Shown: positions 1-51,677 of the stretch, one piece after another
How the letters are laid out: each line of letters begins with the position of its first letter
Position numbering within the stretch: position 1 is the first letter of the stretch
Source: a virus
Length of the DNA stretch: 51,677 nt
IMG/VR virus record: IMGVR_UViG_3300036770_006530
Span: 1 to 51,677 of that record
Reading direction: 5' to 3' (one strand)
The notes under the pieces: generated by a model
Seen by the model: only the letters and a program-made list of their open reading frames with translations
The model's database searches: none
What the model was told of the DNA's origin: nothing
Made by a program: the position numbers and the translations under genes

Positions 1-127
1 CCGGTGGTGACATTGTTGACCTGCGCCGACAGGGCAGTGATGGCGCTGGCATTGGCGCTGTCACCACTTGCCCGTGCCGACGCCTCCGTGGCAATCGCGG
101 CATGGGCGGCGGGCAGACCGGTGGTGA
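1..127. repeat. Terminal overlap copy A (identical to 51551..51677)
   Basis: Compared base by base with the last 127 nt and found identical. The length is typical of an assembler k-mer overlap on a circular contig. Confidence 0.9.
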
Positions 128-600
128 CATTGTTGACCTGCGCCGACAGGGTGCTGATGGCGCTGGCATTGGCGCTGTCACCACTGGCTCTTGCCGACGC
201 CTCCGTGGCAATCGCGGCATGGGCGGCGGGCAGACCGGTGGTGATGTTATTGACCTGCGCCGACAGGGTGCTGATGGCACTGGCATTGGCGCTGTCACCA
301 CTGGCTCTTGCCGACGCCTCTGTCGTGATGGCGGCATGAGCGGCGGGCAGGCCGGTAGTGACATTATTGACCTGCGCCGATAGGGTAGTGATTGCGCTGG
401 CATTGGCACTATCGGCACTGGCCCGCGTCGACATCTCCGTCGTGATCGCTGCTTCGGCGCCACCAACCCTTGACACCAGCGTGGTGATTTCGCTGGCAAG
501 CGCTCCATCCGCATTGATCCGCGCGTTTTGTTCGTTCTGGATGGCCGCCACGGCACCGCTGGCCACAGCGGACACGGTGGTGATTTGACTGGCCAAGGCA
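1..600. repeat. Tandem 120-bp repeats (about 3 near-perfect units 1..360, then degenerating copies to about 600) inside the J-like gene
   Basis: Units 1..120, 121..240 and 241..360 differ at only a few positions. On the minus strand each unit encodes a 40-aa repeat, TTGLPAAHAAIATEASARASGDSANASAITALSAQVNNV. Confidence 0.9.
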
Positions 601-3278
601 CCGTCCGCCGTCTGGCGAGCGGAACTTTCCTGACTGATGGCCGTTCCCCGCGCCTGGGCTTCGGCGACCAGGGCATCGACCCGGGCTTGTGCCTCTGCCT
701 GAAGGCGAGCAGCGACGCTGCCCGCCACGATGGCCGGGGCGTCCACCAGATCGATGCGACCCGACAGTACCTCGGTCAACTGATCTGGCCCGATGATCCG
801 TTCCGCCAGATCGTCGGCGACGATGGACAGGGCCGTCACCTCCACCGCCGGCGTGAAGGTCAGGCTATCCTCGCCAAAGGCATCGGTCTGGGCCAGCTGC
901 ACCCACAGCTTGGTGCCGGCTGCAAAGGGCAGCACCTTGTCCGTGTCCGGCCCGCGATAGATCAGGTGGTCCGGATCGATGGGCACGGGCAACGCGTCCG
1001 ACGCATAGACCACAGCACCCCGCCAGTCATTATCCACGGTCGGGCGGTATGCCACCCGAATTCCCAGCGTCTCACCGCTGATCGCCACATTCTGCGGCAG
1101 ACCCGGCGCGGGGTTCGAGACAGTCAGGGAGGCGGTGCCCACCTCCCCCCCGACCTTGGGCGCCATCGAGACATCAAAGCGCAGGCGGCGGCGGGGGCCA
1201 CCATCCCGGACATTGGCGTCAAAGCTGTAAATGTATTCGCTCGCCAGCTGCGGCCCCTCCGTCCGCAGCACCCGCCCCGTGTCTGGATCGATCACGCGGA
1301 TCATATAGCCGGACAGGTACGGGTTGGCCGTCGCGGTCCCCGCCCCGAACGGTTCCTGACCAAAGGGCTGGGCCGTGTCCGGGAACACCCCATCCCAGAC
1401 CAGACGGACATCCTTGCCTTCGAATGTCGTGTCCAGACCCTGCCCGAACAGCTCCAACCGCACAACCCGCGCACCGGTGATGCCGCTGGTCACCTCCACC
1501 AGCTGCGCCGGCAACCAGGGGCTGGTGACACCCCGGACATTCTGGACAGCAGCGGACACTGCATAGGTCGCCCCGTCACGGACTTCGATCGTGGTCACAC
1601 TGGCGCCTGCCGGCAGGATGCGCACCTGCCATTCGGTGTCGGCCGCCAGACGCCAGCGCACCAGATAGTCGCGGGCATCCGCATCCGGAGAGGCACCGAC
1701 GGTCACCGCCAGGACCGGCGCCACGCTGCCATCGGCCAGGACGGCAGTCTGCGCCAGGGCCGTCAGGCTGGCGGGGGCGGCGACCACTGACGGATCGGGC
1801 AGATTGGTGCGGGGAGGAACGGGCAAGGCCTGTTCTTCTGCGGACGTCCAGGCATAGTCGGCCGCCACCTCCTCCCGCAGCAGCAGATCGATGCCGCCTT
1901 CTGATGCCAGCTCCCAGCTTTCGACCCGGAATGGCTTTTCGTCCCAGCCCATGGCCACCAAGGTCACCGGCACGACGTCACCCACCCGCAGGGTCATGCA
2001 GCGCCAGTTGCCCGGCCATTGCACACTGCCCCGGCGCGACCGGCGCAGGGCGATCTTAGCCAACCGTTGTGCCCGGGCAGGGTCGGTGACCGGCGGCAGC
2101 TCGATATCCATTTCCAACCGCTCGCCATCGGCGGCGATCAGCGCATCATCTTCTACGGTCGGAAAATCGGTCGCCACCCACCCCTGATCAGGGCTGATGA
2201 ACCGACCCTTCACGCAGTTCGCCAGATCCTGGCGGGGCGGGTCCATGTCGATGGTGGGTGCCCCGCGCAGATGATCGGCAGTCAGCACCAGGCCGCCGGG
2301 TGCGGGAGCCTGATAGGCGGCGGGGTAGAGACGCCACGCACCGCGCGTATAGGACAGGCTGGCCATGCCGGCACCCAGCATCTGTTCGACCGCGTCGCCG
2401 GGCGCGCCATCCAGCGACAGGGAGATATTGGCCGTGTAGCGGCGCTGGGTCGTGTCGCTGCCGGAAATGGAAATCGGCACCGGCTCATCACACAGGTTGG
2501 CGGCGGCCACGATGGCTGCATCATCAACCTCGTCATCATCGCTGGCATAGCCATAGTCGCCGCGCAGGAAGTCCCGCACGCACAGCGCGAAGTTATCGCT
2601 CCACGCTTTCTCGCCCGTGCGCGGGTCGTAGACTTTTTGGCCTTTCACCACGGCGGTGATGGGCGGCAGGCCGTCCGGCCAGGTATCCGGCCCCTTCTTC
2701 TTGTCCCACAGCATACGAACATAGAGCGCCGCGACACCTTCCAGCCGGTGGGAGGAGGTCCAACCAACACCGGCCGCCACCAGAGAGGCGGGAGCCTGTT
2801 GGCCGGCGGCACCGGTCAGTTTTTCGACATACAAGGCGTTCTGCAGGCGATGCCCCACTTGCGGCACATAGCCAGCCCCAGAGGGCACCAGCGGCACGAT
2901 TTCATCGCCGACATAAAGGTCACCGATCTCTTCGACCCCATCGGCATCAGTACGGGCAAGGGCCAGCACCTGGTGCAGGTAGCCGTTGGACAGCCCGCCG
3001 CCGGGGCCGGAGGCCGCGAAGACACGCAAGGATCGGACACGGGTCTGGCCATAGACGACGTTCTGCGGCTCCGTGCCGGACGCCAGCGAAATGTTGGAGG
3101 ATCTGTCCAGCCCCGAAAACCGGGGCGTCTTCATCAGGGTGCCCGACACAGCAGCAGACGCCGCCACCGCTGCTGCTGCCCAGTAGGCAGCATTCAAGCC
3201 ACCCGTGGCCCAGGTCACCGCGAAGGTAATGGCGATCTGGGGCAGCGCCCGGATGACCGATTTTGCGGCTTTTGCCAT
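1..3278 (-). CDS. Host-specificity / central tail fibre protein (lambda J-like), N-terminal 1092 codons; continues at 50479..51677 across the circular junction
   Basis: The minus-strand frame is open from the ATG at 3278 to the left edge. It is absent from the ORF track because it has no in-window stop. My translation starts MAKAAKSVIRALPQIAITF and continues through DFLRGDYGYASDDD, VESWELASEGGIDLLL and VRWRLAADTEWQV. 3278+1072 nt gives 1450 codons in frame with the right-end piece. Confidence 0.8.
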   Translation of the reverse strand, partial: MAKAAKSVIRALPQIAITFAVTWATGGLNAAYWAAAAVAASAAVSGTLMKTPRFSGLDRSSNISLASGTEPQNVVYGQTRVRSLRVFAASGPGGGLSNGYLHQVLALARTDADGVEEIGDLYVGDEIVPLVPSGAGYVPQVGHRLQNALYVEKLTGAAGQQAPASLVAAGVGWTSSHRLEGVAALYVRMLWDKKKGPDTWPDGLPPITAVVKGQKVYDPRTGEKAWSDNFALCVRDFLRGDYGYASDDDEVDDAAIVAAANLCDEPVPISISGSDTTQRRYTANISLSLDGAPGDAVEQMLGAGMASLSYTRGAWRLYPAAYQAPAPGGLVLTADHLRGAPTIDMDPPRQDLANCVKGRFISPDQGWVATDFPTVEDDALIAADGERLEMDIELPPVTDPARAQRLAKIALRRSRRGSVQWPGNWRCMTLRVGDVVPVTLVAMGWDEKPFRVESWELASEGGIDLLLREEVAADYAWTSAEEQALPVPPRTNLPDPSVVAAPASLTALAQTAVLADGSVAPVLAVTVGASPDADARDYLVRWRLAADTEWQVRILPAGASVTTIEVRDGATYAVSAAVQNVRGVTSPWLPAQLVEVTSGITGARVVRLELFGQGLDTTFEGKDVRLVWDGVFPDTAQPFGQEPFGAGTATANPYLSGYMIRVIDPDTGRVLRTEGPQLASEYIYSFDANVRDGGPRRRLRFDVSMAPKVGGEVGTASLTVSNPAPGLPQNVAISGETLGIRVAYRPTVDNDWRGAVVYASDALPVPIDPDHLIYRGPDTDKVLPFAAGTKLWVQLAQTDAFGEDSLTFTPAVEVTALSIVADDLAERIIGPDQLTEVLSGRIDLVDAPAIVAGSVAARLQAEAQARVDALVAEAQARGTAISQESSARQTADGALASQITTVSAVASGAVAAIQNEQNARINADGALASEITTLVSRVGGAEAAITTEMSTRASADSANASAITTLSAQVNNVTTGLPAAHAAITTEASARASGDSANASAISTLSAQVNNITTGLPAAHAAIATEASARASGDSANASAISTLSAQVNNVTTGLPAAHAAIATEASARASGDSANASAITALSAQVNNVTT

Positions 3279-3284
3279 GTAACC

Positions 3285-3692
3285 TCACACGCGCCAAGCG
3301 CGAACCGCGTTCGCCATCGGCACCGTGACCAGCCCTTCAGGGGCCATGGCCACAGCATCGATGCCGATGCAAATACCAAGGGCCGGACCGTCATCGCCCG
3401 GCAGTTCCACGATGTCGCCCCGCTGTGCCAGCAAGGGCGCGAGCGGGGGGCCGACCCGTTTGGTCACCAGCTCTGTCAGGCAGGCACAGCCGGCCCGGCG
3501 CACGACGGCGACAGACCCCGCCACGCTGCGGTAGCGTCCCCGCAGATCCGGCACCGGGTCCGTACCTGTGGCTTCCAGGATCCAGTCCGCCGCCAGCATC
3601 CCGCAATCGGCCGTGCCAAACGCGAAGGGCACGGCCTTGCGGGCGGCTACGAAGGCGGCCAGACGTTCCGGCCAATCAGCATGCCGCGCCAT
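3285..3692 (-). CDS. Tail-associated protein, possible NlpC/P60-like (gpK position)
   Basis: ATG at 3692 overlaps the upstream stop (TGATG). It sits between distal tail genes and the J-like gene. Contains FGTADCGMLAADWI with a candidate catalytic Cys. Confidence 0.5.
   Translation of the reverse strand: MARHADWPERLAAFVAARKAVPFAFGTADCGMLAADWILEATGTDPVPDLRGRYRSVAGSVAVVRRAGCACLTELVTKRVGPPLAPLLAQRGDIVELPGDDGPALGICIGIDAVAMAPEGLVTVPMANAVRAWRV
3300..3314. repeat. Dispersed palindrome GCGAAC-N3-GTTCGC, copy 1 (spacer CGC)
   Basis: Exact arms read in the sequence. About 21 nt upstream of the J-like ATG, inside the 3' end of 3285..3692. Confidence 0.9.
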
Positions 3693-4228
3693 CACCGCCC
3701 CCACACCACATTGCGATCAGCCATCTGCGCCACATACTCCATGCCCTGATCCAGCGGATGGCGGGCCTTCTGGGCGGCATCCGTAAAGCGCAGACCCTTG
3801 GGCCGGTCCCAGTCCGCCGTGCGGCTGGTCATGGTGACGGCGATGGTGGCCGTTTCCCCCAACCGGATAGTCTGCTGATCCATCCGGCCCTTGAACACCA
3901 GCAGCGGCTCGTCGATCACCTGATGCTGTGCATCCAGCAACGCCACCCAGACATAGCCGGGGCGGCCCCGGTAATTTTCGGTCAGCGCCGCCGCCACCGC
4001 TTCGGGGTCGATACCCGACAGCGACAGGGTCAGGGGACGGGCACCCTGCCCCGGTTGATCGCGCACCGGGTCCACGCCGCCGAACGTCCCGACCCCTTCA
4101 AACACCTGCCCCAGGGCCGTGATCGGAAAAGGCGCGCTGCACAGGCGCTGCACGCCGCTGGCATAATCCAGGGCGACCAGCAGCACGGGCCGGACAATGT
4201 CCGCCTGACTATGCGCAAGGTAACTCAC
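3692..4228 (-). CDS. Minor/distal tail protein (gpL position)
   Basis: GTG start in a GTGA overlap with the upstream stop. Assigned by synteny between the tape measure and the J-like gene. Confidence 0.5.
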   Translation of the reverse strand: MSYLAHSQADIVRPVLLVALDYASGVQRLCSAPFPITALGQVFEGVGTFGGVDPVRDQPGQGARPLTLSLSGIDPEAVAAALTENYRGRPGYVWVALLDAQHQVIDEPLLVFKGRMDQQTIRLGETATIAVTMTSRTADWDRPKGLRFTDAAQKARHPLDQGMEYVAQMADRNVVWGR

Positions 4229-4848
4229 GGTATCGCCTCCACGATGGAAAGACGGGTGACGGCCTTCGGGCCCGCCGCCAGCGACAGGGCCCCCTGATCG
4301 TCATCGACAAAGCGCATGATGGCCGACGGGTTGTTGCAGACCACGGCGGCCCCCACAGCGGGCTGCCGGCGCAGCGGTGGCTCAAAAGTCATGAGTGCAA
4401 GGCCGGACCCGTTCGCCTCTACATCAGCCACCAGGATCTTCAGTTCCTGGCGATCCGTCCCCGTCACGACATGTACCAGGTCACCGATGCGCAGCGAGGT
4501 GGTGGACGGCGGCAGGCCTGCCACGCGCAGCACCGTGCTGGACACGATCTGCGACACGGTCAGGGACCCCGCCACCTCCCCGCCTGCGGGCAGGGCTGCA
4601 TGGGGCGGGGTCAGCCGGAACCGACCGGCGGCCCCGCGCAACTGCGCCACCCAGGCCGACCAGGCGCGCCACCGATCCTCCCGCATGGGTGCCATCTGCA
4701 ACGTCGCGATCCACATGGCACCCGGCAGTTCCGCCGATTGTGTGGCGCGCGACAGCGGCGAGGTGAAGGTCTGCGTGTTGGCCTGGAGATGCCAGTCAAG
4801 CGCAGTCACCCGCCCAGCCAGGGCGGGCGGAAAGGTCAGGATCGCCAT
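4225..4848 (-). CDS. Minor/distal tail protein (gpM position)
   Basis: ATG at 4848 lies 1 nt after the tape-measure stop (TGAcATG). The track ORF 4225..4920 was trimmed to MAILTFPPAL. Confidence 0.5.
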   Translation of the reverse strand: MAILTFPPALAGRVTALDWHLQANTQTFTSPLSRATQSAELPGAMWIATLQMAPMREDRWRAWSAWVAQLRGAAGRFRLTPPHAALPAGGEVAGSLTVSQIVSSTVLRVAGLPPSTTSLRIGDLVHVVTGTDRQELKILVADVEANGSGLALMTFEPPLRRQPAVGAAVVCNNPSAIMRFVDDDQGALSLAAGPKAVTRLSIVEAIP

Positions 4849-4849
4849 G

Positions 4850-6943
4850 TCACATCCCGATATTGCGCAGCTTGCCTGTGCGCTTGGCTTCAGCCAATGC
4901 GGCCACGGTACGCTGACCAAAGGTTGAGCGCATTTCGTCCACCATGGCCCGCAGCTGTGCGATTTCCGCCGCCGTGCCGCCGGAGACGGAGAGGTTAAAT
5001 TCCTGTTTCAACGCCACGCCCGTGCCACCGCCCCCGGTACTTTCCGGGGCGATGACACCGGGGCGGATGGGCATGAAGAAACCGGGCGCAGAGCTATCCT
5101 CCGCGCGGCGTTCATTGACCATGTACAGCGTGTCGGGAAACACCTGCCCGCCGGCGGCACGCGGGCCACCGGCGCGGGTCAGGCCACCGAAATCGCGGTT
5201 GCCGAAATAGCCGGCCCCCGACGTGTTGCCCTCCATGACCTTACCGGGGGTCTGACCTGCCCCCATACTGCCGACCCAGGCATTGATGCCCTGGGCGATC
5301 CAGGACCCGATGCCGCCGCCGGTGGATTGCACCATGTACATGCGGATCAGTTCGTTTGCGACATCCATGATGATGGCGCGGACGCTGTCGCCCCAGGACT
5401 GAAACCCCGCCGCCGACCGCTGCAGGTTCTCCTGCAAACTACGGTCGATGGCGTCGCCGACCCGCGTGATGTTCTGCACCTGGGCGCGGGTGTTCGCCTC
5501 GATGATGCGCTTCACATCCGCCGCCTGATCCTCCAGCATCTTGCGCTGCGGCTCGCGCAGCTTGTTCGCATACTCCATCAGCTCACGGGCTGTCTGATCC
5601 AGGCTCTCGCGGGTCGCGCGTTCCTTGTCCCATTTGTCGCTTTCGAACTCGAACGACTGGACAGCCCGGCGGAACTGCGCCTTGGCATCCTTTACAGGGT
5701 CGGCATTGGGGTCGACGTAATCGTCGGCTGGTGTGCCGCCCCATGGCTTAACGACTGAATTGCCGGTGCCCTCCGGTGGTCCGCGCAGCAGGTCAAGGCG
5801 CGCTTGGTATTGGGCGCGCAGTCGCTCAAGGTCGCGGATTTCCTCTTCCAGTGATTGCCCAAACAGGGATCTCGTCCATGCGCTCAGTTGCGCGTCACTG
5901 CCGGCGAGGCCGCCCTGCGCTTGCTTGGCTGCCCAGTCACGCGCCTTAGCGTTCAGAACGCCCAACCGTTCGTCGATCTGCGCCAGCTCGTACAGAACGC
6001 GCTGTTGCCCGATCTCACCGAAGCCCTTGTAACCATCGGCGGCAACGCGGATCCATTTGGCGAAATCTGCCGCCAGCTGCGTCGCCGCAACAATGGAGGG
6101 CGCCAGATCAACAAAGGCCTGATTGAGGTTCAGATCGATGACACGGGACAGGCTGTCCAGTTCCGCCTTGGTCGCGGTGGCCCGGCGCAGAACGCTTTCC
6201 TCAACCACCACGCCCAAGCTCTGCGCCTCTGCCCGAAAGCGGGCAAGGCCGTCAGCCCCCTGTTTCAGCAGTGCGACCAGTTTTTCGCCGCCCTGGTCGC
6301 CGAAAATCTTGTCCGCGATATAGGCTTGTTCCGCTGACGTCTTGACCTGTGAAATACGGCTGGCCACCAGCTGAAACAGGCCTGGCAGATCTTTCAGCTT
6401 CGCCTTCACTTCGTCCTGACTAATGCCCAGCTTCTTGAAGCCCTCCGCCCCCTCACCCGTGCCATCAGCCGCTTCCGCTGCGCGTATCCCCAGCTCCTTC
6501 AACGCTTCATCGGCACTTTCGGCACCGATGCCGACCCGATCCGCAGCAAAGCGCAGTTCCTGCAGGGCGTTGGTCGTAACGCCCAGACGATCAGCGGTTT
6601 TTGCGACATCTGCAAAGCTGTCCACGGCCTGCCGCGCGCGAGCGATTGCGACACCAATACCGATGCTAACCGCCCCTATGCCCGCCGCCGCGACCATCCC
6701 CGCCGGACCAATGGATGAAAGCACATTGCCGACCGGGCCCGCCCTGCCAGCCAGACCTGACAGGCCGGACTGCACTTCCTGGCTTGCCGCATTGACCGCC
6801 TTCAGGCCCCCAGAGGCGGGCTTGGCACCCTCTTCGATGCGCCGGAGGGCCGCTTGGCCATCCTTGCCGAGAGCTTCCAGGGCACGTTTCACCGTGTCCT
6901 GATCCTTGACGGACAAGCGAATGGAGAGGTTGCGTTCGGTCAT
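4850..6943 (-). CDS. Tail tape measure protein
   Basis: 697 aa with long Ala/Gly/Leu-rich helical segments, hydrophobic GIGAVSIGIGVAIA stretches and a Gly-rich C-terminus. It lies downstream of the chaperone pair. Confidence 0.85.
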   Translation of the reverse strand: MTERNLSIRLSVKDQDTVKRALEALGKDGQAALRRIEEGAKPASGGLKAVNAASQEVQSGLSGLAGRAGPVGNVLSSIGPAGMVAAAGIGAVSIGIGVAIARARQAVDSFADVAKTADRLGVTTNALQELRFAADRVGIGAESADEALKELGIRAAEAADGTGEGAEGFKKLGISQDEVKAKLKDLPGLFQLVASRISQVKTSAEQAYIADKIFGDQGGEKLVALLKQGADGLARFRAEAQSLGVVVEESVLRRATATKAELDSLSRVIDLNLNQAFVDLAPSIVAATQLAADFAKWIRVAADGYKGFGEIGQQRVLYELAQIDERLGVLNAKARDWAAKQAQGGLAGSDAQLSAWTRSLFGQSLEEEIRDLERLRAQYQARLDLLRGPPEGTGNSVVKPWGGTPADDYVDPNADPVKDAKAQFRRAVQSFEFESDKWDKERATRESLDQTARELMEYANKLREPQRKMLEDQAADVKRIIEANTRAQVQNITRVGDAIDRSLQENLQRSAAGFQSWGDSVRAIIMDVANELIRMYMVQSTGGGIGSWIAQGINAWVGSMGAGQTPGKVMEGNTSGAGYFGNRDFGGLTRAGGPRAAGGQVFPDTLYMVNERRAEDSSAPGFFMPIRPGVIAPESTGGGGTGVALKQEFNLSVSGGTAAEIAQLRAMVDEMRSTFGQRTVAALAEAKRTGKLRNIGM

Positions 6944-6960
6944 ACTTCACCCATTGTCAC

Positions 6961-6975
6961 GCGAACGCGGTTCGC
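6961..6975. repeat. Dispersed palindrome copy 2 (spacer GCG)
   Basis: Intergenic, about 17 nt upstream of the tape-measure ATG (minus) and 45 nt upstream of the 7020 ATG (plus). Confidence 0.9.
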
Positions 6976-7019
6976 GCACGATTGCCCTAAGTGGTATGGG
7001 CGGGAGAAAGGCGCAGACG

Positions 7020-7313
7020 ATGACATTTATCTTGCTGCTATTTGTTACCATCACCTGTGGTGCCTATGCGCAAACAGCCAAGGGGCGCACTGGTGCCCTT
7101 TGGGGGGTAATCACTTTCATACTGGGCCTGATCTGGTGGGGCTTCCTTAGCGCTGTGACCTCGCTGCAAGCCCATGTGTTTGCCGGAATTGACGAAACGG
7201 CGATGTCCTTTGCCATGGCGCTGGTTGTCAATGTTCCGCTCTGGCTACTCATGGCCGTTATTGTGGCCACCCTTCCCAAACGTGGGCACGCTTCCCGCGA
7301 CACCCCCCGTTGA
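7020..7313 (+). CDS. Small integral membrane protein (about 3 hydrophobic helices), first gene of a reverse-oriented cassette
   Basis: ATG at 7020 preceded by GGGAGAAAGG. Hydrophobic stretches include FILLLFVTITCGAY, LWGVITFILGLIWWGFLSAV and LVVNVPLWLLMAVIVATL. The local sequence is visibly less GC-rich. Confidence 0.55.
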   Translation: MTFILLLFVTITCGAYAQTAKGRTGALWGVITFILGLIWWGFLSAVTSLQAHVFAGIDETAMSFAMALVVNVPLWLLMAVIVATLPKRGHASRDTPR

Positions 7314-7324
7314 TAGAGGCGTCT

Positions 7325-8098
7325 ATGTCAGGTCTGATCGTCTTCTGTCTTGTCATGGTTGTGGTCGTGTTCTTTGTCGCGGGGCCGGGTCGGCGCAGCC
7401 ACGAAGCCCCGGTAAAGAGAGACCCCATCAGCGACAGGGCCAAGGCCAGCATGGGCAAGGTCCTGCTGGACGGGCTTTCCTTGCAATGGAACATCCTTTA
7501 CCGGGACAGCAAGGGCGACCTTGTTGCCCGCGACATCACCGTCCGAGCGTTCATCGGTCGCAAGATTCCTTACTATGCGCAGGCGTTCTGCCATCTTCGG
7601 CAAGAAGAACGGCAATTCCAGTTCGACCGGATGGAGCGTGTCACCGACAAAGGGACGGGGCGGACAATCCGGTATCCGGGGGAATATGCCCGGTCCTATT
7701 GGGATGAAGCGCGTGGATACCTGAAAGCTGGCTCCACCTATCAGCGATACCTTGCACCACCTCCACCACCGCCGCCCCCACCACCGCCGCCACCCGTCAC
7801 GGTAGCCCATCTGTTAGATCCTGCAAGGCGGATCGGTATCCGGTGGGAGGAGGTGGATTTCACAGTGGAGGTAGCAGAGCACGGGTTGGTAAAGGATCGA
7901 CCTTATATCCGGGGCTGGGCAAAGCGGGCAGCGTTGGAGGGTAAACGGGCATGGTCCGGCAATAAGACGTTTGCCCTTCATCAACCGCACAGCCTGTTCG
8001 ATGCCGACACTGGGGAGGCCATTGCCAGCCTTGCCGACTGGTTGCGGACGGCTGAAGATCGGCCCGCTGGCGAAGGCTACCCGCCAGCATCATCCTGA
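7325..8098 (+). CDS. Membrane-anchored protein with two WYL-like beta-rich modules joined by a 13-proline linker
   Basis: ATG at 7325 with GAGG 6 nt upstream. N-terminal TM segment LIVFCLVMVVVVFFVAG. WYL-like signature YYAQAFCHLRQEERQFQFDRMERV. 13 consecutive Pro codons at 7757..7795. A second module reads YIRGWAKR...KTFALHQPHSLFD. Confidence 0.6.
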   Translation: MSGLIVFCLVMVVVVFFVAGPGRRSHEAPVKRDPISDRAKASMGKVLLDGLSLQWNILYRDSKGDLVARDITVRAFIGRKIPYYAQAFCHLRQEERQFQFDRMERVTDKGTGRTIRYPGEYARSYWDEARGYLKAGSTYQRYLAPPPPPPPPPPPPPVTVAHLLDPARRIGIRWEEVDFTVEVAEHGLVKDRPYIRGWAKRAALEGKRAWSGNKTFALHQPHSLFDADTGEAIASLADWLRTAEDRPAGEGYPPASS

Positions 8099-8451
8099 CG
8101 TTCAGACGCCTTCTCCAGCACGGCCTGCACCACCGGCCCCTCTGCGGCCTGGGCCAGCACCTTCACGGCATCGGCATCGATGTCCGCCGGCAGACGGGCC
8201 AGCAGCTGCGGCAGGTCCAAACCCGTGACTGTCCCGCCCATGCCGGCACGCAGCCAGCAGCCGGGCGATTGCAGGGCGGCATCCAGGGCGTGCCCCTCGA
8301 TGCTGGTCGGTGCCAGATCGATGCGGGGGCAGCGTTCGCCCTTGACCGTTCTGCCCCCATCCGCGCAGGGCGCGCCTTCATCCCGGCAGGATTTGCAGTA
8401 ATTGGCGCCGCCCCTTATGTCCCAGGCGAGGCGACGCCCGATGCGTTTCCC
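8077..8451 (-). CDS. T-like extension of the tail assembly chaperone, reached by a -1 frameshift (GT fusion spans 8077..8876)
   Basis: The -1 frame is open from the slippery site to the TAG at 8079..8077 and has no start codon of its own. It shows GC3-rich codon usage. Translation reads GGKRIGRRLAWDIRGGANYCKSCRDEGAPCADGG...VLEKASERQDDAGG. Confidence 0.7.
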   Translation of the reverse strand, partial: GKRIGRRLAWDIRGGANYCKSCRDEGAPCADGGRTVKGERCPRIDLAPTSIEGHALDAALQSPGCWLRAGMGGTVTGLDLPQLLARLPADIDADAVKVLAQAAEGPVVQAVLEKASERQDDAGG

Positions 8452-8876
8452 TCCGTCACCGCCTTGGATAGCGGGGCCAGATACTGATCAAGGAACTTCG
8501 CCGGCAGGTCGGGCCATTTCATCAGTTCGGCGATGATGGCGGGCGACACCGGCACTACCTGACCCGTCCCCGGATCCTCCACAGCCGCACCGCCCCATTC
8601 GATCACGGCCAATTCGGCCAGGGCCACCGCGTAGGCCGTGATGGAATGACCATGGGCCGCGTCCGGATCGGACAGGTCCAAAAGGCCCGTCACGTCGCCG
8701 CCGGCGGACACCACAGCCGTCACCTGTTCGGCCAAGGCCTTGCCCGCCGCGTATGCCTTGGCCTTTGCCGCCTCAATCAGCGGAGACATTGGCGGGCGCA
8801 CGCGCAGCCACAGTGGATAGGGCAGGCCCTCAATGTCGATGCGCGCCGGCCCCTTTGGCATTGTCAGGCGGATCAT
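8415..8876 (-). CDS. Tail assembly chaperone (lambda G-like)
   Basis: 153 aa lying between the tail tube gene and the tape measure. ATGA overlap with the upstream gene. Contains a slippery heptamer 10 codons before its stop. Confidence 0.75.
   Translation of the reverse strand: MIRLTMPKGPARIDIEGLPYPLWLRVRPPMSPLIEAAKAKAYAAGKALAEQVTAVVSAGGDVTGLLDLSDPDAAHGHSITAYAVALAELAVIEWGGAAVEDPGTGQVVPVSPAIIAELMKWPDLPAKFLDQYLAPLSKAVTEGNASGVASPGT
8445..8451 (-). promoter_or_regulatory. -1 programmed ribosomal frameshift slippery heptamer G GGA AAC
   Basis: GTTTCCC on the plus strand equals GGGAAAC on the minus strand. It sits in the X XXY YYZ phase of the 8415..8876 frame (codon low positions 8448 and 8445). 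Confidence 0.75.
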
Positions 8877-9829
8877 GCGTAGCTCTCCGTCTGGTTTTTC
8901 AGCGTCACCACCAGCATGGCACCATCCGCTGGTGTCTTTTCCCCCCGCACCTGGAAGGATTGCTGGATGCCGGCAGGCCCGGTAATCGACAGGCCGGTGC
9001 GTTGCAGACGCACCGTATTGGCCGCGATGGTCAGGGACCTGTTGGCATCGATGGCCCAGGCGGTGGAGATGCCGACGGGCGTGCCGACCGCCGCCTTGTC
9101 CAGCAAGGCATCCGTGTCGAAGCGCAGGTCGAGGCTGCCGGTCAGGGTGGACAGGCCTTCGTCCACTTCCTGCACTTCGTTTTGCAGATAGGTCTGCGGA
9201 TCCAGGTTGTTGGAATAGGTCAGGCTGCCGCCGACGATGCGGGCCACGGCATTGCCATCGACCGTGATGGTGCGCGCCTTGCGCAGCAGCCGCGTGCCGG
9301 GGGCGGGTGCCCCGGCAGGTGTGCCCGCACCGGTTTCCGTCAGCTTGGTAACCTTGGCACCCATCATGCCGAAAGTGGCACGCTCCACACCGCCGGTCGC
9401 AAATTGCAGCTGCATGGTGTTGGCCATCAGATCCAGGACCTGATCAATGCGGCGCGTGTGATCCAGGCGCGGCGTTTGCAGCTCCAGCGTATAGACAGGC
9501 AGGCCGAACTGCCCGGATTTCCAGACATGGGTGAAATTGCCACCCGTACCGGTGGTGACCGGATTGCCCAACAGCATGGTCAGCAAATGGCCAATCGAAT
9601 GCAGATAGAAGGGCGCGACCAGATCGCCGCCCACCGTCAAGGCATCGGTGTCGGGGCTGTCAGGGTCGCGACCCTGACCAATGCCCAGGGTGCGTTCGTC
9701 CGTCAGCGCCTCTGACGGCAGGATCGTATGAGAGAAGAAAGGCAGCGTGTGATAATTGCCCGTCGCCGCCGTTTTCCGCACGGTCTGACGGCCCAGATAG
9801 GCCAAGGCCTCGACGCCCATACCCGACAT
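8873..9829 (-). CDS. Major tail (tube) protein
   Basis: The track ORF was trimmed to the third ATG of an ATGATGATG run, 6 nt after AAGGAG (9836..9841). About 318 aa, located immediately upstream of the chaperone pair. Confidence 0.7.
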   Translation of the reverse strand: MSGMGVEALAYLGRQTVRKTAATGNYHTLPFFSHTILPSEALTDERTLGIGQGRDPDSPDTDALTVGGDLVAPFYLHSIGHLLTMLLGNPVTTGTGGNFTHVWKSGQFGLPVYTLELQTPRLDHTRRIDQVLDLMANTMQLQFATGGVERATFGMMGAKVTKLTETGAGTPAGAPAPGTRLLRKARTITVDGNAVARIVGGSLTYSNNLDPQTYLQNEVQEVDEGLSTLTGSLDLRFDTDALLDKAAVGTPVGISTAWAIDANRSLTIAANTVRLQRTGLSITGPAGIQQSFQVRGEKTPADGAMLVVTLKNQTESYA

Positions 9830-9840
9830 CATCATCTCCT

Positions 9841-10278
9841 TCAGGCGCGGGTGAACCCCAGCGCATCGGTGGTGGCAAAATAGAAAGCCACGGGCACCAT
9901 GGCCTGGCGTTCCGTGTGGTTGCCTTCGACAGGGTCTTCGGCAATGTCCGTCAGCGGCTCCATCTCCGCGTAATCGACAGTGCCGCCCATGGTGGGATCG
10001 CCGCTGATCAGTGTGGCGACAGCGGATAACAGGCCATCGGTGGTGGCGCGGCGACCGGTCCCGGCGGCCCGAATTTCGATCTCCGCAACCCATCGCCAAT
10101 GGTAAGTGCGGGGCGAAAGGCTTTCTTCTTCCACTTGGCCATCGCCATCAAACAGCAGCACGGCCCCGGCGGCGGTGAGCGTGATCGGTTTGTCCGGTTC
10201 GCGCTTCACCGTGGCGAGCGGGATGGTTTGCAGGTGCTGGTGCAACCGCTCCAGCCCGGCATCAATGACGCGCGGCAT
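9841..10278 (-). CDS. Tail completion / tail terminator-like protein
   Basis: ATG at 10278 in a TGAcATG junction. 145 aa. Assigned by synteny between the neck and tube genes. Confidence 0.45.
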   Translation of the reverse strand: MPRVIDAGLERLHQHLQTIPLATVKREPDKPITLTAAGAVLLFDGDGQVEEESLSPRTYHWRWVAEIEIRAAGTGRRATTDGLLSAVATLISGDPTMGGTVDYAEMEPLTDIAEDPVEGNHTERQAMVPVAFYFATTDALGFTRA

Positions 10279-10279
10279 G

Positions 10280-11020
10280 TCACCCCCCGCTTTCCAGATG
10301 TTGCAGCAGTTTGGCCGGCAGGCTGGCAAAGGCCCGCTGCGTGACCGCGTCCAGATCCAGGCGGCGGGCGATCTGGACCTTGGGCACCAGCAGGAACATG
10401 GGCAGCCAGCCCTGTTTCTGCATTTGGGCAACCCGTTTGCGGCGGCCACTGCCCAGCAGCTGCCGGTCATGGTTGTTGCCCCGGAACACACGGGTCTGCA
10501 CCCGACCGTTACGGCTTTTGGCGTAGGCTGTGGTCAAGCGGATGCACCACATCAGGGCGCCATTGGCGACCCGAATGGTGAAGGTCATCTTCTTGTCGGC
10601 CAGCATCTTCTCCGGCGTGACGATGACGCGCCCCTGACGTCCCGCCTGCCGCTGGCCCTGTCGCAGGTTATAGCCCGTGGGGATGGCCAGATACCGTCCG
10701 CCACCACCAGGGGTGATGACGGCACCCTGTGACAGGTTCTGCAAGGCGGCCACGGCGCTGCCGATCTGTCCTTGTTTGCCGGCCCGCACGAAAACCAGCC
10801 CCGCCGCACCGCGCGAAAGCCGTCCGCGCGGGTAGGTTTCCGCGCGCACGGCATTGGCAAGGCGGGTGGACAGGCCGGCGCGGCGTATTTGCGCCCGCCA
10901 GCCTGTCTTGATCTCCTCAGATGCCTCTTTGACCGCCCGCGTGATGGCACGGCGCTGTGCCGCCAGTTCCGCTCCCATGAATTCTTCGAGATTGCCTTCC
11001 AAAGCGGACCCGAAGCGCAT
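10280..11020 (-). CDS. Neck/head-tail connector protein (HK97 gp10-like position)
   Basis: ATG at 11020 (MRFGSALEGNLEEF). Trimmed from the track ORF 10280..11107, which would overlap the upstream gene. Confidence 0.45.
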   Translation of the reverse strand: MRFGSALEGNLEEFMGAELAAQRRAITRAVKEASEEIKTGWRAQIRRAGLSTRLANAVRAETYPRGRLSRGAAGLVFVRAGKQGQIGSAVAALQNLSQGAVITPGGGGRYLAIPTGYNLRQGQRQAGRQGRVIVTPEKMLADKKMTFTIRVANGALMWCIRLTTAYAKSRNGRVQTRVFRGNNHDRQLLGSGRRKRVAQMQKQGWLPMFLLVPKVQIARRLDLDAVTQRAFASLPAKLLQHLESGG

Positions 11021-11033
11021 GGCAGTTGCCCTT

Positions 11034-11354
11034 TCACGTCGCCGGAACGCAGTCCAGCAGCCAGATTTCCGGCTGTTTGGGGTCTGGGCGGCGATCTTGC
11101 AGTTCAAAGCCGCCCAGACCGGTCACCACCAGGCCGCATTCGGGCTGGGGATCGGGCCATTCGGCGCGGCGCACCTCAAACACGAACAGATCAGTCGCAA
11201 CGCTGGACGCCTGGAAGACGTTTTGCGTGGCGGTTGGGGCCTGACGGATGACGCGGACGGCAAACGCCGTCCCGTCCGTGGGGGTTACCGTGGCCATCAC
11301 GCCGATTTTGGCGTGGAGCGGCCGCAGCAAGTGCCCATCCCAGTCGATATCCAT
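11034..11354 (-). CDS. Head-tail joining protein (FII-like position)
   Basis: 106 aa located between the capsid and neck genes. Confidence 0.45.
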   Translation of the reverse strand: MDIDWDGHLLRPLHAKIGVMATVTPTDGTAFAVRVIRQAPTATQNVFQASSVATDLFVFEVRRAEWPDPQPECGLVVTGLGGFELQDRRPDPKQPEIWLLDCVPAT

Positions 11355-11355
11355 G

Positions 11356-11370
11356 GCGAACCACGTTCGC
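11356..11370. repeat. Dispersed palindrome copy 3 (spacer CAC)
   Basis: Ends 1 nt upstream of the ATG of 11034..11354. Confidence 0.9.
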
Positions 11371-11371
11371 G

Positions 11372-11629
11372 TCAGGAAGGGGCAGGTTTGGACGGATCAC
11401 CGCCGGCGGGGGCACCATCGGGCGGGGGATTGGACGGGTCACCGCCCGCCGGGCCCCCGCTGGGGAGCGGGGCGAGGGGTGCCGGCGCGTCCCGGACAAT
11501 CCCGGCGGCCTTCAGCTTGGCCGCTTCTGCGGCAGACATGGTCAGGGGGTAACCGTCACCATGAAATTCACCGTTGATTTCCTGGCTGCCATTGACCAGC
11601 ACATCAACAAAGGTGGGCTTCTTGGACAT
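11372..11629 (-). CDS. Small virion-module protein with a Pro/Gly-rich tail, function unknown
   Basis: ATG at 11629 lies 7 nt after GGAGG (MSKKPTFVDVLVNGSQEING). The C-terminal PAGGDPS motif occurs twice. Confidence 0.55.
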   Translation of the reverse strand: MSKKPTFVDVLVNGSQEINGEFHGDGYPLTMSAAEAAKLKAAGIVRDAPAPLAPLPSGGPAGGDPSNPPPDGAPAGGDPSKPAPS

Positions 11630-11648
11630 CGTAGAGCCTCCAAATGAC

Positions 11649-11671
11649 AAGCCCCGCCGGCGGCGGGGCTT
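11649..11671 (-). terminator. Hairpin after the major capsid gene (AAGCCCCGCC/GGCGGGGCTT)
   Basis: 10-bp stem with a 3-nt loop, followed on the minus strand by GTCATTTGG. The U tract is weak, so this may be an attenuator. Confidence 0.45.
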
Positions 11672-11700
11672 GTGTCAGGGGAAATGGGTGGGTGTGGCGG

Positions 11701-12747
11701 TTACGGAGGCGGTGCCGCCATGTCCAATTCCACCAGCAGATCGACACGCTGGCACAGCGGCAGCGGATTGGATTCCGAGTGCATATCAATGCCCTTGCCA
11801 TGCTTCATGCGCTCAATCGAGATGAACACTTCAGGCGTGCCTTCGGTGTTGACATCCTCAATCGTGTCCGCCGGCGCGAAGTAGGTGGCGAAGGCCTGTT
11901 GCGTGCCCAGCGGAATGACATGGCCCTTGCCGGCGGCGATGAAGCGGCGGGAGGCCCCGGTCAGGTCGCTGGCGACGGCGTTGTACTCCTCGAACGTGAT
12001 GGCCCCGAAGGTGAAACCCTTGCGGATATCCTTGTTCACGATCTGAAGCGCGCTCTGCGTGGCCAGGTACTTTTCCTTTACCGACTTGTGGGCCACCAGC
12101 TTGGAGAAGAACTCACGGCTGACCAGCGCGTGAATGCCCGACACCGTCTCGCCCTTGGCATTGTCCTCCATATGGCGGGCAACCTCGAACGTCTTTTCCG
12201 CGACGTCGGTGTCAGGGTCGTCCAGGTTGAAATAGACAATCTTTTTGCTGACACCGAAGGGCGCGAAGACCTGGAACAGGTCATACAGCACGCGGCTGCG
12301 ACCATCGACGATCTGGCCCTTCAGCGCGCCCATGCGCAGATATTCCAGCGTGATGGCGTGGCGCTGTCGGATGTAGCGCAGCTTCTTGGCCGTTTCATCG
12401 GCGATGCCCGCCAGCTGTTTGCGCCCAGACCCAAAGCGGAACCGGTTCTGCAGGGACTTGGCCAGGATCGCATCCTCATGCGGGATGTGCGGCACCTCCA
12501 ACCAGATGGACCCTTCCACCGGTTCGCGGCCCACAGAGCCCAGCTTGCCGCGATCTTCGGCAGCCAGGATCGTGATGAAGCCGTCTTCGAACTTGATCTC
12601 CACCAAGGTGGAAGCCACCCCTTCGGCGGGGAACAGGTTCAGCTCGTTCAGGCGGCCATACATATTGGGGATACGGTTGATTTCGCGGGTCAGGTCCGTC
12701 GCAGTGTACGGAAACTCGATCCCGCCTGCCAGGTTGATAGCGGCCAT
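11701..12747 (-). CDS. Major capsid protein, lambda gpE family
   Basis: 348 aa starting MAAINLAGGIEFPYTATDLTREINRIPNMYGRLNELNLF. Size and position match E-family capsids in lambda-like modules. Confidence 0.85.
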   Translation of the reverse strand: MAAINLAGGIEFPYTATDLTREINRIPNMYGRLNELNLFPAEGVASTLVEIKFEDGFITILAAEDRGKLGSVGREPVEGSIWLEVPHIPHEDAILAKSLQNRFRFGSGRKQLAGIADETAKKLRYIRQRHAITLEYLRMGALKGQIVDGRSRVLYDLFQVFAPFGVSKKIVYFNLDDPDTDVAEKTFEVARHMEDNAKGETVSGIHALVSREFFSKLVAHKSVKEKYLATQSALQIVNKDIRKGFTFGAITFEEYNAVASDLTGASRRFIAAGKGHVIPLGTQQAFATYFAPADTIEDVNTEGTPEVFISIERMKHGKGIDMHSESNPLPLCQRVDLLVELDMAAPPP

Positions 12748-12749
12748 GA

Positions 12750-13427
12750 TTACCCTTCCTCAGCGGTCGACATGCGGCGGGCGGCCAGATCCGCCAGGGC
12801 CGCATTCTTGTTGTCGGTGGTGGCACCGGCGGGCCAGACGATCTCCGCCAGGTTCAGGCGGGCATCGGCCTGGACGATGACGCCAGTCCCATCCGCGCCA
12901 TCGGGGGCCTGATAGTCGCCGATGAACAGGCCGGCGGCGATCTGGCGGCCATCGGTGGCGGCAAAGTCGATCTCCGTCGCCTTCTCATCGCCCTTGGCGA
13001 CCGTCAGGGTGAAGCTGTCGCCCACCGCAAAGTCAGTGCCGCTATCGGCCAGCGTGAAGCCGATCTGCGGATTGCTGTAGGCGATACCCACGGTGGCGTC
13101 CGGCAGGCGGTAGCCTTCCGGGTCGGTAACGGCGAAGGTGCCGGCATTGGAGGCTGTGGCGATGCAACGCAGTGTGTAGACCCCGATCTTGGTCGCACGG
13201 CCCCGCGCAACCGACCCCACGGACCCGCCGCCGGTATTGGTGCCGTTGGCGATGGTGACGGCACCGAACAGGCGCAGGCCCGCCAGCGATCCCTGGCGGA
13301 TCAGGCGGGAGGAACCGCTGCCAGCCAGGATGGTGACACCCCGGCGCGTGATCTCCGGCGCGCCCTCCCATTTCAGGACGCCATGCAGGGGCTTCGGCCC
13401 CGACATGGAAAAATACGGCATGCTCAT
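12750..13427 (-). CDS. Head decoration protein (gpD-like C-terminal part)
   Basis: Located directly upstream of the capsid gene. The C-terminus reads IAAGLFIGDYQA...ARLNLAEIVWPAG. Confidence 0.55.
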   Translation of the reverse strand: MSMPYFSMSGPKPLHGVLKWEGAPEITRRGVTILAGSGSSRLIRQGSLAGLRLFGAVTIANGTNTGGGSVGSVARGRATKIGVYTLRCIATASNAGTFAVTDPEGYRLPDATVGIAYSNPQIGFTLADSGTDFAVGDSFTLTVAKGDEKATEIDFAATDGRQIAAGLFIGDYQAPDGADGTGVIVQADARLNLAEIVWPAGATTDNKNAALADLAARRMSTAEEG

Positions 13428-13990
13428 TTGACCTTACCCCCCATGTTCGTGATCTGACGCGACACGGCGACAGACAGGCTCCTGGCCGTATCGTCGCCAT
13501 TATCCGCCCCCCCGCCGCCCAGCGGCGGGACCTTCACCCCCCGCATGGCCGACGACAGCGAACCGCCCTTGGCCGGCGGGGCAGCATTGCCGCTGGCCAG
13601 AACGGCAATGGCCTGCTTGGCCGACAGGTCGGTATTGAAGGCCAGCATGCAGGCCTGTGGCACATTGCCGGCGGCGGCGGGGTCCGCGAAGATGGCGGCG
13701 CAGCGCTTGCGTTCATTCACCACGGCCTGCCGGGCGGCGGCGGCGATGGCCTGGGCGGTGGCTTCTTCCTCGCCATCGCCCTCTTCTTCGTCACCCTCCC
13801 CTTCCGCCTGTTCTTCTTCCGCCGGTTCCTCTTCCTCACCGTCGGCAGCCTCTTCTTCGGTTTCTTCGGCGGCGGCCTCGGTCTGGGCCTTGGGCTTGGG
13901 CAGCTTGGCACCTTTCGCCCCCTTGCCCGGCGGGGCAGCTGCCGGCTTCTTTCCACCCCCCCAGAGGTGGGCAAACATATTCAGTTTCAT
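13424..13990 (-). CDS. Head scaffolding protein with an acidic Glu-rich linker
   Basis: Lies between the protease and decoration genes. It has a long E/D/G run, and the C-terminal ERKRCAAIFADPAAAGN...LSAKQAIAVL motif is common in scaffold domains. Confidence 0.55.
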   Translation of the reverse strand: MKLNMFAHLWGGGKKPAAAPPGKGAKGAKLPKPKAQTEAAAEETEEEAADGEEEEPAEEEQAEGEGDEEEGDGEEEATAQAIAAAARQAVVNERKRCAAIFADPAAAGNVPQACMLAFNTDLSAKQAIAVLASGNAAPPAKGGSLSSAMRGVKVPPLGGGGADNGDDTARSLSVAVSRQITNMGGKVK

Positions 13991-13994
13991 GGAC

Positions 13995-14846
13995 CTACTC
14001 CTGGCTGTCAGTCAGACCATTGACCACGGCCATGAAGGCCTGGTCGGGGCGGACGACGGCGTCGGCCAGCCCCAGACCCACCGCAGCGGCGGCGGGATAG
14101 CATCGGGCCTCGGTCGCCAGGGCGGCATCGACCGACAGGTCGGCCCCGGCGGCCATGCGGCCCCGTGAAACGGTTTCGGCAAATAGGCGGCGTGTGCTTT
14201 CCAGCTCCGCCGTCCATTGGGCGGCCACATCGTCCGGCAGCGGGCCGAACGGGTGGCCATCGGTTTTGTGGGCACCCGCCTGCAACAGGGTCGGTTTCAG
14301 ACCGCCCATGGCGTCGGCAAAGTTCCAGTGGACCAGCATGGCGCCGATGGAGCCGACACCACCCGTGCGCGGCACGGCGATGCTGTCCGCCACCGATGCG
14401 ATGGCATAGGCGGCGCTGTAGGCATGTTCGGCACAGATCGCAAAAATCGGCTTGGCTGTGGCCTGCGCGCCCTCTGCCAGCCAATCGACAAAGTCGAAAC
14501 AGCCCGACACATCACCGCCGCCGGAATTGACATCCAGGACGATGGCGCGGACCTGATCATCATTGAAGGCGGCATCGGCCTGATAGCGCAGGGCGTCATA
14601 GCCGGTGGCAAACGGATAGCCGATCCAGGGGAAGGATTGCAGCAGCACGCCATGGACCCCGATCACCGCCACACCGCCAGCCAGATCGAAGGGGCGGCTA
14701 TTCTGCTGCGCACCGCCAAACATGCTGTGCGCACCGGGTTTTGGCCGGTTCTGCTGGGCGAAATGGGCGGCCTCCCCCATCTGCGACATGACCTGTGCGG
14801 CGGCGCGTTCGGCTACCAGGGCAAGGTGAATGAACAGCTCTGTCAT
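13995..14846 (-). CDS. Head maturation protease, S49 (SppA/ClpP-like, lambda gpC-like)
   Basis: 283 aa with an ATGA overlap to the portal stop. Contains VLDVNSGGGDVSG and AYSAAYAIAS motifs typical of S49 peptidases. Confidence 0.8.
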   Translation of the reverse strand: MTELFIHLALVAERAAAQVMSQMGEAAHFAQQNRPKPGAHSMFGGAQQNSRPFDLAGGVAVIGVHGVLLQSFPWIGYPFATGYDALRYQADAAFNDDQVRAIVLDVNSGGGDVSGCFDFVDWLAEGAQATAKPIFAICAEHAYSAAYAIASVADSIAVPRTGGVGSIGAMLVHWNFADAMGGLKPTLLQAGAHKTDGHPFGPLPDDVAAQWTAELESTRRLFAETVSRGRMAAGADLSVDAALATEARCYPAAAAVGLGLADAVVRPDQAFMAVVNGLTDSQE

Positions 14847-16453
14847 GGATGCCCCCTCATGCCGCCCGCCGGTTCTGGCGGGGCGTCGGCACTGCCGATC
14901 AGTTTGTGGAACTCATAGGTGGCGGGATGGGCCATGCCGTCGGGCATTTCCTTCATTTCCACCCGCAGTTGATCCAGCACCTCCTCCCAGTCCATCCCCT
15001 GTTCGGCGGCTTCGCGTTCCAGGGTGGACAGGCCGGCGCTGATCCCCATGACCGCCCCTTGTTTCTCCTTAGTCGGGTCGACCCAGCCCCGACCCGGCCC
15101 CAGCCACAGGGAGCGGGTATAGGCGGCCCGCGCGTCCTGAAAGGACGGCGCACCCGGCGGCAGGTCGATCAGACCCAGATCGATGACATCCTCCAGCCAT
15201 GCCCCGAAGATCGGCAGCATGAAGCCGGCGGCGAAGCGATGTCGCCGTGACGACAGGGTGAACCAGCTTTCCAGCAGGGCCGCGCGGGCACTGCTGTAGT
15301 TGGTCTGCGTCCAATCCTGGGTCAGCTCCTCATAAGAGGTGCCAAGGCCAGCGGCGATGCCACGCAGCGAGGCCGCTTCAAACGAAGCAAAGGCGGCGTT
15401 GGGGCGCGCCGCCGTCTGAAAGCCGATCTTTTCGCCCGCGAACAGGGCAGGCAGCTTCACGCCCCCCAGGGTCAGGTTGCGCTGTTTGTGATAGGCACTG
15501 CGCAGTTCCTGATATTCACCCAGCTTGCCGTCGGACAGGGTTTCCGCCAGCGCGTTGGGATCGAAGGGGCTTTCGATGAAGGCGCACAGGATGGCGTTCA
15601 ACACCGCCGCCTGCAATTCCACCCCTTCATACTTGTCCAGCATCTTCGTGCGCGACAGGACTGCCGACAGGGCCGACACACCGCGCGTCAGGCCCGCCCG
15701 GCGGATCGCGTCATAATGATGGACCACGATGGGGCGGCCCCACGCCGTCTCACGCGGGATGCGTTCCCAGGTGAAAGCGTCGTTGCCATCAGCATACCAG
15801 TCGCCGGGATGAGCCCGGCGGATGTGATAGGCAATGGGCGCGTCGTCATCATCAGTTTCGATGCCGCCGCGCAGATGGCTATCATCCGGCTGGTCATAGG
15901 GATTGGACAGGCGGTCGGGATCCAGCACCTGCACTGCTGTGCGGCACCGGGCGCCGGGCCGATCCTCCCGCCAATGCAGGACAGCCACGGCGTCGCCTTC
16001 GGCCAGGTAATGGTTATAGGCCTGGCCCTGAATCCCGGCCATGTCCAGCCGGCGACCGACATCGCAGAAACAGGCGGGGTCATTGGCGAATTGCCGCCAT
16101 TCCGCCTCCACCTGCCTGCCCCAGGCACGCGCCCATTCGGCAGAGAGACCCAGGGCACGATAGTCAGGCTTGGCCGACAGGCGCAGGCCCTGGCCACCGA
16201 TGGTTTTGTCCGTCTGGCGCTGCCGGAAGCCGGCGATCCAGCCATTATTGCGGATCAGGTCGCGGGCGCGTGCATCGATGACAGGGCGTTCGGACAACAG
16301 GTCGCCATCAGCCGACCCGCGATAGGGATGCCAGCCGGCCAGTTCCTGGCTCATCGGGTCGGCGGCATTATAGGCGGTGGGGGCGACATCCCCGCGCGCA
16401 GAAGCGCGGCGCAGGGACGCCAGTGGCGTGACGCCATCGGACGCCAGCAGCAT
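14843..16453 (-). CDS. Portal protein, lambda family
   Basis: 536 aa. Follows gpW and the large terminase in the canonical lambda order, with a TGATG overlap. Confidence 0.85.
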   Translation of the reverse strand: MLLASDGVTPLASLRRASARGDVAPTAYNAADPMSQELAGWHPYRGSADGDLLSERPVIDARARDLIRNNGWIAGFRQRQTDKTIGGQGLRLSAKPDYRALGLSAEWARAWGRQVEAEWRQFANDPACFCDVGRRLDMAGIQGQAYNHYLAEGDAVAVLHWREDRPGARCRTAVQVLDPDRLSNPYDQPDDSHLRGGIETDDDDAPIAYHIRRAHPGDWYADGNDAFTWERIPRETAWGRPIVVHHYDAIRRAGLTRGVSALSAVLSRTKMLDKYEGVELQAAVLNAILCAFIESPFDPNALAETLSDGKLGEYQELRSAYHKQRNLTLGGVKLPALFAGEKIGFQTAARPNAAFASFEAASLRGIAAGLGTSYEELTQDWTQTNYSSARAALLESWFTLSSRRHRFAAGFMLPIFGAWLEDVIDLGLIDLPPGAPSFQDARAAYTRSLWLGPGRGWVDPTKEKQGAVMGISAGLSTLEREAAEQGMDWEEVLDQLRVEMKEMPDGMAHPATYEFHKLIGSADAPPEPAGGMRGHP

Positions 16454-16683
16454 CAGAACTGCACCAACCGCGCCGGCGGGCGGCCACCCTGCCCCAGCTG
16501 CCCTTTCAAGGCCTGGACATAGACGGACAGGCGGGTCGCGTCCGCCGGCGTATAGTTCACCTGGCGGCCGGAGGCATCGCGAATGGAGACCACCGACGTG
16601 CCCATTTGCAGGTCATGCAGCGCCTGTTCTGCCTGCGCCAGCCGCAGGCGCAGGGTTTCCGTGTCGGTCATTGTTGGCTCCAT
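16453..16683 (-). CDS. Head-tail joining protein gpW-like
   Basis: 76 aa located between the terminase and portal genes, as in lambda. Confidence 0.7.
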   Translation of the reverse strand: MEPTMTDTETLRLRLAQAEQALHDLQMGTSVVSIRDASGRQVNYTPADATRLSVYVQALKGQLGQGGRPPARLVQF

Positions 16684-16685
16684 GG

Positions 16686-18713
16686 TCAGGCGAAGCGGGC
16701 AGCCAGCCGCGCCAGTCGTTCCTGTTCAGCTTTCGCCGGATCGGGCGGCTGGCGAACCGCGTTCGCAGGCAGCGCATCCACCCCGGCCTTGATCGCGGCG
16801 TCGCGCTCGCCCGTGGCAGCCAGCACCGCGCCGGCGGTGCTGGTGACGGCTTCCATCATGTCCAGCAGGTCCATCGTGCCGGCCTCTGGTGGAGCGTCGC
16901 GCTCCACCTCCAGCCGGTCCCAGTCGGTTTCCTCGAACTGCCTCCAGCCCAGCTTGTGGGCCAGCGCCTCGGAGTAAACCATCGTGTCCAGGGCTTCGTT
17001 CGGCTTTTTGCCTGGGTTCTTCCAGACATAGACCGTGAAGCCATCGCGCCGGATCTCCGGCACGCGCCGTTCGGCGGTCAGCTGGTCAAAATAGCCGTCC
17101 GGCAGGTCGGTGCAGAAATCGACATAGCCAATGGAAAGCGGGTCGGATTTGGACAGGTACTTGTAGAGGCTGGCCTTGATCTGGCTCACGCCCACATTGA
17201 AGAAATTCTTGGCATAGCGCTTGACCTTGCCGTCGCGCCCCCGGTCCTTGCGGATCAGGGCCAGGGGTGGGGCAGCATCGCCCTTGTCACCGCGCAGCAT
17301 GAGGACGCGGCCTGGATGCTTGCGCACCCAGTCATAGACATCTTCGGTGTGGTAGTTACCATCGATGCCCGCCAGATCCAGGCCGCGCTTGCGCGCATTG
17401 GGCAGGCGCCATTGCCGCTTGATCAGGGCATCCAGCGCCTTGCGGGTATCATCCTCCCCGATGAAGCCTTCGACGACGCCATGATCAACCACGGCGCGGC
17501 GCTTGCCCCGGCCATAGGCCACGGCCTGCCATTCGACGCGGTCGCCCTGACAGTCGGCCGCCAGCACCAGCAGCGGATGGCCAAACGGAATGATACCGCG
17601 ACGGCGTGACGATTGGCGCGCCCTGTCGCGCAGCTGTTCAGCGGGCGGGGCCTCGCCCTGGATATCGTAAGCCAGCCCGATCCAGTCGTTGAAGAACCCC
17701 TGTTCCGCCGCCGGGTCGCCCTTGACCTGGAACCATTTGCGCGCGATGTCGGCCCAGGTTTTCAGCGGGCTGTAGGCCGTCCAGAGATAGAGTCCGACGA
17801 CGACGGCCAGGACATTCTTGGCCACCCACCGCCCGGCCTTGTTCATGGTGTAGCGGTGATGCTCGTCGATCCGCTTGCCGCAGTCGGGTGACGTGCAGGT
17901 GAAATGCGCGTCTTCTGGATGGGCCTCATCCAGGTTGGCCGCCATGTTCTCCCATTCCAGGGCCTGTAGGTGGCCGCAATGCGGACAGGGGACGTGGTAG
18001 CTTTCCTGTGTGGACTGGTCATACCGCTTGGAAATGCGGCAATTGTCCTTGATCAGCGGGGTGCCGATCTTCACGACCTTGCGGTCGGCAAAGGCGCTGG
18101 ACCGGCTATCGGCCTGCACCTCCGGATCGCCGCCGTCGTTCGTGCTCCATTTCGAGAGATCGTCCTGGACCTGGATACGGACGGACAACATCGACAGGGA
18201 GGCCTCGGACGAGGCGCCCGAGATTTGCAGCCACGCGCGACCGTCCTTGGTTTCCTGGTACAGGTTGGCCGCACCTGCCTCCCGCTTGACGATGGTCGGC
18301 AGGATGGCGGCCAGGGCCGTGGTGGACTTGATGAAGGGCCGCCATTTCTGACGCGCCCACCGCTTGGCGTTACCCTCCGTCGGGTGCAGGTAGAGGATGT
18401 TTTCGCGGCCCCAGTCCAGATAGGCGCCACATAGGATCTGGGCGATCAGCGTGCCGCCCAGCTGGGCCGATTTCTTCAGGACGATGTCGTTGGCCGGGTG
18501 ATCCGGCGCGCAGACCTCAAACAGCCGGTTGAAGAAGGGGAAGCGGTCGGGATCGTAAGGGCCGGGAAACTGTGACTGCCCCTTGTCCAGCTCCACATTC
18601 TTGACCGCCCAGGCCCGCATATCCATGGGTGGCGGTACGTCCAGCACCTCCGACAGGACCGATGCGGACAGATGCTCCGGACTGGCCAAGTATGAGAAGC
18701 CGTCCAGCGGCAT
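16686..18713 (-). CDS. Terminase large subunit, GpA-like
   Basis: 675 aa. Contains the zinc-finger-like motif HVPCPHCGHLQALEWENM...FTCTSPDCG and has the size typical of lambda GpA-type terminases. Confidence 0.85.
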   Translation of the reverse strand: MPLDGFSYLASPEHLSASVLSEVLDVPPPMDMRAWAVKNVELDKGQSQFPGPYDPDRFPFFNRLFEVCAPDHPANDIVLKKSAQLGGTLIAQILCGAYLDWGRENILYLHPTEGNAKRWARQKWRPFIKSTTALAAILPTIVKREAGAANLYQETKDGRAWLQISGASSEASLSMLSVRIQVQDDLSKWSTNDGGDPEVQADSRSSAFADRKVVKIGTPLIKDNCRISKRYDQSTQESYHVPCPHCGHLQALEWENMAANLDEAHPEDAHFTCTSPDCGKRIDEHHRYTMNKAGRWVAKNVLAVVVGLYLWTAYSPLKTWADIARKWFQVKGDPAAEQGFFNDWIGLAYDIQGEAPPAEQLRDRARQSSRRRGIIPFGHPLLVLAADCQGDRVEWQAVAYGRGKRRAVVDHGVVEGFIGEDDTRKALDALIKRQWRLPNARKRGLDLAGIDGNYHTEDVYDWVRKHPGRVLMLRGDKGDAAPPLALIRKDRGRDGKVKRYAKNFFNVGVSQIKASLYKYLSKSDPLSIGYVDFCTDLPDGYFDQLTAERRVPEIRRDGFTVYVWKNPGKKPNEALDTMVYSEALAHKLGWRQFEETDWDRLEVERDAPPEAGTMDLLDMMEAVTSTAGAVLAATGERDAAIKAGVDALPANAVRQPPDPAKAEQERLARLAARFA
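16752..16766. repeat. Dispersed palindrome copy 4 (spacer CGC)
   Basis: Inside the last codons of the large terminase, about 68 nt upstream of the gpW-like ATG. Confidence 0.9.
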
Positions 18714-18717
18714 GGGC

Positions 18718-19485
18718 TCACTCCATGGGTGCGGGTGCCGCCTCCTCTTCCAGGGTCAGCGGCACGGTGATGACGCTGGGGGCCGCCTTCAATCGGGCAT
18801 CGGCCTGTTCTTTCAGGCGCAGGCGCAGGGCGCGCCATTCGCGATCCATCAGGGTTGACAGCTCGCGGGCGGACATGGGGGCTGCGACCTTGCCCGCCGC
18901 CCGCGCTTCCGCTTCGCGGCGGACCATTTCCGACGCGATGGTGCCGGCAACGTCGGGCAGCCATTGCTGGACGCCCCGAACAAACTGCGCCAGGTCACGG
19001 GCGAAGGCAGCGCGGGCTTCTGCGGTCAGTACGTAGGTGCCGCGCTTGGCAAGCGCCTTTTCCTTGCGGTCGGCAAGGTCCATCTCCGCGATTTCCGCCT
19101 TGGCGGCGTTGAACCGCTTGGCCGGATCGTTTGCGACCGCATCCCCCAGGCCCCCGTCAGGGACACCGGGGGACGCGGGCGGGTCAGGGCGGCGGGCTGC
19201 CAGGGTGAACAGCGTCTCGCCGGCCACCACCTCTGCCGGCTGGGGGACCGGTGGCGGCGGCAGCCTGGACGCGTCCGGCTGCCCGCCCCGGGCAAACTGC
19301 TGCCCCATGTCCAGGCTGTTGGAAAGCTGCTGGTCGGCCAGCCTGACATTGATCCGGGCGTTGCGGCCCGTACCCACAATCGCCGCCCCGTGGATCCTGC
19401 CCTTCGAAAGCCACTGGGACAGGGCGGCAGGCGTTACGCCCCGGTAGGAGGCGTAGTCTGTTTTCGAGACGATGGATGGGTCCAT
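18718..19485 (-). CDS. Terminase small subunit (HTH-containing DNA-recognition protein)
   Basis: 255 aa located directly upstream of the large terminase. N-terminal HTH-like segment YRGVTPAALSQWLSKGRI. Confidence 0.6.
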   Translation of the reverse strand: MDPSIVSKTDYASYRGVTPAALSQWLSKGRIHGAAIVGTGRNARINVRLADQQLSNSLDMGQQFARGGQPDASRLPPPPVPQPAEVVAGETLFTLAARRPDPPASPGVPDGGLGDAVANDPAKRFNAAKAEIAEMDLADRKEKALAKRGTYVLTAEARAAFARDLAQFVRGVQQWLPDVAGTIASEMVRREAEARAAGKVAAPMSARELSTLMDREWRALRLRLKEQADARLKAAPSVITVPLTLEEEAAPAPME

Positions 19486-19622
19486 TTCACGGTCAAAGCC
19501 CCGCGACTTAAGCTGTTTAGTGGCGTCTTAAGCGACTTTAGGCTATTGAAATGCTTACTCTTTAGTGAACGTAAACAACCTTGCCGCCAGTATACTTCAG
19601 AGGCCAGGGAGGGACCCGCGAC

Positions 19623-19695
19623 CGCGCAACTTTATTGCGTGGGTCGGCGCTGTTTTCGGGGGTGGGTAATATTGTTGCGCGCAACTTTATTGCGC
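19623..19695. repeat. Two copies of CGCGCAACTTTATTGCG (19623..19639 and 19679..19695) upstream of the small terminase; candidate cos/terminase-binding or late-promoter elements
   Basis: Exact 17-nt repeat. Each copy is itself an inverted repeat GCGCAA-N5-TTGCGC. It lies in a visibly AT-richer intergenic region. Confidence 0.5.
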
Positions 19696-19779
19696 GCCCC
19701 ATCATCCGACCGACCTGACGGGGGGGGGCTTGTCCAGCTGCATCGTCAGCACCGCCTGATCAGACATCCCATGTCCCCA

Positions 19780-19794
19780 CCGAACCCGGTTCGC
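19780..19794. repeat. Dispersed palindrome copy 5 (imperfect left arm CCGAAC, spacer CCG)
   Basis: Intergenic, with one mismatch to the consensus. Confidence 0.7.
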
Positions 19795-19810
19795 GACGCC
19801 CAAATGAAAC

Positions 19811-19837
19811 GCCCCGGAAACCATTCGGCTCCGGGGC
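19811..19837 (-). terminator. Intrinsic terminator after 19886..20668
   Basis: GCCCCGGA/TCCGGGGC 8-bp stem, followed on the minus strand by GTTTCATTTG. Confidence 0.55.
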
Positions 19838-19885
19838 GTGACTTTGACGACGATGCCAGATGTTGTGGTTGAGTGCGCCCCGCTG

Positions 19886-20668
19886 TCAAGATTTACCGTT
19901 CCGATCCGCATCAATCACCGACCAGATGACCTTTGCGTCATCGGCGTATCGGGCCAGCATGTCTGCGATCAGGCCGCGCACAACCCTATGACGGACAATG
20001 ATTTTCCGCTCCACTTCATTGAGCGCGACCCGGTCAATGACGACCGCCCGCACGATGTCCAGCATCGACCATGACTTGCCATCGCGTCCCGCAAAGCGCC
20101 GGGAATCGGCCCGAAGCATGGCCATGAAATCGTTCACCCGACCAAGGGCGTGATGACCAGCCCGGTACGTCGCCAGATCCAGAGCGCCATAGCCGCCACC
20201 ATCAACACGGATGGCGGACGGGTCCATGGCCCGCACGCCCCCGACACTGGCCCAGGCCAGCATTTCCGCCACCTGTTGGATTTCCTTGGCCGCGCGCAGC
20301 TGTTGAGCATCCAGCTTGCCCAGCCGATGCAGGGTCACGACGGGATCTTGCCTGGACGGCGGCCCCAGTTCCGGTGCCGGTGGAGATTGGCGGTTGAGCT
20401 GCGCCAGCAGATCAGCGTCCAGCGCGCCGCCGATATCGGCGATGACGGCATAGTCCGCATCCTCGGGCACCAGCCTTGCCAGCAGCACTTGGCGCAGCCG
20501 GATCATCTGCTGCCGTGCCGTGGCGTGCCCCGGATGCAGGGCCAACACCAGCTTGGCGTGCGCCACCTGGACTTGAACAGGACTGACACCCCGGCTGTCG
20601 CTGACACAGGCAGGCCGCCCCACCACAGGCCGCCCCAACTGTTCTGCCCTGTTCTGCGCCATGACCAT
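19886..20668 (-). CDS. Hypothetical protein (position suggests a regulator between the replication and packaging modules)
   Basis: 260-aa ORF with GC3-rich codons and its own terminator. No motif was recognised. Confidence 0.5.
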   Translation of the reverse strand: MVMAQNRAEQLGRPVVGRPACVSDSRGVSPVQVQVAHAKLVLALHPGHATARQQMIRLRQVLLARLVPEDADYAVIADIGGALDADLLAQLNRQSPPAPELGPPSRQDPVVTLHRLGKLDAQQLRAAKEIQQVAEMLAWASVGGVRAMDPSAIRVDGGGYGALDLATYRAGHHALGRVNDFMAMLRADSRRFAGRDGKSWSMLDIVRAVVIDRVALNEVERKIIVRHRVVRGLIADMLARYADDAKVIWSVIDADRNGKS

Positions 20669-20681
20669 CCCCCGTTCCTGG

Positions 20682-20933
20682 CCTTACACCCCGTCGCCAT
20701 GCCCGTAAGGCGGGAGTAAGGCGGTCAACTCATTGATAAAGATTGAAGAAATGATAATTCCTTACATCCCTTACGCTCATTACATCCTTCCCCGCCGTGT
20801 GCGCGTGCATGTATGAGAAGCGCGCGTTACACGCGTGAAAGCGTAAGGTGCGTAAGGTGCGTAAGGCGATCAGCTAACCCATTGGCCTGTATGAAAAATG
20901 TGGGCTTACACCATGCCTTACGGTGCCCCTTAC
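20682..20933. repeat. Array of at least 11 CGTAAGG/CCTTACG-core repeats in both orientations, including 3 tandem GCGTAAGGT units (20841..20867), flanking an AT-rich stretch; candidate phage-type origin
   Basis: Core hexamers at 20682, 20705, 20716, 20760, 20769, 20843, 20852, 20861, 20905, 20916 and 20928. AT-rich TTGATAAAGATTGAAGAAATGATAATT at about 20733..20759. Located immediately downstream of the helicase gene. Confidence 0.6.
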
Positions 20934-20962
20934 GCTCCCCACCAAGAGGGGGTAATCGCGGG

Positions 20963-20977
20963 GCGAACGCCGTTCGC
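20963..20977. repeat. Dispersed palindrome copy 6 (spacer GCC)
   Basis: About 19 nt beyond the helicase stop, at the edge of the CGTAAGG array. Confidence 0.9.
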
Positions 20978-20995
20978 GTGGTCGGTATCTGGCCA

Positions 20996-23266
20996 TTACC
21001 ACCGCTCCTCTTCGAAGGATTCATCCTGCACGGGTGGGGTTGGGGGCGTGCGCTTCTGCGCACTGCCCCCATGCCAATCCCAATAATCGCTCTTGTCCGT
21101 CTCTTCGGGGCAGACCGCCGCTAGAGGCAGAAAGGTGCAGCGCTGCAGCTGGTTGCCGATGCTGACGCCATTCTTCGACACGCGGGAACCGGGGACGCGG
21201 CGAAGCGCCTGCATCCATCCTCCCGGCTGTCCGGATCGCCCCTGTTTCCAATGCGTATCGGCAAACAGGGTGCCCAGCACCGTGTTGCTGTTGGCTACGG
21301 CAATCCACCGCTGCGCCGTCTCGTCAGGACTGCCGCGATCAAGGATGACCTTGATGCCATAGACGGCCAGCGCCTGTTCCGCAGTGGCGCGCACGTCATA
21401 ATCCGTGTGATAGGCGGCATCATGGATATACTGCGCGATGGTCCGCCGCTGCCCGCTGCGAAACTGGTCCGCCATCGAGGTCATCAGTTTATAGACGCAT
21501 TGCTCATGGTCCGGCCTGTCGCCGGAGAGAACGGCAAGCGATTCCGCGTTCAACTGCCGGGTCAGGCGCATAAGATCGTCATCATCCTCCGCAGGCACCC
21601 CCTGCCGAAGCACGATCCATGCACCCGCCAGAAGCGTTCCGAACACGTCGCACCCGCGGCCCTTGTGCCCCTGCCGGGCCAACGCCGCCCGGCATACGGG
21701 CAGAACAGCCTGGAACCGCGCCCACCCCTCGCTTGCCTGATGCAGCAGCCCCGCTCCCACCTGTCGCAGACGTGACAGGTCAATGGCCCCCAGAGAAGCG
21801 CCCGCCGGCAGTTCATCCAGATCCAGTTCCGCCAACCGCGATCTGTCCTGGCTATCCAGGGGTGGAATCAGGATGCTGGAGAAGAAGAACGCGCACTGGA
21901 TCGGATACTCGGACGCCTGCCCATCCTTGCCGCCACGCCTCAGCTTTCCGCCTGACGCGGCGATACGGGCCAGCTTGATGATGGCGCTGGCTTGAGCTTC
22001 ATTGTCCGGGTTCGGCTCCAATTCATCGATGGCAACGGGTTGGCTGGAATTGCCTTTGGTCTGGTACAGCGACGCCGCCGTGGCATTGGCCGCGCGCAGC
22101 AACCAGCGTCCCATGATATGTTCCAGCACCACATCCTGGAGGGTGGACTTACCCGTCCCCTTGTCGCCGGTGACCCAGACAACGGGTCGAAACGCCACCG
22201 CGCCCCCCAGGAAGGCAGCGACGATCCATCCCATCATCAACCAGGGGTCAAGGTCGGGCCTTCGCCAATTCCACCGTTGGAGCAGCCCGAACAGCTCCTC
22301 CCCCGGCGTCATTGGGTCTCCAGGGTCCGGGGCTTTGGGGCCAAATATCGCCTCTGCCGCCGAATACACCATCTCGCCATGGCGGCCCGGTTCATACCGG
22401 ACGCCATCGATATGCACCCTGTCGCCAAGGTGCAGGACCAGCCGCCCCTTGTCGTCAGTCCAGGAGCCAACGGTGCGCAGGCGGTCGCGTGGCGACCACA
22501 GTCCCTTGCGCGCGCAGGCGGCCATCAGCCGTTCCTGCACTGCCTCTGATCGCCAGCCTACCACCTCCCCCGCATCGTTCAGACGCGGGAAGTGGTCGTA
22601 AAGCCAGGAATGTGCTGGTGTGAACAGTCCCAGCAACTTGCTTTTGCCGTGTTTTTCATCCGTGACGGCCCGGAACTGTCGTCGCGCATCCAGGTAGTAA
22701 TAGAGGTCATCCTCCGCCCCCAGCGGCTCTACCGGACAATCCAGGCGCAAGCCCGTCTCCGGATTGATGGCCGCCGGGTTCTCGTCCGGCGGCACATAGG
22801 TTTTCGCTGCCGCAAACAGGGGCGACAGGCTACCCCCACCCCCCGGTGCGGAGGAAACCTCCTCCGTTGGGGGGGGCGGGGGGTCTTCAACGTCGCCGGC
22901 CTTCGCGGCCTTTCGGGCTCTGTCCTTCTCCCGCTTTCTGTCGGCTTCATCGATCTGGGCCTGGATTTGTGGTAGCGCATTCGCACCTGCCTCTGTGACG
23001 AAACCAGCCACGTCATCCACCATCCCGGTGGCTTTCAGTTCGTCACCGATTGCCTTGTCCACCACCTCCATTGGCTGGCCACGGCGATAGACGACACGCC
23101 ACAGCTCCCCGCCTCTGCTGGCGGGCGGTGCGACCAGATGGCCATCATGCGTGACCATACGCAGCAACAGCCGCGCGGCTTTCAGGGAAAGGCTGACCTT
23201 GCTCACAGTTTTTCCTTGGGGCCCGTCCGGCGGACCGGGCGTTGGCTTGGGCGTCTCGCCCGTCAT
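20996..23266 (-). CDS. P-loop NTPase, putative replicative helicase (SF3/P4-D5-like)
   Basis: ATG at 23266 in an ATGA overlap with the PrimPol stop. Walker A VWVTGDKGTGKST and Walker B-like VAIDELEP. Confidence 0.65.
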   Translation of the reverse strand: MTGETPKPTPGPPDGPQGKTVSKVSLSLKAARLLLRMVTHDGHLVAPPASRGGELWRVVYRRGQPMEVVDKAIGDELKATGMVDDVAGFVTEAGANALPQIQAQIDEADRKREKDRARKAAKAGDVEDPPPPPTEEVSSAPGGGGSLSPLFAAAKTYVPPDENPAAINPETGLRLDCPVEPLGAEDDLYYYLDARRQFRAVTDEKHGKSKLLGLFTPAHSWLYDHFPRLNDAGEVVGWRSEAVQERLMAACARKGLWSPRDRLRTVGSWTDDKGRLVLHLGDRVHIDGVRYEPGRHGEMVYSAAEAIFGPKAPDPGDPMTPGEELFGLLQRWNWRRPDLDPWLMMGWIVAAFLGGAVAFRPVVWVTGDKGTGKSTLQDVVLEHIMGRWLLRAANATAASLYQTKGNSSQPVAIDELEPNPDNEAQASAIIKLARIAASGGKLRRGGKDGQASEYPIQCAFFFSSILIPPLDSQDRSRLAELDLDELPAGASLGAIDLSRLRQVGAGLLHQASEGWARFQAVLPVCRAALARQGHKGRGCDVFGTLLAGAWIVLRQGVPAEDDDDLMRLTRQLNAESLAVLSGDRPDHEQCVYKLMTSMADQFRSGQRRTIAQYIHDAAYHTDYDVRATAEQALAVYGIKVILDRGSPDETAQRWIAVANSNTVLGTLFADTHWKQGRSGQPGGWMQALRRVPGSRVSKNGVSIGNQLQRCTFLPLAAVCPEETDKSDYWDWHGGSAQKRTPPTPPVQDESFEEERW

Positions 23267-24984
23267 GGCAGACACCCATCCGGCGGCGGCACCTCGACGG
23301 TGCGCAGCAGCCGCGCCCCGCCGGCCGACAGGTGCCATTTCACATTGTCCAGCATGCGGTCCTGCCGCCCGCCGGGTTGGCGCCAGAACGCCAGATAGAT
23401 CGTGCGCGTCTCCGCCGGCACGGCGATGCGCTGCGCATGGCGCCAGCTTGGGGTGGCCCAGACACTGCCCGGAGCCTGATCCAGCAGCACCAGCCCGCAT
23501 TCCAACCCGATGGCGACGGACAGATGGTCTCCCGCCGGCCCGAACCGCATCTCCGGCGGGCCGCCGCCCTTACCATCCCCTCCCAGGGTCAGACCGCTGG
23601 GCAGTGCCTGGCGGGGCCGGTCGGGATCGGCAATCACGGCCCGCCCGATACCGTCGGGAGCCAGGAACCGGCGATACAGGCCCGTCACCCTGCCCGTCCC
23701 CATTGCTGCCAACAGGCAGGGATGGTCGCCAAGGTCGTGGACCCGCCCGTCAATGCCGCGCCACCCATAGGGCGCCATGCAGGCACGCAGGGTCGGCGGC
23801 AGGTCCGCCGATGTGTAGCGGCGCAGATAGGTGGCGACCGCCGGCAGGTCGGAAACCGGCCCGGCGCTGGCCCACAGCAACGCTGCCGGATCGCCATCCG
23901 CCACTGACCTGTCCGGCACCACGGCTCCCGGCGCCTCCGCGGGTTGGGGTTGCCCCCCTCGTGCGGAAGGATGCGCTGCTGCCGGGCGGGGTTGGGGGAG
24001 CACGCTTTCAGGGATGGGAACCGTATCGGTCTGCCCCTTGTCCAGCCCGTCCTTCACAACGCGGCGCACTTCCTTGTCCGTCCAGTCCGACTTGCCACTG
24101 CGGGCGGCCATGTCCAGCCCGGCCACGATCAAATGCTGTTCGGCATATCCCCGCGACAGGTTGCCCTGCCCAATCCGGGACCCGACCGCCGCGCAGGCCG
24201 CGAACAGGGTATGGTGGCGCGTGCCTGGCCCGGCAGCCCGGATGCGGGCGCATTCATCGTCCAGCACCCGCCGAACATAGGGATGCAGACCCGTCACCTC
24301 ATAGGCGCGAGGTTCCTGTGCCGAAGCGGTTGCAGCAACCAAGGGCCGCCGCAAGCGCTCCAACAGCCATTCCGGGCTGTCGGCCACCCGCACATCAGCG
24401 GGGTCGCAACCCGGATCGAACGCATACCGGTTCTGGAAATCCGGATGTCGGGACGGGGGTAGAACGATGTATCCGCCTTCCGCCCGCGTATCCAGACCAT
24501 TACCCAGCCGCTTCTGTACCGAATTCTTCAGATCCTCCGGGCCGACCCCGTCGGGCCAGCGGAAGAACCAGTGCCGACCACCGGACGGTGTCGTCTGCTG
24601 CACTGTGTGCGGCAGGACAAGCCCTTCCTGGGCATAGGCATCCAGGGTCTTGAACCCGTTCTTGTGCTTGGCCGGATCGGGGTCACTCTCACTGATATCG
24701 GCATCCAGCACCCAGACGCCGCTGGCCCGTGAACAATGAAGCCCGATATCCGCGTCAGGCCAGCGCTTCCACCACGCCTCAATTAGGGCCGGATTGCCTG
24801 TGGCGACCAGACACCCGAACTTCGTTTCAACCTTGTCGCCGATGCGCCGCTGCACTCCCTTGAAGCCCGCCTCAAGCCATTCTTTTTCCCCGAACGGCTT
24901 CTTGGTGCGCGCGCGCAATGGGAATATTTCCCAGCCCATGGCAGCATAGCCCATGGCATGGTGAAGCATTGGCAGCTTGGCCAT
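23263..24984 (-). CDS. Bifunctional DNA primase/polymerase (PrimPol N-terminal domain, PriCT-like middle, possible Toprim-like C-terminus)
   Basis: ATG at 24984 (MAKLPMLHHAMGYAAMGWEIFPL). Contains VLDADISE and TTPSGGRHWFF motifs typical of PrimPol. RHHTLFAACAAVG is PriCT-like. Confidence 0.75.
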   Translation of the reverse strand: MAKLPMLHHAMGYAAMGWEIFPLRARTKKPFGEKEWLEAGFKGVQRRIGDKVETKFGCLVATGNPALIEAWWKRWPDADIGLHCSRASGVWVLDADISESDPDPAKHKNGFKTLDAYAQEGLVLPHTVQQTTPSGGRHWFFRWPDGVGPEDLKNSVQKRLGNGLDTRAEGGYIVLPPSRHPDFQNRYAFDPGCDPADVRVADSPEWLLERLRRPLVAATASAQEPRAYEVTGLHPYVRRVLDDECARIRAAGPGTRHHTLFAACAAVGSRIGQGNLSRGYAEQHLIVAGLDMAARSGKSDWTDKEVRRVVKDGLDKGQTDTVPIPESVLPQPRPAAAHPSARGGQPQPAEAPGAVVPDRSVADGDPAALLWASAGPVSDLPAVATYLRRYTSADLPPTLRACMAPYGWRGIDGRVHDLGDHPCLLAAMGTGRVTGLYRRFLAPDGIGRAVIADPDRPRQALPSGLTLGGDGKGGGPPEMRFGPAGDHLSVAIGLECGLVLLDQAPGSVWATPSWRHAQRIAVPAETRTIYLAFWRQPGGRQDRMLDNVKWHLSAGGARLLRTVEVPPPDGCLP

Positions 24985-25040
24985 CGCGGTCAAAGCACCC
25001 TCCCTGGGGAGGCGATATGGCAGAAGCCCAGTGCTATGGC

Positions 25041-25055
25041 GCGAACTCGGTTCGC
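25041..25055. repeat. Dispersed palindrome copy 7 (spacer TCG)
   Basis: About 56 nt upstream of the PrimPol ATG, in the divergent region shared with hicAB. Confidence 0.9.
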
Positions 25056-25122
25056 ACTTGGCGCAACTATGCCGGCGCATAGGCCCCGGCCATCCACGTG
25101 CCCACTGACCTTTTTCATATGC

Positions 25123-25178
25123 TTATACACACGATTGCGCAACACCACTTGACAGTGTTGGGCAATCGTGTGTATAAA
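25123..25178 (+). promoter_or_regulatory. hicAB promoter (TTGACA 25149..25154, 18 nt, TATAAA 25173..25178) embedded in a 22-bp inverted repeat operator (25123..25144 / 25156..25177)
   Basis: The arms TTATACACACGATTGCGCAACA and TGTTGGGCAATCGTGTGTATAA match 21 of 22 as reverse complements. Confidence 0.6.
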
Positions 25179-25208
25179 CAATTCAGCGAAACGAAGGAGG
25201 GAGCGCGG

Positions 25209-25397
25209 ATGAAGGTAAGAGAAGTGATCGCCCGGTTGACAGCGGACGGGTGGTACGAAGTGCGGCAGAACGGGAGCCATAAACAGTTCAGGCACCCCAC
25301 AAAACCCGGCCTCGTAACCGTCCCTGTTCATGGCGGCGACATATCGATCCAGGTGATCGTCTCTATCGAAAAACAGTCTGGTGTCCGCCTCCGATAG
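25209..25397 (+). CDS. hicA: HicA mRNA-interferase toxin
   Basis: 62 aa, MKVREVIARLTADGWYEVRQNGSHKQFRHPTKPGLVTVPVH. AAGGAGG upstream of the ATG at 25209. Confidence 0.85.
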   Translation: MKVREVIARLTADGWYEVRQNGSHKQFRHPTKPGLVTVPVHGGDISIQVIVSIEKQSGVRLR

Positions 25398-25457
25398 GGG
25401 GCGGACCACCAACTGAACATCCTCTCCCCCGGCACTGCCAGAATGGAGCGCCCAGAA

Positions 25458-25883
25458 ATGCTTAAGATCGCCTACCCGGCAATCTTCATCGCCCCGGATG
25501 CTAACTGCTCTTCCTACAGCGTCCTGTTCCCCGACCTGCCCGGATGCATCTCGGCAGGGAACAGCCTCGAACACGCCTTCCTGATGGCGGGTGAAGCCCT
25601 TGAACTCCACCTGGACGGCATGGCGCAGGACGATGAAAAGCGGCCTGCCCCGTCCAGCCTGGAACAGGCGCGCCGCCTGTTCATCACGGACTATGAAGGC
25701 AGCAACGATCTCATCGCCGCTGTGCAGCTGGTGCCGGCCAAGGTGCCCGGCCGCACCACCCGCATCAATGTCTCGTTGGACCAGAACCTGGTCGAACAGA
25801 TCGATGCGATCACCGACAACCGTTCTGCCTTCCTGACCATCGCCGCCCGGGCCGAACTGGCCCGACGCCGCACCGCCGCCTGA
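25458..25883 (+). CDS. hicB: HicB antitoxin with a C-terminal RHH-like DNA-binding tail
   Basis: MLKIAYPAIFIAPDANCSSYSVLFPDLPGCISAGNSLEHA. The C-terminal RINVSLDQNLVEQIDAI is RHH-like. An alternative start exists at 25443. Confidence 0.8.
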   Translation: MLKIAYPAIFIAPDANCSSYSVLFPDLPGCISAGNSLEHAFLMAGEALELHLDGMAQDDEKRPAPSSLEQARRLFITDYEGSNDLIAAVQLVPAKVPGRTTRINVSLDQNLVEQIDAITDNRSAFLTIAARAELARRRTAA

Positions 25884-25885
25884 CA

Positions 25886-26170
25886 TCACGCCACGCATCG
25901 CAGCCTCCTGACCCTCTGGGGGCGCGATGCTGGCACATAGGCCCTGGCTATCACGTCCCGCCGCGCCCGCTCCGCGCGCACCCGCCAGACATCGGCGCTG
26001 TCGATCAGCTGGATCAGGCGCAGCGACAGATCATCTGTGCGCAGCCTTCCCTTGCGCGCCCGCATGCCAAGGGCGGCCCGCACCTCGTCATCCAGCATGA
26101 CCAGGGGCCGCCGTTCGGCGATCAGCATGGCCAGCGCCAGGGCGCGCAGCGTGTCGATATCCATCGTCAT
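25886..26170 (-). CDS. Hypothetical protein, last gene of the leftward operon
   Basis: 94 aa with an ATGA overlap to the methyltransferase stop. Confidence 0.45.
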   Translation of the reverse strand: MTMDIDTLRALALAMLIAERRPLVMLDDEVRAALGMRARKGRLRTDDLSLRLIQLIDSADVWRVRAERARRDVIARAYVPASRPQRVRRLRCVA

Positions 26171-26763
26171 GCCCGCACCAGCTCAACAAAGCCCAGGCGG
26201 CCTGCCGCCTCGGGTCGCCAGACGTACCAGGCGAAGGGGACGCGGGGGCTTTCTTCGCGTTTTCCGGGCTGGGGGTGGAACCAGCGGGGCCGCTTAGTCA
26301 CGATCATCTGGCGGTCAAACGGCACGGGCGGCGACCAGCCGTCGAACAGGTCCATACGGTCGGCCGCCGCGATCCAGTAATGGGGCAGCAGCATGCACAC
26401 CATCCCGCCCACCCCGGCCATCAGGGACAGGGCATGGCGGACAAAGGCGACGCCCAGATCGCCATAGGGTGGATTGGTGAAGATGGTGCGCACGCCGGCG
26501 GGCGGTTCCTGATAGGTCAGGAAATCGCGCACCTCATGGCCCCAGCCCAGATCCTGGATATCGCTGGCCACCACGGCATAGCCCTGCGCTTCCAACGCCC
26601 GGCACAACAGCCCCTGCCCGCACGCCGGCTCCCACACCACGCCCGTCAACTGGATACGATGCAACACCGCCGCCGGCAGCCATCGCTCTATCGTCTGATA
26701 GGCGTCGTGGGCCACGCGGTCATAACCCGTTTCGCCCTTCTGGGGGGACTTGCGCAGTTTCAT
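26167..26763 (-). CDS. SAM-dependent DNA methyltransferase (NPPY motif), orphan
   Basis: VWEPACGQGLL (motif I-like) and IFTNPPYGD (motif IV). No restriction partner was seen. Confidence 0.75.
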   Translation of the reverse strand: MKLRKSPQKGETGYDRVAHDAYQTIERWLPAAVLHRIQLTGVVWEPACGQGLLCRALEAQGYAVVASDIQDLGWGHEVRDFLTYQEPPAGVRTIFTNPPYGDLGVAFVRHALSLMAGVGGMVCMLLPHYWIAAADRMDLFDGWSPPVPFDRQMIVTKRPRWFHPQPGKREESPRVPFAWYVWRPEAAGRLGFVELVRA

Positions 26764-27083
26764 GCGGCCACCTCGCGAACCGGGTTCGCACGCAGTCCCA
26801 GCGCATGCGCCACGATGCCGGCACCCGACAGTTCAACCGTCCGCGCCACGCGCAACAGGGCCAGGGTCAGGGGGTGCATGTCCGCCGGCAAGTGATCCAG
26901 CGCGTCGAGGGGGAAGCCGCGCCGGATCAGCCCGTCCGCCGCCATGCCGGCGACAATCAGCGCGACAGGGGCCGTGTCCGGCAGATGCAGACCGACAGCG
27001 CCGGTCAGACCGACATGCACCATGACGGGCCAGTCCTGCCCGTCATGGTCGATGCGGCTGGTAAGCGGGATCGTCGCCATCAC
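26760..27083 (-). CDS. Hypothetical protein
   Basis: 107 aa, translationally coupled within the leftward operon. Confidence 0.45.
   Translation of the reverse strand: MMATIPLTSRIDHDGQDWPVMVHVGLTGAVGLHLPDTAPVALIVAGMAADGLIRRGFPLDALDHLPADMHPLTLALLRVARTVELSGAGIVAHALGLRANPVREVAA
26775..26789. repeat. Dispersed palindrome copy 8 (spacer CGG)
   Basis: About 11 nt upstream of the methyltransferase ATG. Confidence 0.9.
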
Positions 27084-27086
27084 GCC

Positions 27087-27452
27087 TCACATGTCCGTAT
27101 ACAGGTCTGCGGGATCTCTGGGCTGGGCTGCTGCCACCCCGTTGGTGCAATGCGTGCGGCGCAGCCAGCGCGGATCCTCCGGCGGGGTCGCATGCGGCTT
27201 CAGATCGACACGGGTGAAATCATTCATGGCCTGTCTCAGGGCCTCGCGATGGGCCGGCGCCGGGTCAGCGGCGCAGATCTGTGCCGCCACGCGAAAGGCG
27301 CGGCGCGTCTCCGTCTCGCCCTCTACCGCCACCATCTGCTGTGCCGCATCTGTCAGGTCCGTCAGGGCCTTGGCATCATCGGGCGACAGGGTCAGGCGCA
27401 GCGCTGCCATCAGGGCGCTCGTTTCGGCGGGCAATGTGCGGGGGGGCATCAT
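27087..27452 (-). CDS. Hypothetical protein
   Basis: ATG at 27452 in an ATGA overlap with the small TM ORF. The track ORF starts 9 nt earlier at a GTG. Confidence 0.45.
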   Translation of the reverse strand: MMPPRTLPAETSALMAALRLTLSPDDAKALTDLTDAAQQMVAVEGETETRRAFRVAAQICAADPAPAHREALRQAMNDFTRVDLKPHATPPEDPRWLRRTHCTNGVAAAQPRDPADLYTDM

Positions 27453-27586
27453 GACAACCACCCCCTGGCTTCACCCGCCACCATGCAGGCGATGACGCCG
27501 ATCATGTAGATGACGGTACCGCACAACAGGATGATGGGACCCCAGGCGATGGGACGGCTTCGTTGACCCTGGACGGGATCAGGCAT
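27449..27586 (-). CDS. 45-aa single-pass membrane peptide (not in the ORF track)
   Basis: My translation is MPDPVQGQRSRPIAWGPIILLCGTVIYMIGVIACMVAGEARGWLS. It is coupled at both ends (8-nt overlap upstream, ATGA downstream). Confidence 0.5.
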   Translation of the reverse strand: MPDPVQGQRSRPIAWGPIILLCGTVIYMIGVIACMVAGEARGWLS

Positions 27587-28166
27587 GGCGCACCCCCTTC
27601 AGAATGAGATGTGATGGCAGCCGTACCGGATGCGGGCCGCCGGCCCGGGCACCCGTCTTGACCAGCTTGGCCCATGCCGGCCCGCCGCGCCGCACAGGCC
27701 GGGCGTCGGCATCCTCCGTGAACAGAAGCTGGGGCAGCAGCGACAGCAGGCAGACCAGGACCAGCGCGCGCGCACCCATGGCTATCTTCCGCGCCCATGG
27801 CTCCACGCCGGGCACCAGCTCCGCCAGGGCCATTGCATCGGCCACCCGCATATCGGGCGGCAGGCCGGGCGCATCGACCAGACCCGCCAGACGATCCAGC
27901 AGCCGGTTAACCCGCGCTTCCTTCTGGGCAAGCCGTCCCGCCAACTGCATATGTTCGTGCGCCTTGACCACGGCGCGCGCGTACCAGATTTCCCGCGCCC
28001 GTTCCGGGTCCAACCCGGCCAGACGGGCCGCGCGCACGATCTGCGCCTTCACACTTTCGCCGGGGCGCGGATGATGCAGCAGCCGGTGCAGCATCTGCAG
28101 GGCCTCTGCCGCCGCTTCCGCCGGGGTGACCACCACCGGCGGCCCCATGACGTCGTCAACCTGCAT
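27579..28166 (-). CDS. Hypothetical protein with a C-terminal TM segment
   Basis: ATG at 28166 after GGGAGAAA (MQVDDVMGPPVVV). Hydrophobic ALVLVCLLSLLPQLLF. Confidence 0.5.
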   Translation of the reverse strand: MQVDDVMGPPVVVTPAEAAAEALQMLHRLLHHPRPGESVKAQIVRAARLAGLDPERAREIWYARAVVKAHEHMQLAGRLAQKEARVNRLLDRLAGLVDAPGLPPDMRVADAMALAELVPGVEPWARKIAMGARALVLVCLLSLLPQLLFTEDADARPVRRGGPAWAKLVKTGARAGGPHPVRLPSHLILKGVRHA

Positions 28167-28569
28167 GGGATTTCTCCCATGGCTTTTGCACGCCTTCCCA
28201 CCGGTCGCACAGCATGCTGGCGCAGAGATCAGGAAGGGGATCGCGATGGCCTGGACGGAAGACGGATACGAGCGCCACTGCGCTGGGCCACGCCGGGCCC
28301 TGCGCCTGCGCATGGCCGACACCCTCGACCGCGCGGCGGAAAACGGAGGCATAAAAGCGCCGGCAATGGTCGCCGCCGATCACGGACGTGGACAGCCACA
28401 CCGGCTTCGCTTCCTCGCGGAACACCTGCGGCAACAGGTCTGGATATGACGGTTCAAGAAGGACGGGGCGGGCCTCTCTGTCGCACAGCGGCCCGCCCCG
28501 CCAGGAATCCCCCGCACGATGGCCGGCGGGGGCGGAGGAAAGGGGTGAAGGGGGAGCGGCGGCGGTCAT
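28156..28569 (-). CDS. Hypothetical protein
   Basis: 137 aa with an ATGA overlap to the Cro-like gene. Codon usage is acceptable. Confidence 0.4.
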   Translation of the reverse strand: MTAAAPPSPLSSAPAGHRAGDSWRGGPLCDREARPVLLEPSYPDLLPQVFREEAKPVWLSTSVIGGDHCRRFYASVFRRAVEGVGHAQAQGPAWPSAVALVSVFRPGHRDPLPDLCASMLCDRWEGVQKPWEKSHAG

Positions 28570-28784
28570 GCTGCATTCCTGCGTACAGGAGCGTAAAGGT
28601 CAGGACGCAGCATGCGGCCTTGGACCTTGCCTTCCGTCCACTCTTCAATGGCCGGCAGCACCTTTGGTGGGTAAAGCCGCGCTTTGCCCCATTTCTTCAA
28701 GGAGGACAACGACCACCCAAGGCCGCTTGCGGCGTCCTCAAGGGTCAGGTCATTGTCTTTGAGGTATTTCCGAAAGGCGTCCAT
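28566..28784 (-). CDS. Cro/YdaS-like HTH regulator
   Basis: MDAFRKYLKDNDLTLEDAASGLGWSLSSLKKWGKARLYPPKVLPAIEEWTEGKV. No obvious SD, and 28814 is an alternative start. Confidence 0.6.
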   Translation of the reverse strand: MDAFRKYLKDNDLTLEDAASGLGWSLSSLKKWGKARLYPPKVLPAIEEWTEGKVQGRMLRPDLYAPVRRNAA

Positions 28785-28792
28785 ATGAAACA

Positions 28793-28811
28793 GGTACACA
28801 AATTGTGTCCC
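28793..28811. promoter_or_regulatory. Operator copy c of GGGACACAA-NN-TGTGYACC (reverse orientation)
   Basis: GGTACACAAATTGTGTCCC, 9 nt upstream of the Cro-like ATG. Same motif as at 30288 and 30325. Confidence 0.6.
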
Positions 28812-28826
28812 CATCTTCAACAGAAA

Positions 28827-28896
28827 TGTGATCGCCCAACCACGCAATCGGATCACAGGCGGTGCAATACACAGCCTGTGATCCCGCCGCTATAGT
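28827..28896. promoter_or_regulatory. Divergent control region: TGTGATC/GATCACA half-sites (28827, 28851, 28877), a 10-bp inverted repeat GATCACAGGC/GCCTGTGATC (28851..28860 / 28874..28883) and a TATAGT -10 box (28891..28896)
   Basis: Read directly from the sequence. TATAGT ends 6 nt before the ATG at 28903, implying a leaderless or near-leaderless mRNA. Confidence 0.5.
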
Positions 28897-28902
28897 CCCG
28901 CT

Positions 28903-29259
28903 ATGGTAAAAACGCCGCGCAAATCCGGGCACCGGCTCATCTCCCAGGTGCCAACCGGGCCGCACGCCAACCGTTTGGGACAGGCGCGCGTAAAGGCAGG
29001 CCTGTCTCAATCCGAACTTATTGAACGGTCCGGTTTGTCCGAAAGCTACGTTAAACAGATGGAATCGGGCCGTCGGGCGCTGACCGCCGACGCGCTACTG
29101 GCCCTTTCTCAGGCCTTGTCCTGTGCGCCCGAAGACATCGCAATGCCTGACCCGGACACCCAAATCAAGGAAGCGATCCTGCTGGCCCGCTTCCGCATGA
29201 TGGCAGAGGATGATCGCCAGCTTTTTCTTGCGACCGCGCGCCGGCTGGCATCAGCATAG
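28903..29259 (+). CDS. XRE-family HTH regulator
   Basis: LGQARVKAGLSQSELIERSGLSESYVKQMESGRR is a classic XRE HTH. Confidence 0.7.
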   Translation: MVKTPRKSGHRLISQVPTGPHANRLGQARVKAGLSQSELIERSGLSESYVKQMESGRRALTADALLALSQALSCAPEDIAMPDPDTQIKEAILLARFRMMAEDDRQLFLATARRLASA

Positions 29260-29721
29260 CCACTGCCAACAGCGCGTCTTGTGCAGCCGGTGACAGCCCG
29301 CGCCATACCCCAATCAGCTCCGCCTCTTCCTTAACCTGTGCCATTACAACCGCCAGATTATCGCCTGCGCCTTCATTATGTGACTGCTATCCTAGACCAT
29401 AGGACTTTAATAGCAATCCCCCTTCGCGCGGACCCCATCCTAAAGCTCATGTCTGACGCAGATGACGCTGCGGATGAAACATGCATACTATGGCATGCCG
29501 TCCCGGTGGGGGAACGACAGTGCGCGGACGGTCCACGGTCGGTGCGGGTGCGTGCCCGCATAAAGGTCGGCGTTGGCAAGCGCCGGCCACCCCACTGGGC
29601 GGCTTGCGCAGCCTATCCAAAAGGATGGGTTCTGCGCAACCGTGAAAATGCATGCTACAATAGACCTGCGCGCAACGATTGCACACAGATGTATGCTTCT
29701 CCGGGCGGTGTTCACATACTG

Positions 29722-30099
29722 TTAATCGTCGCCACGCAGATTCAGCACCATCAATCGACCCAGGACCACATGGGCATGGCCCTGCGCCTCCTGGAATCGC
29801 CCAAGACGCACCGCCGTCGCCAGGTCCGCTACGGCGTCGCCCAACTGCGCCCGAACATCTTCGGGGGGTGACCCTGCTAGGGCCATGACTTCCACTCTGG
29901 TTATCGGCGGGGTGCCCTTGCCTGTCAGGGCATCGGCAATGCGCTGACAGATATCAACCGGCAGGTGCGGCCGGCGGTACAGGTCCGCATTCTCATAGCG
30001 CTGGTAGGATGATGCGCCCCGCCAACCGGCTGCAATCGCCAGCTGGCGCTTTGAAAGCCCCGCCCGGTGGCGCAATGCCCTCAGCTTTTCCGTAACCAA
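29722..30099 (-). CDS. XRE-family HTH repressor candidate (CI-like position), no S24 peptidase domain
   Basis: TTG start 6 nt after GGAG. LRALRHRAGLSKRQLAIAAGWRGASSYQRYE. Divergent from the rightward early operon. Confidence 0.65.
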   Translation of the reverse strand: MVTEKLRALRHRAGLSKRQLAIAAGWRGASSYQRYENADLYRRPHLPVDICQRIADALTGKGTPPITRVEVMALAGSPPEDVRAQLGDAVADLATAVRLGRFQEAQGHAHVVLGRLMVLNLRGDD

Positions 30100-30287
30100 T
30101 GCCGGCTCCGCCCTTCGCGCTGGATAGTGCGCGCCATTGTGCGCGGTGACGGTGTACGCGGTCGGCGTTGTACTTTAACGCAGATCACGCCAAGCCCCGC
30201 TGAATGGCTGGGATTCGTGTCAGGCAACACAGCCGCCCGCAGGCCAGAGGCATGGGCACAACGACCTTTTCGGCCTCACCGAAAATA

Positions 30288-30343
30288 GGGACACAAATTG
30301 TGCACCATTTTTCGCTTGCGGATAGGGACACAACATGTGTACC
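30288..30343. promoter_or_regulatory. Two direct operator copies GGGACACAAATTGTGCACC (30288..30306) and GGGACACAACATGTGTACC (30325..30343)
   Basis: Each contains the palindrome ACACAA-N-TTGTGT type core. They lie between the CI-like gene and the first rightward gene. Confidence 0.6.
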
Positions 30344-30353
30344 TGTTTAAGGC

Positions 30354-30368
30354 GCGAACGCGGTTCGC
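30354..30368. repeat. Dispersed palindrome copy 9 (spacer GCG)
   Basis: About 18 nt upstream of the ATG at 30387. Confidence 0.9.
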
Positions 30369-30386
30369 CATCGCACGGAGGTCACC

Positions 30387-30596
30387 ATGCACCCCGCCCT
30401 CTTACTGCTGCTTGTGGCGCATCTGGTCACGGGCCTGATTGCATTCCTGTCCTACTTCTGGCTGCACGACTGGCTGTACCCCGGCCACGACGTGAAGCGC
30501 CTTCATGCCGTGGCGCTGATCCTGGCCTGGCCTGTCGCCGGCCCCGTCCTGTTTCTGCCGCTGGCCCTGCGTGGTCTGCGGCTGATCCGGCTGTAA
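30387..30596 (+). CDS. Small two-helix membrane protein, first gene of the rightward operon
   Basis: GGAGG SD. ALLLLLVAHLVTGLIAFLSYFWL and HAVALILAWPVAGPVLFLPLAL. Confidence 0.6.
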   Translation: MHPALLLLLVAHLVTGLIAFLSYFWLHDWLYPGHDVKRLHAVALILAWPVAGPVLFLPLALRGLRLIRL

Positions 30597-30607
30597 GGGA
30601 GAGGGCC

Positions 30608-31042
30608 ATGCTGACCCAATCGCTTCGCCCCGGCGCGCGGGCTGGGCTGTCCACCCTGGTCGCGATCCTTTACCACCCCCTGCCGCCCTGTCGGCAGAAC
30701 ACCTTGGCCGCCGCCATCTTCGGTTCCCTGACAGCGGAAAAGCCGCTGGGGCTGGAATATCGCCGCCTCGGTATCGTGTCGGGCGAACCAGACCTGGCAC
30801 AGGTCACCCTGTGCCCGGCACTGCTGAAAGAGGCGGGCCTTTTGCCCGATGGCGCGGCGGTGTTTCCCGTGCTGCGGGCGCTTGACGCCCTGCCTGCATC
30901 GGCCCAAACCACGGTGGACGTGAACAACCGCCACATCCCCGCCATCGTGATCGATCCCATCCTGATCCGGGCCTTACTGACCATTGATGGTCAACTGCCC
31001 CCGGCTGGCATCATGGCGGCCGCCACCGCCGGGGCGGCCTGA
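30608..31042 (+). CDS. Hypothetical protein
   Basis: ATG at 30608 after GGGAGAGGG. Trimmed from the track ORF 30335..31042. Confidence 0.5.
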   Translation: MLTQSLRPGARAGLSTLVAILYHPLPPCRQNTLAAAIFGSLTAEKPLGLEYRRLGIVSGEPDLAQVTLCPALLKEAGLLPDGAAVFPVLRALDALPASAQTTVDVNNRHIPAIVIDPILIRALLTIDGQLPPAGIMAAATAGAA

Positions 31043-31043
31043 C

Positions 31044-31436
31044 ATGGGCAACGATCTGTTCACGGCATTGGCCGAACCGCATGAGGATGGCAGCATCACC
31101 TTGCTGCGCCCCATGCCCGTCGCCACGGCACGGGCCACCGTGGCCGCCCACGGCACGCCGCGTGCGCGGCTGATGCGGGTGGCCCTGCACCTGACCGCCT
31201 TCTATGACGGCCCGCCCGCCCGCTGGCCCGCGACGCCCCTGTCGGCACCTGGATTGCCGGGCGCCGGCGTACAGCAGCTGGGCGTGATCACTGACGATGG
31301 CAGCGGCCTGATCCTGCCCCAGGGCTGGGATATCGAAGACGCCTACGCCGAAGCCGTCGAAATCCGCGAGGCTGGCCGCATGGCCCGCATCGTCGGCCTG
31401 ACCTGGACCCCCCTGGTCGCACCCGTCGCCGCCTGA
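31044..31436 (+). CDS. Hypothetical protein
   Basis: ATG lies 1 nt after the upstream TGA. Confidence 0.5.
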   Translation: MGNDLFTALAEPHEDGSITLLRPMPVATARATVAAHGTPRARLMRVALHLTAFYDGPPARWPATPLSAPGLPGAGVQQLGVITDDGSGLILPQGWDIEDAYAEAVEIREAGRMARIVGLTWTPLVAPVAA

Positions 31437-31494
31437 CCCTTTCCCTTTCTCATGATCACGCCCGGCCATGCGGCCCGGGCGAATGGAGACGCGC

Positions 31495-31692
31495 ATGTCT
31501 TTACCGACCTACGACGACGCCTTACAGGCCGCCCGCACGGGCAAGCCCTCGGCAAGCTACCTGCAACGACACTTGCGCATCGGCTACACGCTGGCGGCGA
31601 CCTTCCTTCGCCAGATGGAGCTGAGCGGGGCCGTGACCGCCCCCGACCGCCATGGCAAGCGCCACCTGATCACCCAGACGAAGGAGGCCTGA
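31495..31692 (+). CDS. Stand-alone FtsK-gamma-like winged-helix protein
   Basis: SASYLQRHLRIGYTLAATFLRQMELSGAVTAPDRHGKRHLI closely resembles the FtsK gamma motif (LQRxxRIGYxRAAxxxxxME..G.V....G.R.VL). GGAG lies 7 nt upstream. Confidence 0.65.
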   Translation: MSLPTYDDALQAARTGKPSASYLQRHLRIGYTLAATFLRQMELSGAVTAPDRHGKRHLITQTKEA

Positions 31693-31695
31693 ACC

Positions 31696-34296
31696 ATGGC
31701 CAACGCAGCCGTTAAACAGGACCCTGCCGCCCTTGTGGCCGAAGCCATTACCGATCTCCAGCGTGTTGCCGATGCCGCCGCCACCCTGACGGAACCGCGC
31801 GCTGGTGAGACGAAGGGCGACTATGTCCGCCGCATGCGCCAGGAACGGGGCATGTCGGCCAAACAGTTCGCGACCGCCGCCAGCATCACGGCCAAACAGG
31901 CAGGCCAGGCCGAAAGCGACCCTGACAAGTTGGGCAACCTGAATGACTGGCTTCGAATTGAACGCACCCTGGACATCCCGACCTACACCCTGTCCCATTG
32001 GGGTCAGGCGAAACCCGACAAGCCCGACAACGCCTTCGGTCGCGCCAAAGACAAGCCCCATGAAGGCGAAACGCGTGGCGACTATCTCCAGCGCATCCTG
32101 ACCCTGCGTGAAATGGATACCGAACAGCTGGCGGATATGCTGGTCCTGGATCCGGACGAGGTGCGCCAGGCGGTGGAAGAGCCGTGGCGGCACCTCTATG
32201 GCCAGGATGTGTTGTGGGAGGCGATTGCCACCGGCCTGAACCTGCCGGTGGATTACATCCTGTCCACACCGGTTCATGCCCCGGTGGCGGACCTCTCCCC
32301 CACGATGGATCGCGACGCGTCCGCCACGCCGGCCGACGCGGCACCGATGCCAACGGCAGAGAATGGCGCCGTCATTGCCTTGGCTGTCGATCAGATCAAG
32401 CCGCAGAACTATCGCCGGACCTTTTCAACGGCCTCGCTGACGGAGCTGGCGCAAAGTCTTGCCGCACAGGGGCAGCTGCAACCCGTTCTGGTGCGCCCTG
32501 CCCCCGGCCATTGGGCGTTGATCGCCGGCGAACGCCGGTGGCGCGCGGCGCAGCTGGGGATCGAACAGGGCATCCTGCCCGCCACCTTCACCCTGAATGC
32601 CACCGTCCGCACCGACATCGATGCCGACGCGCATGTCTTGGCCAGCTTGGTCGAAAACCTTCAGCGCGAAGACGTACCCCCGCTGGAGGAGGCCGAAGCC
32701 CTGGCCCTGGCCCGCAAGCGGTGGAGCGCGACAGAGATCGCCAAGGCCATCAGCAAGACGCCGCGCTTCATCCAGCAGCGGCTGGCCCTGGTGGAGAAAC
32801 TGTCCGGCCCGACCAAACAGGCTTTGGCCGATGGCGACATCACGGTAACCTTTGCCCGCCTCCTGGCTCGCGTAGGCCCTGCGACACAGGCCGAATTGCT
32901 GGTGGAAATCCGCCGCGGATATTTCGGTACGGCAAAGCAGCTGGAGGAACGCATCCAGCGCCTGACCTTCGATCCCGATAAGGCCATCTTCAGTCCGCTG
33001 CTCTATAACGGACCAACCATCACCGACGAAGATAACAAGCTCTGGTACACCGACCTTGGGCTGGTGAAGAAACTTCAACTCGAAGCGGCCAAAGACAAGG
33101 CGGCCGAGCTCCGGCAACAGGGCTATGGCTATGTAGAGGTCATTGAGGGCGGGCACTTTAGCGCCGTCGATGGCGGTTACTACATGCAAGAGCGGAACCT
33201 GACCATTCGCAAGGGCGACCGCCCCTTGCCCGCCGGCGCCCACCGCGCCGCCATCATCGCCATCAAGAATGACCTGTCGGTGGAAATCCACGCGAACCTG
33301 GTTCGCACGGACACGAAGCCCACCTCGCCCAAGGCCAAGGCCGCCGCCGCTGGCACCATCGTTGACCCGTCACAGTTGGTGGGCGAAGGACAGAGGCTCT
33401 ACGCGGAAAAGGCCCGCACCCGCGCCTTGCAGGCCGCGATCATGCGCGATGAACAGGCCCAGATGGCCGTGGTGGCCATCGGCATGTTGCAGAAGGCCAG
33501 CTGGGGTCAGCCCATCAGCTTTCGCGATGAACATTGGCCTCCACACCGCCTGACGGTTCTGCCGGCTTTAAGCGAACAGTTGCAGGAGGTGTTGGACACC
33601 TATCCCGGACTGTTGGCGGACCTGACAAAGGAACCGCGCGGCGGCGTTGGCGACCGCCTGGATAAGGCTGAACACCCGCAGGTGGTCCTGTGGCACACAC
33701 TGATGACCATGGAGTATGAGGACCTGGTCGCGCTGATCGGGCTGTTGGCCGCCGCCCGCGTCATGGCCGGCAATGGCGGTTTTGAGTTGGGCGAACAGGA
33801 CCTCTGCATCGCCATGGCCGACAGCCTGAACGTCCAGATGGACGTCAAATGGCAGATCGATGCCGAATACCTGTCGACCCTGAAGAAGCCGCAGCTGATC
33901 GCGCTGGCCCATGCCATCGGCATGTTCACCATGGCCCGGCAGATGGCAGACGGCGCCAAGAAGGAACACACGCAGCGCGGGGCCTTCACCGGCCTGAAGA
34001 TGGCCGCAATGGCCGCCGCCATCCTGGATTATGTGCAGACCCACAATATCCGCTATGTCCCGCCGGAGCTGCGCTTCCTGCGCAAGGATGAAGCGGTAGA
34101 GCGTACCCGCGCCGAACTCGCCGATGGCGCTCCATGCAGCTGGATTGAGAATGGCCCCGCCGATCCCGCCCCACCCCATCCGGCCTGGGCACGCCAGCCG
34201 ACGGCGCCGCCGCCACTGACCCCGACAGAACCCGACGATGACGCCGGCGACGACGATGGCGACGTCGAAGATCTCGACACCGACGAAGCCGCCTGA
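31696..34296 (+). CDS. Large ParB/Srx N-terminal-domain protein (866 aa) with duplicated HTH-like N-terminal segments and a long uncharacterised C-terminal region
   Basis: AAGGAGG SD. ParB box LIAGERRWRAAQL and LVENLQREDV. Confidence 0.75.
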   Translation: MANAAVKQDPAALVAEAITDLQRVADAAATLTEPRAGETKGDYVRRMRQERGMSAKQFATAASITAKQAGQAESDPDKLGNLNDWLRIERTLDIPTYTLSHWGQAKPDKPDNAFGRAKDKPHEGETRGDYLQRILTLREMDTEQLADMLVLDPDEVRQAVEEPWRHLYGQDVLWEAIATGLNLPVDYILSTPVHAPVADLSPTMDRDASATPADAAPMPTAENGAVIALAVDQIKPQNYRRTFSTASLTELAQSLAAQGQLQPVLVRPAPGHWALIAGERRWRAAQLGIEQGILPATFTLNATVRTDIDADAHVLASLVENLQREDVPPLEEAEALALARKRWSATEIAKAISKTPRFIQQRLALVEKLSGPTKQALADGDITVTFARLLARVGPATQAELLVEIRRGYFGTAKQLEERIQRLTFDPDKAIFSPLLYNGPTITDEDNKLWYTDLGLVKKLQLEAAKDKAAELRQQGYGYVEVIEGGHFSAVDGGYYMQERNLTIRKGDRPLPAGAHRAAIIAIKNDLSVEIHANLVRTDTKPTSPKAKAAAAGTIVDPSQLVGEGQRLYAEKARTRALQAAIMRDEQAQMAVVAIGMLQKASWGQPISFRDEHWPPHRLTVLPALSEQLQEVLDTYPGLLADLTKEPRGGVGDRLDKAEHPQVVLWHTLMTMEYEDLVALIGLLAAARVMAGNGGFELGEQDLCIAMADSLNVQMDVKWQIDAEYLSTLKKPQLIALAHAIGMFTMARQMADGAKKEHTQRGAFTGLKMAAMAAAILDYVQTHNIRYVPPELRFLRKDEAVERTRAELADGAPCSWIENGPADPAPPHPAWARQPTAPPPLTPTEPDDDAGDDDGDVEDLDTDEAA
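33292..33306. repeat. Dispersed palindrome copy 10 (spacer CTG)
   Basis: Inside the ParB-like CDS. Confidence 0.9.
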
Positions 34297-34338
34297 TGCG
34301 GCCCGTGTGCGCCGGCGGACAGGCGCGGAGCAACCATC

Positions 34339-34950
34339 ATGCATGACATGCCCCATCTTTACGCACCCACACCCGCGCCCGATCAGGCCGCGATGCGGGC
34401 CGATCTCCTCCACCGTGCGCTGGAAGAGACCGGCAAGCTGTCCACCGCCCTGGATCTGGCGGAACGCGCGTGGCGCTTCATCCATCCCTGGTCAATGACT
34501 GCTGCCATGGTGGCGGACCTGAAGGCCTCCATCTGGGACGCCCCAATGGAAACCGAACCGGCCATGCCCCCCCCCAGCGCCACACCAGCACAGGCAGCTC
34601 CTGCCCCCGCTACGCCGGCGGGCGCCACTGACGGCATGGGCACACAGGTCGTGGTCGACCCGCCACCGGAGAAGCTGGCCACCGAACCGGCGGCATCTGC
34701 CCCGGCTCCGCCGGCACCGATCCCGCAGATCTACCAGCCAGCGGCAAAGGCAGCAGCGGAGGAAAGTCAGGTCCGGATCTGGACGGCGGAGGATGAGGCG
34801 CGGCTGCGCCAGCTCTACCACGCCGGCAAGACGGACAATCAGATCGGCAAAGAGCTGGGCCGCAGCGCCAAAGCCGTGTCGATCCGGATTGCCAAGCTGA
34901 AGCTGAAACAGGACCGGCAGGGCCAGAGCAATGACGGGGGCGATGGGTAG
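34339..34950 (+). CDS. Protein with a C-terminal GcrA-like/Myb-like HTH
   Basis: IWTAEDEARLRQLYHAGKTDNQIGKELGRSAKAVSIRIAKLKL resembles the GcrA N-terminal DNA-binding domain. It has a Pro/Ala-rich linker. Confidence 0.55.
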   Translation: MHDMPHLYAPTPAPDQAAMRADLLHRALEETGKLSTALDLAERAWRFIHPWSMTAAMVADLKASIWDAPMETEPAMPPPSATPAQAAPAPATPAGATDGMGTQVVVDPPPEKLATEPAASAPAPPAPIPQIYQPAAKAAAEESQVRIWTAEDEARLRQLYHAGKTDNQIGKELGRSAKAVSIRIAKLKLKQDRQGQSNDGGDG

Positions 34951-35206
34951 CTCCCCTGCCCCACCATCACCACCCGCGCCAGCCCCGCTTGTGCCGGCGG
35001 TGACGCCGGCACCCTACCGCAAACCGGTTGAACTGCCGCCTGCGCCCAGGCGCAGCAACCGCCCCTCTGTCAGCAAATCTGGCCAGGGGCGGCGGGGCGT
35101 CAGCAACGCCGATCAGGCCCTGATCGACCAGGCCATCGCCGAAGGCCGCGTCACCAAATGCGCCCCCGGTGCCGACCTGTCGTACCGGCCCAGCTGGTGG
35201 AAATGA
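34931..35206 (+). CDS. Hypothetical Pro-rich protein
   Basis: ORF coupled to the next gene by ATGA. Start is uncertain (34931 or 34943). Confidence 0.4.
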   Translation: MTGAMGSSPAPPSPPAPAPLVPAVTPAPYRKPVELPPAPRRSNRPSVSKSGQGRRGVSNADQALIDQAIAEGRVTKCAPGADLSYRPSWWK

Positions 35207-36384
35207 AGGAACTGACAATGCACCACCCACCCGGCCACAGCAAAGCCACTCGCGCCGCTGTGGAACAGCTGCATGCGATGCACCGCGCTGCCCAGGCACA
35301 GGCCCGACGTGAAACCCAGGCCGCCCGCGCGGATCTCGGACGTGTCCGGCGGGCGGCCAAGGCGCTCTTGAAAACGCTTCGCCGCCTGCCGGTCGGGACC
35401 GTGCCGGAACCGACCGCCACCCACCTAACCATCAAGATTGGGGCGTTGACCAACGCCCTGACCATTACGCCCACCGAAGACGGCCGCATCCCCCTGGCGG
35501 ACAGGGGCGGAGATATTGACATGACCAATCCTAACCCCGTGTCCCTGCCCATCGCCATCAACCGAACGCCCGGCACGCCGCGCTTCGAACAGCTCCTTTC
35601 CGAGGCGCAGGCAGTGCATGCGACCTGGGGGACGGCGACGGAAGCCCAACGCGAGATGGCACGGGCCATCGCGACCGCCGCCATTCTGACCTATGGCGAC
35701 ATGGACACGGTCATGTTCCAGCAGTTTCTGGACCGCGGCATCTGGAACGACCATTCCGCCGTCCAGTCCGCGCTGATCGCCATCCGCATGTTGCCGGCCA
35801 TGGACTTGCTGGCCGCCAGGCTCAATCTCGCCAAGCTGGCGATAGAGGTTGAGGCAGAACGCTATCCAGGCACGCCGATGACGACTGACCAGGCGCGGAC
35901 AGACAGCGAGAAGGAACTTGTGTCCATCTTGGACAGGATCGGCGGCATGGCCGTCGGCATGATGGAGGACCCATTTCAGGCTGACGGGCTTACCGGGACA
36001 ACGCTTTCGGTCGTGATGGACATCCTGACGGAACGTCGGCGACAGGCCGACAAAGGCTGGACGCCGGCACACGACGACGAACATGACCAGGATGGCCGCC
36101 TCGCCATCGCCGGCGCCGCTTACGCGCTACAGGCGATCACGCCGGCAGCGACCACGGCCACACCCTCCGATGAGGGCAAGCGACCATGGGAATCTCCGAC
36201 CATCACGGAAGGCCCCCTCAGTCGCGGCAAGATTGCCCAGCTGCTGACGGCCCATTGCGTGGCCCTGTCGCCCTGCAATCACACAAAGCGCCTGACACCG
36301 CGCGAACAGCTGGTCAGGGCGGGAGCCTGCATCGTGGCAGAGATTGAGCGCATCGACCGCACCAGCAGCACGACGGAGGCCTGA
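35203..36384 (+). CDS. Hypothetical protein with conserved-looking C-terminal DKGWTPAHDDEHDQDGRLAIAGAAYAL motif
   Basis: 393 aa. An alternative start at 35218 has AAGGA upstream. Confidence 0.5.
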   Translation: MKELTMHHPPGHSKATRAAVEQLHAMHRAAQAQARRETQAARADLGRVRRAAKALLKTLRRLPVGTVPEPTATHLTIKIGALTNALTITPTEDGRIPLADRGGDIDMTNPNPVSLPIAINRTPGTPRFEQLLSEAQAVHATWGTATEAQREMARAIATAAILTYGDMDTVMFQQFLDRGIWNDHSAVQSALIAIRMLPAMDLLAARLNLAKLAIEVEAERYPGTPMTTDQARTDSEKELVSILDRIGGMAVGMMEDPFQADGLTGTTLSVVMDILTERRRQADKGWTPAHDDEHDQDGRLAIAGAAYALQAITPAATTATPSDEGKRPWESPTITEGPLSRGKIAQLLTAHCVALSPCNHTKRLTPREQLVRAGACIVAEIERIDRTSSTTEA

Positions 36385-36387
36385 ACG

Positions 36388-37398
36388 ATGACTTCCATTT
36401 TCCTGGCCCTCTTCAACACGGACACGACCGGAAAGCCCATTGAGGTGGCCGCACCCGGTTACACGCGCCAACCTGTGACACTGATTCCTTCAAGACAGCA
36501 TGAAGGTGTTTACACCAACAGAGACGGAGTGGATTTTGCCATCCCAAGGGAAGGATGGGGCATCATTACGAGTGCCGGCATCATGTCGGCGAGCGGTGAA
36601 GCTTTGGTTATTGCTGAGCTTACAACACCTCGGGACACAAAGCTGGCGGCGGTACCCGACAACTATAAGCTTGGGGATGCATCATTTCTGTCATTCCGCC
36701 CCGGGGGCCTTGTGGTGCCTGCCGAGCGCGTTTCTGAGATGTTCAGCACAACCGTGGCACTCGCAACCATGACTGGCAGCACCCTCCCCAACGCCGACCT
36801 GATCGAAAAACTGTGCCAGAACCTCGCTGTCCAGACCGTCAGCAACGCCATCGCACTTCAGTCCATGGTGGGCGGAACCGACCCTGACTTGCAGAAAGCT
36901 GTGGATGAAGCGCCGACCCTGATTAAGGCGGCCGGTCACGACATGGATGCGCTGTTCCCTGTCGACGATCGGCCCACGGCGATCTTCCCCGACGATGCTG
37001 ATGCCCCACCATCGCCCGCCACGCCTATTTTGGAGCTGCAGCCCACCACCCTGATCACGACGGCCAACGACGAACAGATGGCCGCCGTATTCTACTGGAT
37101 GGATGAGGATAACAGTGCAGCGGACATGCACATGCTGGCCGCCGCCCATGGGTTCCGCCTCCAGTATCTTGAGATATCAGACGATCCTAACGCGTCGGAG
37201 GAACTCTCAACCCGATACGATAACGGCGAAAATGTGCTGGCCGACTGGAACCCAACCCCACCAACCCCCGACCACAAGCTGGCATACAAGTGCGACAGCG
37301 AAAATGGCCCCTTCGCATGGTTCATCGCCCCGCTGTCCCGCACTGACCGCGACGCCATCCGGCAAGGCTTCGTGAAGGCGTTGAAGGTGGAGGGCTGA
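36388..37398 (+). CDS. Hypothetical protein; the N-terminal 100 aa resemble the virion-module protein at 48923..49315
   Basis: GGAGG SD. Shared pattern LAL..T....EV...GY.RQ.V......N..V.F....WG.IT...I. Confidence 0.5.
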   Translation: MTSIFLALFNTDTTGKPIEVAAPGYTRQPVTLIPSRQHEGVYTNRDGVDFAIPREGWGIITSAGIMSASGEALVIAELTTPRDTKLAAVPDNYKLGDASFLSFRPGGLVVPAERVSEMFSTTVALATMTGSTLPNADLIEKLCQNLAVQTVSNAIALQSMVGGTDPDLQKAVDEAPTLIKAAGHDMDALFPVDDRPTAIFPDDADAPPSPATPILELQPTTLITTANDEQMAAVFYWMDEDNSAADMHMLAAAHGFRLQYLEISDDPNASEELSTRYDNGENVLADWNPTPPTPDHKLAYKCDSENGPFAWFIAPLSRTDRDAIRQGFVKALKVEG

Positions 37399-37401
37399 TC
37401 C

Positions 37402-38067
37402 ATGGAACCGACCCCCGCCGATTGGCAGCCTATCGAAACGGCCCCCACCGCCTGGACGCGCGAACACAGCTTCGACCTGGATGGACGAACGATCACCATC
37501 CGCAATGGCCCCGTTATCAAGGTGAAGGGTCCATACGGACCCGAAATAGAAGGCGAAGCCATTGCCTGCTGGGCACAGCAGCAAGGCTTCAACCATGGCC
37601 AGGAGCCCCATTGGTGGAACCTGACCACCGAGGAACCCCTGGTTTTTCCGCCTACCCTTTGGCGCGCCCTGACACCGGGGGAGGAGGCGCAACTTGATCA
37701 TCTAGGCAACACAGATGCGCCCGCCGACGGTGCGTCGCCCCCTCCCCCGCCACCACTGCCGCCAGCCGTTAACTCCGAAATTCTGGAGGCCCGGAAGCAG
37801 GTCTTCGGATGGGCATGGCGCGCGCACGGCGGCAGCCTCGCGAAGTGGGCCGATCGCTGGGGCCGCATCATGTGGCTGTCTGGCCAGCCGGAGGGCACCG
37901 ACCCGGACGGCGTCATCACCGCCGATCTGGGCGATGGCTGGACCCTCAACCAGGATCTGGCCCTGGACTGGGACCTAAACCGCCCCTCCTACACCCGTCT
38001 CGCTGCATCCCTGATCCGCCAGATGGCGAAGGAAGCGGGATACGAGATCAAGGGAGAACCGATATGA
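37402..38067 (+). CDS. Hypothetical protein, DUF551-like N-terminus
   Basis: WQPIETAP...HWWNL...PTLWRAL pattern. Confidence 0.45.
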   Translation: MEPTPADWQPIETAPTAWTREHSFDLDGRTITIRNGPVIKVKGPYGPEIEGEAIACWAQQQGFNHGQEPHWWNLTTEEPLVFPPTLWRALTPGEEAQLDHLGNTDAPADGASPPPPPPLPPAVNSEILEARKQVFGWAWRAHGGSLAKWADRWGRIMWLSGQPEGTDPDGVITADLGDGWTLNQDLALDWDLNRPSYTRLAASLIRQMAKEAGYEIKGEPI

Positions 38068-38564
38068 CCGACCTTCCCAGCATAGCCCTGTCGGTGCGCC
38101 AGCCCTGGGCATGGGCCATCGTTGCCGGCCACAAGCCGGTAGAGAACCGCACGGCTGCTGCCATCCGCATGGGCTGCATGACCACAGGCCCCATCGCCAT
38201 CCACGCCGCGAAGGGCATGACCAGGGCAGAGTATGACGACGCAGCAGAATTCATGGCTATGGAAGGCATAGCGTGCCCGCGCCCGGATGAGTTGATTCGG
38301 GGGGCCATCATCGGCACGGCCATCGTGGTCGGTTTCGTCTCTGATTACCCCAGCCCCTGGTTCTTCGGCCCCCGCGCCTTGGCTCTGTCTGATGCCCGCA
38401 CGATCATCTCCCCCATCCCCGCCGCCGGCCAGCTGGGGTACTTCACATGGCAGGCAGGCGGGGCGCTGGCGGAACCGCTGCAATGGATGCGGTCATGGCC
38501 GGGCAAGGCGCAACGTGCGACCAAGCCAGAAGCGACCCTGTTTGATAAGGGGGAGTCACCATGA
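38064..38564 (+). CDS. ASCH-domain protein
   Basis: ATGA coupling. SVRQPWAWAIVAGHKPVENR is a typical ASCH N-terminus. Confidence 0.65.
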   Translation: MTDLPSIALSVRQPWAWAIVAGHKPVENRTAAAIRMGCMTTGPIAIHAAKGMTRAEYDDAAEFMAMEGIACPRPDELIRGAIIGTAIVVGFVSDYPSPWFFGPRALALSDARTIISPIPAAGQLGYFTWQAGGALAEPLQWMRSWPGKAQRATKPEATLFDKGESP

Positions 38565-39250
38565 AACGCGAACGCGGTTCGCGGACGGCGCTACCCGGAT
38601 GGCTGGCCGACGTGCCGGACACCTACTTGTCTCTCAATCGGGAGTTTCTATCCGACCTGATCCACGGGCAGATCGATATCACAGAGATCCCGATCCTCGG
38701 TCTGCACGCTCCCATGATGCTCAACGTGGCCAAGGCGCTTTTCGATGCTGCCACCGCCCAGGCAGAACAGCTGCCCTACCCCGGTCCCTGGACGCTGTAC
38801 GTCTATCATCTGGCGCACAACGATGCTGAGCGCGGCCCATGGGAAGAGCATGAAGGCCCAAGGGCCACGGAACCCGTCCCGACCTGGCTTGACCAGACGC
38901 TGAAAGACGTGGACAGGGCGGCCAACATCGCCAGCAACCGGAAGGAAGGGGTCCAGTTGCTGGCGGCCATGGGCTTCACCCGCGCTGAGGCCCGCAAATG
39001 GGGCGCACACTACAGCCGGGCGCGTGCGGCGGGGTGGGTGGCAGTAGGTCTTGTTCGGCGGGCCTTGCCGCCGGCCCCTGCGCTGGACTGGATCGACAAG
39101 TATCTGTCGGTCATCTTGGCCCTCGACCTCGACCTGTGGGGCGAAGATTACCCATGGAAGGTACCGCCCATCGATCCGGCGCTGATGTTCGAGGCCCGGC
39201 AAAAGGTCGCCCAGGCACGGGGCACGTTGGCCAGCGGCGGCAGAGCATAG
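38561..39250 (+). CDS. Hypothetical protein, last gene of the rightward operon
   Basis: 229 aa with a GGGGGAG SD. Confidence 0.5.
   Translation: MKRERGSRTALPGWLADVPDTYLSLNREFLSDLIHGQIDITEIPILGLHAPMMLNVAKALFDAATAQAEQLPYPGPWTLYVYHLAHNDAERGPWEEHEGPRATEPVPTWLDQTLKDVDRAANIASNRKEGVQLLAAMGFTRAEARKWGAHYSRARAAGWVAVGLVRRALPPAPALDWIDKYLSVILALDLDLWGEDYPWKVPPIDPALMFEARQKVAQARGTLASGGRA
38568..38582. repeat. Dispersed palindrome copy 11 (spacer GCG)
   Basis: Covers codons 3 to 8 of 38561..39250. Confidence 0.9.
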
Positions 39251-39265
39251 GCCCTGCCGCTTTCC

Positions 39266-39580
39266 TCAGCCCTTCAGGCCGAGGACTTGCTCCCGGTACA
39301 GCTTCCACGCAGCCTCGATGACGACACCCTGCGTGGTACCTAGGCGCGCCGCCTCTGCAGAGATCTCCGCCGACACATCTGGCAGCACCTTTGCGTGCAC
39401 CTGCCCCGTGCGCGGGCTCGCGGCCCGCCCCCGCTTGCCCGCCGGCACGCGGGCGACGAAGCCGCGCGCCTCCCCCACAGCGTCCAGCTCGCGTGCGACA
39501 GTGATCGGAATCTCGGGCCGCTCCACCTTCTTCAAGCCGCCCAGGTTCACGCCAAAGCCCTTCTTTACCCCTTCGGTCAT
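39266..39580 (-). CDS. Small centromere-binding partner of ParA (ParG/RHH-like)
   Basis: 104 aa with an ATGA overlap to parA. The C-terminal VLPDVSAEISAEAARLGTTQGVVIEAAWKLY is RHH-like. Confidence 0.55.
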   Translation of the reverse strand: MTEGVKKGFGVNLGGLKKVERPEIPITVARELDAVGEARGFVARVPAGKRGRAASPRTGQVHAKVLPDVSAEISAEAARLGTTQGVVIEAAWKLYREQVLGLKG

Positions 39581-40251
39581 CCCGCTCCCCCCGTCAGCCG
39601 GTTCACGATCTGCTGGGCAAACGCCTGAGCGTTTTCAATTGCCCGGTCCATATTACCACCCTGCCCTTCTGGCATGGTCCGCAGGTCACCGCCAAAGTTA
39701 AACAGTGCGGAGAAGCCAGCACGCTGCGCCAGCGACGGTTGGATAACATCCACACCTTGTTCGATCAGGCTGGCCTCGATCCCGCGATGTTCCTTGGATT
39801 GAATGGCGCTGGTCATTGTGAAGACGACGGCATGACGGATGGCCCGCCCCAACGTCTCCTCCTCCTCCTTGATCAACTCCAGCGCACGGCTGCCCACGGT
39901 GGCATCCAGCGTGGTGGCGCGCATGGGGATTATGACCAGATCGGCCCGCGCAATGGCCCGCGTCATGAGCCGGGAGGCTACCCCTTCCAGATCGACGATG
40001 ACGATCTTGCCGTCGCCATCAGCGTCCTTGAGTGCTTGGATGACATCATTCTCGGTCATGCCTTTGCTTGACACGCACCGGATACGAGGCGGCAAGGGGG
40101 CCTGGGAGGCCCAGAGAATGATGGACTGGTTGGGATCGCAATCAACCAGGGTCACATCCGCGCCGGCATGCGCCAGCTCGGTGGCCAGAACGACTGCCGA
40201 TGTGGACTTTCCAGCACCCCCTTTGGGGCTGGCGAACACGATGGTGGGCAT
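39577..40251 (-). CDS. parA: ParA/Soj-family partition ATPase (type Ib size)
   Basis: MPTIVFASPKGGAGKSTSAVVLA is a deviant Walker A. 224 aa. Confidence 0.85.
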   Translation of the reverse strand: MPTIVFASPKGGAGKSTSAVVLATELAHAGADVTLVDCDPNQSIILWASQAPLPPRIRCVSSKGMTENDVIQALKDADGDGKIVIVDLEGVASRLMTRAIARADLVIIPMRATTLDATVGSRALELIKEEEETLGRAIRHAVVFTMTSAIQSKEHRGIEASLIEQGVDVIQPSLAQRAGFSALFNFGGDLRTMPEGQGGNMDRAIENAQAFAQQIVNRLTGGAG

Positions 40252-40261
40252 GGAAGCACAT

Positions 40262-40442
40262 TTACCCGGTAATTTCGATTACCGGATAATTCATCATACC
40301 GGGTTAAGCTGTCAACCCGGTATGATGAATTACCGGATAATTTCCCTAATCCGGTTTGTTGACATATCGGGTAATAACTCTTATCCGGTACGTATGTTTA
40401 TCCGGTTATCGTACTTACCGGATAAACATACGTACCGGATAA
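40262..40442. repeat. Partition/operator region: at least 6 TACCGGATAA motifs, a 19-bp inverted repeat (40287..40305 / 40314..40332) and a perfect 25-bp inverted repeat (40381..40405 / 40418..40442)
   Basis: Arms verified as exact reverse complements. On the minus strand, TTGACA lies in the spacer of the first inverted repeat, upstream of parA. Confidence 0.65.
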
Positions 40443-40570
40443 AAACGGAGACACCAGCATGATGCCCCTCTCATAAACGCTCGATTCTCTCCACCAACAA
40501 GTGTGCGCGATCCCCCGAATCGAAGGCCGATCAATCTGCCGACAACCTAGCCCGACACAAAATCAATGGG

Positions 40571-40689
40571 TTCGGGGTATCGCGCACGGCGGCGCTTGAC
40601 TTCGGGGTATCGCGCACGTTTCATCTTCGGGGTATCGCGCACACTAGGCCTCGGGGTATCGCGCACACATCATTCGGGGGATCGCGCAC
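40571..40689 (+). repeat. Five direct iterons TCGGGGTATCGCGCAC upstream of repA (40571, 40601, 40626, 40650, 40673)
   Basis: Read directly from the sequence. The last iteron abuts the repA ATG. Confidence 0.9.
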
Positions 40690-41616
40690 ATGGGCGCCAT
40701 TAGCGAACAAGTTGACCTGTTCCTCGACAGCCTGATCAATGCGCCTGTCAAGGATGATCAGGCCCTGATGCAGTTTCCATTCTTCTCGCTGCAAAAGCAG
40801 CCGCGCATGGAACCAATGGTTTTCGAGCGCGACGGCATCGTTGTCAGGATCACCCCAGGCCCTAAGGGTATCGCCACCATCTGGGACAAGGACGTCCTGA
40901 TGTACCTGGCCAGCAGCATCAATGACCGCATCGAACGCAACCTCCCCGTTGACCGAACCGTCAGGTTCCACGCCTACGACCTTCTGCGGGTCACGCGTCG
41001 CGCCGGCAACCGCGCCTCCAAGAAGGATTATGAGGCACTGAAGGATGCACTGTTCCGGCTGCGCTCCACCACTATCGAAACGACCATCAAGTCGGCTGAT
41101 AGCCGCGAAGAACGTGGCTTCGGATGGATCGATAACTGGCGGATCGTGCGGCGCGACGCCAAGGCCGGGGAGGAGGAGGGGGCAATGGCAGCGGTTGAGG
41201 TCACCCTTAACGATTGGATGTTCCGTGCAATCGTCAGGGACCGCCGCGTCCTCACCATCAACCCCAACTACTTCAGCCTGACAAAGGGCCTGGAACGCCG
41301 CCTCTATGAATTGGCACGGAAGCATTGCGGGCACCAACGGCGGTGGGACATCTCGCTGGAAAAGCTGATTGAGAAGTGCGGTTCGACCCGCGAGTTACGG
41401 TTCTTCAAGCGCGACCTGAAGACCATCATCGAGATGGACACCTTGCCGGACTACTCGATCTCCATGTCGTTCGACCCGGCAGAGCGCAAAGAGGTTGAGG
41501 CAGCTGGCATGGATGGGCGGAGATGGTCCTCCAATGAACGGATCATTGTGTCGTTCCACCGCCGGGGCAAGGTCGGCACCGACTACATTGACCACGAGGC
41601 TGTGGACAGAATGTGA
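40690..41616 (+). CDS. repA: Plasmid replication initiator, RPA (replication initiator protein A) family
   Basis: 308 aa. LMQFPFFSLQKQPR is an N-terminal motif typical of alphaproteobacterial RPA-type initiators. Flanked by iterons. Confidence 0.8.
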   Translation: MGAISEQVDLFLDSLINAPVKDDQALMQFPFFSLQKQPRMEPMVFERDGIVVRITPGPKGIATIWDKDVLMYLASSINDRIERNLPVDRTVRFHAYDLLRVTRRAGNRASKKDYEALKDALFRLRSTTIETTIKSADSREERGFGWIDNWRIVRRDAKAGEEEGAMAAVEVTLNDWMFRAIVRDRRVLTINPNYFSLTKGLERRLYELARKHCGHQRRWDISLEKLIEKCGSTRELRFFKRDLKTIIEMDTLPDYSISMSFDPAERKEVEAAGMDGRRWSSNERIIVSFHRRGKVGTDYIDHEAVDRM

Positions 41617-41621
41617 ATTGC

Positions 41622-41728
41622 CTCGGGGTATCGCGCACGCACGCTCGGGGGATTGCGCACCGAAACACGGGGTATCGCGCACCCCGTGTTTCGGGGTATC
41701 GCGCACATAAGTTCGGGGGATTGCGCAC
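41622..41728 (+). repeat. Five more iterons downstream of repA (41622, 41643, 41666, 41690, 41711), two of the GGGGGATTGCGCAC variant, plus an 11-bp inverted repeat GAAACACGGGG/CCCCGTGTTTC
   Basis: Read directly from the sequence. Confidence 0.85.
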
Positions 41729-41777
41729 GGTATTTACGATCAACCACTTGATCCTACACAGAAAGCCCGGCGCGTAA

Positions 41778-41810
41778 CTTACTAACAATACTTACTAACT
41801 GACTTAACTT
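41778..41810 (+). repeat. AT-rich direct repeats CTTACTAAC x2 plus a variant; candidate unwinding element of the RepA origin
   Basis: 41778..41786 and 41791..41799 are exact copies. Adjacent to the downstream iterons. Confidence 0.45.
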
Positions 41811-41954
41811 GGTCTAACAGCAGCGGCTTAACACCGGGCACCGAACGCACTAGGAGAAAGAAGGGCATTCGGGCTGGCAGTTCGAAACAGCAGCCATCGG
41901 CTTAATTACCCCATGTAGCGATAGGACAGGCCAGGACCTTAGAAGGGGAGGGGA

Positions 41955-41969
41955 GCGAACCCCGTTCGC
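41955..41969. repeat. Dispersed palindrome copy 12 (spacer CCC)
   Basis: Intergenic, about 120 nt upstream of the resolvase ATG. Confidence 0.9.
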
Positions 41970-41997
41970 ACCTCATAACCCCAAAACCGTAGCATCA

Positions 41998-42083
41998 TTG
42001 GTGCAAAAGTTAGGAGTTTCGCACCAAACGCAAGCGACTGCCACAGAAGGGCTTTTTTGGTGCAAAAGTCCGGTGCATATTGG
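41998..42083 (+). promoter_or_regulatory. Candidate res/crossover sites: TTGGTGCAAAAGT direct repeat (41998, 42057); the first copy forms an imperfect inverted repeat TGGTGCAAAA-N8-TTTCGCACCA
   Basis: Read directly from the sequence, immediately upstream of the serine recombinase gene. Confidence 0.4.
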
Positions 42084-42088
42084 CCCGC

Positions 42089-42637
42089 ATGATTTACGGC
42101 TATGCACGCGTATCGACCGACGGACAAAGTGTGGAAGCGCAGGTGGAGGCGCTGACCGCAGCAGGTGCCGCCAAGGTCTACCGGGAGGTGGCCAGCGGGG
42201 CGAAAAGCGACCGCGCCCAGCTCCGCCGCGTCATCGATGCATTGGACCCCGACGATGTTCTGCTGGTGACGCGCTTGGATCGACTGGCCCGCACCACCCG
42301 CGATCTGTTGAACATCCTGGCAGAGGTGGCGGGGAAGGGGGCAGGCTTCCGGTCGCTGGCGGATGCATGGGCCGACACCACCACACCACATGGCCGCCTG
42401 ATGCTGACCTTCCTGGGCGGCCTGGCGGAGTTTGAACGCGAGCTGATCACCGCCCGCACCAGCGAGGGCAGGGCGCGCGCGAAGGCGAGAGGCGTTCACA
42501 TGGGGCGTAAGCCTAAGCTGACCCCGCATCAGATGCGGGAAGCACTCGCGCGCCGGCAGGCAGGGGAGGGGGTCAGGGAGATCGCTCTGTCTTACAATGT
42601 CAGCCACAGCACGATATCCAGGCTGAGACGCGAGTGA
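42089..42637 (+). CDS. Serine recombinase (resolvase/invertase family)
   Basis: MIYGYARVSTDGQSVEAQ catalytic N-terminus and a C-terminal HTH (IALSYNVSHSTISRL). Confidence 0.85.
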   Translation: MIYGYARVSTDGQSVEAQVEALTAAGAAKVYREVASGAKSDRAQLRRVIDALDPDDVLLVTRLDRLARTTRDLLNILAEVAGKGAGFRSLADAWADTTTPHGRLMLTFLGGLAEFERELITARTSEGRARAKARGVHMGRKPKLTPHQMREALARRQAGEGVREIALSYNVSHSTISRLRRE

Positions 42638-42979
42638 ATGGTGCCATTTCCGAACTAGGCGATAGCCAATCTGAATGTAAACATACCTCATATGCGCCAG
42701 AGGCATGTCTTTGTTTTCGCGTGGAGCCTGTATCAGTTATCTATGGCAGGCGAATCAAGGAGGTAAGGTCAACAGCGTGCATACGACCTAGATCCCAAGT
42801 TTCAACAGATTATTGAATAATTTCATTATGTTATGCGATTGACCAAACGACTCAGGCTTGACGGCTTCTTTAAATGTGAGATGTTGCGAGACCAGCCGCG
42901 ATCCTGCGGCTAGTAGCAGAGGCGTTAGACTCGCACAACACCTAGTGTGGAGCGGGTATTCTGTCTCTGTTTGTTGGGT

Positions 42980-43027
42980 GTCCTCCCCGGCGAAAGCTTG
43001 GCCGCAGAACCGGGGAGGACAATTTTC
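42980..43027 (+). terminator. Terminator-like hairpin GTCCTCCCCGG/CCGGGGAGGAC followed by AATTTTC
   Basis: Perfect 11-bp stem (42980..42990 / 43010..43020) in a visibly AT-richer island. Confidence 0.5.
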
Positions 43028-43045
43028 AAAGGCAAGGAGCTGCCC

Positions 43046-43135
43046 ATGAAAAACCAGAAAGAGTACGTGAAGTTGCTCACCACTTTCCTGCGGATCGTTC
43101 TGGAACTATGCAGGAAGAGTGACGGCTTCTGGTGA
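43046..43135 (+). CDS. 29-codon ORF with a consensus SD (MKNQKEYVKLLTTFLRIVLELCRKSDGFW)
   Basis: AAGGAG at 43034..43039, 6 nt before the ATG. Function unknown. Confidence 0.35.
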   Translation: MKNQKEYVKLLTTFLRIVLELCRKSDGFW

Positions 43136-43206
43136 AACCAGTCACGGCGACGCGCGCTGAATGCGTAACGCCTCTAATGACATACATAATCTGAGCCAAC
43201 TTGACA

Positions 43207-43240
43207 ACGTGCTTATGCGCGTTTTCGCGCATAAGCACGT
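43207..43240. terminator. Perfect 15-bp-stem hairpin ACGTGCTTATGCGCG-TTTT-CGCGCATAAGCACGT downstream of the SRAP operon
   Basis: Arms verified. A second palindrome, CTGACCAAGTTGGTCAG, lies at 43249..43265. Confidence 0.5.
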
Positions 43241-43291
43241 CTTTCAGACTGACCAAGTTGGTCAGGACGCTGAAGCGGCGCAGGCAACGCG

Positions 43292-43900
43292 CTAGACGTC
43301 GATGCATTCAACGTCTTCATCATCAACCGGCGTAGCGATAGCGGTCACGGCAGAGGCCGGCGCCGTCAACCAGTCCACCTGCGCCTGCCGGCCGATCAAG
43401 ATCACGGGCATCGCCTTTGGATGATACGGACGCACCACGCTGTTGGGCTCACAGGTCAGGAACGCGAACAGCTGATGCGGGCCCGGTATCGGTGCCTTCT
43501 TCGGCCCGCGCTCGCCATCCCATGAACGCCAGATGCCGGCGAACGCGGCGGGGCGGTCGTCCGATATGTGGAACCACACTTCACGCCTGGGCGCGGCACC
43601 AGGCGCGTACTCCGCGAAGGCGGAGAAGGGGACAAGGCACCGGTTCGCAGGCCCCAGGAAGGGCCGCCAGAAGGGGCTGGAGAGGTTGCGGACATTGGTC
43701 ACCAGGTCTGTTCGGCCCGGCGCTGGAGGGAAGCCCCAGCGCATTTCCGACACCGCCAACCGACCACCCTCGCCCCGCCGGATCACCAGCCCAGGGCGGT
43801 CGGGAAACACGTCGATCCGTGTCTCGCTGAACTCCTCAAAGCCATAAACTTCGAGTGCGAGGTTGGCCTTGGAGATCGGGCCACGGTAGTGATTACACAT
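43292..43900 (-). CDS. SOS-response-associated peptidase (SRAP/YedK family)
   Basis: The MCNHYRG N-terminus with catalytic Cys2 is diagnostic. 202 aa. Confidence 0.85.
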   Translation of the reverse strand: MCNHYRGPISKANLALEVYGFEEFSETRIDVFPDRPGLVIRRGEGGRLAVSEMRWGFPPAPGRTDLVTNVRNLSSPFWRPFLGPANRCLVPFSAFAEYAPGAAPRREVWFHISDDRPAAFAGIWRSWDGERGPKKAPIPGPHQLFAFLTCEPNSVVRPYHPKAMPVILIGRQAQVDWLTAPASAVTAIATPVDDEDVECIDV

Positions 43901-43902
43901 CG

Positions 43903-44148
43903 TCAGGTTCCCGTTCGCCGATCACTGTCCTTTGACATCGCCGCGAAGGCGGCCACTGCTGCATCCTGATCGCTCTGTCGAACAATGCGCGCCCGGTTCA
44001 TGACGCGATACAGATAAGTGGGGTTGGACGCGGCACAGGCCAGATACGCACCGAACACGACCGTGAACGTGGCATGCTCAACAACCGTTTCCGTTCCTCC
44101 TGCATGGTCACGTTCGACACGCCAGGGCATACAAAAAATCTCCGACAT
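43903..44148 (-). CDS. Small protein co-transcribed with SRAP; candidate SOS-induced effector/antirepressor
   Basis: 81 aa. Its stop is 2 nt before the SRAP ATG, and a LexA box lies about 20 nt upstream. An alternative start exists at 44130. Confidence 0.5.
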   Translation of the reverse strand: MSEIFCMPWRVERDHAGGTETVVEHATFTVVFGAYLACAASNPTYLYRVMNRARIVRQSDQDAAVAAFAAMSKDSDRRTGT

Positions 44149-44166
44149 AAGCGCCCCCAGTGGTTA

Positions 44167-44181
44167 GAACAAAATGAGAAC
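44167..44181. promoter_or_regulatory. Alphaproteobacterial-type LexA box GAAC-N7-GAAC, overlapping the palindrome GAGAACATGTTCTC (44176..44189)
   Basis: GAACAAAATGAGAAC read directly. It is the only such site I found in the window. Confidence 0.65.
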
Positions 44182-44224
44182 ATGTTCTCCGCAGGCAGCC
44201 ATGTCTAGTCCCACCCGTGAACGC

Positions 44225-44255
44225 AAAAAGGCCCGCCGGATGGTGCCGGCGGGCC
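44225..44255 (-). terminator. Intrinsic terminator ending the late/lysis transcript
   Basis: GGCCCGCCGG/CCGGCGGGCC 10-bp stem, followed on the minus strand by TTTTTGCG. Confidence 0.75.
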
Positions 44256-44556
44256 TGGATCGGGGTAGATCACCGCGTATTGCGACCGCAATACGGAGCG
44301 CCATTCGAGAGAATACGAGCGTCGCCAACACCTTAGCCGCAGCGGATAGCTGCATCAGGTGTGTTCAAACCCCACGCAATGCGCAATTTTCTTGCGACGT
44401 ATGGCAGGTGCATTTTCGTGCGTTAGCCGCGCCTCATTTTGCCCGTGTCGCCCCTGCCGGCACCCTCGCCGGCAGGGGTGAAATCGACCCCGAAAATGGC
44501 CGTCGCGATAGCGACGTATATACGCGCCCTTGGAACTTACGTTCGGGTCCGGGGTT

Positions 44557-44571
44557 GCGAACGCGGTTCGC
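44557..44571. repeat. Dispersed palindrome copy 13 (spacer GCG)
   Basis: 1 nt beyond the o-spanin stop. Confidence 0.9.
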
Positions 44572-44572
44572 A

Positions 44573-44851
44573 TCACGGCACTGCCTGCGCCGCGATCAGC
44601 GCCCTGACCCTGCCCAAACGATCACGACAATCATCACCCGCATCGGCCAGAGCCAGGATGTAGATGGCCAGCTCCCGATCATCCGTCAGGGCCAGCGGGG
44701 GCGGGGGTTGTGGCTGGCAAGAGAGGAGGCCGTCCGGCACCGCGATCCGATGCATCTCCACTTTGGGCAGGACCTGCGGCGCGCTCCCGCAGCCCGTCAA
44801 GGACAGCACCGACAGCAGGGCTGTCAGCGCAAGCATGTGTGATCGGTGCAT
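44573..44851 (-). CDS. o-spanin (outer-membrane lipoprotein, Rz1-like)
   Basis: Lipobox LSLTGC after MHRSHMLALTALLSV. The 5' part overlaps the i-spanin gene out of frame. Confidence 0.7.
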   Translation of the reverse strand: MHRSHMLALTALLSVLSLTGCGSAPQVLPKVEMHRIAVPDGLLSCQPQPPPPLALTDDRELAIYILALADAGDDCRDRLGRVRALIAAQAVP

Positions 44852-45134
44852 CGACGATCCTCCGTTGGATGTTCATGCTGGCGAGAAGTCGGACACGTTC
44901 TGCGGCGGCGGCATCGGTAACAGCCTGCACATTGCGCGCACTCATGGCGGTTACGGCCTCAACCGCCCGGGCATTGCCCCGCGCGATTTCGGACGCCAGC
45001 GCCTCTGCCTGGCGGGCGGCAATCAGGTCCTGGCCACGGCCATGCCATGACCACAACAAGGCGGCCATGGCCAGCGCAGATGCCGCCAGACCAATCACGG
45101 TGCGGTAGCGCCAAAGCATCATCAGGATAGTCAT
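44679..45134 (-). CDS. i-spanin (Rz-like: N-terminal TM plus coiled coil)
   Basis: ATG at 45134 in a TGATG overlap with the holin stop. MTILMMLWRYRTVIGLAASALAMAALLW followed by an Ala/Arg-rich helix. Confidence 0.65.
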   Translation of the reverse strand: MTILMMLWRYRTVIGLAASALAMAALLWSWHGRGQDLIAARQAEALASEIARGNARAVEAVTAMSARNVQAVTDAAAAERVRLLASMNIQRRIVDAPITHACADSPAVGAVLDGLRERAAGPAQSGDASDRGAGRPPLLPATTPAPAGPDG

Positions 45135-45376
45135 CACGCCCCCTTGCGCATGCTCAACCATGCACCGATCCGCTCCACCATCGCGCCACCCGGGCCGATC
45201 AGGATGCTGCCCAGGACGATGGTGGAGCCGACATCGAGGAAGCTGTTTGCCCGCGCATCGGACAGCCACGGCGTGGCACCAATGACAAGGCAGCCGGCAC
45301 CGATAACGACGCCAGCCCACAGCAGCTGATACCGCCGTTTCGACCAGGCGGGAGTGTCAGGAAAGGCATCGCTCAT
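45134..45376 (-). CDS. Holin candidate (two TM helices)
   Basis: 80 aa. LLWAGVVIGAGCLVIGATPWL and VGSTIVLGSILIGPGGAMV. Positioned between the endolysin and spanins. Confidence 0.6.
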   Translation of the reverse strand: MSDAFPDTPAWSKRRYQLLWAGVVIGAGCLVIGATPWLSDARANSFLDVGSTIVLGSILIGPGGAMVERIGAWLSMRKGA

Positions 45377-45732
45377 TGCAGTTCCTCTGTCGGGATATCT
45401 GGCAGATCGACAACCTGCCCGGCCAGAGCGTGGGTGCTGTCGGCGCAGAATTCGATCCGGCCGGCGCGGATGAAGTAGTGGCAGCGCCTTTCAGGCCGAC
45501 CTGCCTTGATGTTGAGGGACATCCTGATGCTGATCGACGGGCTGAACGTCGGCGCGGCCGCGTTGCCGTCGAATGTCCATTGCGCCCCGTTTCGGAACGG
45601 CATGTCGACCGCGATCTGGTGAATGCAGTTGCAGCCAGGACACCAGTGCTCATGCAGGATCAGACCCGGGCTGCCGTCCTGCATGGGGTATTCGCGTCTT
45701 ACGAGCTTTGGGCTCAGGGCCATACCGAACAT
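45373..45732 (-). CDS. DUF6527-like Cys/His protein
   Basis: HEHWCPGCNCIHQI...WTFDGNAAAPTFSPSI...RCHYFIRAGRIEFCADSTH pattern. Coupled between the endolysin and holin genes. Confidence 0.55.
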   Translation of the reverse strand: MFGMALSPKLVRREYPMQDGSPGLILHEHWCPGCNCIHQIAVDMPFRNGAQWTFDGNAAAPTFSPSISIRMSLNIKAGRPERRCHYFIRAGRIEFCADSTHALAGQVVDLPDIPTEELQ

Positions 45733-45733
45733 T

Positions 45734-46213
45734 TCACCCTCCGACCGGATAGAAGCGGGCCGACAGTTCGAAATGCGGGCCGTCCAGGAAGGGGTTCTTT
45801 CCCCTTCGCCGGCAGGCATCGACATAGGCGGATGATAGTGTCTCCGCGCTGGCCACCAGATCTACACCCGGCCCCATTTCCCAGTCCCAGGCACCACCCC
45901 AACGCAGGGGAACGGCCTCCATCTTCGCCGCGCGGAACATCGCATCGGCCAGATGGTAGAACAGCGGCCAGTCCCACCGCAGCTCGCCAGCGATGGCAGG
46001 TGCAATATCGACAGCATGGCCAGTCAGGTGCCGGCTTGCCATCGTCCGACTGGCGCCGGCGGTTACCAGCTCCATCTGACGGGCTTGCGTGCGCAGACCC
46101 TCCGTAACGGCAAAGTCGATGCTGGTCAGTTCCAGCGCACGGCGGGTTACCCGCACCAGATGCGGATGAACACCGACCAGACGTTGTTCGCTCTTCGCTC
46201 CAAATCGGAACAT
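45734..46213 (-). CDS. Endolysin, M15 (VanY-like) peptidase
   Basis: GGAGGG SD. SRHLTGHAVDIAP and DGPHFEL zinc-ligand motifs. Confidence 0.8.
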   Translation of the reverse strand: MFRFGAKSEQRLVGVHPHLVRVTRRALELTSIDFAVTEGLRTQARQMELVTAGASRTMASRHLTGHAVDIAPAIAGELRWDWPLFYHLADAMFRAAKMEAVPLRWGGAWDWEMGPGVDLVASAETLSSAYVDACRRRGKNPFLDGPHFELSARFYPVGG

Positions 46214-46226
46214 GGTCCCTCCAATG

Positions 46227-46251
46227 AAAAGCCCGGCACGATGGCCGGGCT
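46227..46251 (-). terminator. Hairpin AGCCCGGC/GCCGGGCT followed by TTTC, just upstream of the endolysin SD
   Basis: 8-bp stem. Possibly an attenuator inside the lysis cassette. Confidence 0.4.
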
Positions 46252-46280
46252 GTGATCGAAATGGGCTCACAAGAGGCGGA

Positions 46281-46628
46281 TCAGGCGGCGTCACTGATCC
46301 TGTTCATCCGGCTCCACAGATCGCGAATGCCGGTTTCGACGCGCGCCATGGCGTCGGTGTGATGGGCGACCGTCGTGCCGATCTTAGCGATCTCCTCCCG
46401 CGCTTCGGCGAAGGCTTTGCGTCCCGCCTTGTCGTTGGCGATGTTCTCTTCCGCGTGCCCCATCCGCGCCTTCAGAAGTGCCAGCTCCGTCTTGATTTCG
46501 TTGAGTTGCGCCGGCATTCCATCCAACTGTTTGAACTTCGCACCGATCAGCCATTTGACGCCGGCGATCACGCCACCGGCAGCAAGTGTCAACACAGCGC
46601 CGGCAATTGCATCCCCCCCAAGGTCCAT
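46281..46628 (-). CDS. TM plus coiled-coil protein (DUF2730-like; possible holin partner/antiholin)
   Basis: ATG at 46628 after GAGGGG. AIAGAVLTLAAGGVIAGVKWLIG followed by a helical region. Confidence 0.5.
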   Translation of the reverse strand: MDLGGDAIAGAVLTLAAGGVIAGVKWLIGAKFKQLDGMPAQLNEIKTELALLKARMGHAEENIANDKAGRKAFAEAREEIAKIGTTVAHHTDAMARVETGIRDLWSRMNRISDAA

Positions 46629-46636
46629 GATGCCCC

Positions 46637-47080
46637 TCAATCCATGATGGTCGTGCGCCACACACCCGGCTCTGCCGCGCGCATGCCGGCGCCCCAGGTA
46701 TAGGGCAGGGTGGAGGCCAGGACGGGCCCGGCGGGCTGGCAGTTGTCAATGATCAGCGGGTCATCACCATTGACGCCAAGGGCGCAGACCATGTGATCGA
46801 TCAGCTGCGGATCACCCCGACGCTTGGTATCGACCATGACAATGCGTACATGCTCCGGCGGCACGCCGGCGGCCAGCGCCAGTTCCGCCGCCGTGATGGC
46901 ACAGCCATCGCAATCGTCGCGATAGCGATGACGCGGATCCGCCAGGATGAACCAAGCATGCGACCGCCAGTCATCTGGGCGGGCCGTCGTGGTCATGTCA
47001 GGGCGGTAATCGAGATTGCCCACGGCCTGACGGTGGACCTCGCGGGCCACGGCAATCAGGGGGCGGGGTTCTGGGGGCAT
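46637..47080 (-). CDS. Transglutaminase-like cysteine peptidase-like protein (BTLCP-like)
   Basis: DDCDGCAITAAELALAAGVP...IDHMVCAL...PLIIDN matches the Cys-His-Asp spacing of that family. Confidence 0.5.
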   Translation of the reverse strand: MPPEPRPLIAVAREVHRQAVGNLDYRPDMTTTARPDDWRSHAWFILADPRHRYRDDCDGCAITAAELALAAGVPPEHVRIVMVDTKRRGDPQLIDHMVCALGVNGDDPLIIDNCQPAGPVLASTLPYTWGAGMRAAEPGVWRTTIMD

Positions 47081-47217
47081 AACGGGCTCTCCGGTTGGAT
47101 GATGCAGCGGTAGACGTCCTGATAGGGACGCTGGACGATATCGCCGTCACGCAGGCGCGGCGGGGTGGTGCAGGCCGCCAGCAGCAGCACCAGGCCCAAG
47201 CAGGCGAGCGCCTTCAC
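47056..47217 (-). CDS. 53-aa lipoprotein (not in the ORF track)
   Basis: GTG start in a GTGA overlap with the tail-collar gene stop. My translation is (M)KALACLGLVLLLAACTTPPRLRDGDIVQRPYQDVYRCIIQPESPLCPQNPAP, with lipobox LAAC. Confidence 0.5.
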   Translation of the reverse strand: MKALACLGLVLLLAACTTPPRLRDGDIVQRPYQDVYRCIIQPESPLCPQNPAP

Positions 47218-47633
47218 AGGCGCACCGCCCAACAGGTCACCGCGCGATGTACGATTATTGTCTCCTCCGGATCGGTGCCGGGGATGGGCACTACCTCCGT
47301 CTCATGCCCCCCACCGGGCACGGCGACACGCTTGCCGTCGCGGCGCGGCAAGTTGAAGGTGGTGGTGCCGTCGCCGGCACCGGCGGAGGTGCCGAAGAGC
47401 GCAAAGAGGCTGGCATAGGTGGTGCGCGACAGCTCCGCCCCGTCCAGGATACGCCAGCCGGTCGGGGGCGACGGCCCCCAGAATTCCTGGATACACAGCC
47501 GGGGGGCCACATGTTCGGCCACCTCATCCAGGGTTAGCTGGTAGGAGCCACCCCCCCGTTCGATTTCAATTTGGTCACCCCCTTGGGCACCACCCGGGGC
47601 GGGGCCAAGGTCACTGATTTTCACAGAGGACAT
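47214..47633 (-). CDS. Tail fibre protein with a phage tail-collar domain
   Basis: GGAG SD. GWRILDGAELSRTTYASLFALFGTSAGAGDGTTTFNLP is a collar-domain signature. Confidence 0.75.
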   Translation of the reverse strand: MSSVKISDLGPAPGGAQGGDQIEIERGGGSYQLTLDEVAEHVAPRLCIQEFWGPSPPTGWRILDGAELSRTTYASLFALFGTSAGAGDGTTTFNLPRRDGKRVAVPGGGHETEVVPIPGTDPEETIIVHRAVTCWAVRL

Positions 47634-47647
47634 GATATCTCCATGGG

Positions 47648-48919
47648 TCAGAAGATGCGCCGCCATCCCTGGACGGCGCGGACATAGACAGCCTGGGGCT
47701 GGGCCCAGCCCGTGGGCGTGAGCACCCGGGGCGTGATCGGCACCCATCCGCCAGCGGCGCGATAGCGCATGGAAGGCGCAAAGGCCGTGCGCGTGGCCGT
47801 CAGCCGGGCGGTGCCAACGGCTTGTGCCGCCCAGGCCCCGCCATGGCGCTGACGGGCCCGAGCGGCGAACGTGGCCGCACCATGCCCTTCGAAGGCCGCG
47901 AACGTGGTTCGCCGCCCCGCGATCATGGTGGCGCTGCCACTGGTCAGGGACAGGCTACCCCGCCGCCGCACTGTGCCAGCGGGGTGGAATTGACCCGTTG
48001 AGGCCCAGGACACCGCACCTTCCCGGCGCACTGTGCCGGCAGCGGTGCCGGTAACCGAACCCGCCGCCGCGAAGCCCCCCGCCTGTCGATGGATGGGGGC
48101 AAGGGGGCCGGCAGCCGGGGACGCCCGCGCCGACCAGGCCGCAGCCGCCCGCAGCCGGGACGGGAACGGCTGGCAGGGCGCACCCGTCACGCGCGGACGG
48201 CCATCACCGACATGCCGGGGGGCACCATCCACGACGCAGCGGGTACCGGCGCTGTTGGCGGATGCGCTGAACCCGCCCTGGATCCTGCGAACCCCGGACA
48301 GGGCCATGGCCCCGGCCGCCGATGCGGCAAAGCCGGACGGTATGCGCAGGGACGGTGTGGCACTGAACTGGCCAGACGCCGACCAGGCCAGGGATCCGGC
48401 CATTCGATGGCTGCCGCCAAGATCCTGTCCACCGCCTTGTGCCCGCCAGCACAGGCCGCTGGCGGCCCGCAGTTGGGCAGCGGGCAGGGGCGCTGGGACC
48501 CCCGTCTGCCGCCGGCCGCCATCCGTGACCTGACGCGGATCGCCCGCGCCGGTGACACGGATACCGCCAGCATTAGCGCAGGCAGCAAAGCTACCCGCCA
48601 CACGCCGGACGGCGGCGAAACTGGCATCGCCCGCCCCGGCGCCAGACCACGCCGCCATCATGCGGGCCGCCGGCACCGCCAGAAGGTGACCGGATGCCGC
48701 CGCACTGAAGCCCCCGTGATGGCTCTGGCGGACGCGGGCAACCATGGAGGTGGACGCCGCCCAGGACAGGCTTGCGACCTGCCCATGCGTGGTGGTCAGG
48801 GGCGGGGCCGCCTGCCCGGCGGCGCGCGGGCGGCCTGCCCCGTCAACACGCGGGATCCCGTCGGGCGTGATACGCCGCCGCCCACAGGCAAGCGCCTTGA
48901 ACCCGCCTGCATGGCGCAT
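47648..48919 (-). CDS. Arg/Gly/Ala-rich repeat protein of the fibre module
   Basis: 423 aa with about 11 degenerate 19-22-aa repeats (VRR.GGF.A.A.G...), three inserts of the type R.V.DG.PR.TG, and the C-terminus GGWVPITPRVLTPTGWAQPQAVYVRAVQGWRRIF. GC3-rich codons. Confidence 0.6.
   Translation of the reverse strand: MRHAGGFKALACGRRRITPDGIPRVDGAGRPRAAGQAAPPLTTTHGQVASLSWAASTSMVARVRQSHHGGFSAAASGHLLAVPAARMMAAWSGAGAGDASFAAVRRVAGSFAACANAGGIRVTGAGDPRQVTDGGRRQTGVPAPLPAAQLRAASGLCWRAQGGGQDLGGSHRMAGSLAWSASGQFSATPSLRIPSGFAASAAGAMALSGVRRIQGGFSASANSAGTRCVVDGAPRHVGDGRPRVTGAPCQPFPSRLRAAAAWSARASPAAGPLAPIHRQAGGFAAAGSVTGTAAGTVRREGAVSWASTGQFHPAGTVRRRGSLSLTSGSATMIAGRRTTFAAFEGHGAATFAARARQRHGGAWAAQAVGTARLTATRTAFAPSMRYRAAGGWVPITPRVLTPTGWAQPQAVYVRAVQGWRRIF
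47898..47912. repeat. Dispersed palindrome copy 14 (spacer GTG)
   Basis: Inside 47648..48919. Confidence 0.9.
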
Positions 48920-48922
48920 GGT

Positions 48923-49315
48923 TTACCCCATGGTCAGGTTGATCGTCCCAATGGCGAAGTCCAGATAATCGCCGTTCAGCATCAGGCGCTGATCTTCCAG
49001 CGGCCCGTGCCACAGCATGTTGCCGTCTGTTTCGGCGTCCATGATCTTGGCGTGGGTAACGGTTCCCCAGTCACCGCCCGACGCGGTAAAGGTCACCACA
49101 TTGGTGTTGGCGATGGTGCCGTCGGGGGAGGAGGCCGGGCCAAAGCTGATCGACTGCCGCACATAGCCATTGTCGACCACTTCCGTGCCGGCACCGGCAT
49201 CATTGGTGGCGCTGGTGCAGAGCGCCAGATACCAGCTGGTGGGCCGCGTGACGGCTTCGGTCGTCATGAGAAAATCAAGCAGCAGTTTTTCAGCATAGTT
49301 GGACAGCTGGGACAT
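48923..49315 (-). CDS. Conserved virion-module protein (fibre-associated)
   Basis: 130 aa, SNYAEKLLLDFLM...WYLALCTSATND..GTEV.DNGYVRQSISF. Confidence 0.55.
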   Translation of the reverse strand: MSQLSNYAEKLLLDFLMTTEAVTRPTSWYLALCTSATNDAGAGTEVVDNGYVRQSISFGPASSPDGTIANTNVVTFTASGGDWGTVTHAKIMDAETDGNMLWHGPLEDQRLMLNGDYLDFAIGTINLTMG

Positions 49316-49332
49316 GATGACCTTCCTGAATG

Positions 49333-49854
49333 TTAAGCGGTTGTCTGAAACCAGATGTCGCCAACGGTTCCGCCCGACGGGGCGGCGGTGGAGACGGTGA
49401 TACGGGCAAAGGTTTCGGCTAGGGCGGCGGCATCGGCCTCCGCGGCGACGGCCACATCCCGGGCTGCCTGGGCTTCGTCGCGCGCGGCACGGGCCTGTTG
49501 CACGGCTTCCGACCCTTCGACCGCCACCGCTGTCTGAACGGACAGGGCAGCGACCGCACGGTTGAAAACGGTCACGACATTGACATCGCCGCGCGCCATC
49601 AGCGGTGCGCCGCTGGTGGGATCAAAGTCCCGGACGATGGCATAGGCAGCATTGGCCAGGGATACGCCCGGCCACCCGATTTCCAGGTGGAGGACCGTGT
49701 CGGATATGACCGATGCCACGAAGGCCGCCGGCCCATCGGCCCCGACGATCAGCATGTGCCCCGGCTGGATATTGGACAGCCAGGCCGTACCGACGCCGGT
49801 AACGACGGGATCGGCCAACTGCACCGTGACGGTGCCATCACGATACTGGCTCAT
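49333..49854 (-). CDS. Tail fibre-related protein
   Basis: ATGA coupling. MSQYRDGTVTVQLADPVVTGVGTAWLSNIQPGHML N-terminus and an Ala-rich coiled C-terminal part. Confidence 0.55.
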   Translation of the reverse strand: MSQYRDGTVTVQLADPVVTGVGTAWLSNIQPGHMLIVGADGPAAFVASVISDTVLHLEIGWPGVSLANAAYAIVRDFDPTSGAPLMARGDVNVVTVFNRAVAALSVQTAVAVEGSEAVQQARAARDEAQAARDVAVAAEADAAALAETFARITVSTAAPSGGTVGDIWFQTTA

Positions 49855-50471
49855 GCCGGCACCTCGGGCGGATAGGGGAGAGAGGCTTTGATGCCGGCGA
49901 AATCGACTAGCATCTGATCCAGCTTGGCGCTGTTGCCGCCAGAAGCGTCGGCATGCGCCTCTGCCTGCTGCGGCAAGGGCCACGCCGCCAGATATCGCCG
50001 CTGGCGTAAGGCGGCGATTTCGTCCCGCGTTTTGTGCAGGATGATGGCGCCGGCTTCCGGCGCTGGCGGGTCACCGCTGCCCGCAACCTCCACCCGCATG
50101 CGGTGTGGGCGCGCGGGGAAGGCATCCACCACGATTTCATAGGTGCCGGGCCACGCCGCCTGCAGGAGCTGCTGTCCCGCCGATACCGACAGCGCGGTAT
50201 CGCCCACAGTGATGGTGCCGGCATAGGGCAGCACCAGCGCCTGTGTGTCGCCCTGGGTCAGGGTCAGGGTGGCGGGCCAGTTCAGCCAGGGGCGCACCCG
50301 TAGCACGGGCGCCCCCCCTGAGAGATCGACCCAATCATCGGCGCCCGCCCCCGCCACGCCGTCCAGGCGGGCGCAGCCTGCCCGGTGCTGCATGAACAGG
50401 TCATCATCAGGGCATGTGCCCCCCTGCATGACCCTGCCTGTGGCGGGGTCATAGTGCGTGTACTCAGCCAT
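49851..50471 (-). CDS. Hypothetical tail-module protein
   Basis: 206 aa located directly after the J-like gene. Confidence 0.5.
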   Translation of the reverse strand: MAEYTHYDPATGRVMQGGTCPDDDLFMQHRAGCARLDGVAGAGADDWVDLSGGAPVLRVRPWLNWPATLTLTQGDTQALVLPYAGTITVGDTALSVSAGQQLLQAAWPGTYEIVVDAFPARPHRMRVEVAGSGDPPAPEAGAIILHKTRDEIAALRQRRYLAAWPLPQQAEAHADASGGNSAKLDQMLVDFAGIKASLPYPPEVPA

Positions 50472-50478
50472 GTGTGAT

Positions 50479-51677
50479 TTACTCCGTCAGCAAAGCCGTG
50501 ACGATGAAGCGGACGCCATCGGCGTTGATGGACTGGCCACCTTGCCGATTGAGCACCAGGCTGTAGGTGGAGACGGCACCGGGCGGGCTGGTGTCGATGT
50601 AGCTGGTGGCCAAGCTGCCTTGCGCCACACCGATATCGTCCAGATAGTCCAGGCCGCTTTTCGACACGACGCTGTTCCACCGGGCGATCTCTCCCCCGTC
50701 GCGGCGCAGCGATATGTCGATATTGGCATTGGGCACGCCGGAATTGACGATCACCGTTGCCACCCCGGTGACCTCCAACCGCACCTTGCGGCCATTGTGC
50801 GAGATGGTGAGCGACCCGACCTGTGTGTCGCCTTCCGGCAGCCCCCCAGGCGGGGATGACCAGCTGGAGGTCTGCGCGGAATTGGTGATGCTTCCCGGCA
50901 CGATTTGGGCCGTGCCCACCACCTGCACGCCCAGGCCATTGGCACCCAGGATCAAGTCACCATTGGCTTTCCAGACGTTGATCCCAGCATCGGCCCCGTT
51001 GCGGTACATCTCCACCCGGCGGCGGGTGCCATCAAAGAAGAACAGCGTCTGACGGTTGGTGTTGCCGTCATCCGCTGCCCGAAGGTACATCCCGGCGGCA
51101 CCCAGATAGGGAGCGCCCATGCGGATCTCACCCGCCGTGATCACGCCACCCGTGAACTGCGAGGCGGACACCGATCCGGCATAAAGTGCGCCGTTGATCA
51201 CGACCGTCGGCAGACCCGTGACAGGATCTGTACCGGCAGCAAAGATATACCGGTTGCCTGTCTCACCCGGCAGGGACACCGAGAATTTATCCGCCACCAC
51301 GGCGAAGTGCGAGACCGTCGCGCCGTTGATGGGTGCCGATGCCAGACCGTAACCGGCGACCTTGCCATTGACGTCAATCTTCACCGTGTATTGGGCCGAC
51401 AGGCCGTCAATGCTGCTCTGCTGCGTGGAAATGGCCGAACTGTTGTTGCCAACCGTCGTGCTTAACGTGCTGACGGAAGATGCCACCGCACCGACGGCAG
51501 TGGCTCGTGCCGACGCCTCCGTGGCAATCGCGGCATGGGCGGCGGGCAGACCGGTGGTGACATTGTTGACCTGCGCCGACAGGGCAGTGATGGCGCTGGC
51601 ATTGGCGCTGTCACCACTTGCCCGTGCCGACGCCTCCGTGGCAATCGCGGCATGGGCGGCGGGCAGACCGGTGGTGA
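50479..51677 (-). CDS. Host-specificity J-like protein, C-terminal part (continuation of 1..3278 across the junction)
   Basis: The frame is open from the right edge to the stop at 50479. It includes the 40-aa repeats and the C-terminal ...SAISTQQSSIDGLSAQYTVKIDVNGKVAGYGLA... region typical of J-type tip proteins. Confidence 0.8.
   Translation of the reverse strand, partial: TTGLPAAHAAIATEASARASGDSANASAITALSAQVNNVTTGLPAAHAAIATEASARATAVGAVASSVSTLSTTVGNNSSAISTQQSSIDGLSAQYTVKIDVNGKVAGYGLASAPINGATVSHFAVVADKFSVSLPGETGNRYIFAAGTDPVTGLPTVVINGALYAGSVSASQFTGGVITAGEIRMGAPYLGAAGMYLRAADDGNTNRQTLFFFDGTRRRVEMYRNGADAGINVWKANGDLILGANGLGVQVVGTAQIVPGSITNSAQTSSWSSPPGGLPEGDTQVGSLTISHNGRKVRLEVTGVATVIVNSGVPNANIDISLRRDGGEIARWNSVVSKSGLDYLDDIGVAQGSLATSYIDTSPPGAVSTYSLVLNRQGGQSINADGVRFIVTALLTE
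51495..51677. repeat. Continuation of the 120-bp tandem array at the right edge
   Basis: 51498..51550 matches the second half of a unit. 51551..51677 equals unit 1. Confidence 0.85.
51551..51677. repeat. Terminal overlap copy B (identical to 1..127)
   Basis: Base-by-base identity. Confidence 0.9.

Follow-up and report, generated by a model that had tools for sequence, protein, structure and literature searches.

Dispersed palindromes of a lambda-like phage-plasmid as probable loading sites for its own ParB-family CTPase

Introduction

Plasmid RK2 carries 12 OB sites on its 60 kb, about one per 4-5 kb. KorB of this IncP plasmid is a ParB-family CTPase, which loads as a clamp at its site, slides and acts on distant DNA (PMC11790492; PMC13584720). 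BisD of the Pseudomonas element ICEclc has two bisS sites and slides over ~50 kb, with BisC as its promoter-bound partner (PMC12409273). In the lambdoid phage-plasmid N15, the ParB-family protein SopB has four separated centromere sites, IR1-4 (PMC7205306). Orphan prophage proteins with a ParB-CTPase fold have been surveyed, yielding a catalogue of the proteins and their nucleotide binding; in the part of that survey consulted, no cognate dispersed DNA sites were found reported for such phage proteins (PMC12704722). A plasmid-style site network like that of KorB has not yet been described for tailed phages.

The DNA analysed here (the window; 51,677 nucleotides) is a complete circular lambda-like phage-plasmid of ~51.5 kb, whose circularity is supported by a 127-nt terminal overlap and which encodes RepA and a ParA ATPase. 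An earlier note, made from the sequence alone, had proposed that a dispersed palindrome forms an operator or centromere network in this element.

Distribution of the palindrome

A scan of the window returned 13 perfect copies of GCGAAC-N3-GTTCGC and one copy with a single mismatch (CCGAAC arm, 19780), reproducing the number and exact coordinates given in the earlier note. Shuffles of the window, a control suggested there, held 0.00 perfect copies and 0.24 copies at one mismatch or fewer, so that none is expected by chance. Conservation is all-or-none, with 13, 1 and 5 copies at zero, one and two mismatches, respectively. When spacers of 0-11 were scanned between the arms, N3 alone occurred, and the half-site GCGAAC (28 copies, 13 inside palindromes) showed no excess by itself. 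The sharing of one 15-mer by six copies and of another by two was recovered when both orientations were counted: six copies have GCGAACGCGGTTCGC (four GCG and two CGC centres) and two have a GTG/CAC centre.

Palindromic sites (no strand assigned):
Site 1, 3300..3314: GCGAACCGCGTTCGC, 21 nt before the start of the J-like tail gene (ATG 3278, minus) and within the final codons of the upstream ORF
Site 2, 6961..6975: 17 nt upstream of the tape-measure ATG (6943, minus); position kept in L002
Site 3, 11356..11370: 1 nt before the start (ATG 11354, minus) of the 106-aa head-tail gene; position kept in L002
Site 4, 16752..16766: in TerL, whose 3' tail is variable, and 68 nt before gpW starts
Site 5, 19780..19794: the one-mismatch copy, intergenic, upstream of terS
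Site 6, 20963..20977: intergenic, 19 nt past the stop codon of the D5-like primase/helicase gene
Site 7, 25041..25055: at the 5' end of the PrimPol coding sequence (ATG 25080, minus), within ~13 codons of its start
Site 8, 26775..26789: 11 nt upstream of the orf198 ATG, immediately before its Shine-Dalgarno; position kept in L001
Site 9, 30354..30368: 18 nt before the ParB operon's first gene
Site 10, 33292..33306: inside the ParB-like gene, codons ~533-537
Site 11, 38568..38582: in the ParB operon's last gene (38561-39250), at codons 3-7
Site 12, 41955..41969: intergenic, between repA and the resolvase gene
Site 13, 44557..44571: 2 nt downstream of the LysC/Rz1-like (o-spanin) stop
Site 14, 47898..47912: inside a 423-aa ORF (47648-48919, minus)

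The sites occur at about one per 3.7 kb and are dispersed over the whole circle, as had been claimed, with gaps of 1.2-7.1 kb (CV 0.40) that are more even than random placement on a circle would give (P~3e-4). The statement that ten of the 14 lie within ~70 nt of a gene boundary also held, since eight are at most 70 nt from a start codon and two just past a stop. Seven fall within -45..+30 nt of a start (offsets -40 to +21 nt) vs 1.2 expected (P~5e-5), four of these overlapping coding sequence; the remaining seven are 68-1032 nt away.

Conservation of positions in relatives, a check set beforehand, was found at several sites. Arms at homologous positions are 92-100% conserved where flanks are 26-43% identical. 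Site 4 is perfect in L002 and has one mismatch in L001 (flank identity 26% and 58%, respectively), and site 5, which adjoins a conserved 21-nt block, has perfect homologous copies in both loci. The position of site 9 is kept in L598 and L600, though the flanks have diverged to random, and site 11 recurs in L600 at an identical position and reading frame. The ParB genes of L601, L602 and L596, like that of the window, hold intragenic copies. The orf198 product, downstream of site 8, matches part of phrog_799.

The ParB-like protein of the element

The ParB gene and the immunity-type operators:
31696..34296, plus strand: proposed reader of the sites, an 866-aa orphan ParB-CTPase by domain and fold matches
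28793; 30288 and 30325: 19-bp immunity palindrome GGKRCAC-N5-GTGYMCC, at exactly the two divergent promoter regions (one copy in the first, two in the second)

Judged by motifs and domains, which include HTH_ParB, the 866-aa protein is a CTPase of the ParB/Noc/KorB type. It begins with two modules of XRE-type HTH (aa ~30-195) and continues with ParB_N and HTH_ParB (aa 225-425), after which come an alpha/beta domain (~430-540) and a C-terminal part of low confidence. ParB_N matches PF02195 at 2e-14 (motifs LQPVLVRP, GERRWRAA and ENLQRED), HTH_ParB matches PF17762 at 3e-8, and the TIGR00180 score is 90.9 bits vs a cut-off of 58.45. The nucleotide-binding boxes (GxxRxxA; ENxxR; box I/II/III) are intact. 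The best PDB matches by sequence (phmmer) and fold (Foldseek) are Spo0J, ParB, Noc and KorB, spanning both domains, and the nearest NCBIfam model is the PRTRC-system ParB of plasmids and ICEs, matched below its cut-off. Proteins of this type have a C-terminal dimerisation domain; no Pfam or PDB match was returned for aa 430-866, where the AF2 model is confident for ~430-540 alone, and the ParA-binding motif [LFI]G[KR]G[LFI] was searched for in the protein and not found.

The gene belongs to an early-left (PL-like) operon, and site 9 lies just downstream of the two tandem immunity-type operators at 30288 and 30325. Small ORFs neighbouring ParB are not conserved, and no conserved KorA/BisC-like partner stands beside the gene. 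The reading module may be either the XRE or the ParB HTH, because the protein carries both kinds of DNA-binding module; the ParB of L164 is without an XRE module yet accompanied by 4 sites, which suggests the ParB HTH as the reading head.

Co-occurrence of sites and the ParB subfamily

The earlier note had named the 866-aa protein and a free FtsK-gamma protein as possible readers. Comparative genomics singles out the former as the likely one; the latter is not conserved in other motif-bearing phages. Two samples were used: (i) viral fragments fetched for the 15-mer alone, and (ii) 80 viral loci picked by ParB homology. ParB was the sole protein family enriched in multi-copy contigs of the first sample, present in 14 of 55 multi-copy vs 8 of 180 single-copy fragments when pooled (P=2.5e-5), and the motif was present in 5/6 of the closest loci of the second vs 1/74 others (P=1.5e-6); the association is correlative and the samples are partly phylogenetically non-independent. 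An '8 vs 0' co-enrichment cluster was rejected as a single-linkage artefact.

All five of the closest database homologues (5/5) stand in multi-copy arrays (L598, 3 copies; L600, 6; L601, 3+1; L602, 5+1; L599, 5 core), and relatives have 3-8 perfect sites per 12-37 kb. The co-occurring subfamily has the architecture XRE-HTH, ParB_N, HTH_ParB and a long C-terminus; its members are 550-870 aa long, with one or more N-terminal XRE HTH modules and a unique C-terminal region. One site is almost always found shortly upstream of the ParB gene or its operon: 1-52 nt upstream of the ParB ATG in L119, L120, L122, L123 and L602, and upstream of the operon's first gene in the window, L598 and L600. In 16 of 22 ParB-bearing fragments, the distance from a site to the estimated start of the ParB gene is at most 700 bp. 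Integrase-bearing prophages, L599 (in a Reyranella chromosome) and L602, carry the pair as well. Prophages D, E and G have 6-8 perfect sites each and showed no ParB in the DNA initially fetched; synteny predicted the gene just beyond it, where it was then found in G. Fragment coverage is incomplete, and some motif-rich contigs may truly be without ParB. Sites in D and E are separated by large gaps, unlike the even spacing in the window.

Comparison with described systems

The analogy with KorB and OB drawn in the earlier note appears apt, because the 866-aa protein has the signature of a ParB/Noc/KorB-type CTPase with HTH_ParB. As in RK2, an HTH-bearing ParB CTPase is accompanied by many near-identical dispersed palindromes on its own mobile replicon, with copies at or near gene and promoter regions, its own operon included, and at a density of similar order; site and ParB are inherited together and absent elsewhere. 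CTP-dependent clamp loading and sliding are proposed here by analogy. Unlike RK2, a conjugative plasmid, the element is a tailed temperate phage or phage-plasmid, and its 15-bp site differs from the OB core TTTAGC(G/C)GCTAAA. The phage ParB also departs from KorB in its length, N-terminal XRE HTH and long unique C-terminal region; it has neither a ParA (IncC) partner in its operon nor a ParA-binding motif, and a conserved KorA-like clamp-locking partner was not found beside it.

Like BisD, the phage protein is an orphan-like ParB-CTPase on a mobile element, with an extra domain absent from canonical ParB and parS-like palindromes inside genes; BisD acts on many promoters over tens of kb. However, the phages have 6-14 sites per 35-52 kb genome rather than two, the site sequences are unrelated, and no equivalent of the BisC that BisD needs is conserved in them. 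N15 shares a lambdoid phage-plasmid lifestyle, a ParB-family protein and several separated perfect palindromes (PMC7205306), but its type Ia SopB is encoded with SopA in one operon. Bacillus Noc (PDB 7ol9, 6y93) is among the best structure and sequence matches and is likewise a ParB paralogue without a ParA partner, with many dispersed palindromic NBS sites replicon-wide. It is, in contrast, a chromosomal Firmicute protein with a membrane-targeting helix that acts in division-site selection, and the phage ParB gave no indication of membrane binding. The 866-aa protein falls into the broad class of the surveyed orphan ParBs, which are similarly mobile-element-borne, ParB-like and without a ParA-binding motif (PMC12704722).

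Proposed mechanism

The 14 palindromes are probably parS/OB-like sites at which the ParB-family CTPase encoded by the element itself (866 aa) specifically binds and loads. That they travel with one type of ParB CTP switch across relatives points to ParB docking sites as their most likely identity. In a scheme modelled on ParB, Noc, KorB and BisD, HTH_ParB would let a dimer of the protein read the 6-N3-6 palindrome; after binding CTP, the dimer would shut as a clamp and slide along to adjacent DNA. With one site per ~3.7 kb, all 51.5 kb would be within reach of loaded clamps. The PL-like operon, the two immunity-type operators guarding its promoter and the site directly downstream suggest that ParB is probably produced once infection or induction has occurred, with feedback on the operon that encodes it. 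The output would most likely be control of phage transcription or gene starts across the genome, as with KorB or BisD. Half of the sites are no more than ~40 nt away from a start codon. Such hugging of start codons, with overlap of coding sequence, is not what a pure clamp-loading model predicts, and it could indicate an RNA-level or translation-linked role.

Alternative explanations

Partition genes outside the ParB operon:
39577-40251: parA, followed by a 104-aa ORF with a 4-nt overlap
40262-40442: array of at least 8 TTACCGGATAA repeats before parA, a type Ib layout

The palindromes could instead form a dispersed centromere, as the earlier note had considered, through which the plasmid-prophage would be segregated by the element's ParA together with the 866-aa protein, in the way of N15 SopB and IR1-4. 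In favour, this phage-plasmid encodes RepA and a ParA ATPase, the proposed reader is a true ParB, and N15 offers a precedent. This role is nevertheless improbable. The parA gene has its own 104-aa ORF and dedicated repeat array, a RepA-adjacent layout also present as parA and parG in related Acetobacteraceae plasmids, and partition is probably handled by this separate module. The 866-aa protein lies outside the parA operon and lacks the N-terminal motif by which a type I ParB stimulates its cognate ParA. The pair of ParB and sites is also not confined to extrachromosomal replicons, and no ParA was seen in the 12-22 kb fetched around ParB of the integrase prophages L599 and L602. The separate parA/104-aa ORF/parC module and the presence of the pair in these prophages thus argue for loading sites of an orphan clamp rather than centromeres.

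An RNA-level element is likewise unlikely: an mRNA hairpin with a 6-bp stem and 3-nt loop, close to ribosome-binding sites, that would affect how the message is translated or processed, or how stable it is. Cluster K mycobacteriophages have start-associated sequences (SAS) that are similarly RBS-proximal, the palindrome forms the same hairpin from either transcribed strand, a copy precedes the ParB ATG in relatives, and the proximity of 7/14 sites to start codons stands. The hairpin itself fares poorly, being weak (-5.9 kcal/mol), and the regions in context fold like shuffles (z ~0). Arm sequence is invariant: dozens of copies show not one compensatory pair change, which leaves no arm variation in which covariation could appear. 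Five sites (33292, 47898, 19780, 20963 and 44557) are far from any start, the loop triplet has no orientation bias relative to transcription, and neither even spacing nor strict co-occurrence with a DNA-binding ParB is expected of an RNA element.

It is quite unlikely that the palindrome is the recognition site of some other enzyme or process on the element that demands an exact sequence, for example a nickase, a modification enzyme, a primase or a recombination hotspot, with ParB a mere fellow traveller. Thirteen perfect copies and one with a single mismatch do look more like an enzyme site than a degenerate operator, but parS-type sites are themselves typically near-perfect. The D5-like primase and orf198 families are moderately co-enriched with the motif, yet missing from many motif-bearing loci; DUF5131 lies beside ParB elsewhere and is not conserved in the window. 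The sites show no excess of homology breakpoints (1 of 44 HSP ends vs 0.97 expected).

A host-factor binding site, or the repeat family inherited from the host genome that had been raised as an alternative, is very unlikely. The carriers all appear to be phages of high-GC Alphaproteobacteria, and CGAAC-N3-GTTCG resembles LexA-type boxes of other phyla. However, ~2.7 Mb of control DNA held 0 copies vs ~690 expected at window density, so nothing comparable to the density in the window was found in host-like or unrelated DNA. Of these controls, genome loci made up 1.36 Mb, viral loci with ParB of other types 1.23 Mb and plasmid DNA of Rhodospirillales/Acetobacteraceae 150 kb; among them were chromosomal loci from Ferrovibrio, Rhodospirillaceae and Acetobacteraceae and plasmid DNA from Magnetospirillum, Roseomonas and Rhodovastum. 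The ~4.5 kb past the integrase in L599, presumably host DNA, likewise held zero copies. Within a phage family picked by its packaging protein, the motif is confined to one clade and sister clades of the same GC have none.

Operators of a CI/Cro-type immunity repressor, in a stoperator-like, P1 C1-like or phiC31 CIR-like network, are extremely unlikely: dispersed repressor sites occur in other phages and site 9 lies in a divergent regulatory region beside HTH genes, but CI-like and HTH_31 homologues are present in L598 and L600 alone among other motif-bearing lineages, and the GCGAAC motif is not the immunity operator because a different palindrome, GGKRCAC-N5-GTGYMCC, occupies both immunity promoters and is kept beside the site in L598 and L600.

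Dispersed palindromes on a phage-plasmid

The first 127 nt of the window recur exactly at its end (51551-51677), indicating a complete circular assembly of approximately 51,550 bp; the J-like tail gene spans the circle junction. PHROG and Pfam scans of the window identify a lambda-like siphovirus, with virion genes for a GpA-type TerL, gpW, portal, protease, major capsid protein, tape measure, distal tail and J-like proteins, and further phage genes for PrimPol, a D5-like primase/helicase and TerS. Given its RepA, ParA and serine resolvase genes, and the lack of an integrase among the scanned window ORFs, the element is classed as a phage-plasmid. The plasmid features are as follows:

39266-42637: plasmid-maintenance module of lower GC (0.57-0.60), comprising parA, a 104-aa ORF, a repeat array, repA and the resolvase gene
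39577-40251, minus strand: ParA, 224 aa, overlapping the 104-aa ORF
40262-40442: parC-like array of at least eight TTACCGGATAA/TTATCCGGTAA repeats, directly upstream of parA
40500-40690 and 41621-41728: about ten RepA iterons (TTCGGGGTATCGCGCAC), on both sides of repA
40690-41616: RepA (PF10134)
41998 and 42057: 13-nt direct repeat TTGGTGCAAAAGT, ahead of the resolvase gene

RepA is closest, at 55-62% identity, to proteins encoded on Magnetospirillum, Komagataeibacter, Roseomonas and Rhodovastum plasmids, and the TerL relatives are from Rhodospirillales-like Alphaproteobacteria. Megablast of the window found no DNA-level match to GenBank phages, and scanning viral and genome contigs with TerL alone as the query recovered no relatives; those described here were found solely via a large protein database.

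A pattern search of the window recovered exactly the copies and coordinates of GCGAAC-N3-GTTCGC (15-mer form GCGAACGCGGTTCGC) claimed in the earlier note, namely 13 perfect copies and one with a single mismatch (19780). Dinucleotide-preserving shuffles yielded 0.00 perfect copies and 0.24 copies at up to one mismatch. The family is sharply bounded, with 13, 1 and 5 window copies at zero, one and two mismatches, and 3 nt is the sole spacer length present among those tried (0-11). The half-site GCGAAC is not enriched by itself (13 of its 28 window occurrences lie within the palindromes), and no sequence is conserved outside the 15 bp of the window copies. Gaps between sites range from 1.2 to 7.1 kb with a coefficient of variation of 0.40, below that of 99.97% of random placements, and half of the 14 sites lie between -45 and +30 nt of a start codon (P~5e-5).

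The motif also occurs at homologous positions in relatives with TerL proteins 91% and 76% identical to that of the window. The arms are 92-100% conserved there, whereas identity in the 36-nt flanks is only 26-43% for most comparisons; this pattern extends to the variable 3' tail of TerL.

Association of the sites with a ParB-like protein

The ORF at 31696-34296 encodes an 866-aa protein with ParB_N and HTH_ParB domains and all three nucleotide-binding boxes (LQPVLVRP, GERRWRAA and ENLQRED). Its best solved relatives, by sequence and predicted fold, are Spo0J, ParB, Noc and KorB, and among NCBIfam models it comes nearest to the PRTRC-system ParB, with a score under that model's cut-off. In the AF2 model, two XRE-type HTH modules are confidently predicted at the N-terminus, a further domain is folded at approximately residues 430-540 and the C-terminus is poorly predicted; a fold search with this model gave no match for the C-terminal half.

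31696-32280 (aa 30-195): pair of XRE-type HTH modules in tandem, forming an N-terminal fusion with the ParB core

The earlier note had proposed this protein as a possible reader of the sites, and co-occurrence in both directions of selection favours it as the putative reader. In the motif-first set, viral contigs were retrieved by exact 15-mers alone and their ORFs clustered. The ParB-like family alone showed specific enrichment in multi-copy contigs, being present in 14/55 multi-copy and 8/180 single-copy fragments (P=2.5e-5); with each fragment spanning only roughly a quarter of a phage genome, a presence of 25% is near the figure for universal presence. In the ParB-first set, comprising 80 viral loci picked by ParB homology alone, the motif accompanied five of the six nearest homologues but only 1/74 of the remainder (P=1.5e-6). 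Multi-copy arrays also surround all five of the closest homologues in a 5.8-billion-protein database: one is on the contig of the relative L002, one (L600) is a second phage-plasmid, and two belong to prophages with an integrase, of which one sits in a Reyranella chromosome. A scan of genome contigs with the ParB alignment was dominated by canonical chromosomal ParBs and served only as background DNA.

Three prophages (D, E and G) carry 6-8 perfect sites each with no ParB visible at first. Comparison of gene order with F, a sister that has ParB, put the gene immediately beyond the contig start in D and E and, for G, in a part outside the retrieved sequence, where a targeted search recovered it at the predicted place; the three were therefore dropped as counter-examples. 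In five relatives (L119, L120, L122, L123 and L602) the ParB start codon is preceded by a motif copy at a distance of 1-52 nt; in the window, L598 and L600 a copy precedes the operon's first gene.

Other candidate partners did not hold. The FtsK-gamma protein, the other possible reader named in the earlier note, is not conserved among motif-bearing relatives, nor are other small neighbours. A cluster linking orf198, the gene next to site 26775, with PrimPol (eight multi-copy versus zero single-copy) was a single-linkage chain of unrelated proteins, and DUF5131 was set aside as a coupled enzyme since the window's 408-aa ORF is unrelated to it.

The XRE modules number one or none in the ParBs of relatives. 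Four sites are nevertheless present in one relative without any (L164), an observation that points to the ParB HTH as the putative reading head. The close homologue L121 lacks the motif and carries these features:

7204-7832 and 9667-9681 of L121: an AATCCA-N3-TGGATT cluster and a GCGGAC variant

The variant, GCGGAC-N3-GTCCGC, is a single symmetric copy at the homologous position before the ParB gene, with four AATCCA-N3-TGGATT palindromes clustered about 2 kb upstream. The recognition helix reads RYVYQRLAL in L121 and RFVQQRLAL in the family, an anecdotal instance of possible co-variation between site and specificity. L121 excepted, screening more distant ParB loci de novo for other repeated palindromes yielded GC-rich noise only. 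In L599, a more distant Reyranella sp. prophage, the outermost bases of the sites vary ([G/C]CGAAC-N3-GTTCG[G/C], 2890-15620), which suggests a functional core of 13 bp, CGAAC-N3-GTTCG.

Alternative explanations

The earlier note also saw the network as a candidate partition centromere. This is unlikely, because the 866-aa protein has no ParA-binding motif ([LFI]G[KR]G[LFI]) and the ParB-site pair also occurs in integrated prophages. Moreover, parA has its own overlapping 104-aa ORF and adjacent repeat array, and the same RepA, parA and parG layout is found in related plasmids.

The sites could instead act as RNA hairpins near start codons. The seven start-proximal sites speak for such a role and are not fully accounted for by a loading-site model. 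However, the hairpin is weak, the site contexts fold no better than shuffles, the arms are invariant and show no paired changes, loop orientation is unbiased and several sites are far from any start; we regard it as unlikely.

Operators of the CI/Cro immunity repressor were rejected, as a different palindrome occupies the relevant regulatory regions and CI-like proteins are not common to the other motif-bearing lineages:

28793-28811, 30288-30306 and 30325-30343: the 19-bp palindrome GGKRCAC-N5-GTGYMCC, exactly three window copies

One copy is at the CI/early-lytic divergent region and two are in tandem before the ParB operon, an arrangement like lambda OR/OL, and the palindrome is kept beside the GCGAAC site in L598 and L600. 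These three are probably the repressor's operators, and the tandem pair suggests that the repressor controls the ParB operon, which would then be an early (PL-like) one. The integrative relatives have the ParB gene between an S24-type repressor and the integrase.

A repeat family inherited from the host, or a host-factor target, was likewise rejected. The motif is absent from three control sets, namely genome loci (1.36 Mb), viral loci carrying other ParB types (1.23 Mb) and plasmid DNA of the likely host orders (150 kb), where approximately 690 copies would be expected at the window's density, and in a phage family picked by a packaging protein it is confined to one clade. Finally, a mosaic-junction or recombination-hotspot reading failed, as homology breakpoints are not enriched at the sites.

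Proposed role of the ParB-site network

ParB-CTP switches such as KorB, BisD, VirB and Noc have lately been seen as general DNA-sliding regulators beyond chromosome segregation. What the analysis shows is the sites, how they are conserved, their co-occurrence with the protein and the protein's signature; for the ParB-CTPase of the window, we infer binding, sliding, timing and output along the following lines. Once made from the early-left operon, after infection or induction, the protein would dock as a dimer on the 15-bp palindromes, take up CTP, close into a clamp and slide. One site per ~3.7 kb would put every part of the genome within sliding reach at the ranges reported for KorB (~1.5 kb; PMC11790492) or BisD (longer than that of KorB; PMC12409273). 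The site at the 5' end of ParB's own operon suggests feedback, and the start-proximal half of the sites suggests an output acting on gene expression.

By analogy, this working mode would resemble that of KorB-OB, and BisD-bisS, Noc-NBS and N15 SopB-IR each share some traits with the network. In contrast to those systems, the present one lacks the features that tie them to ParA partners or a conserved co-regulator, and has its own site, domain architecture and type of host element. A recent survey of the ParB-CTPase fold describes prophage orphan ParBs as numerous and uncharacterised (PMC12704722), and literature searches returned no account of GCGAAC-N3-GTTCGC or of a tailed-phage ParB with a network of dispersed sites.

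One subfamily of phage orphan ParBs now has an exact 15-bp site as its candidate partner, mapped across the genome, in numerous independent phages that include a phage-plasmid and integrated prophages; this turns an uncharacterised class into a directly testable protein-site pair. If confirmed, the pairing would extend KorB-type long-range control to tailed phages, offer an orthogonal ParB/site pair for DNA labelling tools and set a 'regulator/organiser' ParB apart from a 'partition' ParB on one replicon with its own distinct partition locus. A bolder and rather unlikely reading is that an undescribed, widespread temperate-phage ParB-CTPase class with 6-14 evenly dispersed loading sites coats or condenses the entire genome soon after induction, independently of partition, as a phage-specific ParB-DNA compartment or sliding-clamp 'timer' organising replication, late transcription and packaging. 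Such a genome-wide cis/trans architecture would, if real, be a novelty among tailed phages.

Further features of the window

The D5-like primase/helicase ORF (20996-23500) shares 238 nt with that of PrimPol (23263-25080), and the D5-like gene probably begins at a more downstream position. Relatives have a DnaG-type primase in place of PrimPol, with its own intragenic motif copy. Both phage-plasmids encode an SOS-response-associated peptidase (SRAP, PF02586) near the lysis genes (window 43292-43900; L600 18859-19737). A further block is conserved near the terminase genes:

window ~19795-19830, L001 ~8960-8983 and L002 ~9010-9033: conserved ~21-nt block, ttccggggcgtttcatttggg when read on the minus strand

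In these three phages the block abuts site 19780 upstream of terS, and it may be part of the cos/terminase-binding region.

What the first reader, a model, noticed from the sequence alone, without database searches (positions are those of the whole stretch)
6944..8098. Reverse-oriented two-gene cassette (3-TM protein plus membrane-anchored tandem WYL-like protein with a 13-proline linker) splitting the tail chaperone from the tape measure
In lambda-like tails the G/GT chaperone and tape-measure genes are adjacent. Here they are separated by two plus-strand genes (7020..7313 and 7325..8098) in a visibly less GC-rich patch. The 3' end of the second gene overlaps the GT 3' end by 22 nt (8077..8098), so transcription is convergent. 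The 257-aa protein has one N-terminal TM helix followed by a module with a WYL-like signature (YYAQAFCHLRQEERQFQFDRMERV). Then come 13 consecutive prolines (7757..7795), likely EF-P dependent and stall-prone, and a second similar module. WYL domains are known ligand sensors attached to defence regulators. A membrane-tethered tandem WYL protein without an HTH or effector, paired with a small polytopic membrane protein, is not an arrangement I recognise. I infer a lysogen-expressed moron for superinfection exclusion, abortive infection or envelope sensing. One GCGAAC-N3-GTTCGC copy lies in its putative promoter.
Basis: partly seen in the sequence, partly recalled or inferred. Interest (0 to 1): 0.75.

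Follow-up and report, generated by a model that had tools for sequence, protein, structure and literature searches.

The report
Membrane-anchored WYL moron in tail operon
Two separately acquired accessory genes sit backwards between the tail-chaperone and tape-measure genes of a temperate phage-plasmid, in the slot where the first phage "moron" was described. One encodes a membrane-anchored WYL sensor protein of an uncharacterised family that recurs, always antisense, in the tail modules of related alphaproteobacterial prophages, which makes it a good but untested candidate for phage-against-phage defence.

Summary
Two plus-strand genes (7020..7313 and 7325..8098) sit in a lower-GC patch between G/GT (stop at 8077, a 22-nt convergent overlap) and the tape-measure gene (start 6943). 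The 13 prolines are at 7757..7795.

ORF-B consists of an N-terminal TM helix, a true WYL domain, a linker and a second small Sm/SH3-like beta-barrel. That second barrel is only weakly WYL-like. ORF-B has no HTH and no enzymatic effector.

The "two-gene cassette" reading fails. Close relatives carry ORF-B alone (L001) or ORF-A alone (L009, L010) in the same slot, so these are separable morons. The poly-proline is unique to this allele (L001 has APRP).

The location is the textbook HK97 gene-15 moron slot. What is new is the ORF-B family: about 25 clusters share TM (in most), WYL and C-terminal barrel. In nine loci spanning about seven phage or prophage lineages with readable flanks, the gene lies antisense inside a siphophage tail module, often divergent from the tape-measure gene.

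Function is inferred, not shown. The most likely role is a cytoplasm-facing membrane sensor used for superinfection exclusion or abortive infection. The GCGAAC-N3-GTTCGC palindrome fills the spacer of a conserved candidate promoter, so the genes may instead be repressed in lysogens.

Interest is moderate. This is a new variant of a known kind.

The parts
4850..6943 (-). Tape-measure protein gene, the downstream neighbour in the late tail operon
   Evidence: phrog_10574 3.7e-43 and Pfam PhageMin_Tail 2.6e-10. It is 94% identical to the TMP of L009/L010.
6954..6982 (+). Candidate promoter for the plus-strand genes: TTGTCA (6954-6959), N17, CACGAT (6977-6982). It is weak and not verified.
   Evidence: The pattern TTGTNN-N17-NANNAT is conserved upstream of ORF-A in L009/L010 and upstream of ORF-B homologues in L001 and L016. 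It falls below the threshold of the consensus scan, which found no promoter.
6961..6975 (.). Palindrome GCGAACGCGGTTCGC in the divergent TMP/ORF-A intergenic region. It fills the spacer of the candidate promoter and lies 18 nt upstream of the TMP ATG.
   Evidence: The window holds 14 copies against 0.24 expected. A copy lies 35-36 nt upstream of the ORF-B-homologue ATG in L001 and L015-L017, and 44-45 nt upstream of the ORF-A ATG in the window and L009.
7020..7313 (+). ORF-A: a 97-aa small membrane protein with three predicted TM segments (about residues 2-16, 26-46 and 62-84). Charge distribution suggests N-out/C-in. It is an independent moron.
   Evidence: Hydropathy. Homologues are P0119 (62% identity, in L009/L010, alone in the same slot) and P0120 (40%). 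dN/dS is 0.18. There are no significant Pfam, NCBIfam or PADLOC hits, and only a weak match to phrog_9201 (unknown function, E 0.003).
7325..8098 (+). ORF-B: a 257-aa membrane-anchored protein with a WYL domain and a C-terminal small barrel
   Evidence: AlphaFold2 model with mean pLDDT 81. Family search results. dN/dS is 0.13 against L001.
7328..7381 (+). N-terminal TM helix (residues 2-19), followed by the basic stretch GPGRRSHEAPVKR. By the positive-inside rule the rest of the protein faces the cytoplasm.
   Evidence: Hydropathy of 2.8-3.0. A helix at residues 2-18 in the model. The same TM-then-basic pattern appears in most family members.
7457..7669 (+). WYL domain (beta-barrel, residues 45-115), followed by a helix at residues 118-129
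   Evidence: Pfam WYL gives 4.9e-4, 20.5 bits, just under the gathering score of 21.8. Ten of 16 family members hit WYL, best 4e-8. The family profile matches PDB WYL proteins: PafBC 5e-6, 8bnv 8e-6, CapW 7e-4. PADLOC WYL models give 5e-7 and 2e-6. Foldseek matches the BrxR, PafBC and CapW WYL domains over 57-62 residues at rmsd 2.1-2.8 A with probability 1.0. Y59, R69, G78, C89, R96 and F98 are invariant.
7757..7795 (+). Thirteen consecutive proline codons (residues 145-157) in the inter-domain linker
   Evidence: Read directly from the sequence. The run contains a 15-nt tandem duplication, CCACCACCGCCGCC(C/A). The region is disordered in the model. It is absent from all relatives; L001 has APRP at this position.
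7802..7999 (+). C-terminal small beta-barrel (residues 160-225) with the motif RGxAxR...RxWxGxKTF...D..TGE, followed by a helix at residues 236-244
   Evidence: pLDDT is about 90. The best Foldseek matches are the Pelota/Dom34 N-terminal domain, Sm/LSm proteins (both Sm-fold) and chromo/Tudor barrels; none is significant and none is a WYL domain. There is no PDB sequence hit. Similarity to the WYL C-terminus is weak.
8077..8098 (.). The 22-nt convergent overlap between the ORF-B 3' end and the GT 3' end
   Evidence: Homologues also end against the 3' end of a tail gene: L009 (6 nt) and L020 (7 nt, against the tube gene).
8077..8876 (-). Tail assembly chaperone G (8415..8876) and its -1 frameshift product GT (slippery G GGA AAC at 8451..8445; T frame runs to 8077)
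   Evidence: phrog_313 is a weak match.

Best explanation
The locus is not one cassette. It is two independently acquired accessory (moron-type) genes placed antisense at the tail-chaperone/tape-measure junction of a complete, circular temperate phage that looks like a phage-plasmid.

ORF-A is a small three-TM inner-membrane protein. In position and in physical character it matches HK97 gp15.

ORF-B is anchored in the inner membrane by one N-terminal helix. It presents two small beta-barrels to the cytoplasm: a genuine WYL domain (the ligand or ssDNA/RNA-sensing Sm-like fold of BrxR, CapW and PafBC) and a second Sm/SH3-like barrel. A linker joins them, and in this allele the linker has expanded to 13 prolines.

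ORF-B belongs to an uncharacterised family. Members are found antisense inside siphophage tail modules, or beside cI/cro-like genes, in alphaproteobacterial prophages.

The most likely role is inferred, not shown. I propose a phage-encoded protein, expressed independently of the late operon, that protects the carrier cell against other phages. It would sense a nucleic-acid or nucleotide cue at the cytoplasmic face of the membrane, where phage DNA enters, and then either block genome entry or establishment (superinfection exclusion) or perturb the membrane.

Transcription probably starts at a weak conserved promoter whose spacer is filled by the phage-wide palindrome GCGAAC-N3-GTTCGC. Expression is therefore probably tied to whichever phage regulator binds that site.
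For: Anatomy (shown).
- ORFs, overlap, GC dip and G/GT frameshift.
- Purifying selection on both ORFs, dN/dS 0.13 and 0.18.
- WYL identity of domain 1 from four independent lines.
- A confident two-barrel model.
- Basic residues after the TM helix, in this protein and across the family.

Separability (shown).
- L001 has ORF-B only. L009 and L010 have ORF-A only.
- The accessory genes are 62-65% identical, while flanking structural proteins are 81-94% identical. Their dS is also higher. This is the mosaic pattern expected of morons.

Conserved placement (shown).
- ORF-B homologues lie antisense within homologous tail modules in L001, L015-L017, L019, L020, L021, L022, L024 and L026.
- They lie beside cI/cro-like HTH genes in L018 and L023, and beside an S24 repressor in L008.
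- The same slots hold BRO-N-like antirepressor genes, toxin-antitoxin pairs, a lipoprotein and another TM protein. These are hot spots for accessory genes.

Lifestyle.
- The window encodes a ParA-like protein, a replication initiator, a ParB-like protein, HicB, HTH repressor-like proteins and an invertase. No integrase turned up among the ORFs that were scanned, which were not all of them.
- The contig ends share 127 bp, so the contig is a circular genome.

Precedent.
- HK97 gene 15 lies between the chaperone and TMP genes. It encodes a small inner-membrane superinfection-exclusion protein whose effect depends on the incoming tail (PMC3594210).
- WYL domains of defence regulators bind ssDNA (PMC11662680, abstract) and were predicted to bind nucleotides or nucleic-acid fragments (PMC4012209).

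Regulatory element.
- The spacing from palindrome to ATG is conserved across lineages whose ORF-B proteins are only about 40% identical.
Against: - There are no expression data and no phenotype.
- No PADLOC defence-system model matches beyond the generic WYL domain.
- No sigma-70 consensus promoter and no terminator were found flanking the cassette. The moron criterion of an own promoter and terminator is therefore unproven.
- A palindrome in a promoter spacer is the classic position of a repressor operator. The window has 14 such sites. If the lysogeny repressor or a KorB-like ParB binds them, these genes would be off in lysogens.
- Strong conservation of ORF-B inside tail modules, across lineages whose tube and chaperone proteins are only 27-37% identical, could mean the gene serves the phage's own cycle rather than being a dispensable moron.
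- Some family members lack a TM helix (P0010, P0013), so membrane anchoring is not universal.
- The ligand is unknown, and the protein has no recognisable effector.
Confidence: 0.45

Rival explanations
1. Own-cycle function. ORF-B, and perhaps ORF-A, would be repressed in the lysogen through the palindromic operator and expressed after induction or infection. It would then serve the phage itself. Possible roles are excluding superinfecting phages during lytic growth, sequestering ssDNA or nucleotide signals to blunt host defences, or coordinating DNA or tape-measure events at the membrane. Under this reading it is a conserved accessory gene of this phage lineage, not a lysogenic-conversion moron.
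For: The palindrome fills the spacer of the conserved candidate promoter, and the window has 14 copies, mostly just upstream of gene starts. ORF-B is conserved in tail modules across lineages with only 27-37% identical tube and chaperone proteins, and is often divergent from the TMP gene. Small stand-alone WYL proteins are common in lytic and temperate phages (BFVD hits).
Against: The antisense orientation inside a late operon argues against co-expression with tail genes. L009 and L010 lack ORF-B although their structural genes are 89-94% identical (tube 89%, G 90%, TMP 94%), so it is dispensable for virion production. Relatives sit next to cI/cro or S24 repressor genes, a typical lysogeny-expressed position. 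Other relatives lie in non-phage chromosomal contexts next to a toxin-antitoxin pair.
Confidence: 0.25
2. Abortive-infection effector-sensor in one polypeptide. Ligand binding by the cytoplasmic barrels would drive oligomerisation of the single TM helix and collapse the membrane potential.
For: The protein has a TM helix and ligand-binding barrels but no other effector. WYL and Sm-like barrels tend to form multimeric rings (PMC4012209). Sixty-three of the 110 WYL relatives recovered carry at least one TM segment ahead of the WYL domain.
Against: A single TM helix is a minimal effector. No cyclase or other signal generator lies nearby in any locus. Some family members have no TM helix.
Confidence: 0.15
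3. ORF-A and ORF-B would form an obligate two-component system, with a polytopic membrane partner plus a tethered tandem-WYL sensor.
For: The two genes are 11 nt apart on the same strand in the window. Some relatives also have a non-homologous envelope-protein gene directly upstream of the WYL gene: a lipoprotein in L020 and a 184-aa protein with a hydrophobic N-terminus in L003. P0020 and P0021 fuse a two-TM module with a similar A-x-x-K-G/N-R-S/T...W loop to a WYL domain.
Against: Each gene occurs alone in the same slot in the closest relatives. Most family loci have no upstream membrane-protein gene. The similarity of ORF-A to the P0020/P0021 N-termini is not significant (E 0.1 and 6.5 in single comparisons).
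Confidence: 0.08
4. Host-physiology conversion unrelated to phages. The products could, for example, sense or modulate envelope stress or DNA damage for the benefit of the lysogen.
For: Relatives combine the same WYL subtype with TerB-like stress-associated domains (P0117 carries PF05099; others). One relative is chromosomal and not in a prophage.
Against: Nothing points to a specific host pathway. The preferred locations, tail modules and immunity regions, are those of phage-phage conflict genes.
Confidence: 0.07

Closest known systems
HK97 gene 15 moron (gp15, a YebO-like superinfection-exclusion protein)
   Same: It occupies the same slot, inside the tail operon between the tail-tube assembly chaperone genes and the tape-measure gene. 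It encodes a small inner-membrane protein in a compositionally distinct insertion (PMC3594210).
   Different: There is no sequence relationship; ORF-A gives no YebO hit in Pfam. The genes here are antisense to the tail operon, and a second, much larger gene (ORF-B) is present. No exclusion phenotype has been shown.
wHTH-WYL-WCX defence regulators (BrxR, CapW, PafBC)
   Same: They share the WYL domain fold and sequence signature, with conserved Arg and Cys residues. In those proteins the WYL domain is a sensor, binding ssDNA in CapW (PMC11662680).
   Different: ORF-B has no HTH and no WCX domain. Its N-terminus is a TM helix and its C-terminus is a different small barrel, so it cannot act as a DNA-binding transcription factor of that type.
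Small stand-alone phage WYL proteins and other WYL fusions (TerB, 3'-5' exonuclease, RT-associated WYL in DRT systems)
   Same: They carry the same WYL subtype (CHLR-x-E-x-R-x-F...DRI). Relatives of ORF-B include TM+WYL only, WYL+TerB-like and exonuclease+WYL proteins. TerB and exonuclease fusions are described in PMC4012209.
   Different: The TM + WYL + C-terminal 'RGxAxR...WxGxKTF' barrel architecture, and its placement in tail modules, are not described in the papers read. The C-terminal barrel matches no Pfam, NCBIfam or PDB sequence model.
Prophage-encoded proteins that act through the incoming tape-measure protein (HK97 gp15; Tab of JBD26)
   Same: They are prophage accessory genes embedded in late operons whose activity depends on the tape-measure protein (PMC3594210; PMC10884400). 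ORF-B homologues are repeatedly placed next to the TMP gene.
   Different: There is no evidence that ORF-A or ORF-B interacts with any TMP. Tab is an 83-residue protein located between the terminase genes.

Membership tests
WYL domain superfamily (PF13280; Makarova et al. 2014) | Sequence-profile match to WYL models | tested here: met
   The window protein alone scores 20.5 bits, E 4.9e-4, just below the gathering score of 21.8. At family level, 10 of 16 members hit WYL (best 4e-8). The family profile hits PafBC, 8bnv and CapW at 5e-6 to 7e-4. PADLOC WYL models give 5e-7 and 2e-6.
WYL domain superfamily (PF13280; Makarova et al. 2014) | [quoted passage not shown] | tested here: met
   The model has pLDDT of about 95 over residues 45-115. 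Foldseek matches the BrxR, PafBC and CapW WYL domains over 57-62 residues at rmsd 2.1-2.8 A with probability 1.0, although the whole-protein E-values are only 0.01-0.1.
WYL domain superfamily (PF13280; Makarova et al. 2014) | Conserved basic residues plus a frequently conserved cysteine lining the predicted ligand groove | tested here: met
   R69, C89 and R96 are invariant in the 16-sequence alignment, within a consensus CHLR motif. The criterion comes from PMC4012209.
WYL domain superfamily (PF13280; Makarova et al. 2014) | Second module (residues 160-225) is also a WYL domain, i.e. a tandem WYL protein | tested here: inconclusive
   hhalign of domain 1 against domain 2 gives 56% probability over 23 columns. 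The last 24 positions of the domain-2 HMM weakly cross-hit true WYL C-termini at 12-15 bits. Foldseek on domain 2 finds Sm-fold, chromo and Tudor barrels, none significant (best E 0.28), and no WYL domain.
wHTH-WYL-WCX transcription regulators (BrxR/CapW/PafBC type) | N-terminal winged HTH DNA-binding domain | tested here: not met
   There are no HTH hits in Pfam or NCBIfam, and the N-terminus is a single hydrophobic helix.
wHTH-WYL-WCX transcription regulators (BrxR/CapW/PafBC type) | C-terminal WCX extension domain | tested here: not met
   Foldseek alignments to BrxR and CapW cover only the 57-62-residue WYL barrel. The C-terminal domain resembles Sm-fold, chromo and Tudor barrels instead.
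Moron (Juhala/Hendrix definition, as summarised in PMC3594210) | Extra DNA between genes that are adjacent in related phages | tested here: met
   L012 and L014 have the G/T-like and TMP ORFs adjacent (ORF layout only, not family-scanned). L009/L010 lack ORF-B and L001 lacks ORF-A.
Moron (Juhala/Hendrix definition, as summarised in PMC3594210) | Nucleotide composition different from surrounding genes | tested here: met
   GC is 0.56-0.60 against about 0.65 for the neighbours. GC3 is 0.62-0.66 against 0.73-0.77.
Moron (Juhala/Hendrix definition, as summarised in PMC3594210) | Own promoter and terminator | tested here: inconclusive
   The consensus scan finds no promoter and no flanking terminator. 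A weak conserved TTGTCA-N17-CACGAT candidate exists. The 3' end overlaps GT with no terminator.
Moron (Juhala/Hendrix definition, as summarised in PMC3594210) | Expressed from the repressed prophage | not testable with these tools
   This needs strand-specific RNA-seq or a reporter fusion in a lysogen.
HK97 gp15 / YebO-like superinfection-exclusion proteins | Sequence homology to gp15/YebO | tested here: not met
   A Pfam scan of ORF-A at E <= 1 returns no YebO family, only sub-threshold DUF hits.
HK97 gp15 / YebO-like superinfection-exclusion proteins | Small inner-membrane protein encoded between the tail chaperone and TMP genes | tested here: met
   ORF-A is 97 aa with three hydrophobic segments and sits in that slot. 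The criterion comes from PMC3594210.
HK97 gp15 / YebO-like superinfection-exclusion proteins | Blocks genome entry of superinfecting phages | not testable with these tools
   This needs phage challenge of cells expressing ORF-A and/or ORF-B.

The most novel reading that the evidence does not exclude
ORF-B would define a new class of phage-encoded exclusion protein: a nucleic-acid-binding WYL/Sm-like module tethered to the cytoplasmic face of the inner membrane. It would capture or sense the single-stranded leading end of an incoming phage genome as it emerges from the tape-measure channel. For cos phages with a lambda-type terminase, such as this one, that end could be the cohesive end. The repeated placement of the gene next to the tape-measure gene would then reflect co-evolution between the exclusion protein and the injection machinery.
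Probability: 0.12. Interest if true: 0.8.

Novelty: new variant of a known kind. Interest (0 to 1): 0.55.

Why it matters
WYL domains are known almost only as sensor modules of soluble transcription regulators that switch on defence systems. Here the same sensor fold is tethered to the membrane, lacks a DNA-binding or enzymatic partner, and is carried by the phages themselves at a fixed antisense position in their tail operons.

If it is a defence or exclusion protein, it would add a new sensor-at-the-membrane architecture to prophage-encoded immunity. It would also give a handle on what cue WYL domains read during infection.

The data also give a clean natural experiment. Nearly identical phages carry ORF-A only, ORF-B only or both, so the contribution of each gene could be tested directly.

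Tried and rejected
- **Phage database searches.** Neither a DNA search of 4000-14000 nor a protein search with ORF-B found a match in the GenBank phage collection.
- **IMG/VR scans.** Scans with ORF-B and with G as single proteins found nothing.
- **Word-indexed homology search.** Searching with the 16-sequence alignment saturated at 8000 candidates and added few sequences.
- **Locus search with alignment A1.** The FDPGP subfamily alignment A5 worked instead.
- **TMP-based genome scan.** It found no close relatives in GTDB genomes.
- **Rfam.** No known RNA family was found anywhere in the window.
- **Fusion lead for ORF-A.** I tested whether ORF-A is homologous to the two-TM N-termini of WYL proteins P0020 and P0021, or to the TM protein in the L026 GT/TMP slot. 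None was significant, so I dropped this as evidence.
- **Signal peptide in ORF-A.** I considered that the ORF-A N-terminus is a cleaved signal peptide (AYA|Q). I rejected this as less consistent with the positive-inside distribution of charges, but it remains untested.
- **Poly-proline as a functional hallmark.** Rejected, because no relative has it.
- **Palindrome in distant loci.** I looked for the palindrome, or any other 6-bp-arm palindrome, upstream of ORF-B homologues in L019-L026. None was found, so the element is specific to the window/L001/L009/L015 phage group.
Full report
**1. What is in the sequence**

The stated coordinates and features all hold. On the minus strand, a lambda-like late operon runs in this order:
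- large terminase of the gpA type
- lambda-family portal
- tail tube, 8873..10099 (Phage_tube_2)
- a G-like chaperone, 8415..8876
- the tape-measure gene, 4850..6943 (phrog_10574, 3.7e-43)

The -1 frame downstream of G is open from 8487 to 8077. A G|GGA|AAC slippery heptamer sits at 8451..8445 in the correct phase. GT therefore ends at 8077 and overlaps the ORF-B stop (8096..8098) by 22 nt, convergently.

Between GT and the tape-measure gene lie two plus-strand ORFs with plausible ribosome-binding sites: ORF-A at 7020..7313 and ORF-B at 7325..8098. Their patch has GC of 0.56-0.60, against 0.64 for the window. Their GC3 is 0.62-0.66, against 0.73-0.77 for the neighbours. The 13 prolines are residues 145-157, nt 7757..7795.

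Both ORFs are real genes. Against their closest homologues, dN/dS is 0.13 for ORF-B and 0.18 for ORF-A.

**2. What ORF-B is**

An AlphaFold2 model built on a 16-sequence alignment has mean pLDDT 81. It shows the following parts:
- an N-terminal helix, residues 2-18
- a beta-barrel at residues 45-115 followed by a helix (pLDDT about 95)
- a disordered linker that contains the proline run
- a second beta-barrel at residues 160-225 followed by a helix (pLDDT about 90)

Basic residues follow the hydrophobic helix, both here and across the family. By the positive-inside rule, both barrels face the cytoplasm. This topology is an inference.

The first barrel is a WYL domain, on four lines of evidence:
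- The window protein alone falls just under Pfam's gathering score (20.5 against 21.8 bits). However, 10 of 16 family members hit WYL, the best at 4e-8.
- The family profile finds the WYL domains of PafBC, 8bnv and CapW among solved structures, at 5e-6 to 7e-4.
- PADLOC's WYL models match at 5e-7 and 2e-6.
- Foldseek superposes 57-62 residues on BrxR, PafBC and CapW at 2.1-2.8 A with probability 1.0.

The invariant R69, C89 and R96 fit the basic-residues-plus-cysteine pattern described for WYL ligand grooves (PMC4012209).

The second barrel is less clear. Modelled alone (pLDDT 84), its best Foldseek matches are the Pelota N-terminal domain, Sm/LSm proteins (both Sm-fold) and chromo/Tudor barrels. 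None is significant and none is a WYL domain. It has no PDB sequence relative. Its similarity to domain 1 is confined to the last strand and the D..TGE turn (hhalign 56% over 23 columns; weak HMM cross-hits). 'Tandem WYL' is therefore possible but not shown. 'WYL plus a second Sm/SH3-like barrel' is the safer description.

ORF-B has no HTH, no WCX domain and no enzymatic domain.

**3. The family**

A full HMMER scan of 1.84 billion cluster representatives gave 114 hits. I rescanned these 114 together with three extra proteins. Seven of the 114 had matched only through the proline run. The other 110 proteins in the set contain the WYL module.

Of these 110:
- 63 have at least one TM segment ahead of the WYL domain
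- about 25 share the full architecture with the C-terminal 'RGxAxR...RxWxGxKTF...D..TGE' barrel
- the rest end after the WYL domain, carry TerB-like domains, have two WYL copies, or are fused to a DEDDh exonuclease

TerB and exonuclease fusions of WYL domains are already described. A membrane anchor is not mentioned in the main text of the defining survey (PMC4012209).

No relative has a poly-proline linker. The closest homologue, at 60-65% identity, has APRP at that position. The run contains a 15-nt tandem duplication. It is an allele-specific linker expansion. It is probably EF-P dependent (established knowledge), but it is not a feature of the system.

**4. The pair is not a unit**

The closest homologue of ORF-B (P0001, on L001) sits in the same place, divergent from the tape-measure start and convergent with GT. 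ORF-A is absent there.

The closest homologue of ORF-A (P0119, 62% identity) sits alone in the same slot in L009 and L010, which have no ORF-B. L009 is a stretch of a 51,397-bp contig whose tape-measure protein is 94% identical to the window's.

So the slot holds A+B, B only or A only in otherwise near-identical phages. The accessory genes are far more diverged than their flanks: 62-65% against 81-94% amino-acid identity, with higher dS. That is the mosaic signature of independently exchanged morons.

More distant tape-measure relatives (L012, L014) have the chaperone and tape-measure genes adjacent.

**5. Conserved placement of ORF-B**

This was the unexpected result. Homologues were found in a metagenomic phage (L015-L017, 40-44% identity) and in genomes of Oleispirillum, Thalassospira, Rhodospirillaceae, Kordiimonadales and Minwuia (L020-L022, L024, L026; 27-33% identity). 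All lie antisense within a homologous tail module.

Their positions within the module are:
- convergent with the tube gene and upstream of G (L020, L021, L024, L026)
- divergent from the tape-measure gene (L022, and L019, where the protein has two TM segments, zinc ribbons and a WYL domain)
- divergent from a DUF6441 gene that precedes the tape-measure gene (L015-L017)

Other relatives sit beside cI/cro-like HTH genes (L018, L023), beside an S24 repressor (L008), or in a chromosome next to a FitA/PIN pair (L003).

The same slots also hold BRO-N-like antirepressor genes, toxin-antitoxin pairs, an XRE regulator, a lipoprotein gene and, in L026, another reverse-oriented TM-protein gene between GT and the tape-measure gene. 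These are accessory-gene hot spots. Even so, the persistence of this one family in them is more than a one-off insertion.

**6. The host element**

The window's two ends share 127 bp, which indicates a circular, complete genome.

It encodes the following:
- a ParA-like protein
- a replication initiator
- an 866-aa ParB-like protein
- a serine invertase
- HicB
- HTH repressor-like proteins
- a primase and a methyltransferase

I found no integrase among the ORFs I scanned, which did not cover the whole window. I read the element as a temperate phage-plasmid. This is an inference from gene content.

**7. Regulation**

The palindrome GCGAAC-N3-GTTCGC occurs 14 times against 0.24 expected, mostly just upstream of gene starts on either strand.

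The copy at 6961..6975 exactly fills the 17-nt spacer of a weak candidate promoter, TTGTCA-N17-CACGAT. That arrangement is conserved upstream of ORF-A in L009/L010 and upstream of ORF-B homologues in L001 and L016. The distance from palindrome to ATG is fixed: 44-45 nt for ORF-A and 35-36 nt for ORF-B homologues.

The consensus scan finds no promoter or flanking terminator, so independent transcription is plausible but unproven. An operator in a promoter spacer usually means repression. Whether the binding factor is the lysogeny repressor, a KorB-like ParB or a late regulator decides between the leading explanation and its main rival.

**8. Comparison with what is known**

The location is not novel. 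[quoted passage not shown] It encodes a small inner-membrane protein that excludes superinfecting phages in a tail-dependent way (PMC3594210). ORF-A is its positional and physical analogue, without sequence similarity.

ORF-B shares its sensor domain with BrxR, CapW and PafBC, which respond to ssDNA (PMC11662680). It fails two defining features of that regulator family, the wHTH and the WCX domain.

The TM + WYL + small-barrel architecture matches no full-length Pfam, NCBIfam or PADLOC model. Its tail-module association is not described in the papers I could search.

**9. Verdict**

- The locus is two separable morons in the classic slot.
- One of them belongs to an uncharacterised, membrane-anchored WYL family with a conserved antisense position in the tail modules of alphaproteobacterial temperate phages.
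- A role in phage-phage conflict is the best-supported inference (about 0.45).
- An own-cycle role under palindrome control is the main rival (about 0.25).

Noticed in passing
window 3300, 6961, 11356, 16752, 19780 (1 mismatch), 20963, 25041, 26775, 30354, 33292, 38568, 41955, 44557, 47898: The 15-bp palindrome GCGAAC-N3-GTTCGC occurs 14 times against 0.24 expected. The arms are conserved and the spacer is free. Most copies lie 2-45 nt upstream of start codons on either strand, and a few are intragenic. It is also present in L001, L009/L010 and L015-L017, but not in L019-L026. It could be a dispersed operator, in the manner of P1 C1 or of KorB/ParB sites on RK2 (both recalled from memory, not checked), or a 6-bp-stem RNA hairpin next to ribosome-binding sites. 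The binding factor is unknown.
   Followed up: partly
window 1..127 and 51551..51677: The first and last 127 bases are identical, which indicates a circular assembly. The window is probably a complete genome of about 51.55 kb. A related contig is 51,397 bp long (JGI 3300059093, Ga0573895_199).
   Followed up: partly
window 39577..40251 (-), 40690..41616 (+), 31696..34296 (+), 42080..42637 (+), 25443..25883 (+): These genes encode a ParA-like partition protein, a replication initiator, a large ParB-like protein (866 aa), a serine invertase/resolvase and a HicB-like antitoxin. No integrase turned up among the ORFs scanned. The element looks like a phage-plasmid.
   Followed up: partly
L001 1412..1567 (-): In the ORF-B-only relative, an extra 51-aa minus-strand ORF lies between the GT stop and the ORF-B 3' end, overlapping the latter. 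It is absent from the window and was not examined further.
   Followed up: no
L026 1541..1969 (+): In a Minwuia prophage, a different reverse-oriented 142-aa multi-TM protein gene occupies the GT/tape-measure slot, while the ORF-B homologue sits between the tube and G genes. Unrelated small membrane proteins seem to be recruited repeatedly to this slot.
   Followed up: partly
L020 3991..5229 (-), 5281..5544 (+), 5603..5878 (+); L019 6643..7413 (-), 8118..8761 (+); L026 2977..3792 (-): By eye, the tail-module slots that hold ORF-B homologues also carry BRO-N-like (antirepressor-type) genes, an XRE-type HTH gene, a small lipoprotein gene directly upstream of the WYL gene, and a RelE/HigB-like toxin-antitoxin pair. 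None of these was scanned against family libraries.
   Followed up: no
P0020, P0021 (relatives of ORF-B); window 7020..7160: Two WYL relatives carry an N-terminal two-TM module whose inter-helix loop (A-x-x-K-G/N-R-S...W) resembles the first loop of ORF-A (AKGRTGALW). BLASTP does not support homology (E 0.1 and 6.5). This is a possible fusion lead that would need profile methods.
   Followed up: yes
window 10280..11107 (-) versus L015 7277..7972 (-): The DUF6441 gene lies upstream of the tube gene in the window, but directly before the tape-measure gene in L015-L017. This points to a rearranged tail-gene order between these related phages.
   Followed up: no

Follow-up and report, generated by a model that had tools for sequence, protein, structure and literature searches.

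The window analysed here is a stretch of 51,677 nt of viral DNA, and the features of interest form a compact module on its minus strand. In the direction of transcription these are an intrinsic terminator (44229..44256), a putative promoter overlapped by a predicted LexA operator of the alphaproteobacterial type (44167..44181), a small gene for an orphan soluble protein of 81 amino acids (43903..44148) and a gene for a 202-residue protein of the SRAP (YedK/HMCES) family (43292..43900). The original prediction, that a GAAC-N7-GAAC LexA box is flanked by a strong terminator and by an 81-codon ORF coupled to an SRAP gene, describes this arrangement correctly. The hairpin precedes the box, with the ORF beyond; an exact copy of the motif, GAACAAAATGAGAAC, occupies 44167..44181 on the plus strand (GTTCTCATTTTGTTC on the coding strand); and the TGA stop of the small gene is followed 2 nt on by the ATG of the SRAP gene, an organisation that predicts translational coupling.

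The ends of the assembly share an exact terminal overlap of 127 nt. Phage genes (terminase, portal, major head protein, tape measure and lysis genes) are found together with plasmid genes (RepA of the RPA family, ParA, a ParB-like protein and HicAB), and no integrase was detected by Pfam scans or by tblastn with XerC. We take the element to be a complete circular phage-plasmid, presumably maintained as a plasmid. The nearest RepA proteins belong to plasmids of Magnetospirillum and the Acetobacteraceae, and one relative of the locus sits in a Niveispirillum genome (a MAG). The host is likely to be an alphaproteobacterium, and we infer the specificity of its LexA at the level of the class. The immunity region lies at 28.5–30.1 kb, about 14 kb from the LexA box. 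Its three HTH proteins (96, 118 and 125 aa) had been suggested to lack an S24 autopeptidase domain, and indeed they carry HTH domains only; no S24 domain turned up elsewhere in the genome, whether LexA, lambda CI and UmuD served as tblastn queries or the other ORFs were scanned against Pfam. Thus the phage appears to have no self-cleaving repressor of the S24 type. A palindrome, GCGAAC-N3-GTTCGC, is scattered over the genome in 14 copies, in a manner that recalls the C1 operators of P1, and is the probable operator of the conserved 125-aa regulator.

The SRAP family owes its name to an association with the SOS response. The ORF at 43292..43900 matches Pfam PF02586 with an E-value of 1.6e-19 (70.8 bits against a cut-off of 27.1), the alignment extending over residues 1–202 of the protein and positions 1–207 of the 214 in the profile. 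Its nearest solved structure is 2AEG, an Agrobacterium pAT protein, and the family profile matches 2AEG, 1ZN6, 2F20 and the HMCES structure 6OE7. The N terminus reads MCNHY, and an alignment of 10 sequences (A4) shows no variation at M1, C2 and N3 or at N69, E97 and H160; the YedK numbering (Asn75, Glu105 and His160) was mapped onto the latter three by way of the motifs TNxR, FxE and HxKAMP. [quoted passage not shown] Together these features identify the predicted product as a bona fide SRAP protein.

The small gene is far more obscure. Homologues occur at five other loci (L001, L002, L003, L004 and L065), which with the window's own make six; the L003 protein is identical and the other four are 58–75% identical. 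Values of dN/dS lie between 0.09 and 0.24, with synonymous sites saturated, and point to a real gene under purifying selection. A 99-aa gene call in L003 (P0001) was dismissed as read-through upstream of the conserved ATG. A word-indexed protein search returned three relatives of the protein, one fragment was all that an exhaustive HMM search across 1.84 billion representatives contributed, and a scan of GTDB genomes yielded a single locus, L004. No further relative emerged from a scan of IMG/VR, from peptide patterns in JGI metagenomes or from tblastn against deposited phages and plasmids, and tblastn recognised no relative in any of the 55 stretches that a back-translated FGAYLACA DNA pattern hit in JGI data. 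With some six loci among billions of proteins, the 81-aa protein is to all appearances an orphan. It has no match in Pfam, PHROG, NCBIfam, PADLOC or the PDB (a profile search of PDB sequences returned noise only), and for four members of the family no Pfam family, DinI (PF06183) included, was matched at E-values up to 10. Neither operon gene is matched in PADLOC or NCBIfam, and Rfam has no match within the window. An AF2 model built from a 3-sequence alignment had a mean pLDDT of 45 and was unusable. Members of the family have a pI of 5.9–6.7, a negative GRAVY score and a peak 19-residue Kyte-Doolittle mean of 1.0–1.5, which gives no transmembrane segment on that scale. A membrane toxin or division inhibitor of the TisB or SidA type was rejected for this reason.

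The signals around these genes are largely shared by the relatives. The terminator consists of an 11-bp stem, 10 pairs of which are G-C, a 6-nt loop and a T run, TTTTTGCGTTC; it is predicted to close the upstream lysis cassette and to insulate the module, and the hairpin is kept in L002, L003, L004 and L065. Downstream of it lies a -35-like hexamer (44202..44207), which reads TAGACA in the window and TGGACA at the five related loci, with GACA invariant across all six and the T before it conserved. It is separated by 17 nt (18 in L001) from a putative -10-like hexamer, CATGTT (44179..44184), which agrees with TATAAT in the A at position 2 and the T at position 6 and overlaps the promoter-proximal GTTC half-site of the LexA box, giving a CA.GTTC pattern invariant in all six loci. 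The -35 assignment is based on conservation; a scan with an E. coli-type consensus did not flag the promoter, whose hexamers are weak by that standard. A weak Shine-Dalgarno-like GGGGG (44154..44158), replaced by GGAGG in L002, stands 5 nt ahead of the ATG. Two ORFs of 63 and 222 aa across the promoter region traverse both terminator and box and were taken to be spurious. At the other end of the module a perfect 15-bp hairpin (43207..43240) begins 52 nt past the SRAP stop. It was missed by the terminator scan because it has no T run, and with low confidence we suggest it as a possible end of the operon, shared with a convergent 62-codon ORF.

The exact GAAC-N7-GAAC at 44167..44181 is the only one in the window. 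By count alone this is not beyond chance: 0.90 matches are expected in the window, and at least one was obtained in 58 of 100 shuffles. The significance of the box comes instead from its position and its conservation among relatives. GTTC-N7-GTTC is present at the homologous position in all six known small-gene loci, and the other five, 22.5 kb in sum, contain five exact boxes, one per locus, each homologously placed. In the alignment the eight specified bases are all invariant, while the A+T-rich spacers differ and most flanking columns vary. The box overlaps the -10-like CATGTT and ends 18 nt ahead of the ATG. Furthermore, it matches the published alphaproteobacterial SOS box exactly, the direct repeat GTTC-N7-GTTC being the motif given for Caulobacter LexA (PMC9578287). 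As operator and overlapped promoter are kept together in six of six loci, this is very likely a genuine LexA box. The original prediction also extended the box into a palindrome. The 14-nt GAGAACATGTTCTC is present at 44176..44189, but the extension is not conserved among the relatives (it reads GAGCATGTTCTT in L003 and GCGCATGTTCTT in L002); it is probably incidental, and we rejected it as a functional operator. Sites with one mismatch to the LexA motif are in marginal excess in the window (38 against 27 expected). We do not regard the surplus as additional LexA sites, as the GCGAAC-N3-GTTCGC family appears to explain much of it: at least five of these hits are copies of that palindrome.

The SRAP gene comes directly after the small gene in four of the six loci and overlaps it in L004. 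In a fifth, L002, it is reduced to a 9-codon remnant, and in L001 it is absent; both of these retain the small gene and its LexA promoter. Conversely, L065 has an intact SRAP gene beside a small gene frameshifted by a deletion of about 50 nt. A distant spanin relative in IMG/VR (L083) has no module downstream and was too far removed to inform the comparison. Either gene can thus be lost without the other, and since each occurs alone, we rejected the idea that the small protein and SRAP form an obligate toxin-antitoxin or chaperone pair.

These observations fit a simple scheme. In the lysogen, host LexA would sit on GTTC-N7-GTTC, overlapping the -10 element of a sigma-70-type promoter directly past the lysis-cassette terminator, and so keep the operon off. 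On DNA damage, RecA-stimulated self-cleavage of LexA would open the promoter, and one mRNA would yield SRAP and the soluble 81-aa protein. SRAP, its Met1 removed, would form a covalent thiazolidine link through Cys2 to abasic sites in ssDNA, thereby shielding them during replication, and the 81-aa protein would act independently of SRAP. That the module is a LexA-controlled SOS operon is well supported by the conserved operator and highly probable; binding of LexA and induction by damage are its predicted consequences. Taken as a whole, the locus is best explained, and this is the reading we favour on balance, as a temperate phage-plasmid's SOS-inducible accessory operon.

What the small protein might do within such an operon is a harder question. 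Its single most likely role, which we put forward tentatively, would be to pass the SOS signal to the HTH regulators of the phage, none of which appears to be self-cleaving, and so to bring about antirepression, with the Gifsy phages, 186 and N15 as precedents. Several findings point towards a link with induction. S24 domains are missing from a complete circular genome whose single exact LexA box lies ahead of the small gene, well outside the immunity region, in a layout like that of the Gifsy loci. In L001 and L002, which lack an intact SRAP gene, the small gene has retained its LexA promoter. In addition, L065 shares its source sample with L072, in which the 118-aa regulator has a homologue of 63% identity. 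Overall the comparative evidence appears mixed. In L065 it is the small gene that is broken and the SRAP gene that is intact; neither the CI-like 118-aa protein nor the 257-aa protein of the immunity region has a detectable homologue on the 49,424-nt contig of L001; and L075 and L076 share the immunity layout, with no small-gene homologue recorded for their contigs. Database searches also showed no similarity of the 81-aa protein to known antirepressors such as Tum and Ant, to the PHROG antirepressor families or to DinI. To our knowledge the known antirepressors are themselves mutually unrelated, and for that reason the missing similarity weighs little. On these comparisons an antirepressor function is plausible, although we would sooner expect the idea to fail than to hold. 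A bolder version, in which the orphan is the founder of a novel antirepressor family under LexA control in the phage-plasmids of alphaproteobacteria, seems somewhat unlikely. Here the 81-aa protein would inactivate a small HTH master repressor, for which the 125-aa regulator is the best candidate, while SRAP guarded the ssDNA of the replicating genome, such that one SOS promoter delivered an 'induce and protect' package.

Other explanations must be weighed against a signalling role. The tight coupling to SRAP could instead reflect a shared function in DNA damage, the operon being LexA-controlled cargo (a moron) purely for damage tolerance, with the small protein in the SRAP pathway and no part in the lysis-lysogeny decision. 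It might then recruit or regulate SRAP or aid its release from DNA, by analogy with the small zinc-ribbon proteins whose genes immediately precede SRAP in other alphaproteobacterial elements. The 2-nt gap between the genes, their overlap in L004 and the persistence of SRAP, whole or as a remnant, behind the small gene in five of the six loci would all be expected on such a model, as would the small genes that lie next to SRAP, on its upstream side, in an S. fredii plasmid and in the phages phi2LM21 (p59), Rivra and Pyei1; zinc-ribbon partners of SRAP were noted by Aravind et al. (PMC3765255). Phage phi2LM21 has an S24 CI as well as a LexA-boxed SRAP operon, which is thus unneeded for its induction, and operons of this kind must exist for reasons besides induction. 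Pure cargo sits less well with the intact small gene, under purifying selection, that persists without SRAP in L001 and L002, or with the SRAP retained beside a broken small gene in L065. Moreover, the zinc-ribbon partners share no relationship with the 81-aa protein, which is itself not a zinc ribbon. We consider a dedicated role in the SRAP pathway rather improbable.

The protein might alternatively act on the host, modulating RecA and LexA in the manner of DinI or blocking division or growth during damage. DinI-like genes are frequent in LexA-controlled loci of prophages (PMC3121763), the size and solubility of the protein fit, and the gene and its LexA promoter travel together into other contexts, as in L001. 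There is, however, no match to DinI or any other Pfam family, no membrane segment of the kind found in SidA, TisB and YneA-type peptides and no antitoxin-like partner, and a role of this sort is distinctly unlikely. Least probable of all, and by a long way, is that GAAC-N7-GAAC is a chance match, that LexA is not the regulator and that the conserved bases are merely promoter elements. One exact match per 51.7 kb is indeed the chance expectation, and the overlap of the first half-site with the putative -10 means that the promoter could explain part of the conservation. It does not account for the distal GTTC and the T after it, which lie downstream of the -10 and are invariant in six loci at a 7-nt spacing, nor for the variable spacer between invariant half-sites. 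The same motif also heads operons in three unrelated SRAP phages and a plasmid imuAB-dnaE2 cassette. We therefore retain the reading of a LexA-controlled accessory operon, with signalling to the phage regulators as the tentative function of its small protein.

DNA-damage sensing by the temperate phages of alphaproteobacteria has been little studied, and in phage-plasmids least of all. This locus offers a clean, conserved and unique LexA-type promoter in a complete phage-plasmid apparently devoid of a self-cleaving repressor, and the combination leaves one obvious candidate for a connection between the SOS response and induction. Should the 81-aa protein not be an antirepressor, the locus would be an ordinary SOS-inducible accessory operon.

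The closest functional parallels are found in enterobacterial prophages. The Gifsy-1, -2 and -3 phages of Salmonella have LexA-controlled loci encoding a dinI homologue, an antirepressor (gfoA, gftA or gfhA) and irsA (Lemire et al., 2011; PMC3121763). As here, their repressors are short HTH proteins that lack a cleavage domain, the immunity region does not include the SOS locus, a terminator (a terminator-like palindrome in Gifsy) is followed by a LexA-boxed promoter and small genes, and the operon joins a small effector to an SOS-related accessory gene. The host class and the LexA motif are different, the window having a direct repeat, and the accessory gene is DinI or IrsA rather than SRAP. 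GfoA, GftA and DinI have no sequence similarity to the 81-aa protein, for which antirepression is only putative. Tum of phage 186 and AntC of the linear phage-plasmid N15 are likewise LexA-repressed and inactivate a phage repressor that cannot be cleaved (cited in PMC3121763). N15 resembles the present element in being a plasmid prophage, although it is linear and enterobacterial; neither Tum nor AntC is homologous to the 81-aa protein, whose corresponding role would be one of analogy.

For the operon itself, the nearest counterparts are alphaproteobacterial. LexA-boxed SRAP operons are present in Sinorhizobium phage phi2LM21 (p63–p58), Agrobacterium phage Rivra (gp33–gp30) and Paracoccus phage vB_PyeM_Pyei1 (gp75). 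In each, as in the window, an exact GTTC/GAAC-N7 box lies over the promoter (of TTGAC type in those phages), SRAP comes last and the operon is situated in an accessory arm near the lysis genes. Pyei1 even has the same order of terminator, box, small ORF (an unannotated zinc ribbon in that phage) and SRAP. The small genes upstream are unrelated to the 81-aa gene, several of them encoding zinc ribbons, and phi2LM21 differs further in that it integrates and has its S24 CI. We found no annotation or discussion of these LexA boxes in the literature. On plasmids, SRAP heads an imuA-imuB-dnaE2 operon in pRsa of Fuscovulum blasticum, with a LexA box 39 nt upstream of the SRAP start. Such cassettes place SRAP behind a LexA box as here, whereas the window has no translesion polymerase genes, pairs SRAP with a small orphan protein and belongs to a phage-plasmid. 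The SOS neighbourhoods of SRAP, and its occurrence in temperate phages, were described by Aravind et al. (2013; PMC3765255). Phage cargo of this damage-inducible sort, a LexA-boxed small gene joined to SRAP, is familiar, and the unannotated boxes ahead of SRAP in several alphaproteobacterial phages lend direct regulatory support, for this class, to the name 'SOS response-associated'.

Comparison of the locus with its relatives points to a LexA-repressed, putatively damage-inducible phage-plasmid operon encoding an SRAP protein and an independent orphan effector. The window opens and closes with the same 127 nt (1..127 and 51551..51677), which makes the contig a circular assembly of ~51.55 kb; a minus-strand ORF of ~1100 codons, probably a tail fibre gene, crosses the junction. 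The element is best read as a phage-plasmid, because a complete phage gene set (genes for terminase, portal, major head protein, tape measure and tail fibres, plus a lysis cassette in which an M15 endolysin accompanies an Rz1-like spanin) is combined with plasmid-type genes for ParA, RepA (RPA family), a large ParB_N/HTH_ParB protein, the toxin-antitoxin pair HicA/HicB and a DNA invertase (39577..41616, 31696..34296, 25098..25883 and 42080..42637), and neither tblastn nor the ORF scans turned up an integrase. The closest RepA proteins belong to Magnetospirillum and Acetobacteraceae plasmids, and the closest deposited phage by terminase is Sinorhizobium phi2LM21. The same searches found no S24 peptidase, which bears out the view that the three HTH regulators of the immunity region (96 aa, Cro/YdaS-like; 118 aa, XRE; 125 aa, XRE) lack an autopeptidase domain. 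The 118-aa protein has its best NCBIfam similarity, below threshold, to DicA and RstR.

The original prediction placed a perfect LexA box between a strong terminator and an 81-codon ORF coupled to an SRAP gene, and this arrangement holds: the exact GAAC-N7-GAAC sequence GAACAAAATGAGAAC lies at 44167..44181, between a G+C-rich hairpin with a T run identified by terminator scoring (44256..44229, minus strand) and the ORF (44148..43903, minus strand), whose TGA stop is separated by 2 nt from the SRAP ATG. The palindromic extension also proposed, GAGAACATGTTCTC at 44176..44189, is present in the window but not conserved in the relatives and probably incidental. The exact motif occurs once in the whole window, against a chance expectation of 0.90 matches, with at least one match in 58 of 100 shuffles; the count by itself is no proof of a real box. 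Nevertheless, GTTC-N7-GTTC is found ~20 nt 5′ of the start codon in all six loci carrying the small gene, and the five other loci (22.5 kb summed) hold five exact boxes, one per locus, all at the homologous position. Invariant columns of the six-way alignment cluster as T.GACA, CA.GTTC, GTTCT and ATG. The −35-like element T.GACA, which is TAGACA in the window and TGGACA elsewhere, stands 17 nt from CA.GTTC (18 in locus L001), and the first GTTC half-site overlaps a −10-like CATGTT. The second half-site lies downstream of CATGTT, so promoter function cannot account for its conservation. The 7-nt spacers differ in all six loci (TCATTTT, TTTATTT, TTTTTTT, TTATTCC, CATTTAT and CGTTTAT) and are A+T-rich, against ~64% G+C for the genome. 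The SOS box published for Caulobacter (PMC9578287) and other Alphaproteobacteria has this form, GTTC-N7-GTTC. The operon is thus very probably under LexA control, and we infer that it binds LexA and is induced by DNA damage.

Much of the marginal excess of LexA-like matches with one mismatch seems attributable to another palindrome, GCGAAC-N3-GTTCGC. Its 14 copies of 15 nt, 13 of them perfect, lie at 3300, 6961, 11356, 16752, 19780, 20963, 25041, 26775, 30354, 33292, 38568, 41955, 44557 and 47898, ten of them between gene calls; a looser form gives 27 strand-hits against 0.9 expected, a number reached in none of 100 shuffles. One copy always occupies the divergent region adjoining the gene for the 125-aa type of HTH regulator, in the window (30354) and in three relatives by immunity-region proteins (L071, 11496; L075, 7462; L076, 7923). 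L001 has one copy and the unrelated phages compared have none. The palindrome probably serves as operator for a conserved phage regulator whose sites are dispersed across the genome.

The 81-codon ORF is judged a true gene because its pairwise dN/dS is 0.09–0.24, with synonymous sites saturated; the conserved N-terminus favours the ATG at 44148. Its products in L001, L002, L004 and L065 are 58–75% identical to the window's protein. The family is small: a word-indexed search of 5.8 billion proteins gave three relatives, exhaustively searching 1.84 billion representatives with a profile gave one further fragment, and a GTDB genome scan gave one further locus, in a Niveispirillum MAG (L004), while no relative came from IMG/VR, JGI metagenomes or the phages and plasmids on deposit. 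The six loci compared are the window, the nearly identical L003, L065, L002, L004 and L001. The protein, predicted to be soluble, near-neutral and without a transmembrane segment, has no match in Pfam (E up to 10), NCBIfam, PADLOC or PDB sequences, and a marginal one (E 0.0065) to a PHROGs family of unknown function; its AF2 model has a pLDDT of 45. In L065 a frame-shifting deletion of ~50 nt at about 600..650 leaves a 57-aa product, with family-like sequence continuing beyond it and SRAP intact; the small gene there is recently pseudogenized or else misassembled.

The SRAP identity of the downstream 202-codon ORF (43900..43292, minus strand), which starts MCNHY, is well supported by homology, with a full-length match to PF02586 at 70.8 bits (cut-off 27.1). 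The nearest solved structure is the Agrobacterium pAT protein 2AEG, and a profile built from ten relatives reaches human HMCES structures. Cys2, N69, E97 and H160, invariant in the alignment of those ten, correspond by motif to Cys2, Asn75, Glu105 and His160 of YedK, residues through which a thiazolidine crosslink with abasic ssDNA sites is made (PMC9436759). In four loci (the window, L003, L004 and L065) the small gene is followed by SRAP. In L002 only its first nine codons (MCNHYKAAV) are left, and in L001 it is absent, the box and small gene there having other surroundings, divergent from a secreted-protein gene and adjoining parA. The two genes are thus separable, and the LexA promoter and small gene travel as one unit.

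Two features of the flanks may be recorded. A stretch of ~320 nt between the spanin stop and the terminator (44257..44572, minus strand) has no convincing ORF and no Rfam match, contains a strong hairpin (CCCCTGCCGGC...GCCGGCAGGGG), and is shared by L003 and L065; it is missing in L002 and L004, in which almost nothing separates the conserved GCGTATATACGTCGC element from the terminator. The stretch may represent an insertion or a small RNA. Directly 3′ of SRAP in L004 (about 2810..2880) is sequence similar to a tRNA's 3′ portion (GGTTCGAATCC...CCACC), with no complete tRNA found there by ARAGORN; it may be an attachment-site remnant, in which case the L004 relative would be integrated and not a plasmid.

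What the small protein does is a matter of weighing probabilities. A role as antirepressor, as originally proposed, is the likeliest single one, though at less than even odds. LexA-boxed SRAP operons elsewhere weaken it. Phages Rivra and phi2LM21 and Paracoccus phage vB_PyeM_Pyei1 (Pyei1) each have a single exact box with an A+T-rich spacer over a TTGAC-type promoter heading an SRAP-ending operon. Pyei1 shares the window's order of terminator, box, small ORF and SRAP, but its unannotated ORF of ~104 codons (about 2180..2495, just after the terminator, between the box at 2145 and SRAP) codes for a zinc-ribbon protein (CxxC...CxxC) similar in type to phi2LM21 p59, an S. fredii plasmid protein and the Rivra gp31 C-terminus, each directly upstream of SRAP. 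On a Fuscovulum plasmid a box precedes SRAP-imuA-imuB-dnaE2 by 39 nt. Since the phi2LM21 CI carries an S24 domain, such operons exist independently of any antirepressor need. (In phi2LM21 two intergenic exact boxes with A+T-rich spacers, 5815..5829 and 41322..41336, were seen, one heading the SRAP operon p63-p58 and the other 38 nt upstream of small gene p15, adjoining the S24 CI gene; two more matches, within genes and with G+C-rich spacers, look like chance.) That the protein is an SRAP-linked damage-tolerance factor is nonetheless rather unlikely: small gene and SRAP each occur without the other, and the loss of SRAP in L001 and L002 and the broken small gene in L065 argue against an obligate pair. 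Modulation of the host SOS response or cell cycle is less probable still, and the remaining probability falls to something else.

For an antirepressor, the target matters. Only a single homologue family of the 118-aa regulator is in the database (P0009, 63% identity); it occurs in L071, a 33-kb relative whose immunity region is the same, and on the short contig L072, which comes from the same sample as L065. That shared sample is compatible with joint movement of the small gene and this regulator. No homologue of the 118-aa or neighbouring 257-aa protein was found on L001's 49,424-nt contig. The large relatives L075 and L076 share the 257-aa protein and the 125-aa regulator at 38–39% identity, carry other CI/Cro genes, and have no small-gene homologue on record. 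The co-occurrence data argue against the 118-aa protein as universal target and leave the 125-aa type as a candidate.

Precedent for a LexA-controlled antirepressor is good, by analogy. Gifsy prophages have short repressors that are not cleaved, and they encode their antirepressors away from the immunity region, in operons under LexA control that follow terminator-like palindromes and also specify the SOS accessory protein DinI; Tum of 186 and AntC of the plasmid-prophage N15 work likewise (PMC3121763). The operon studied here has the same architecture, and its exact LexA site is the genome's only one, making it a single clean candidate for an SOS-to-induction link in an alphaproteobacterial phage-plasmid. 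Known loci of its kind are the accessory or antirepressor modules that prophages keep under LexA control, and SRAP genes associated with the SOS response.
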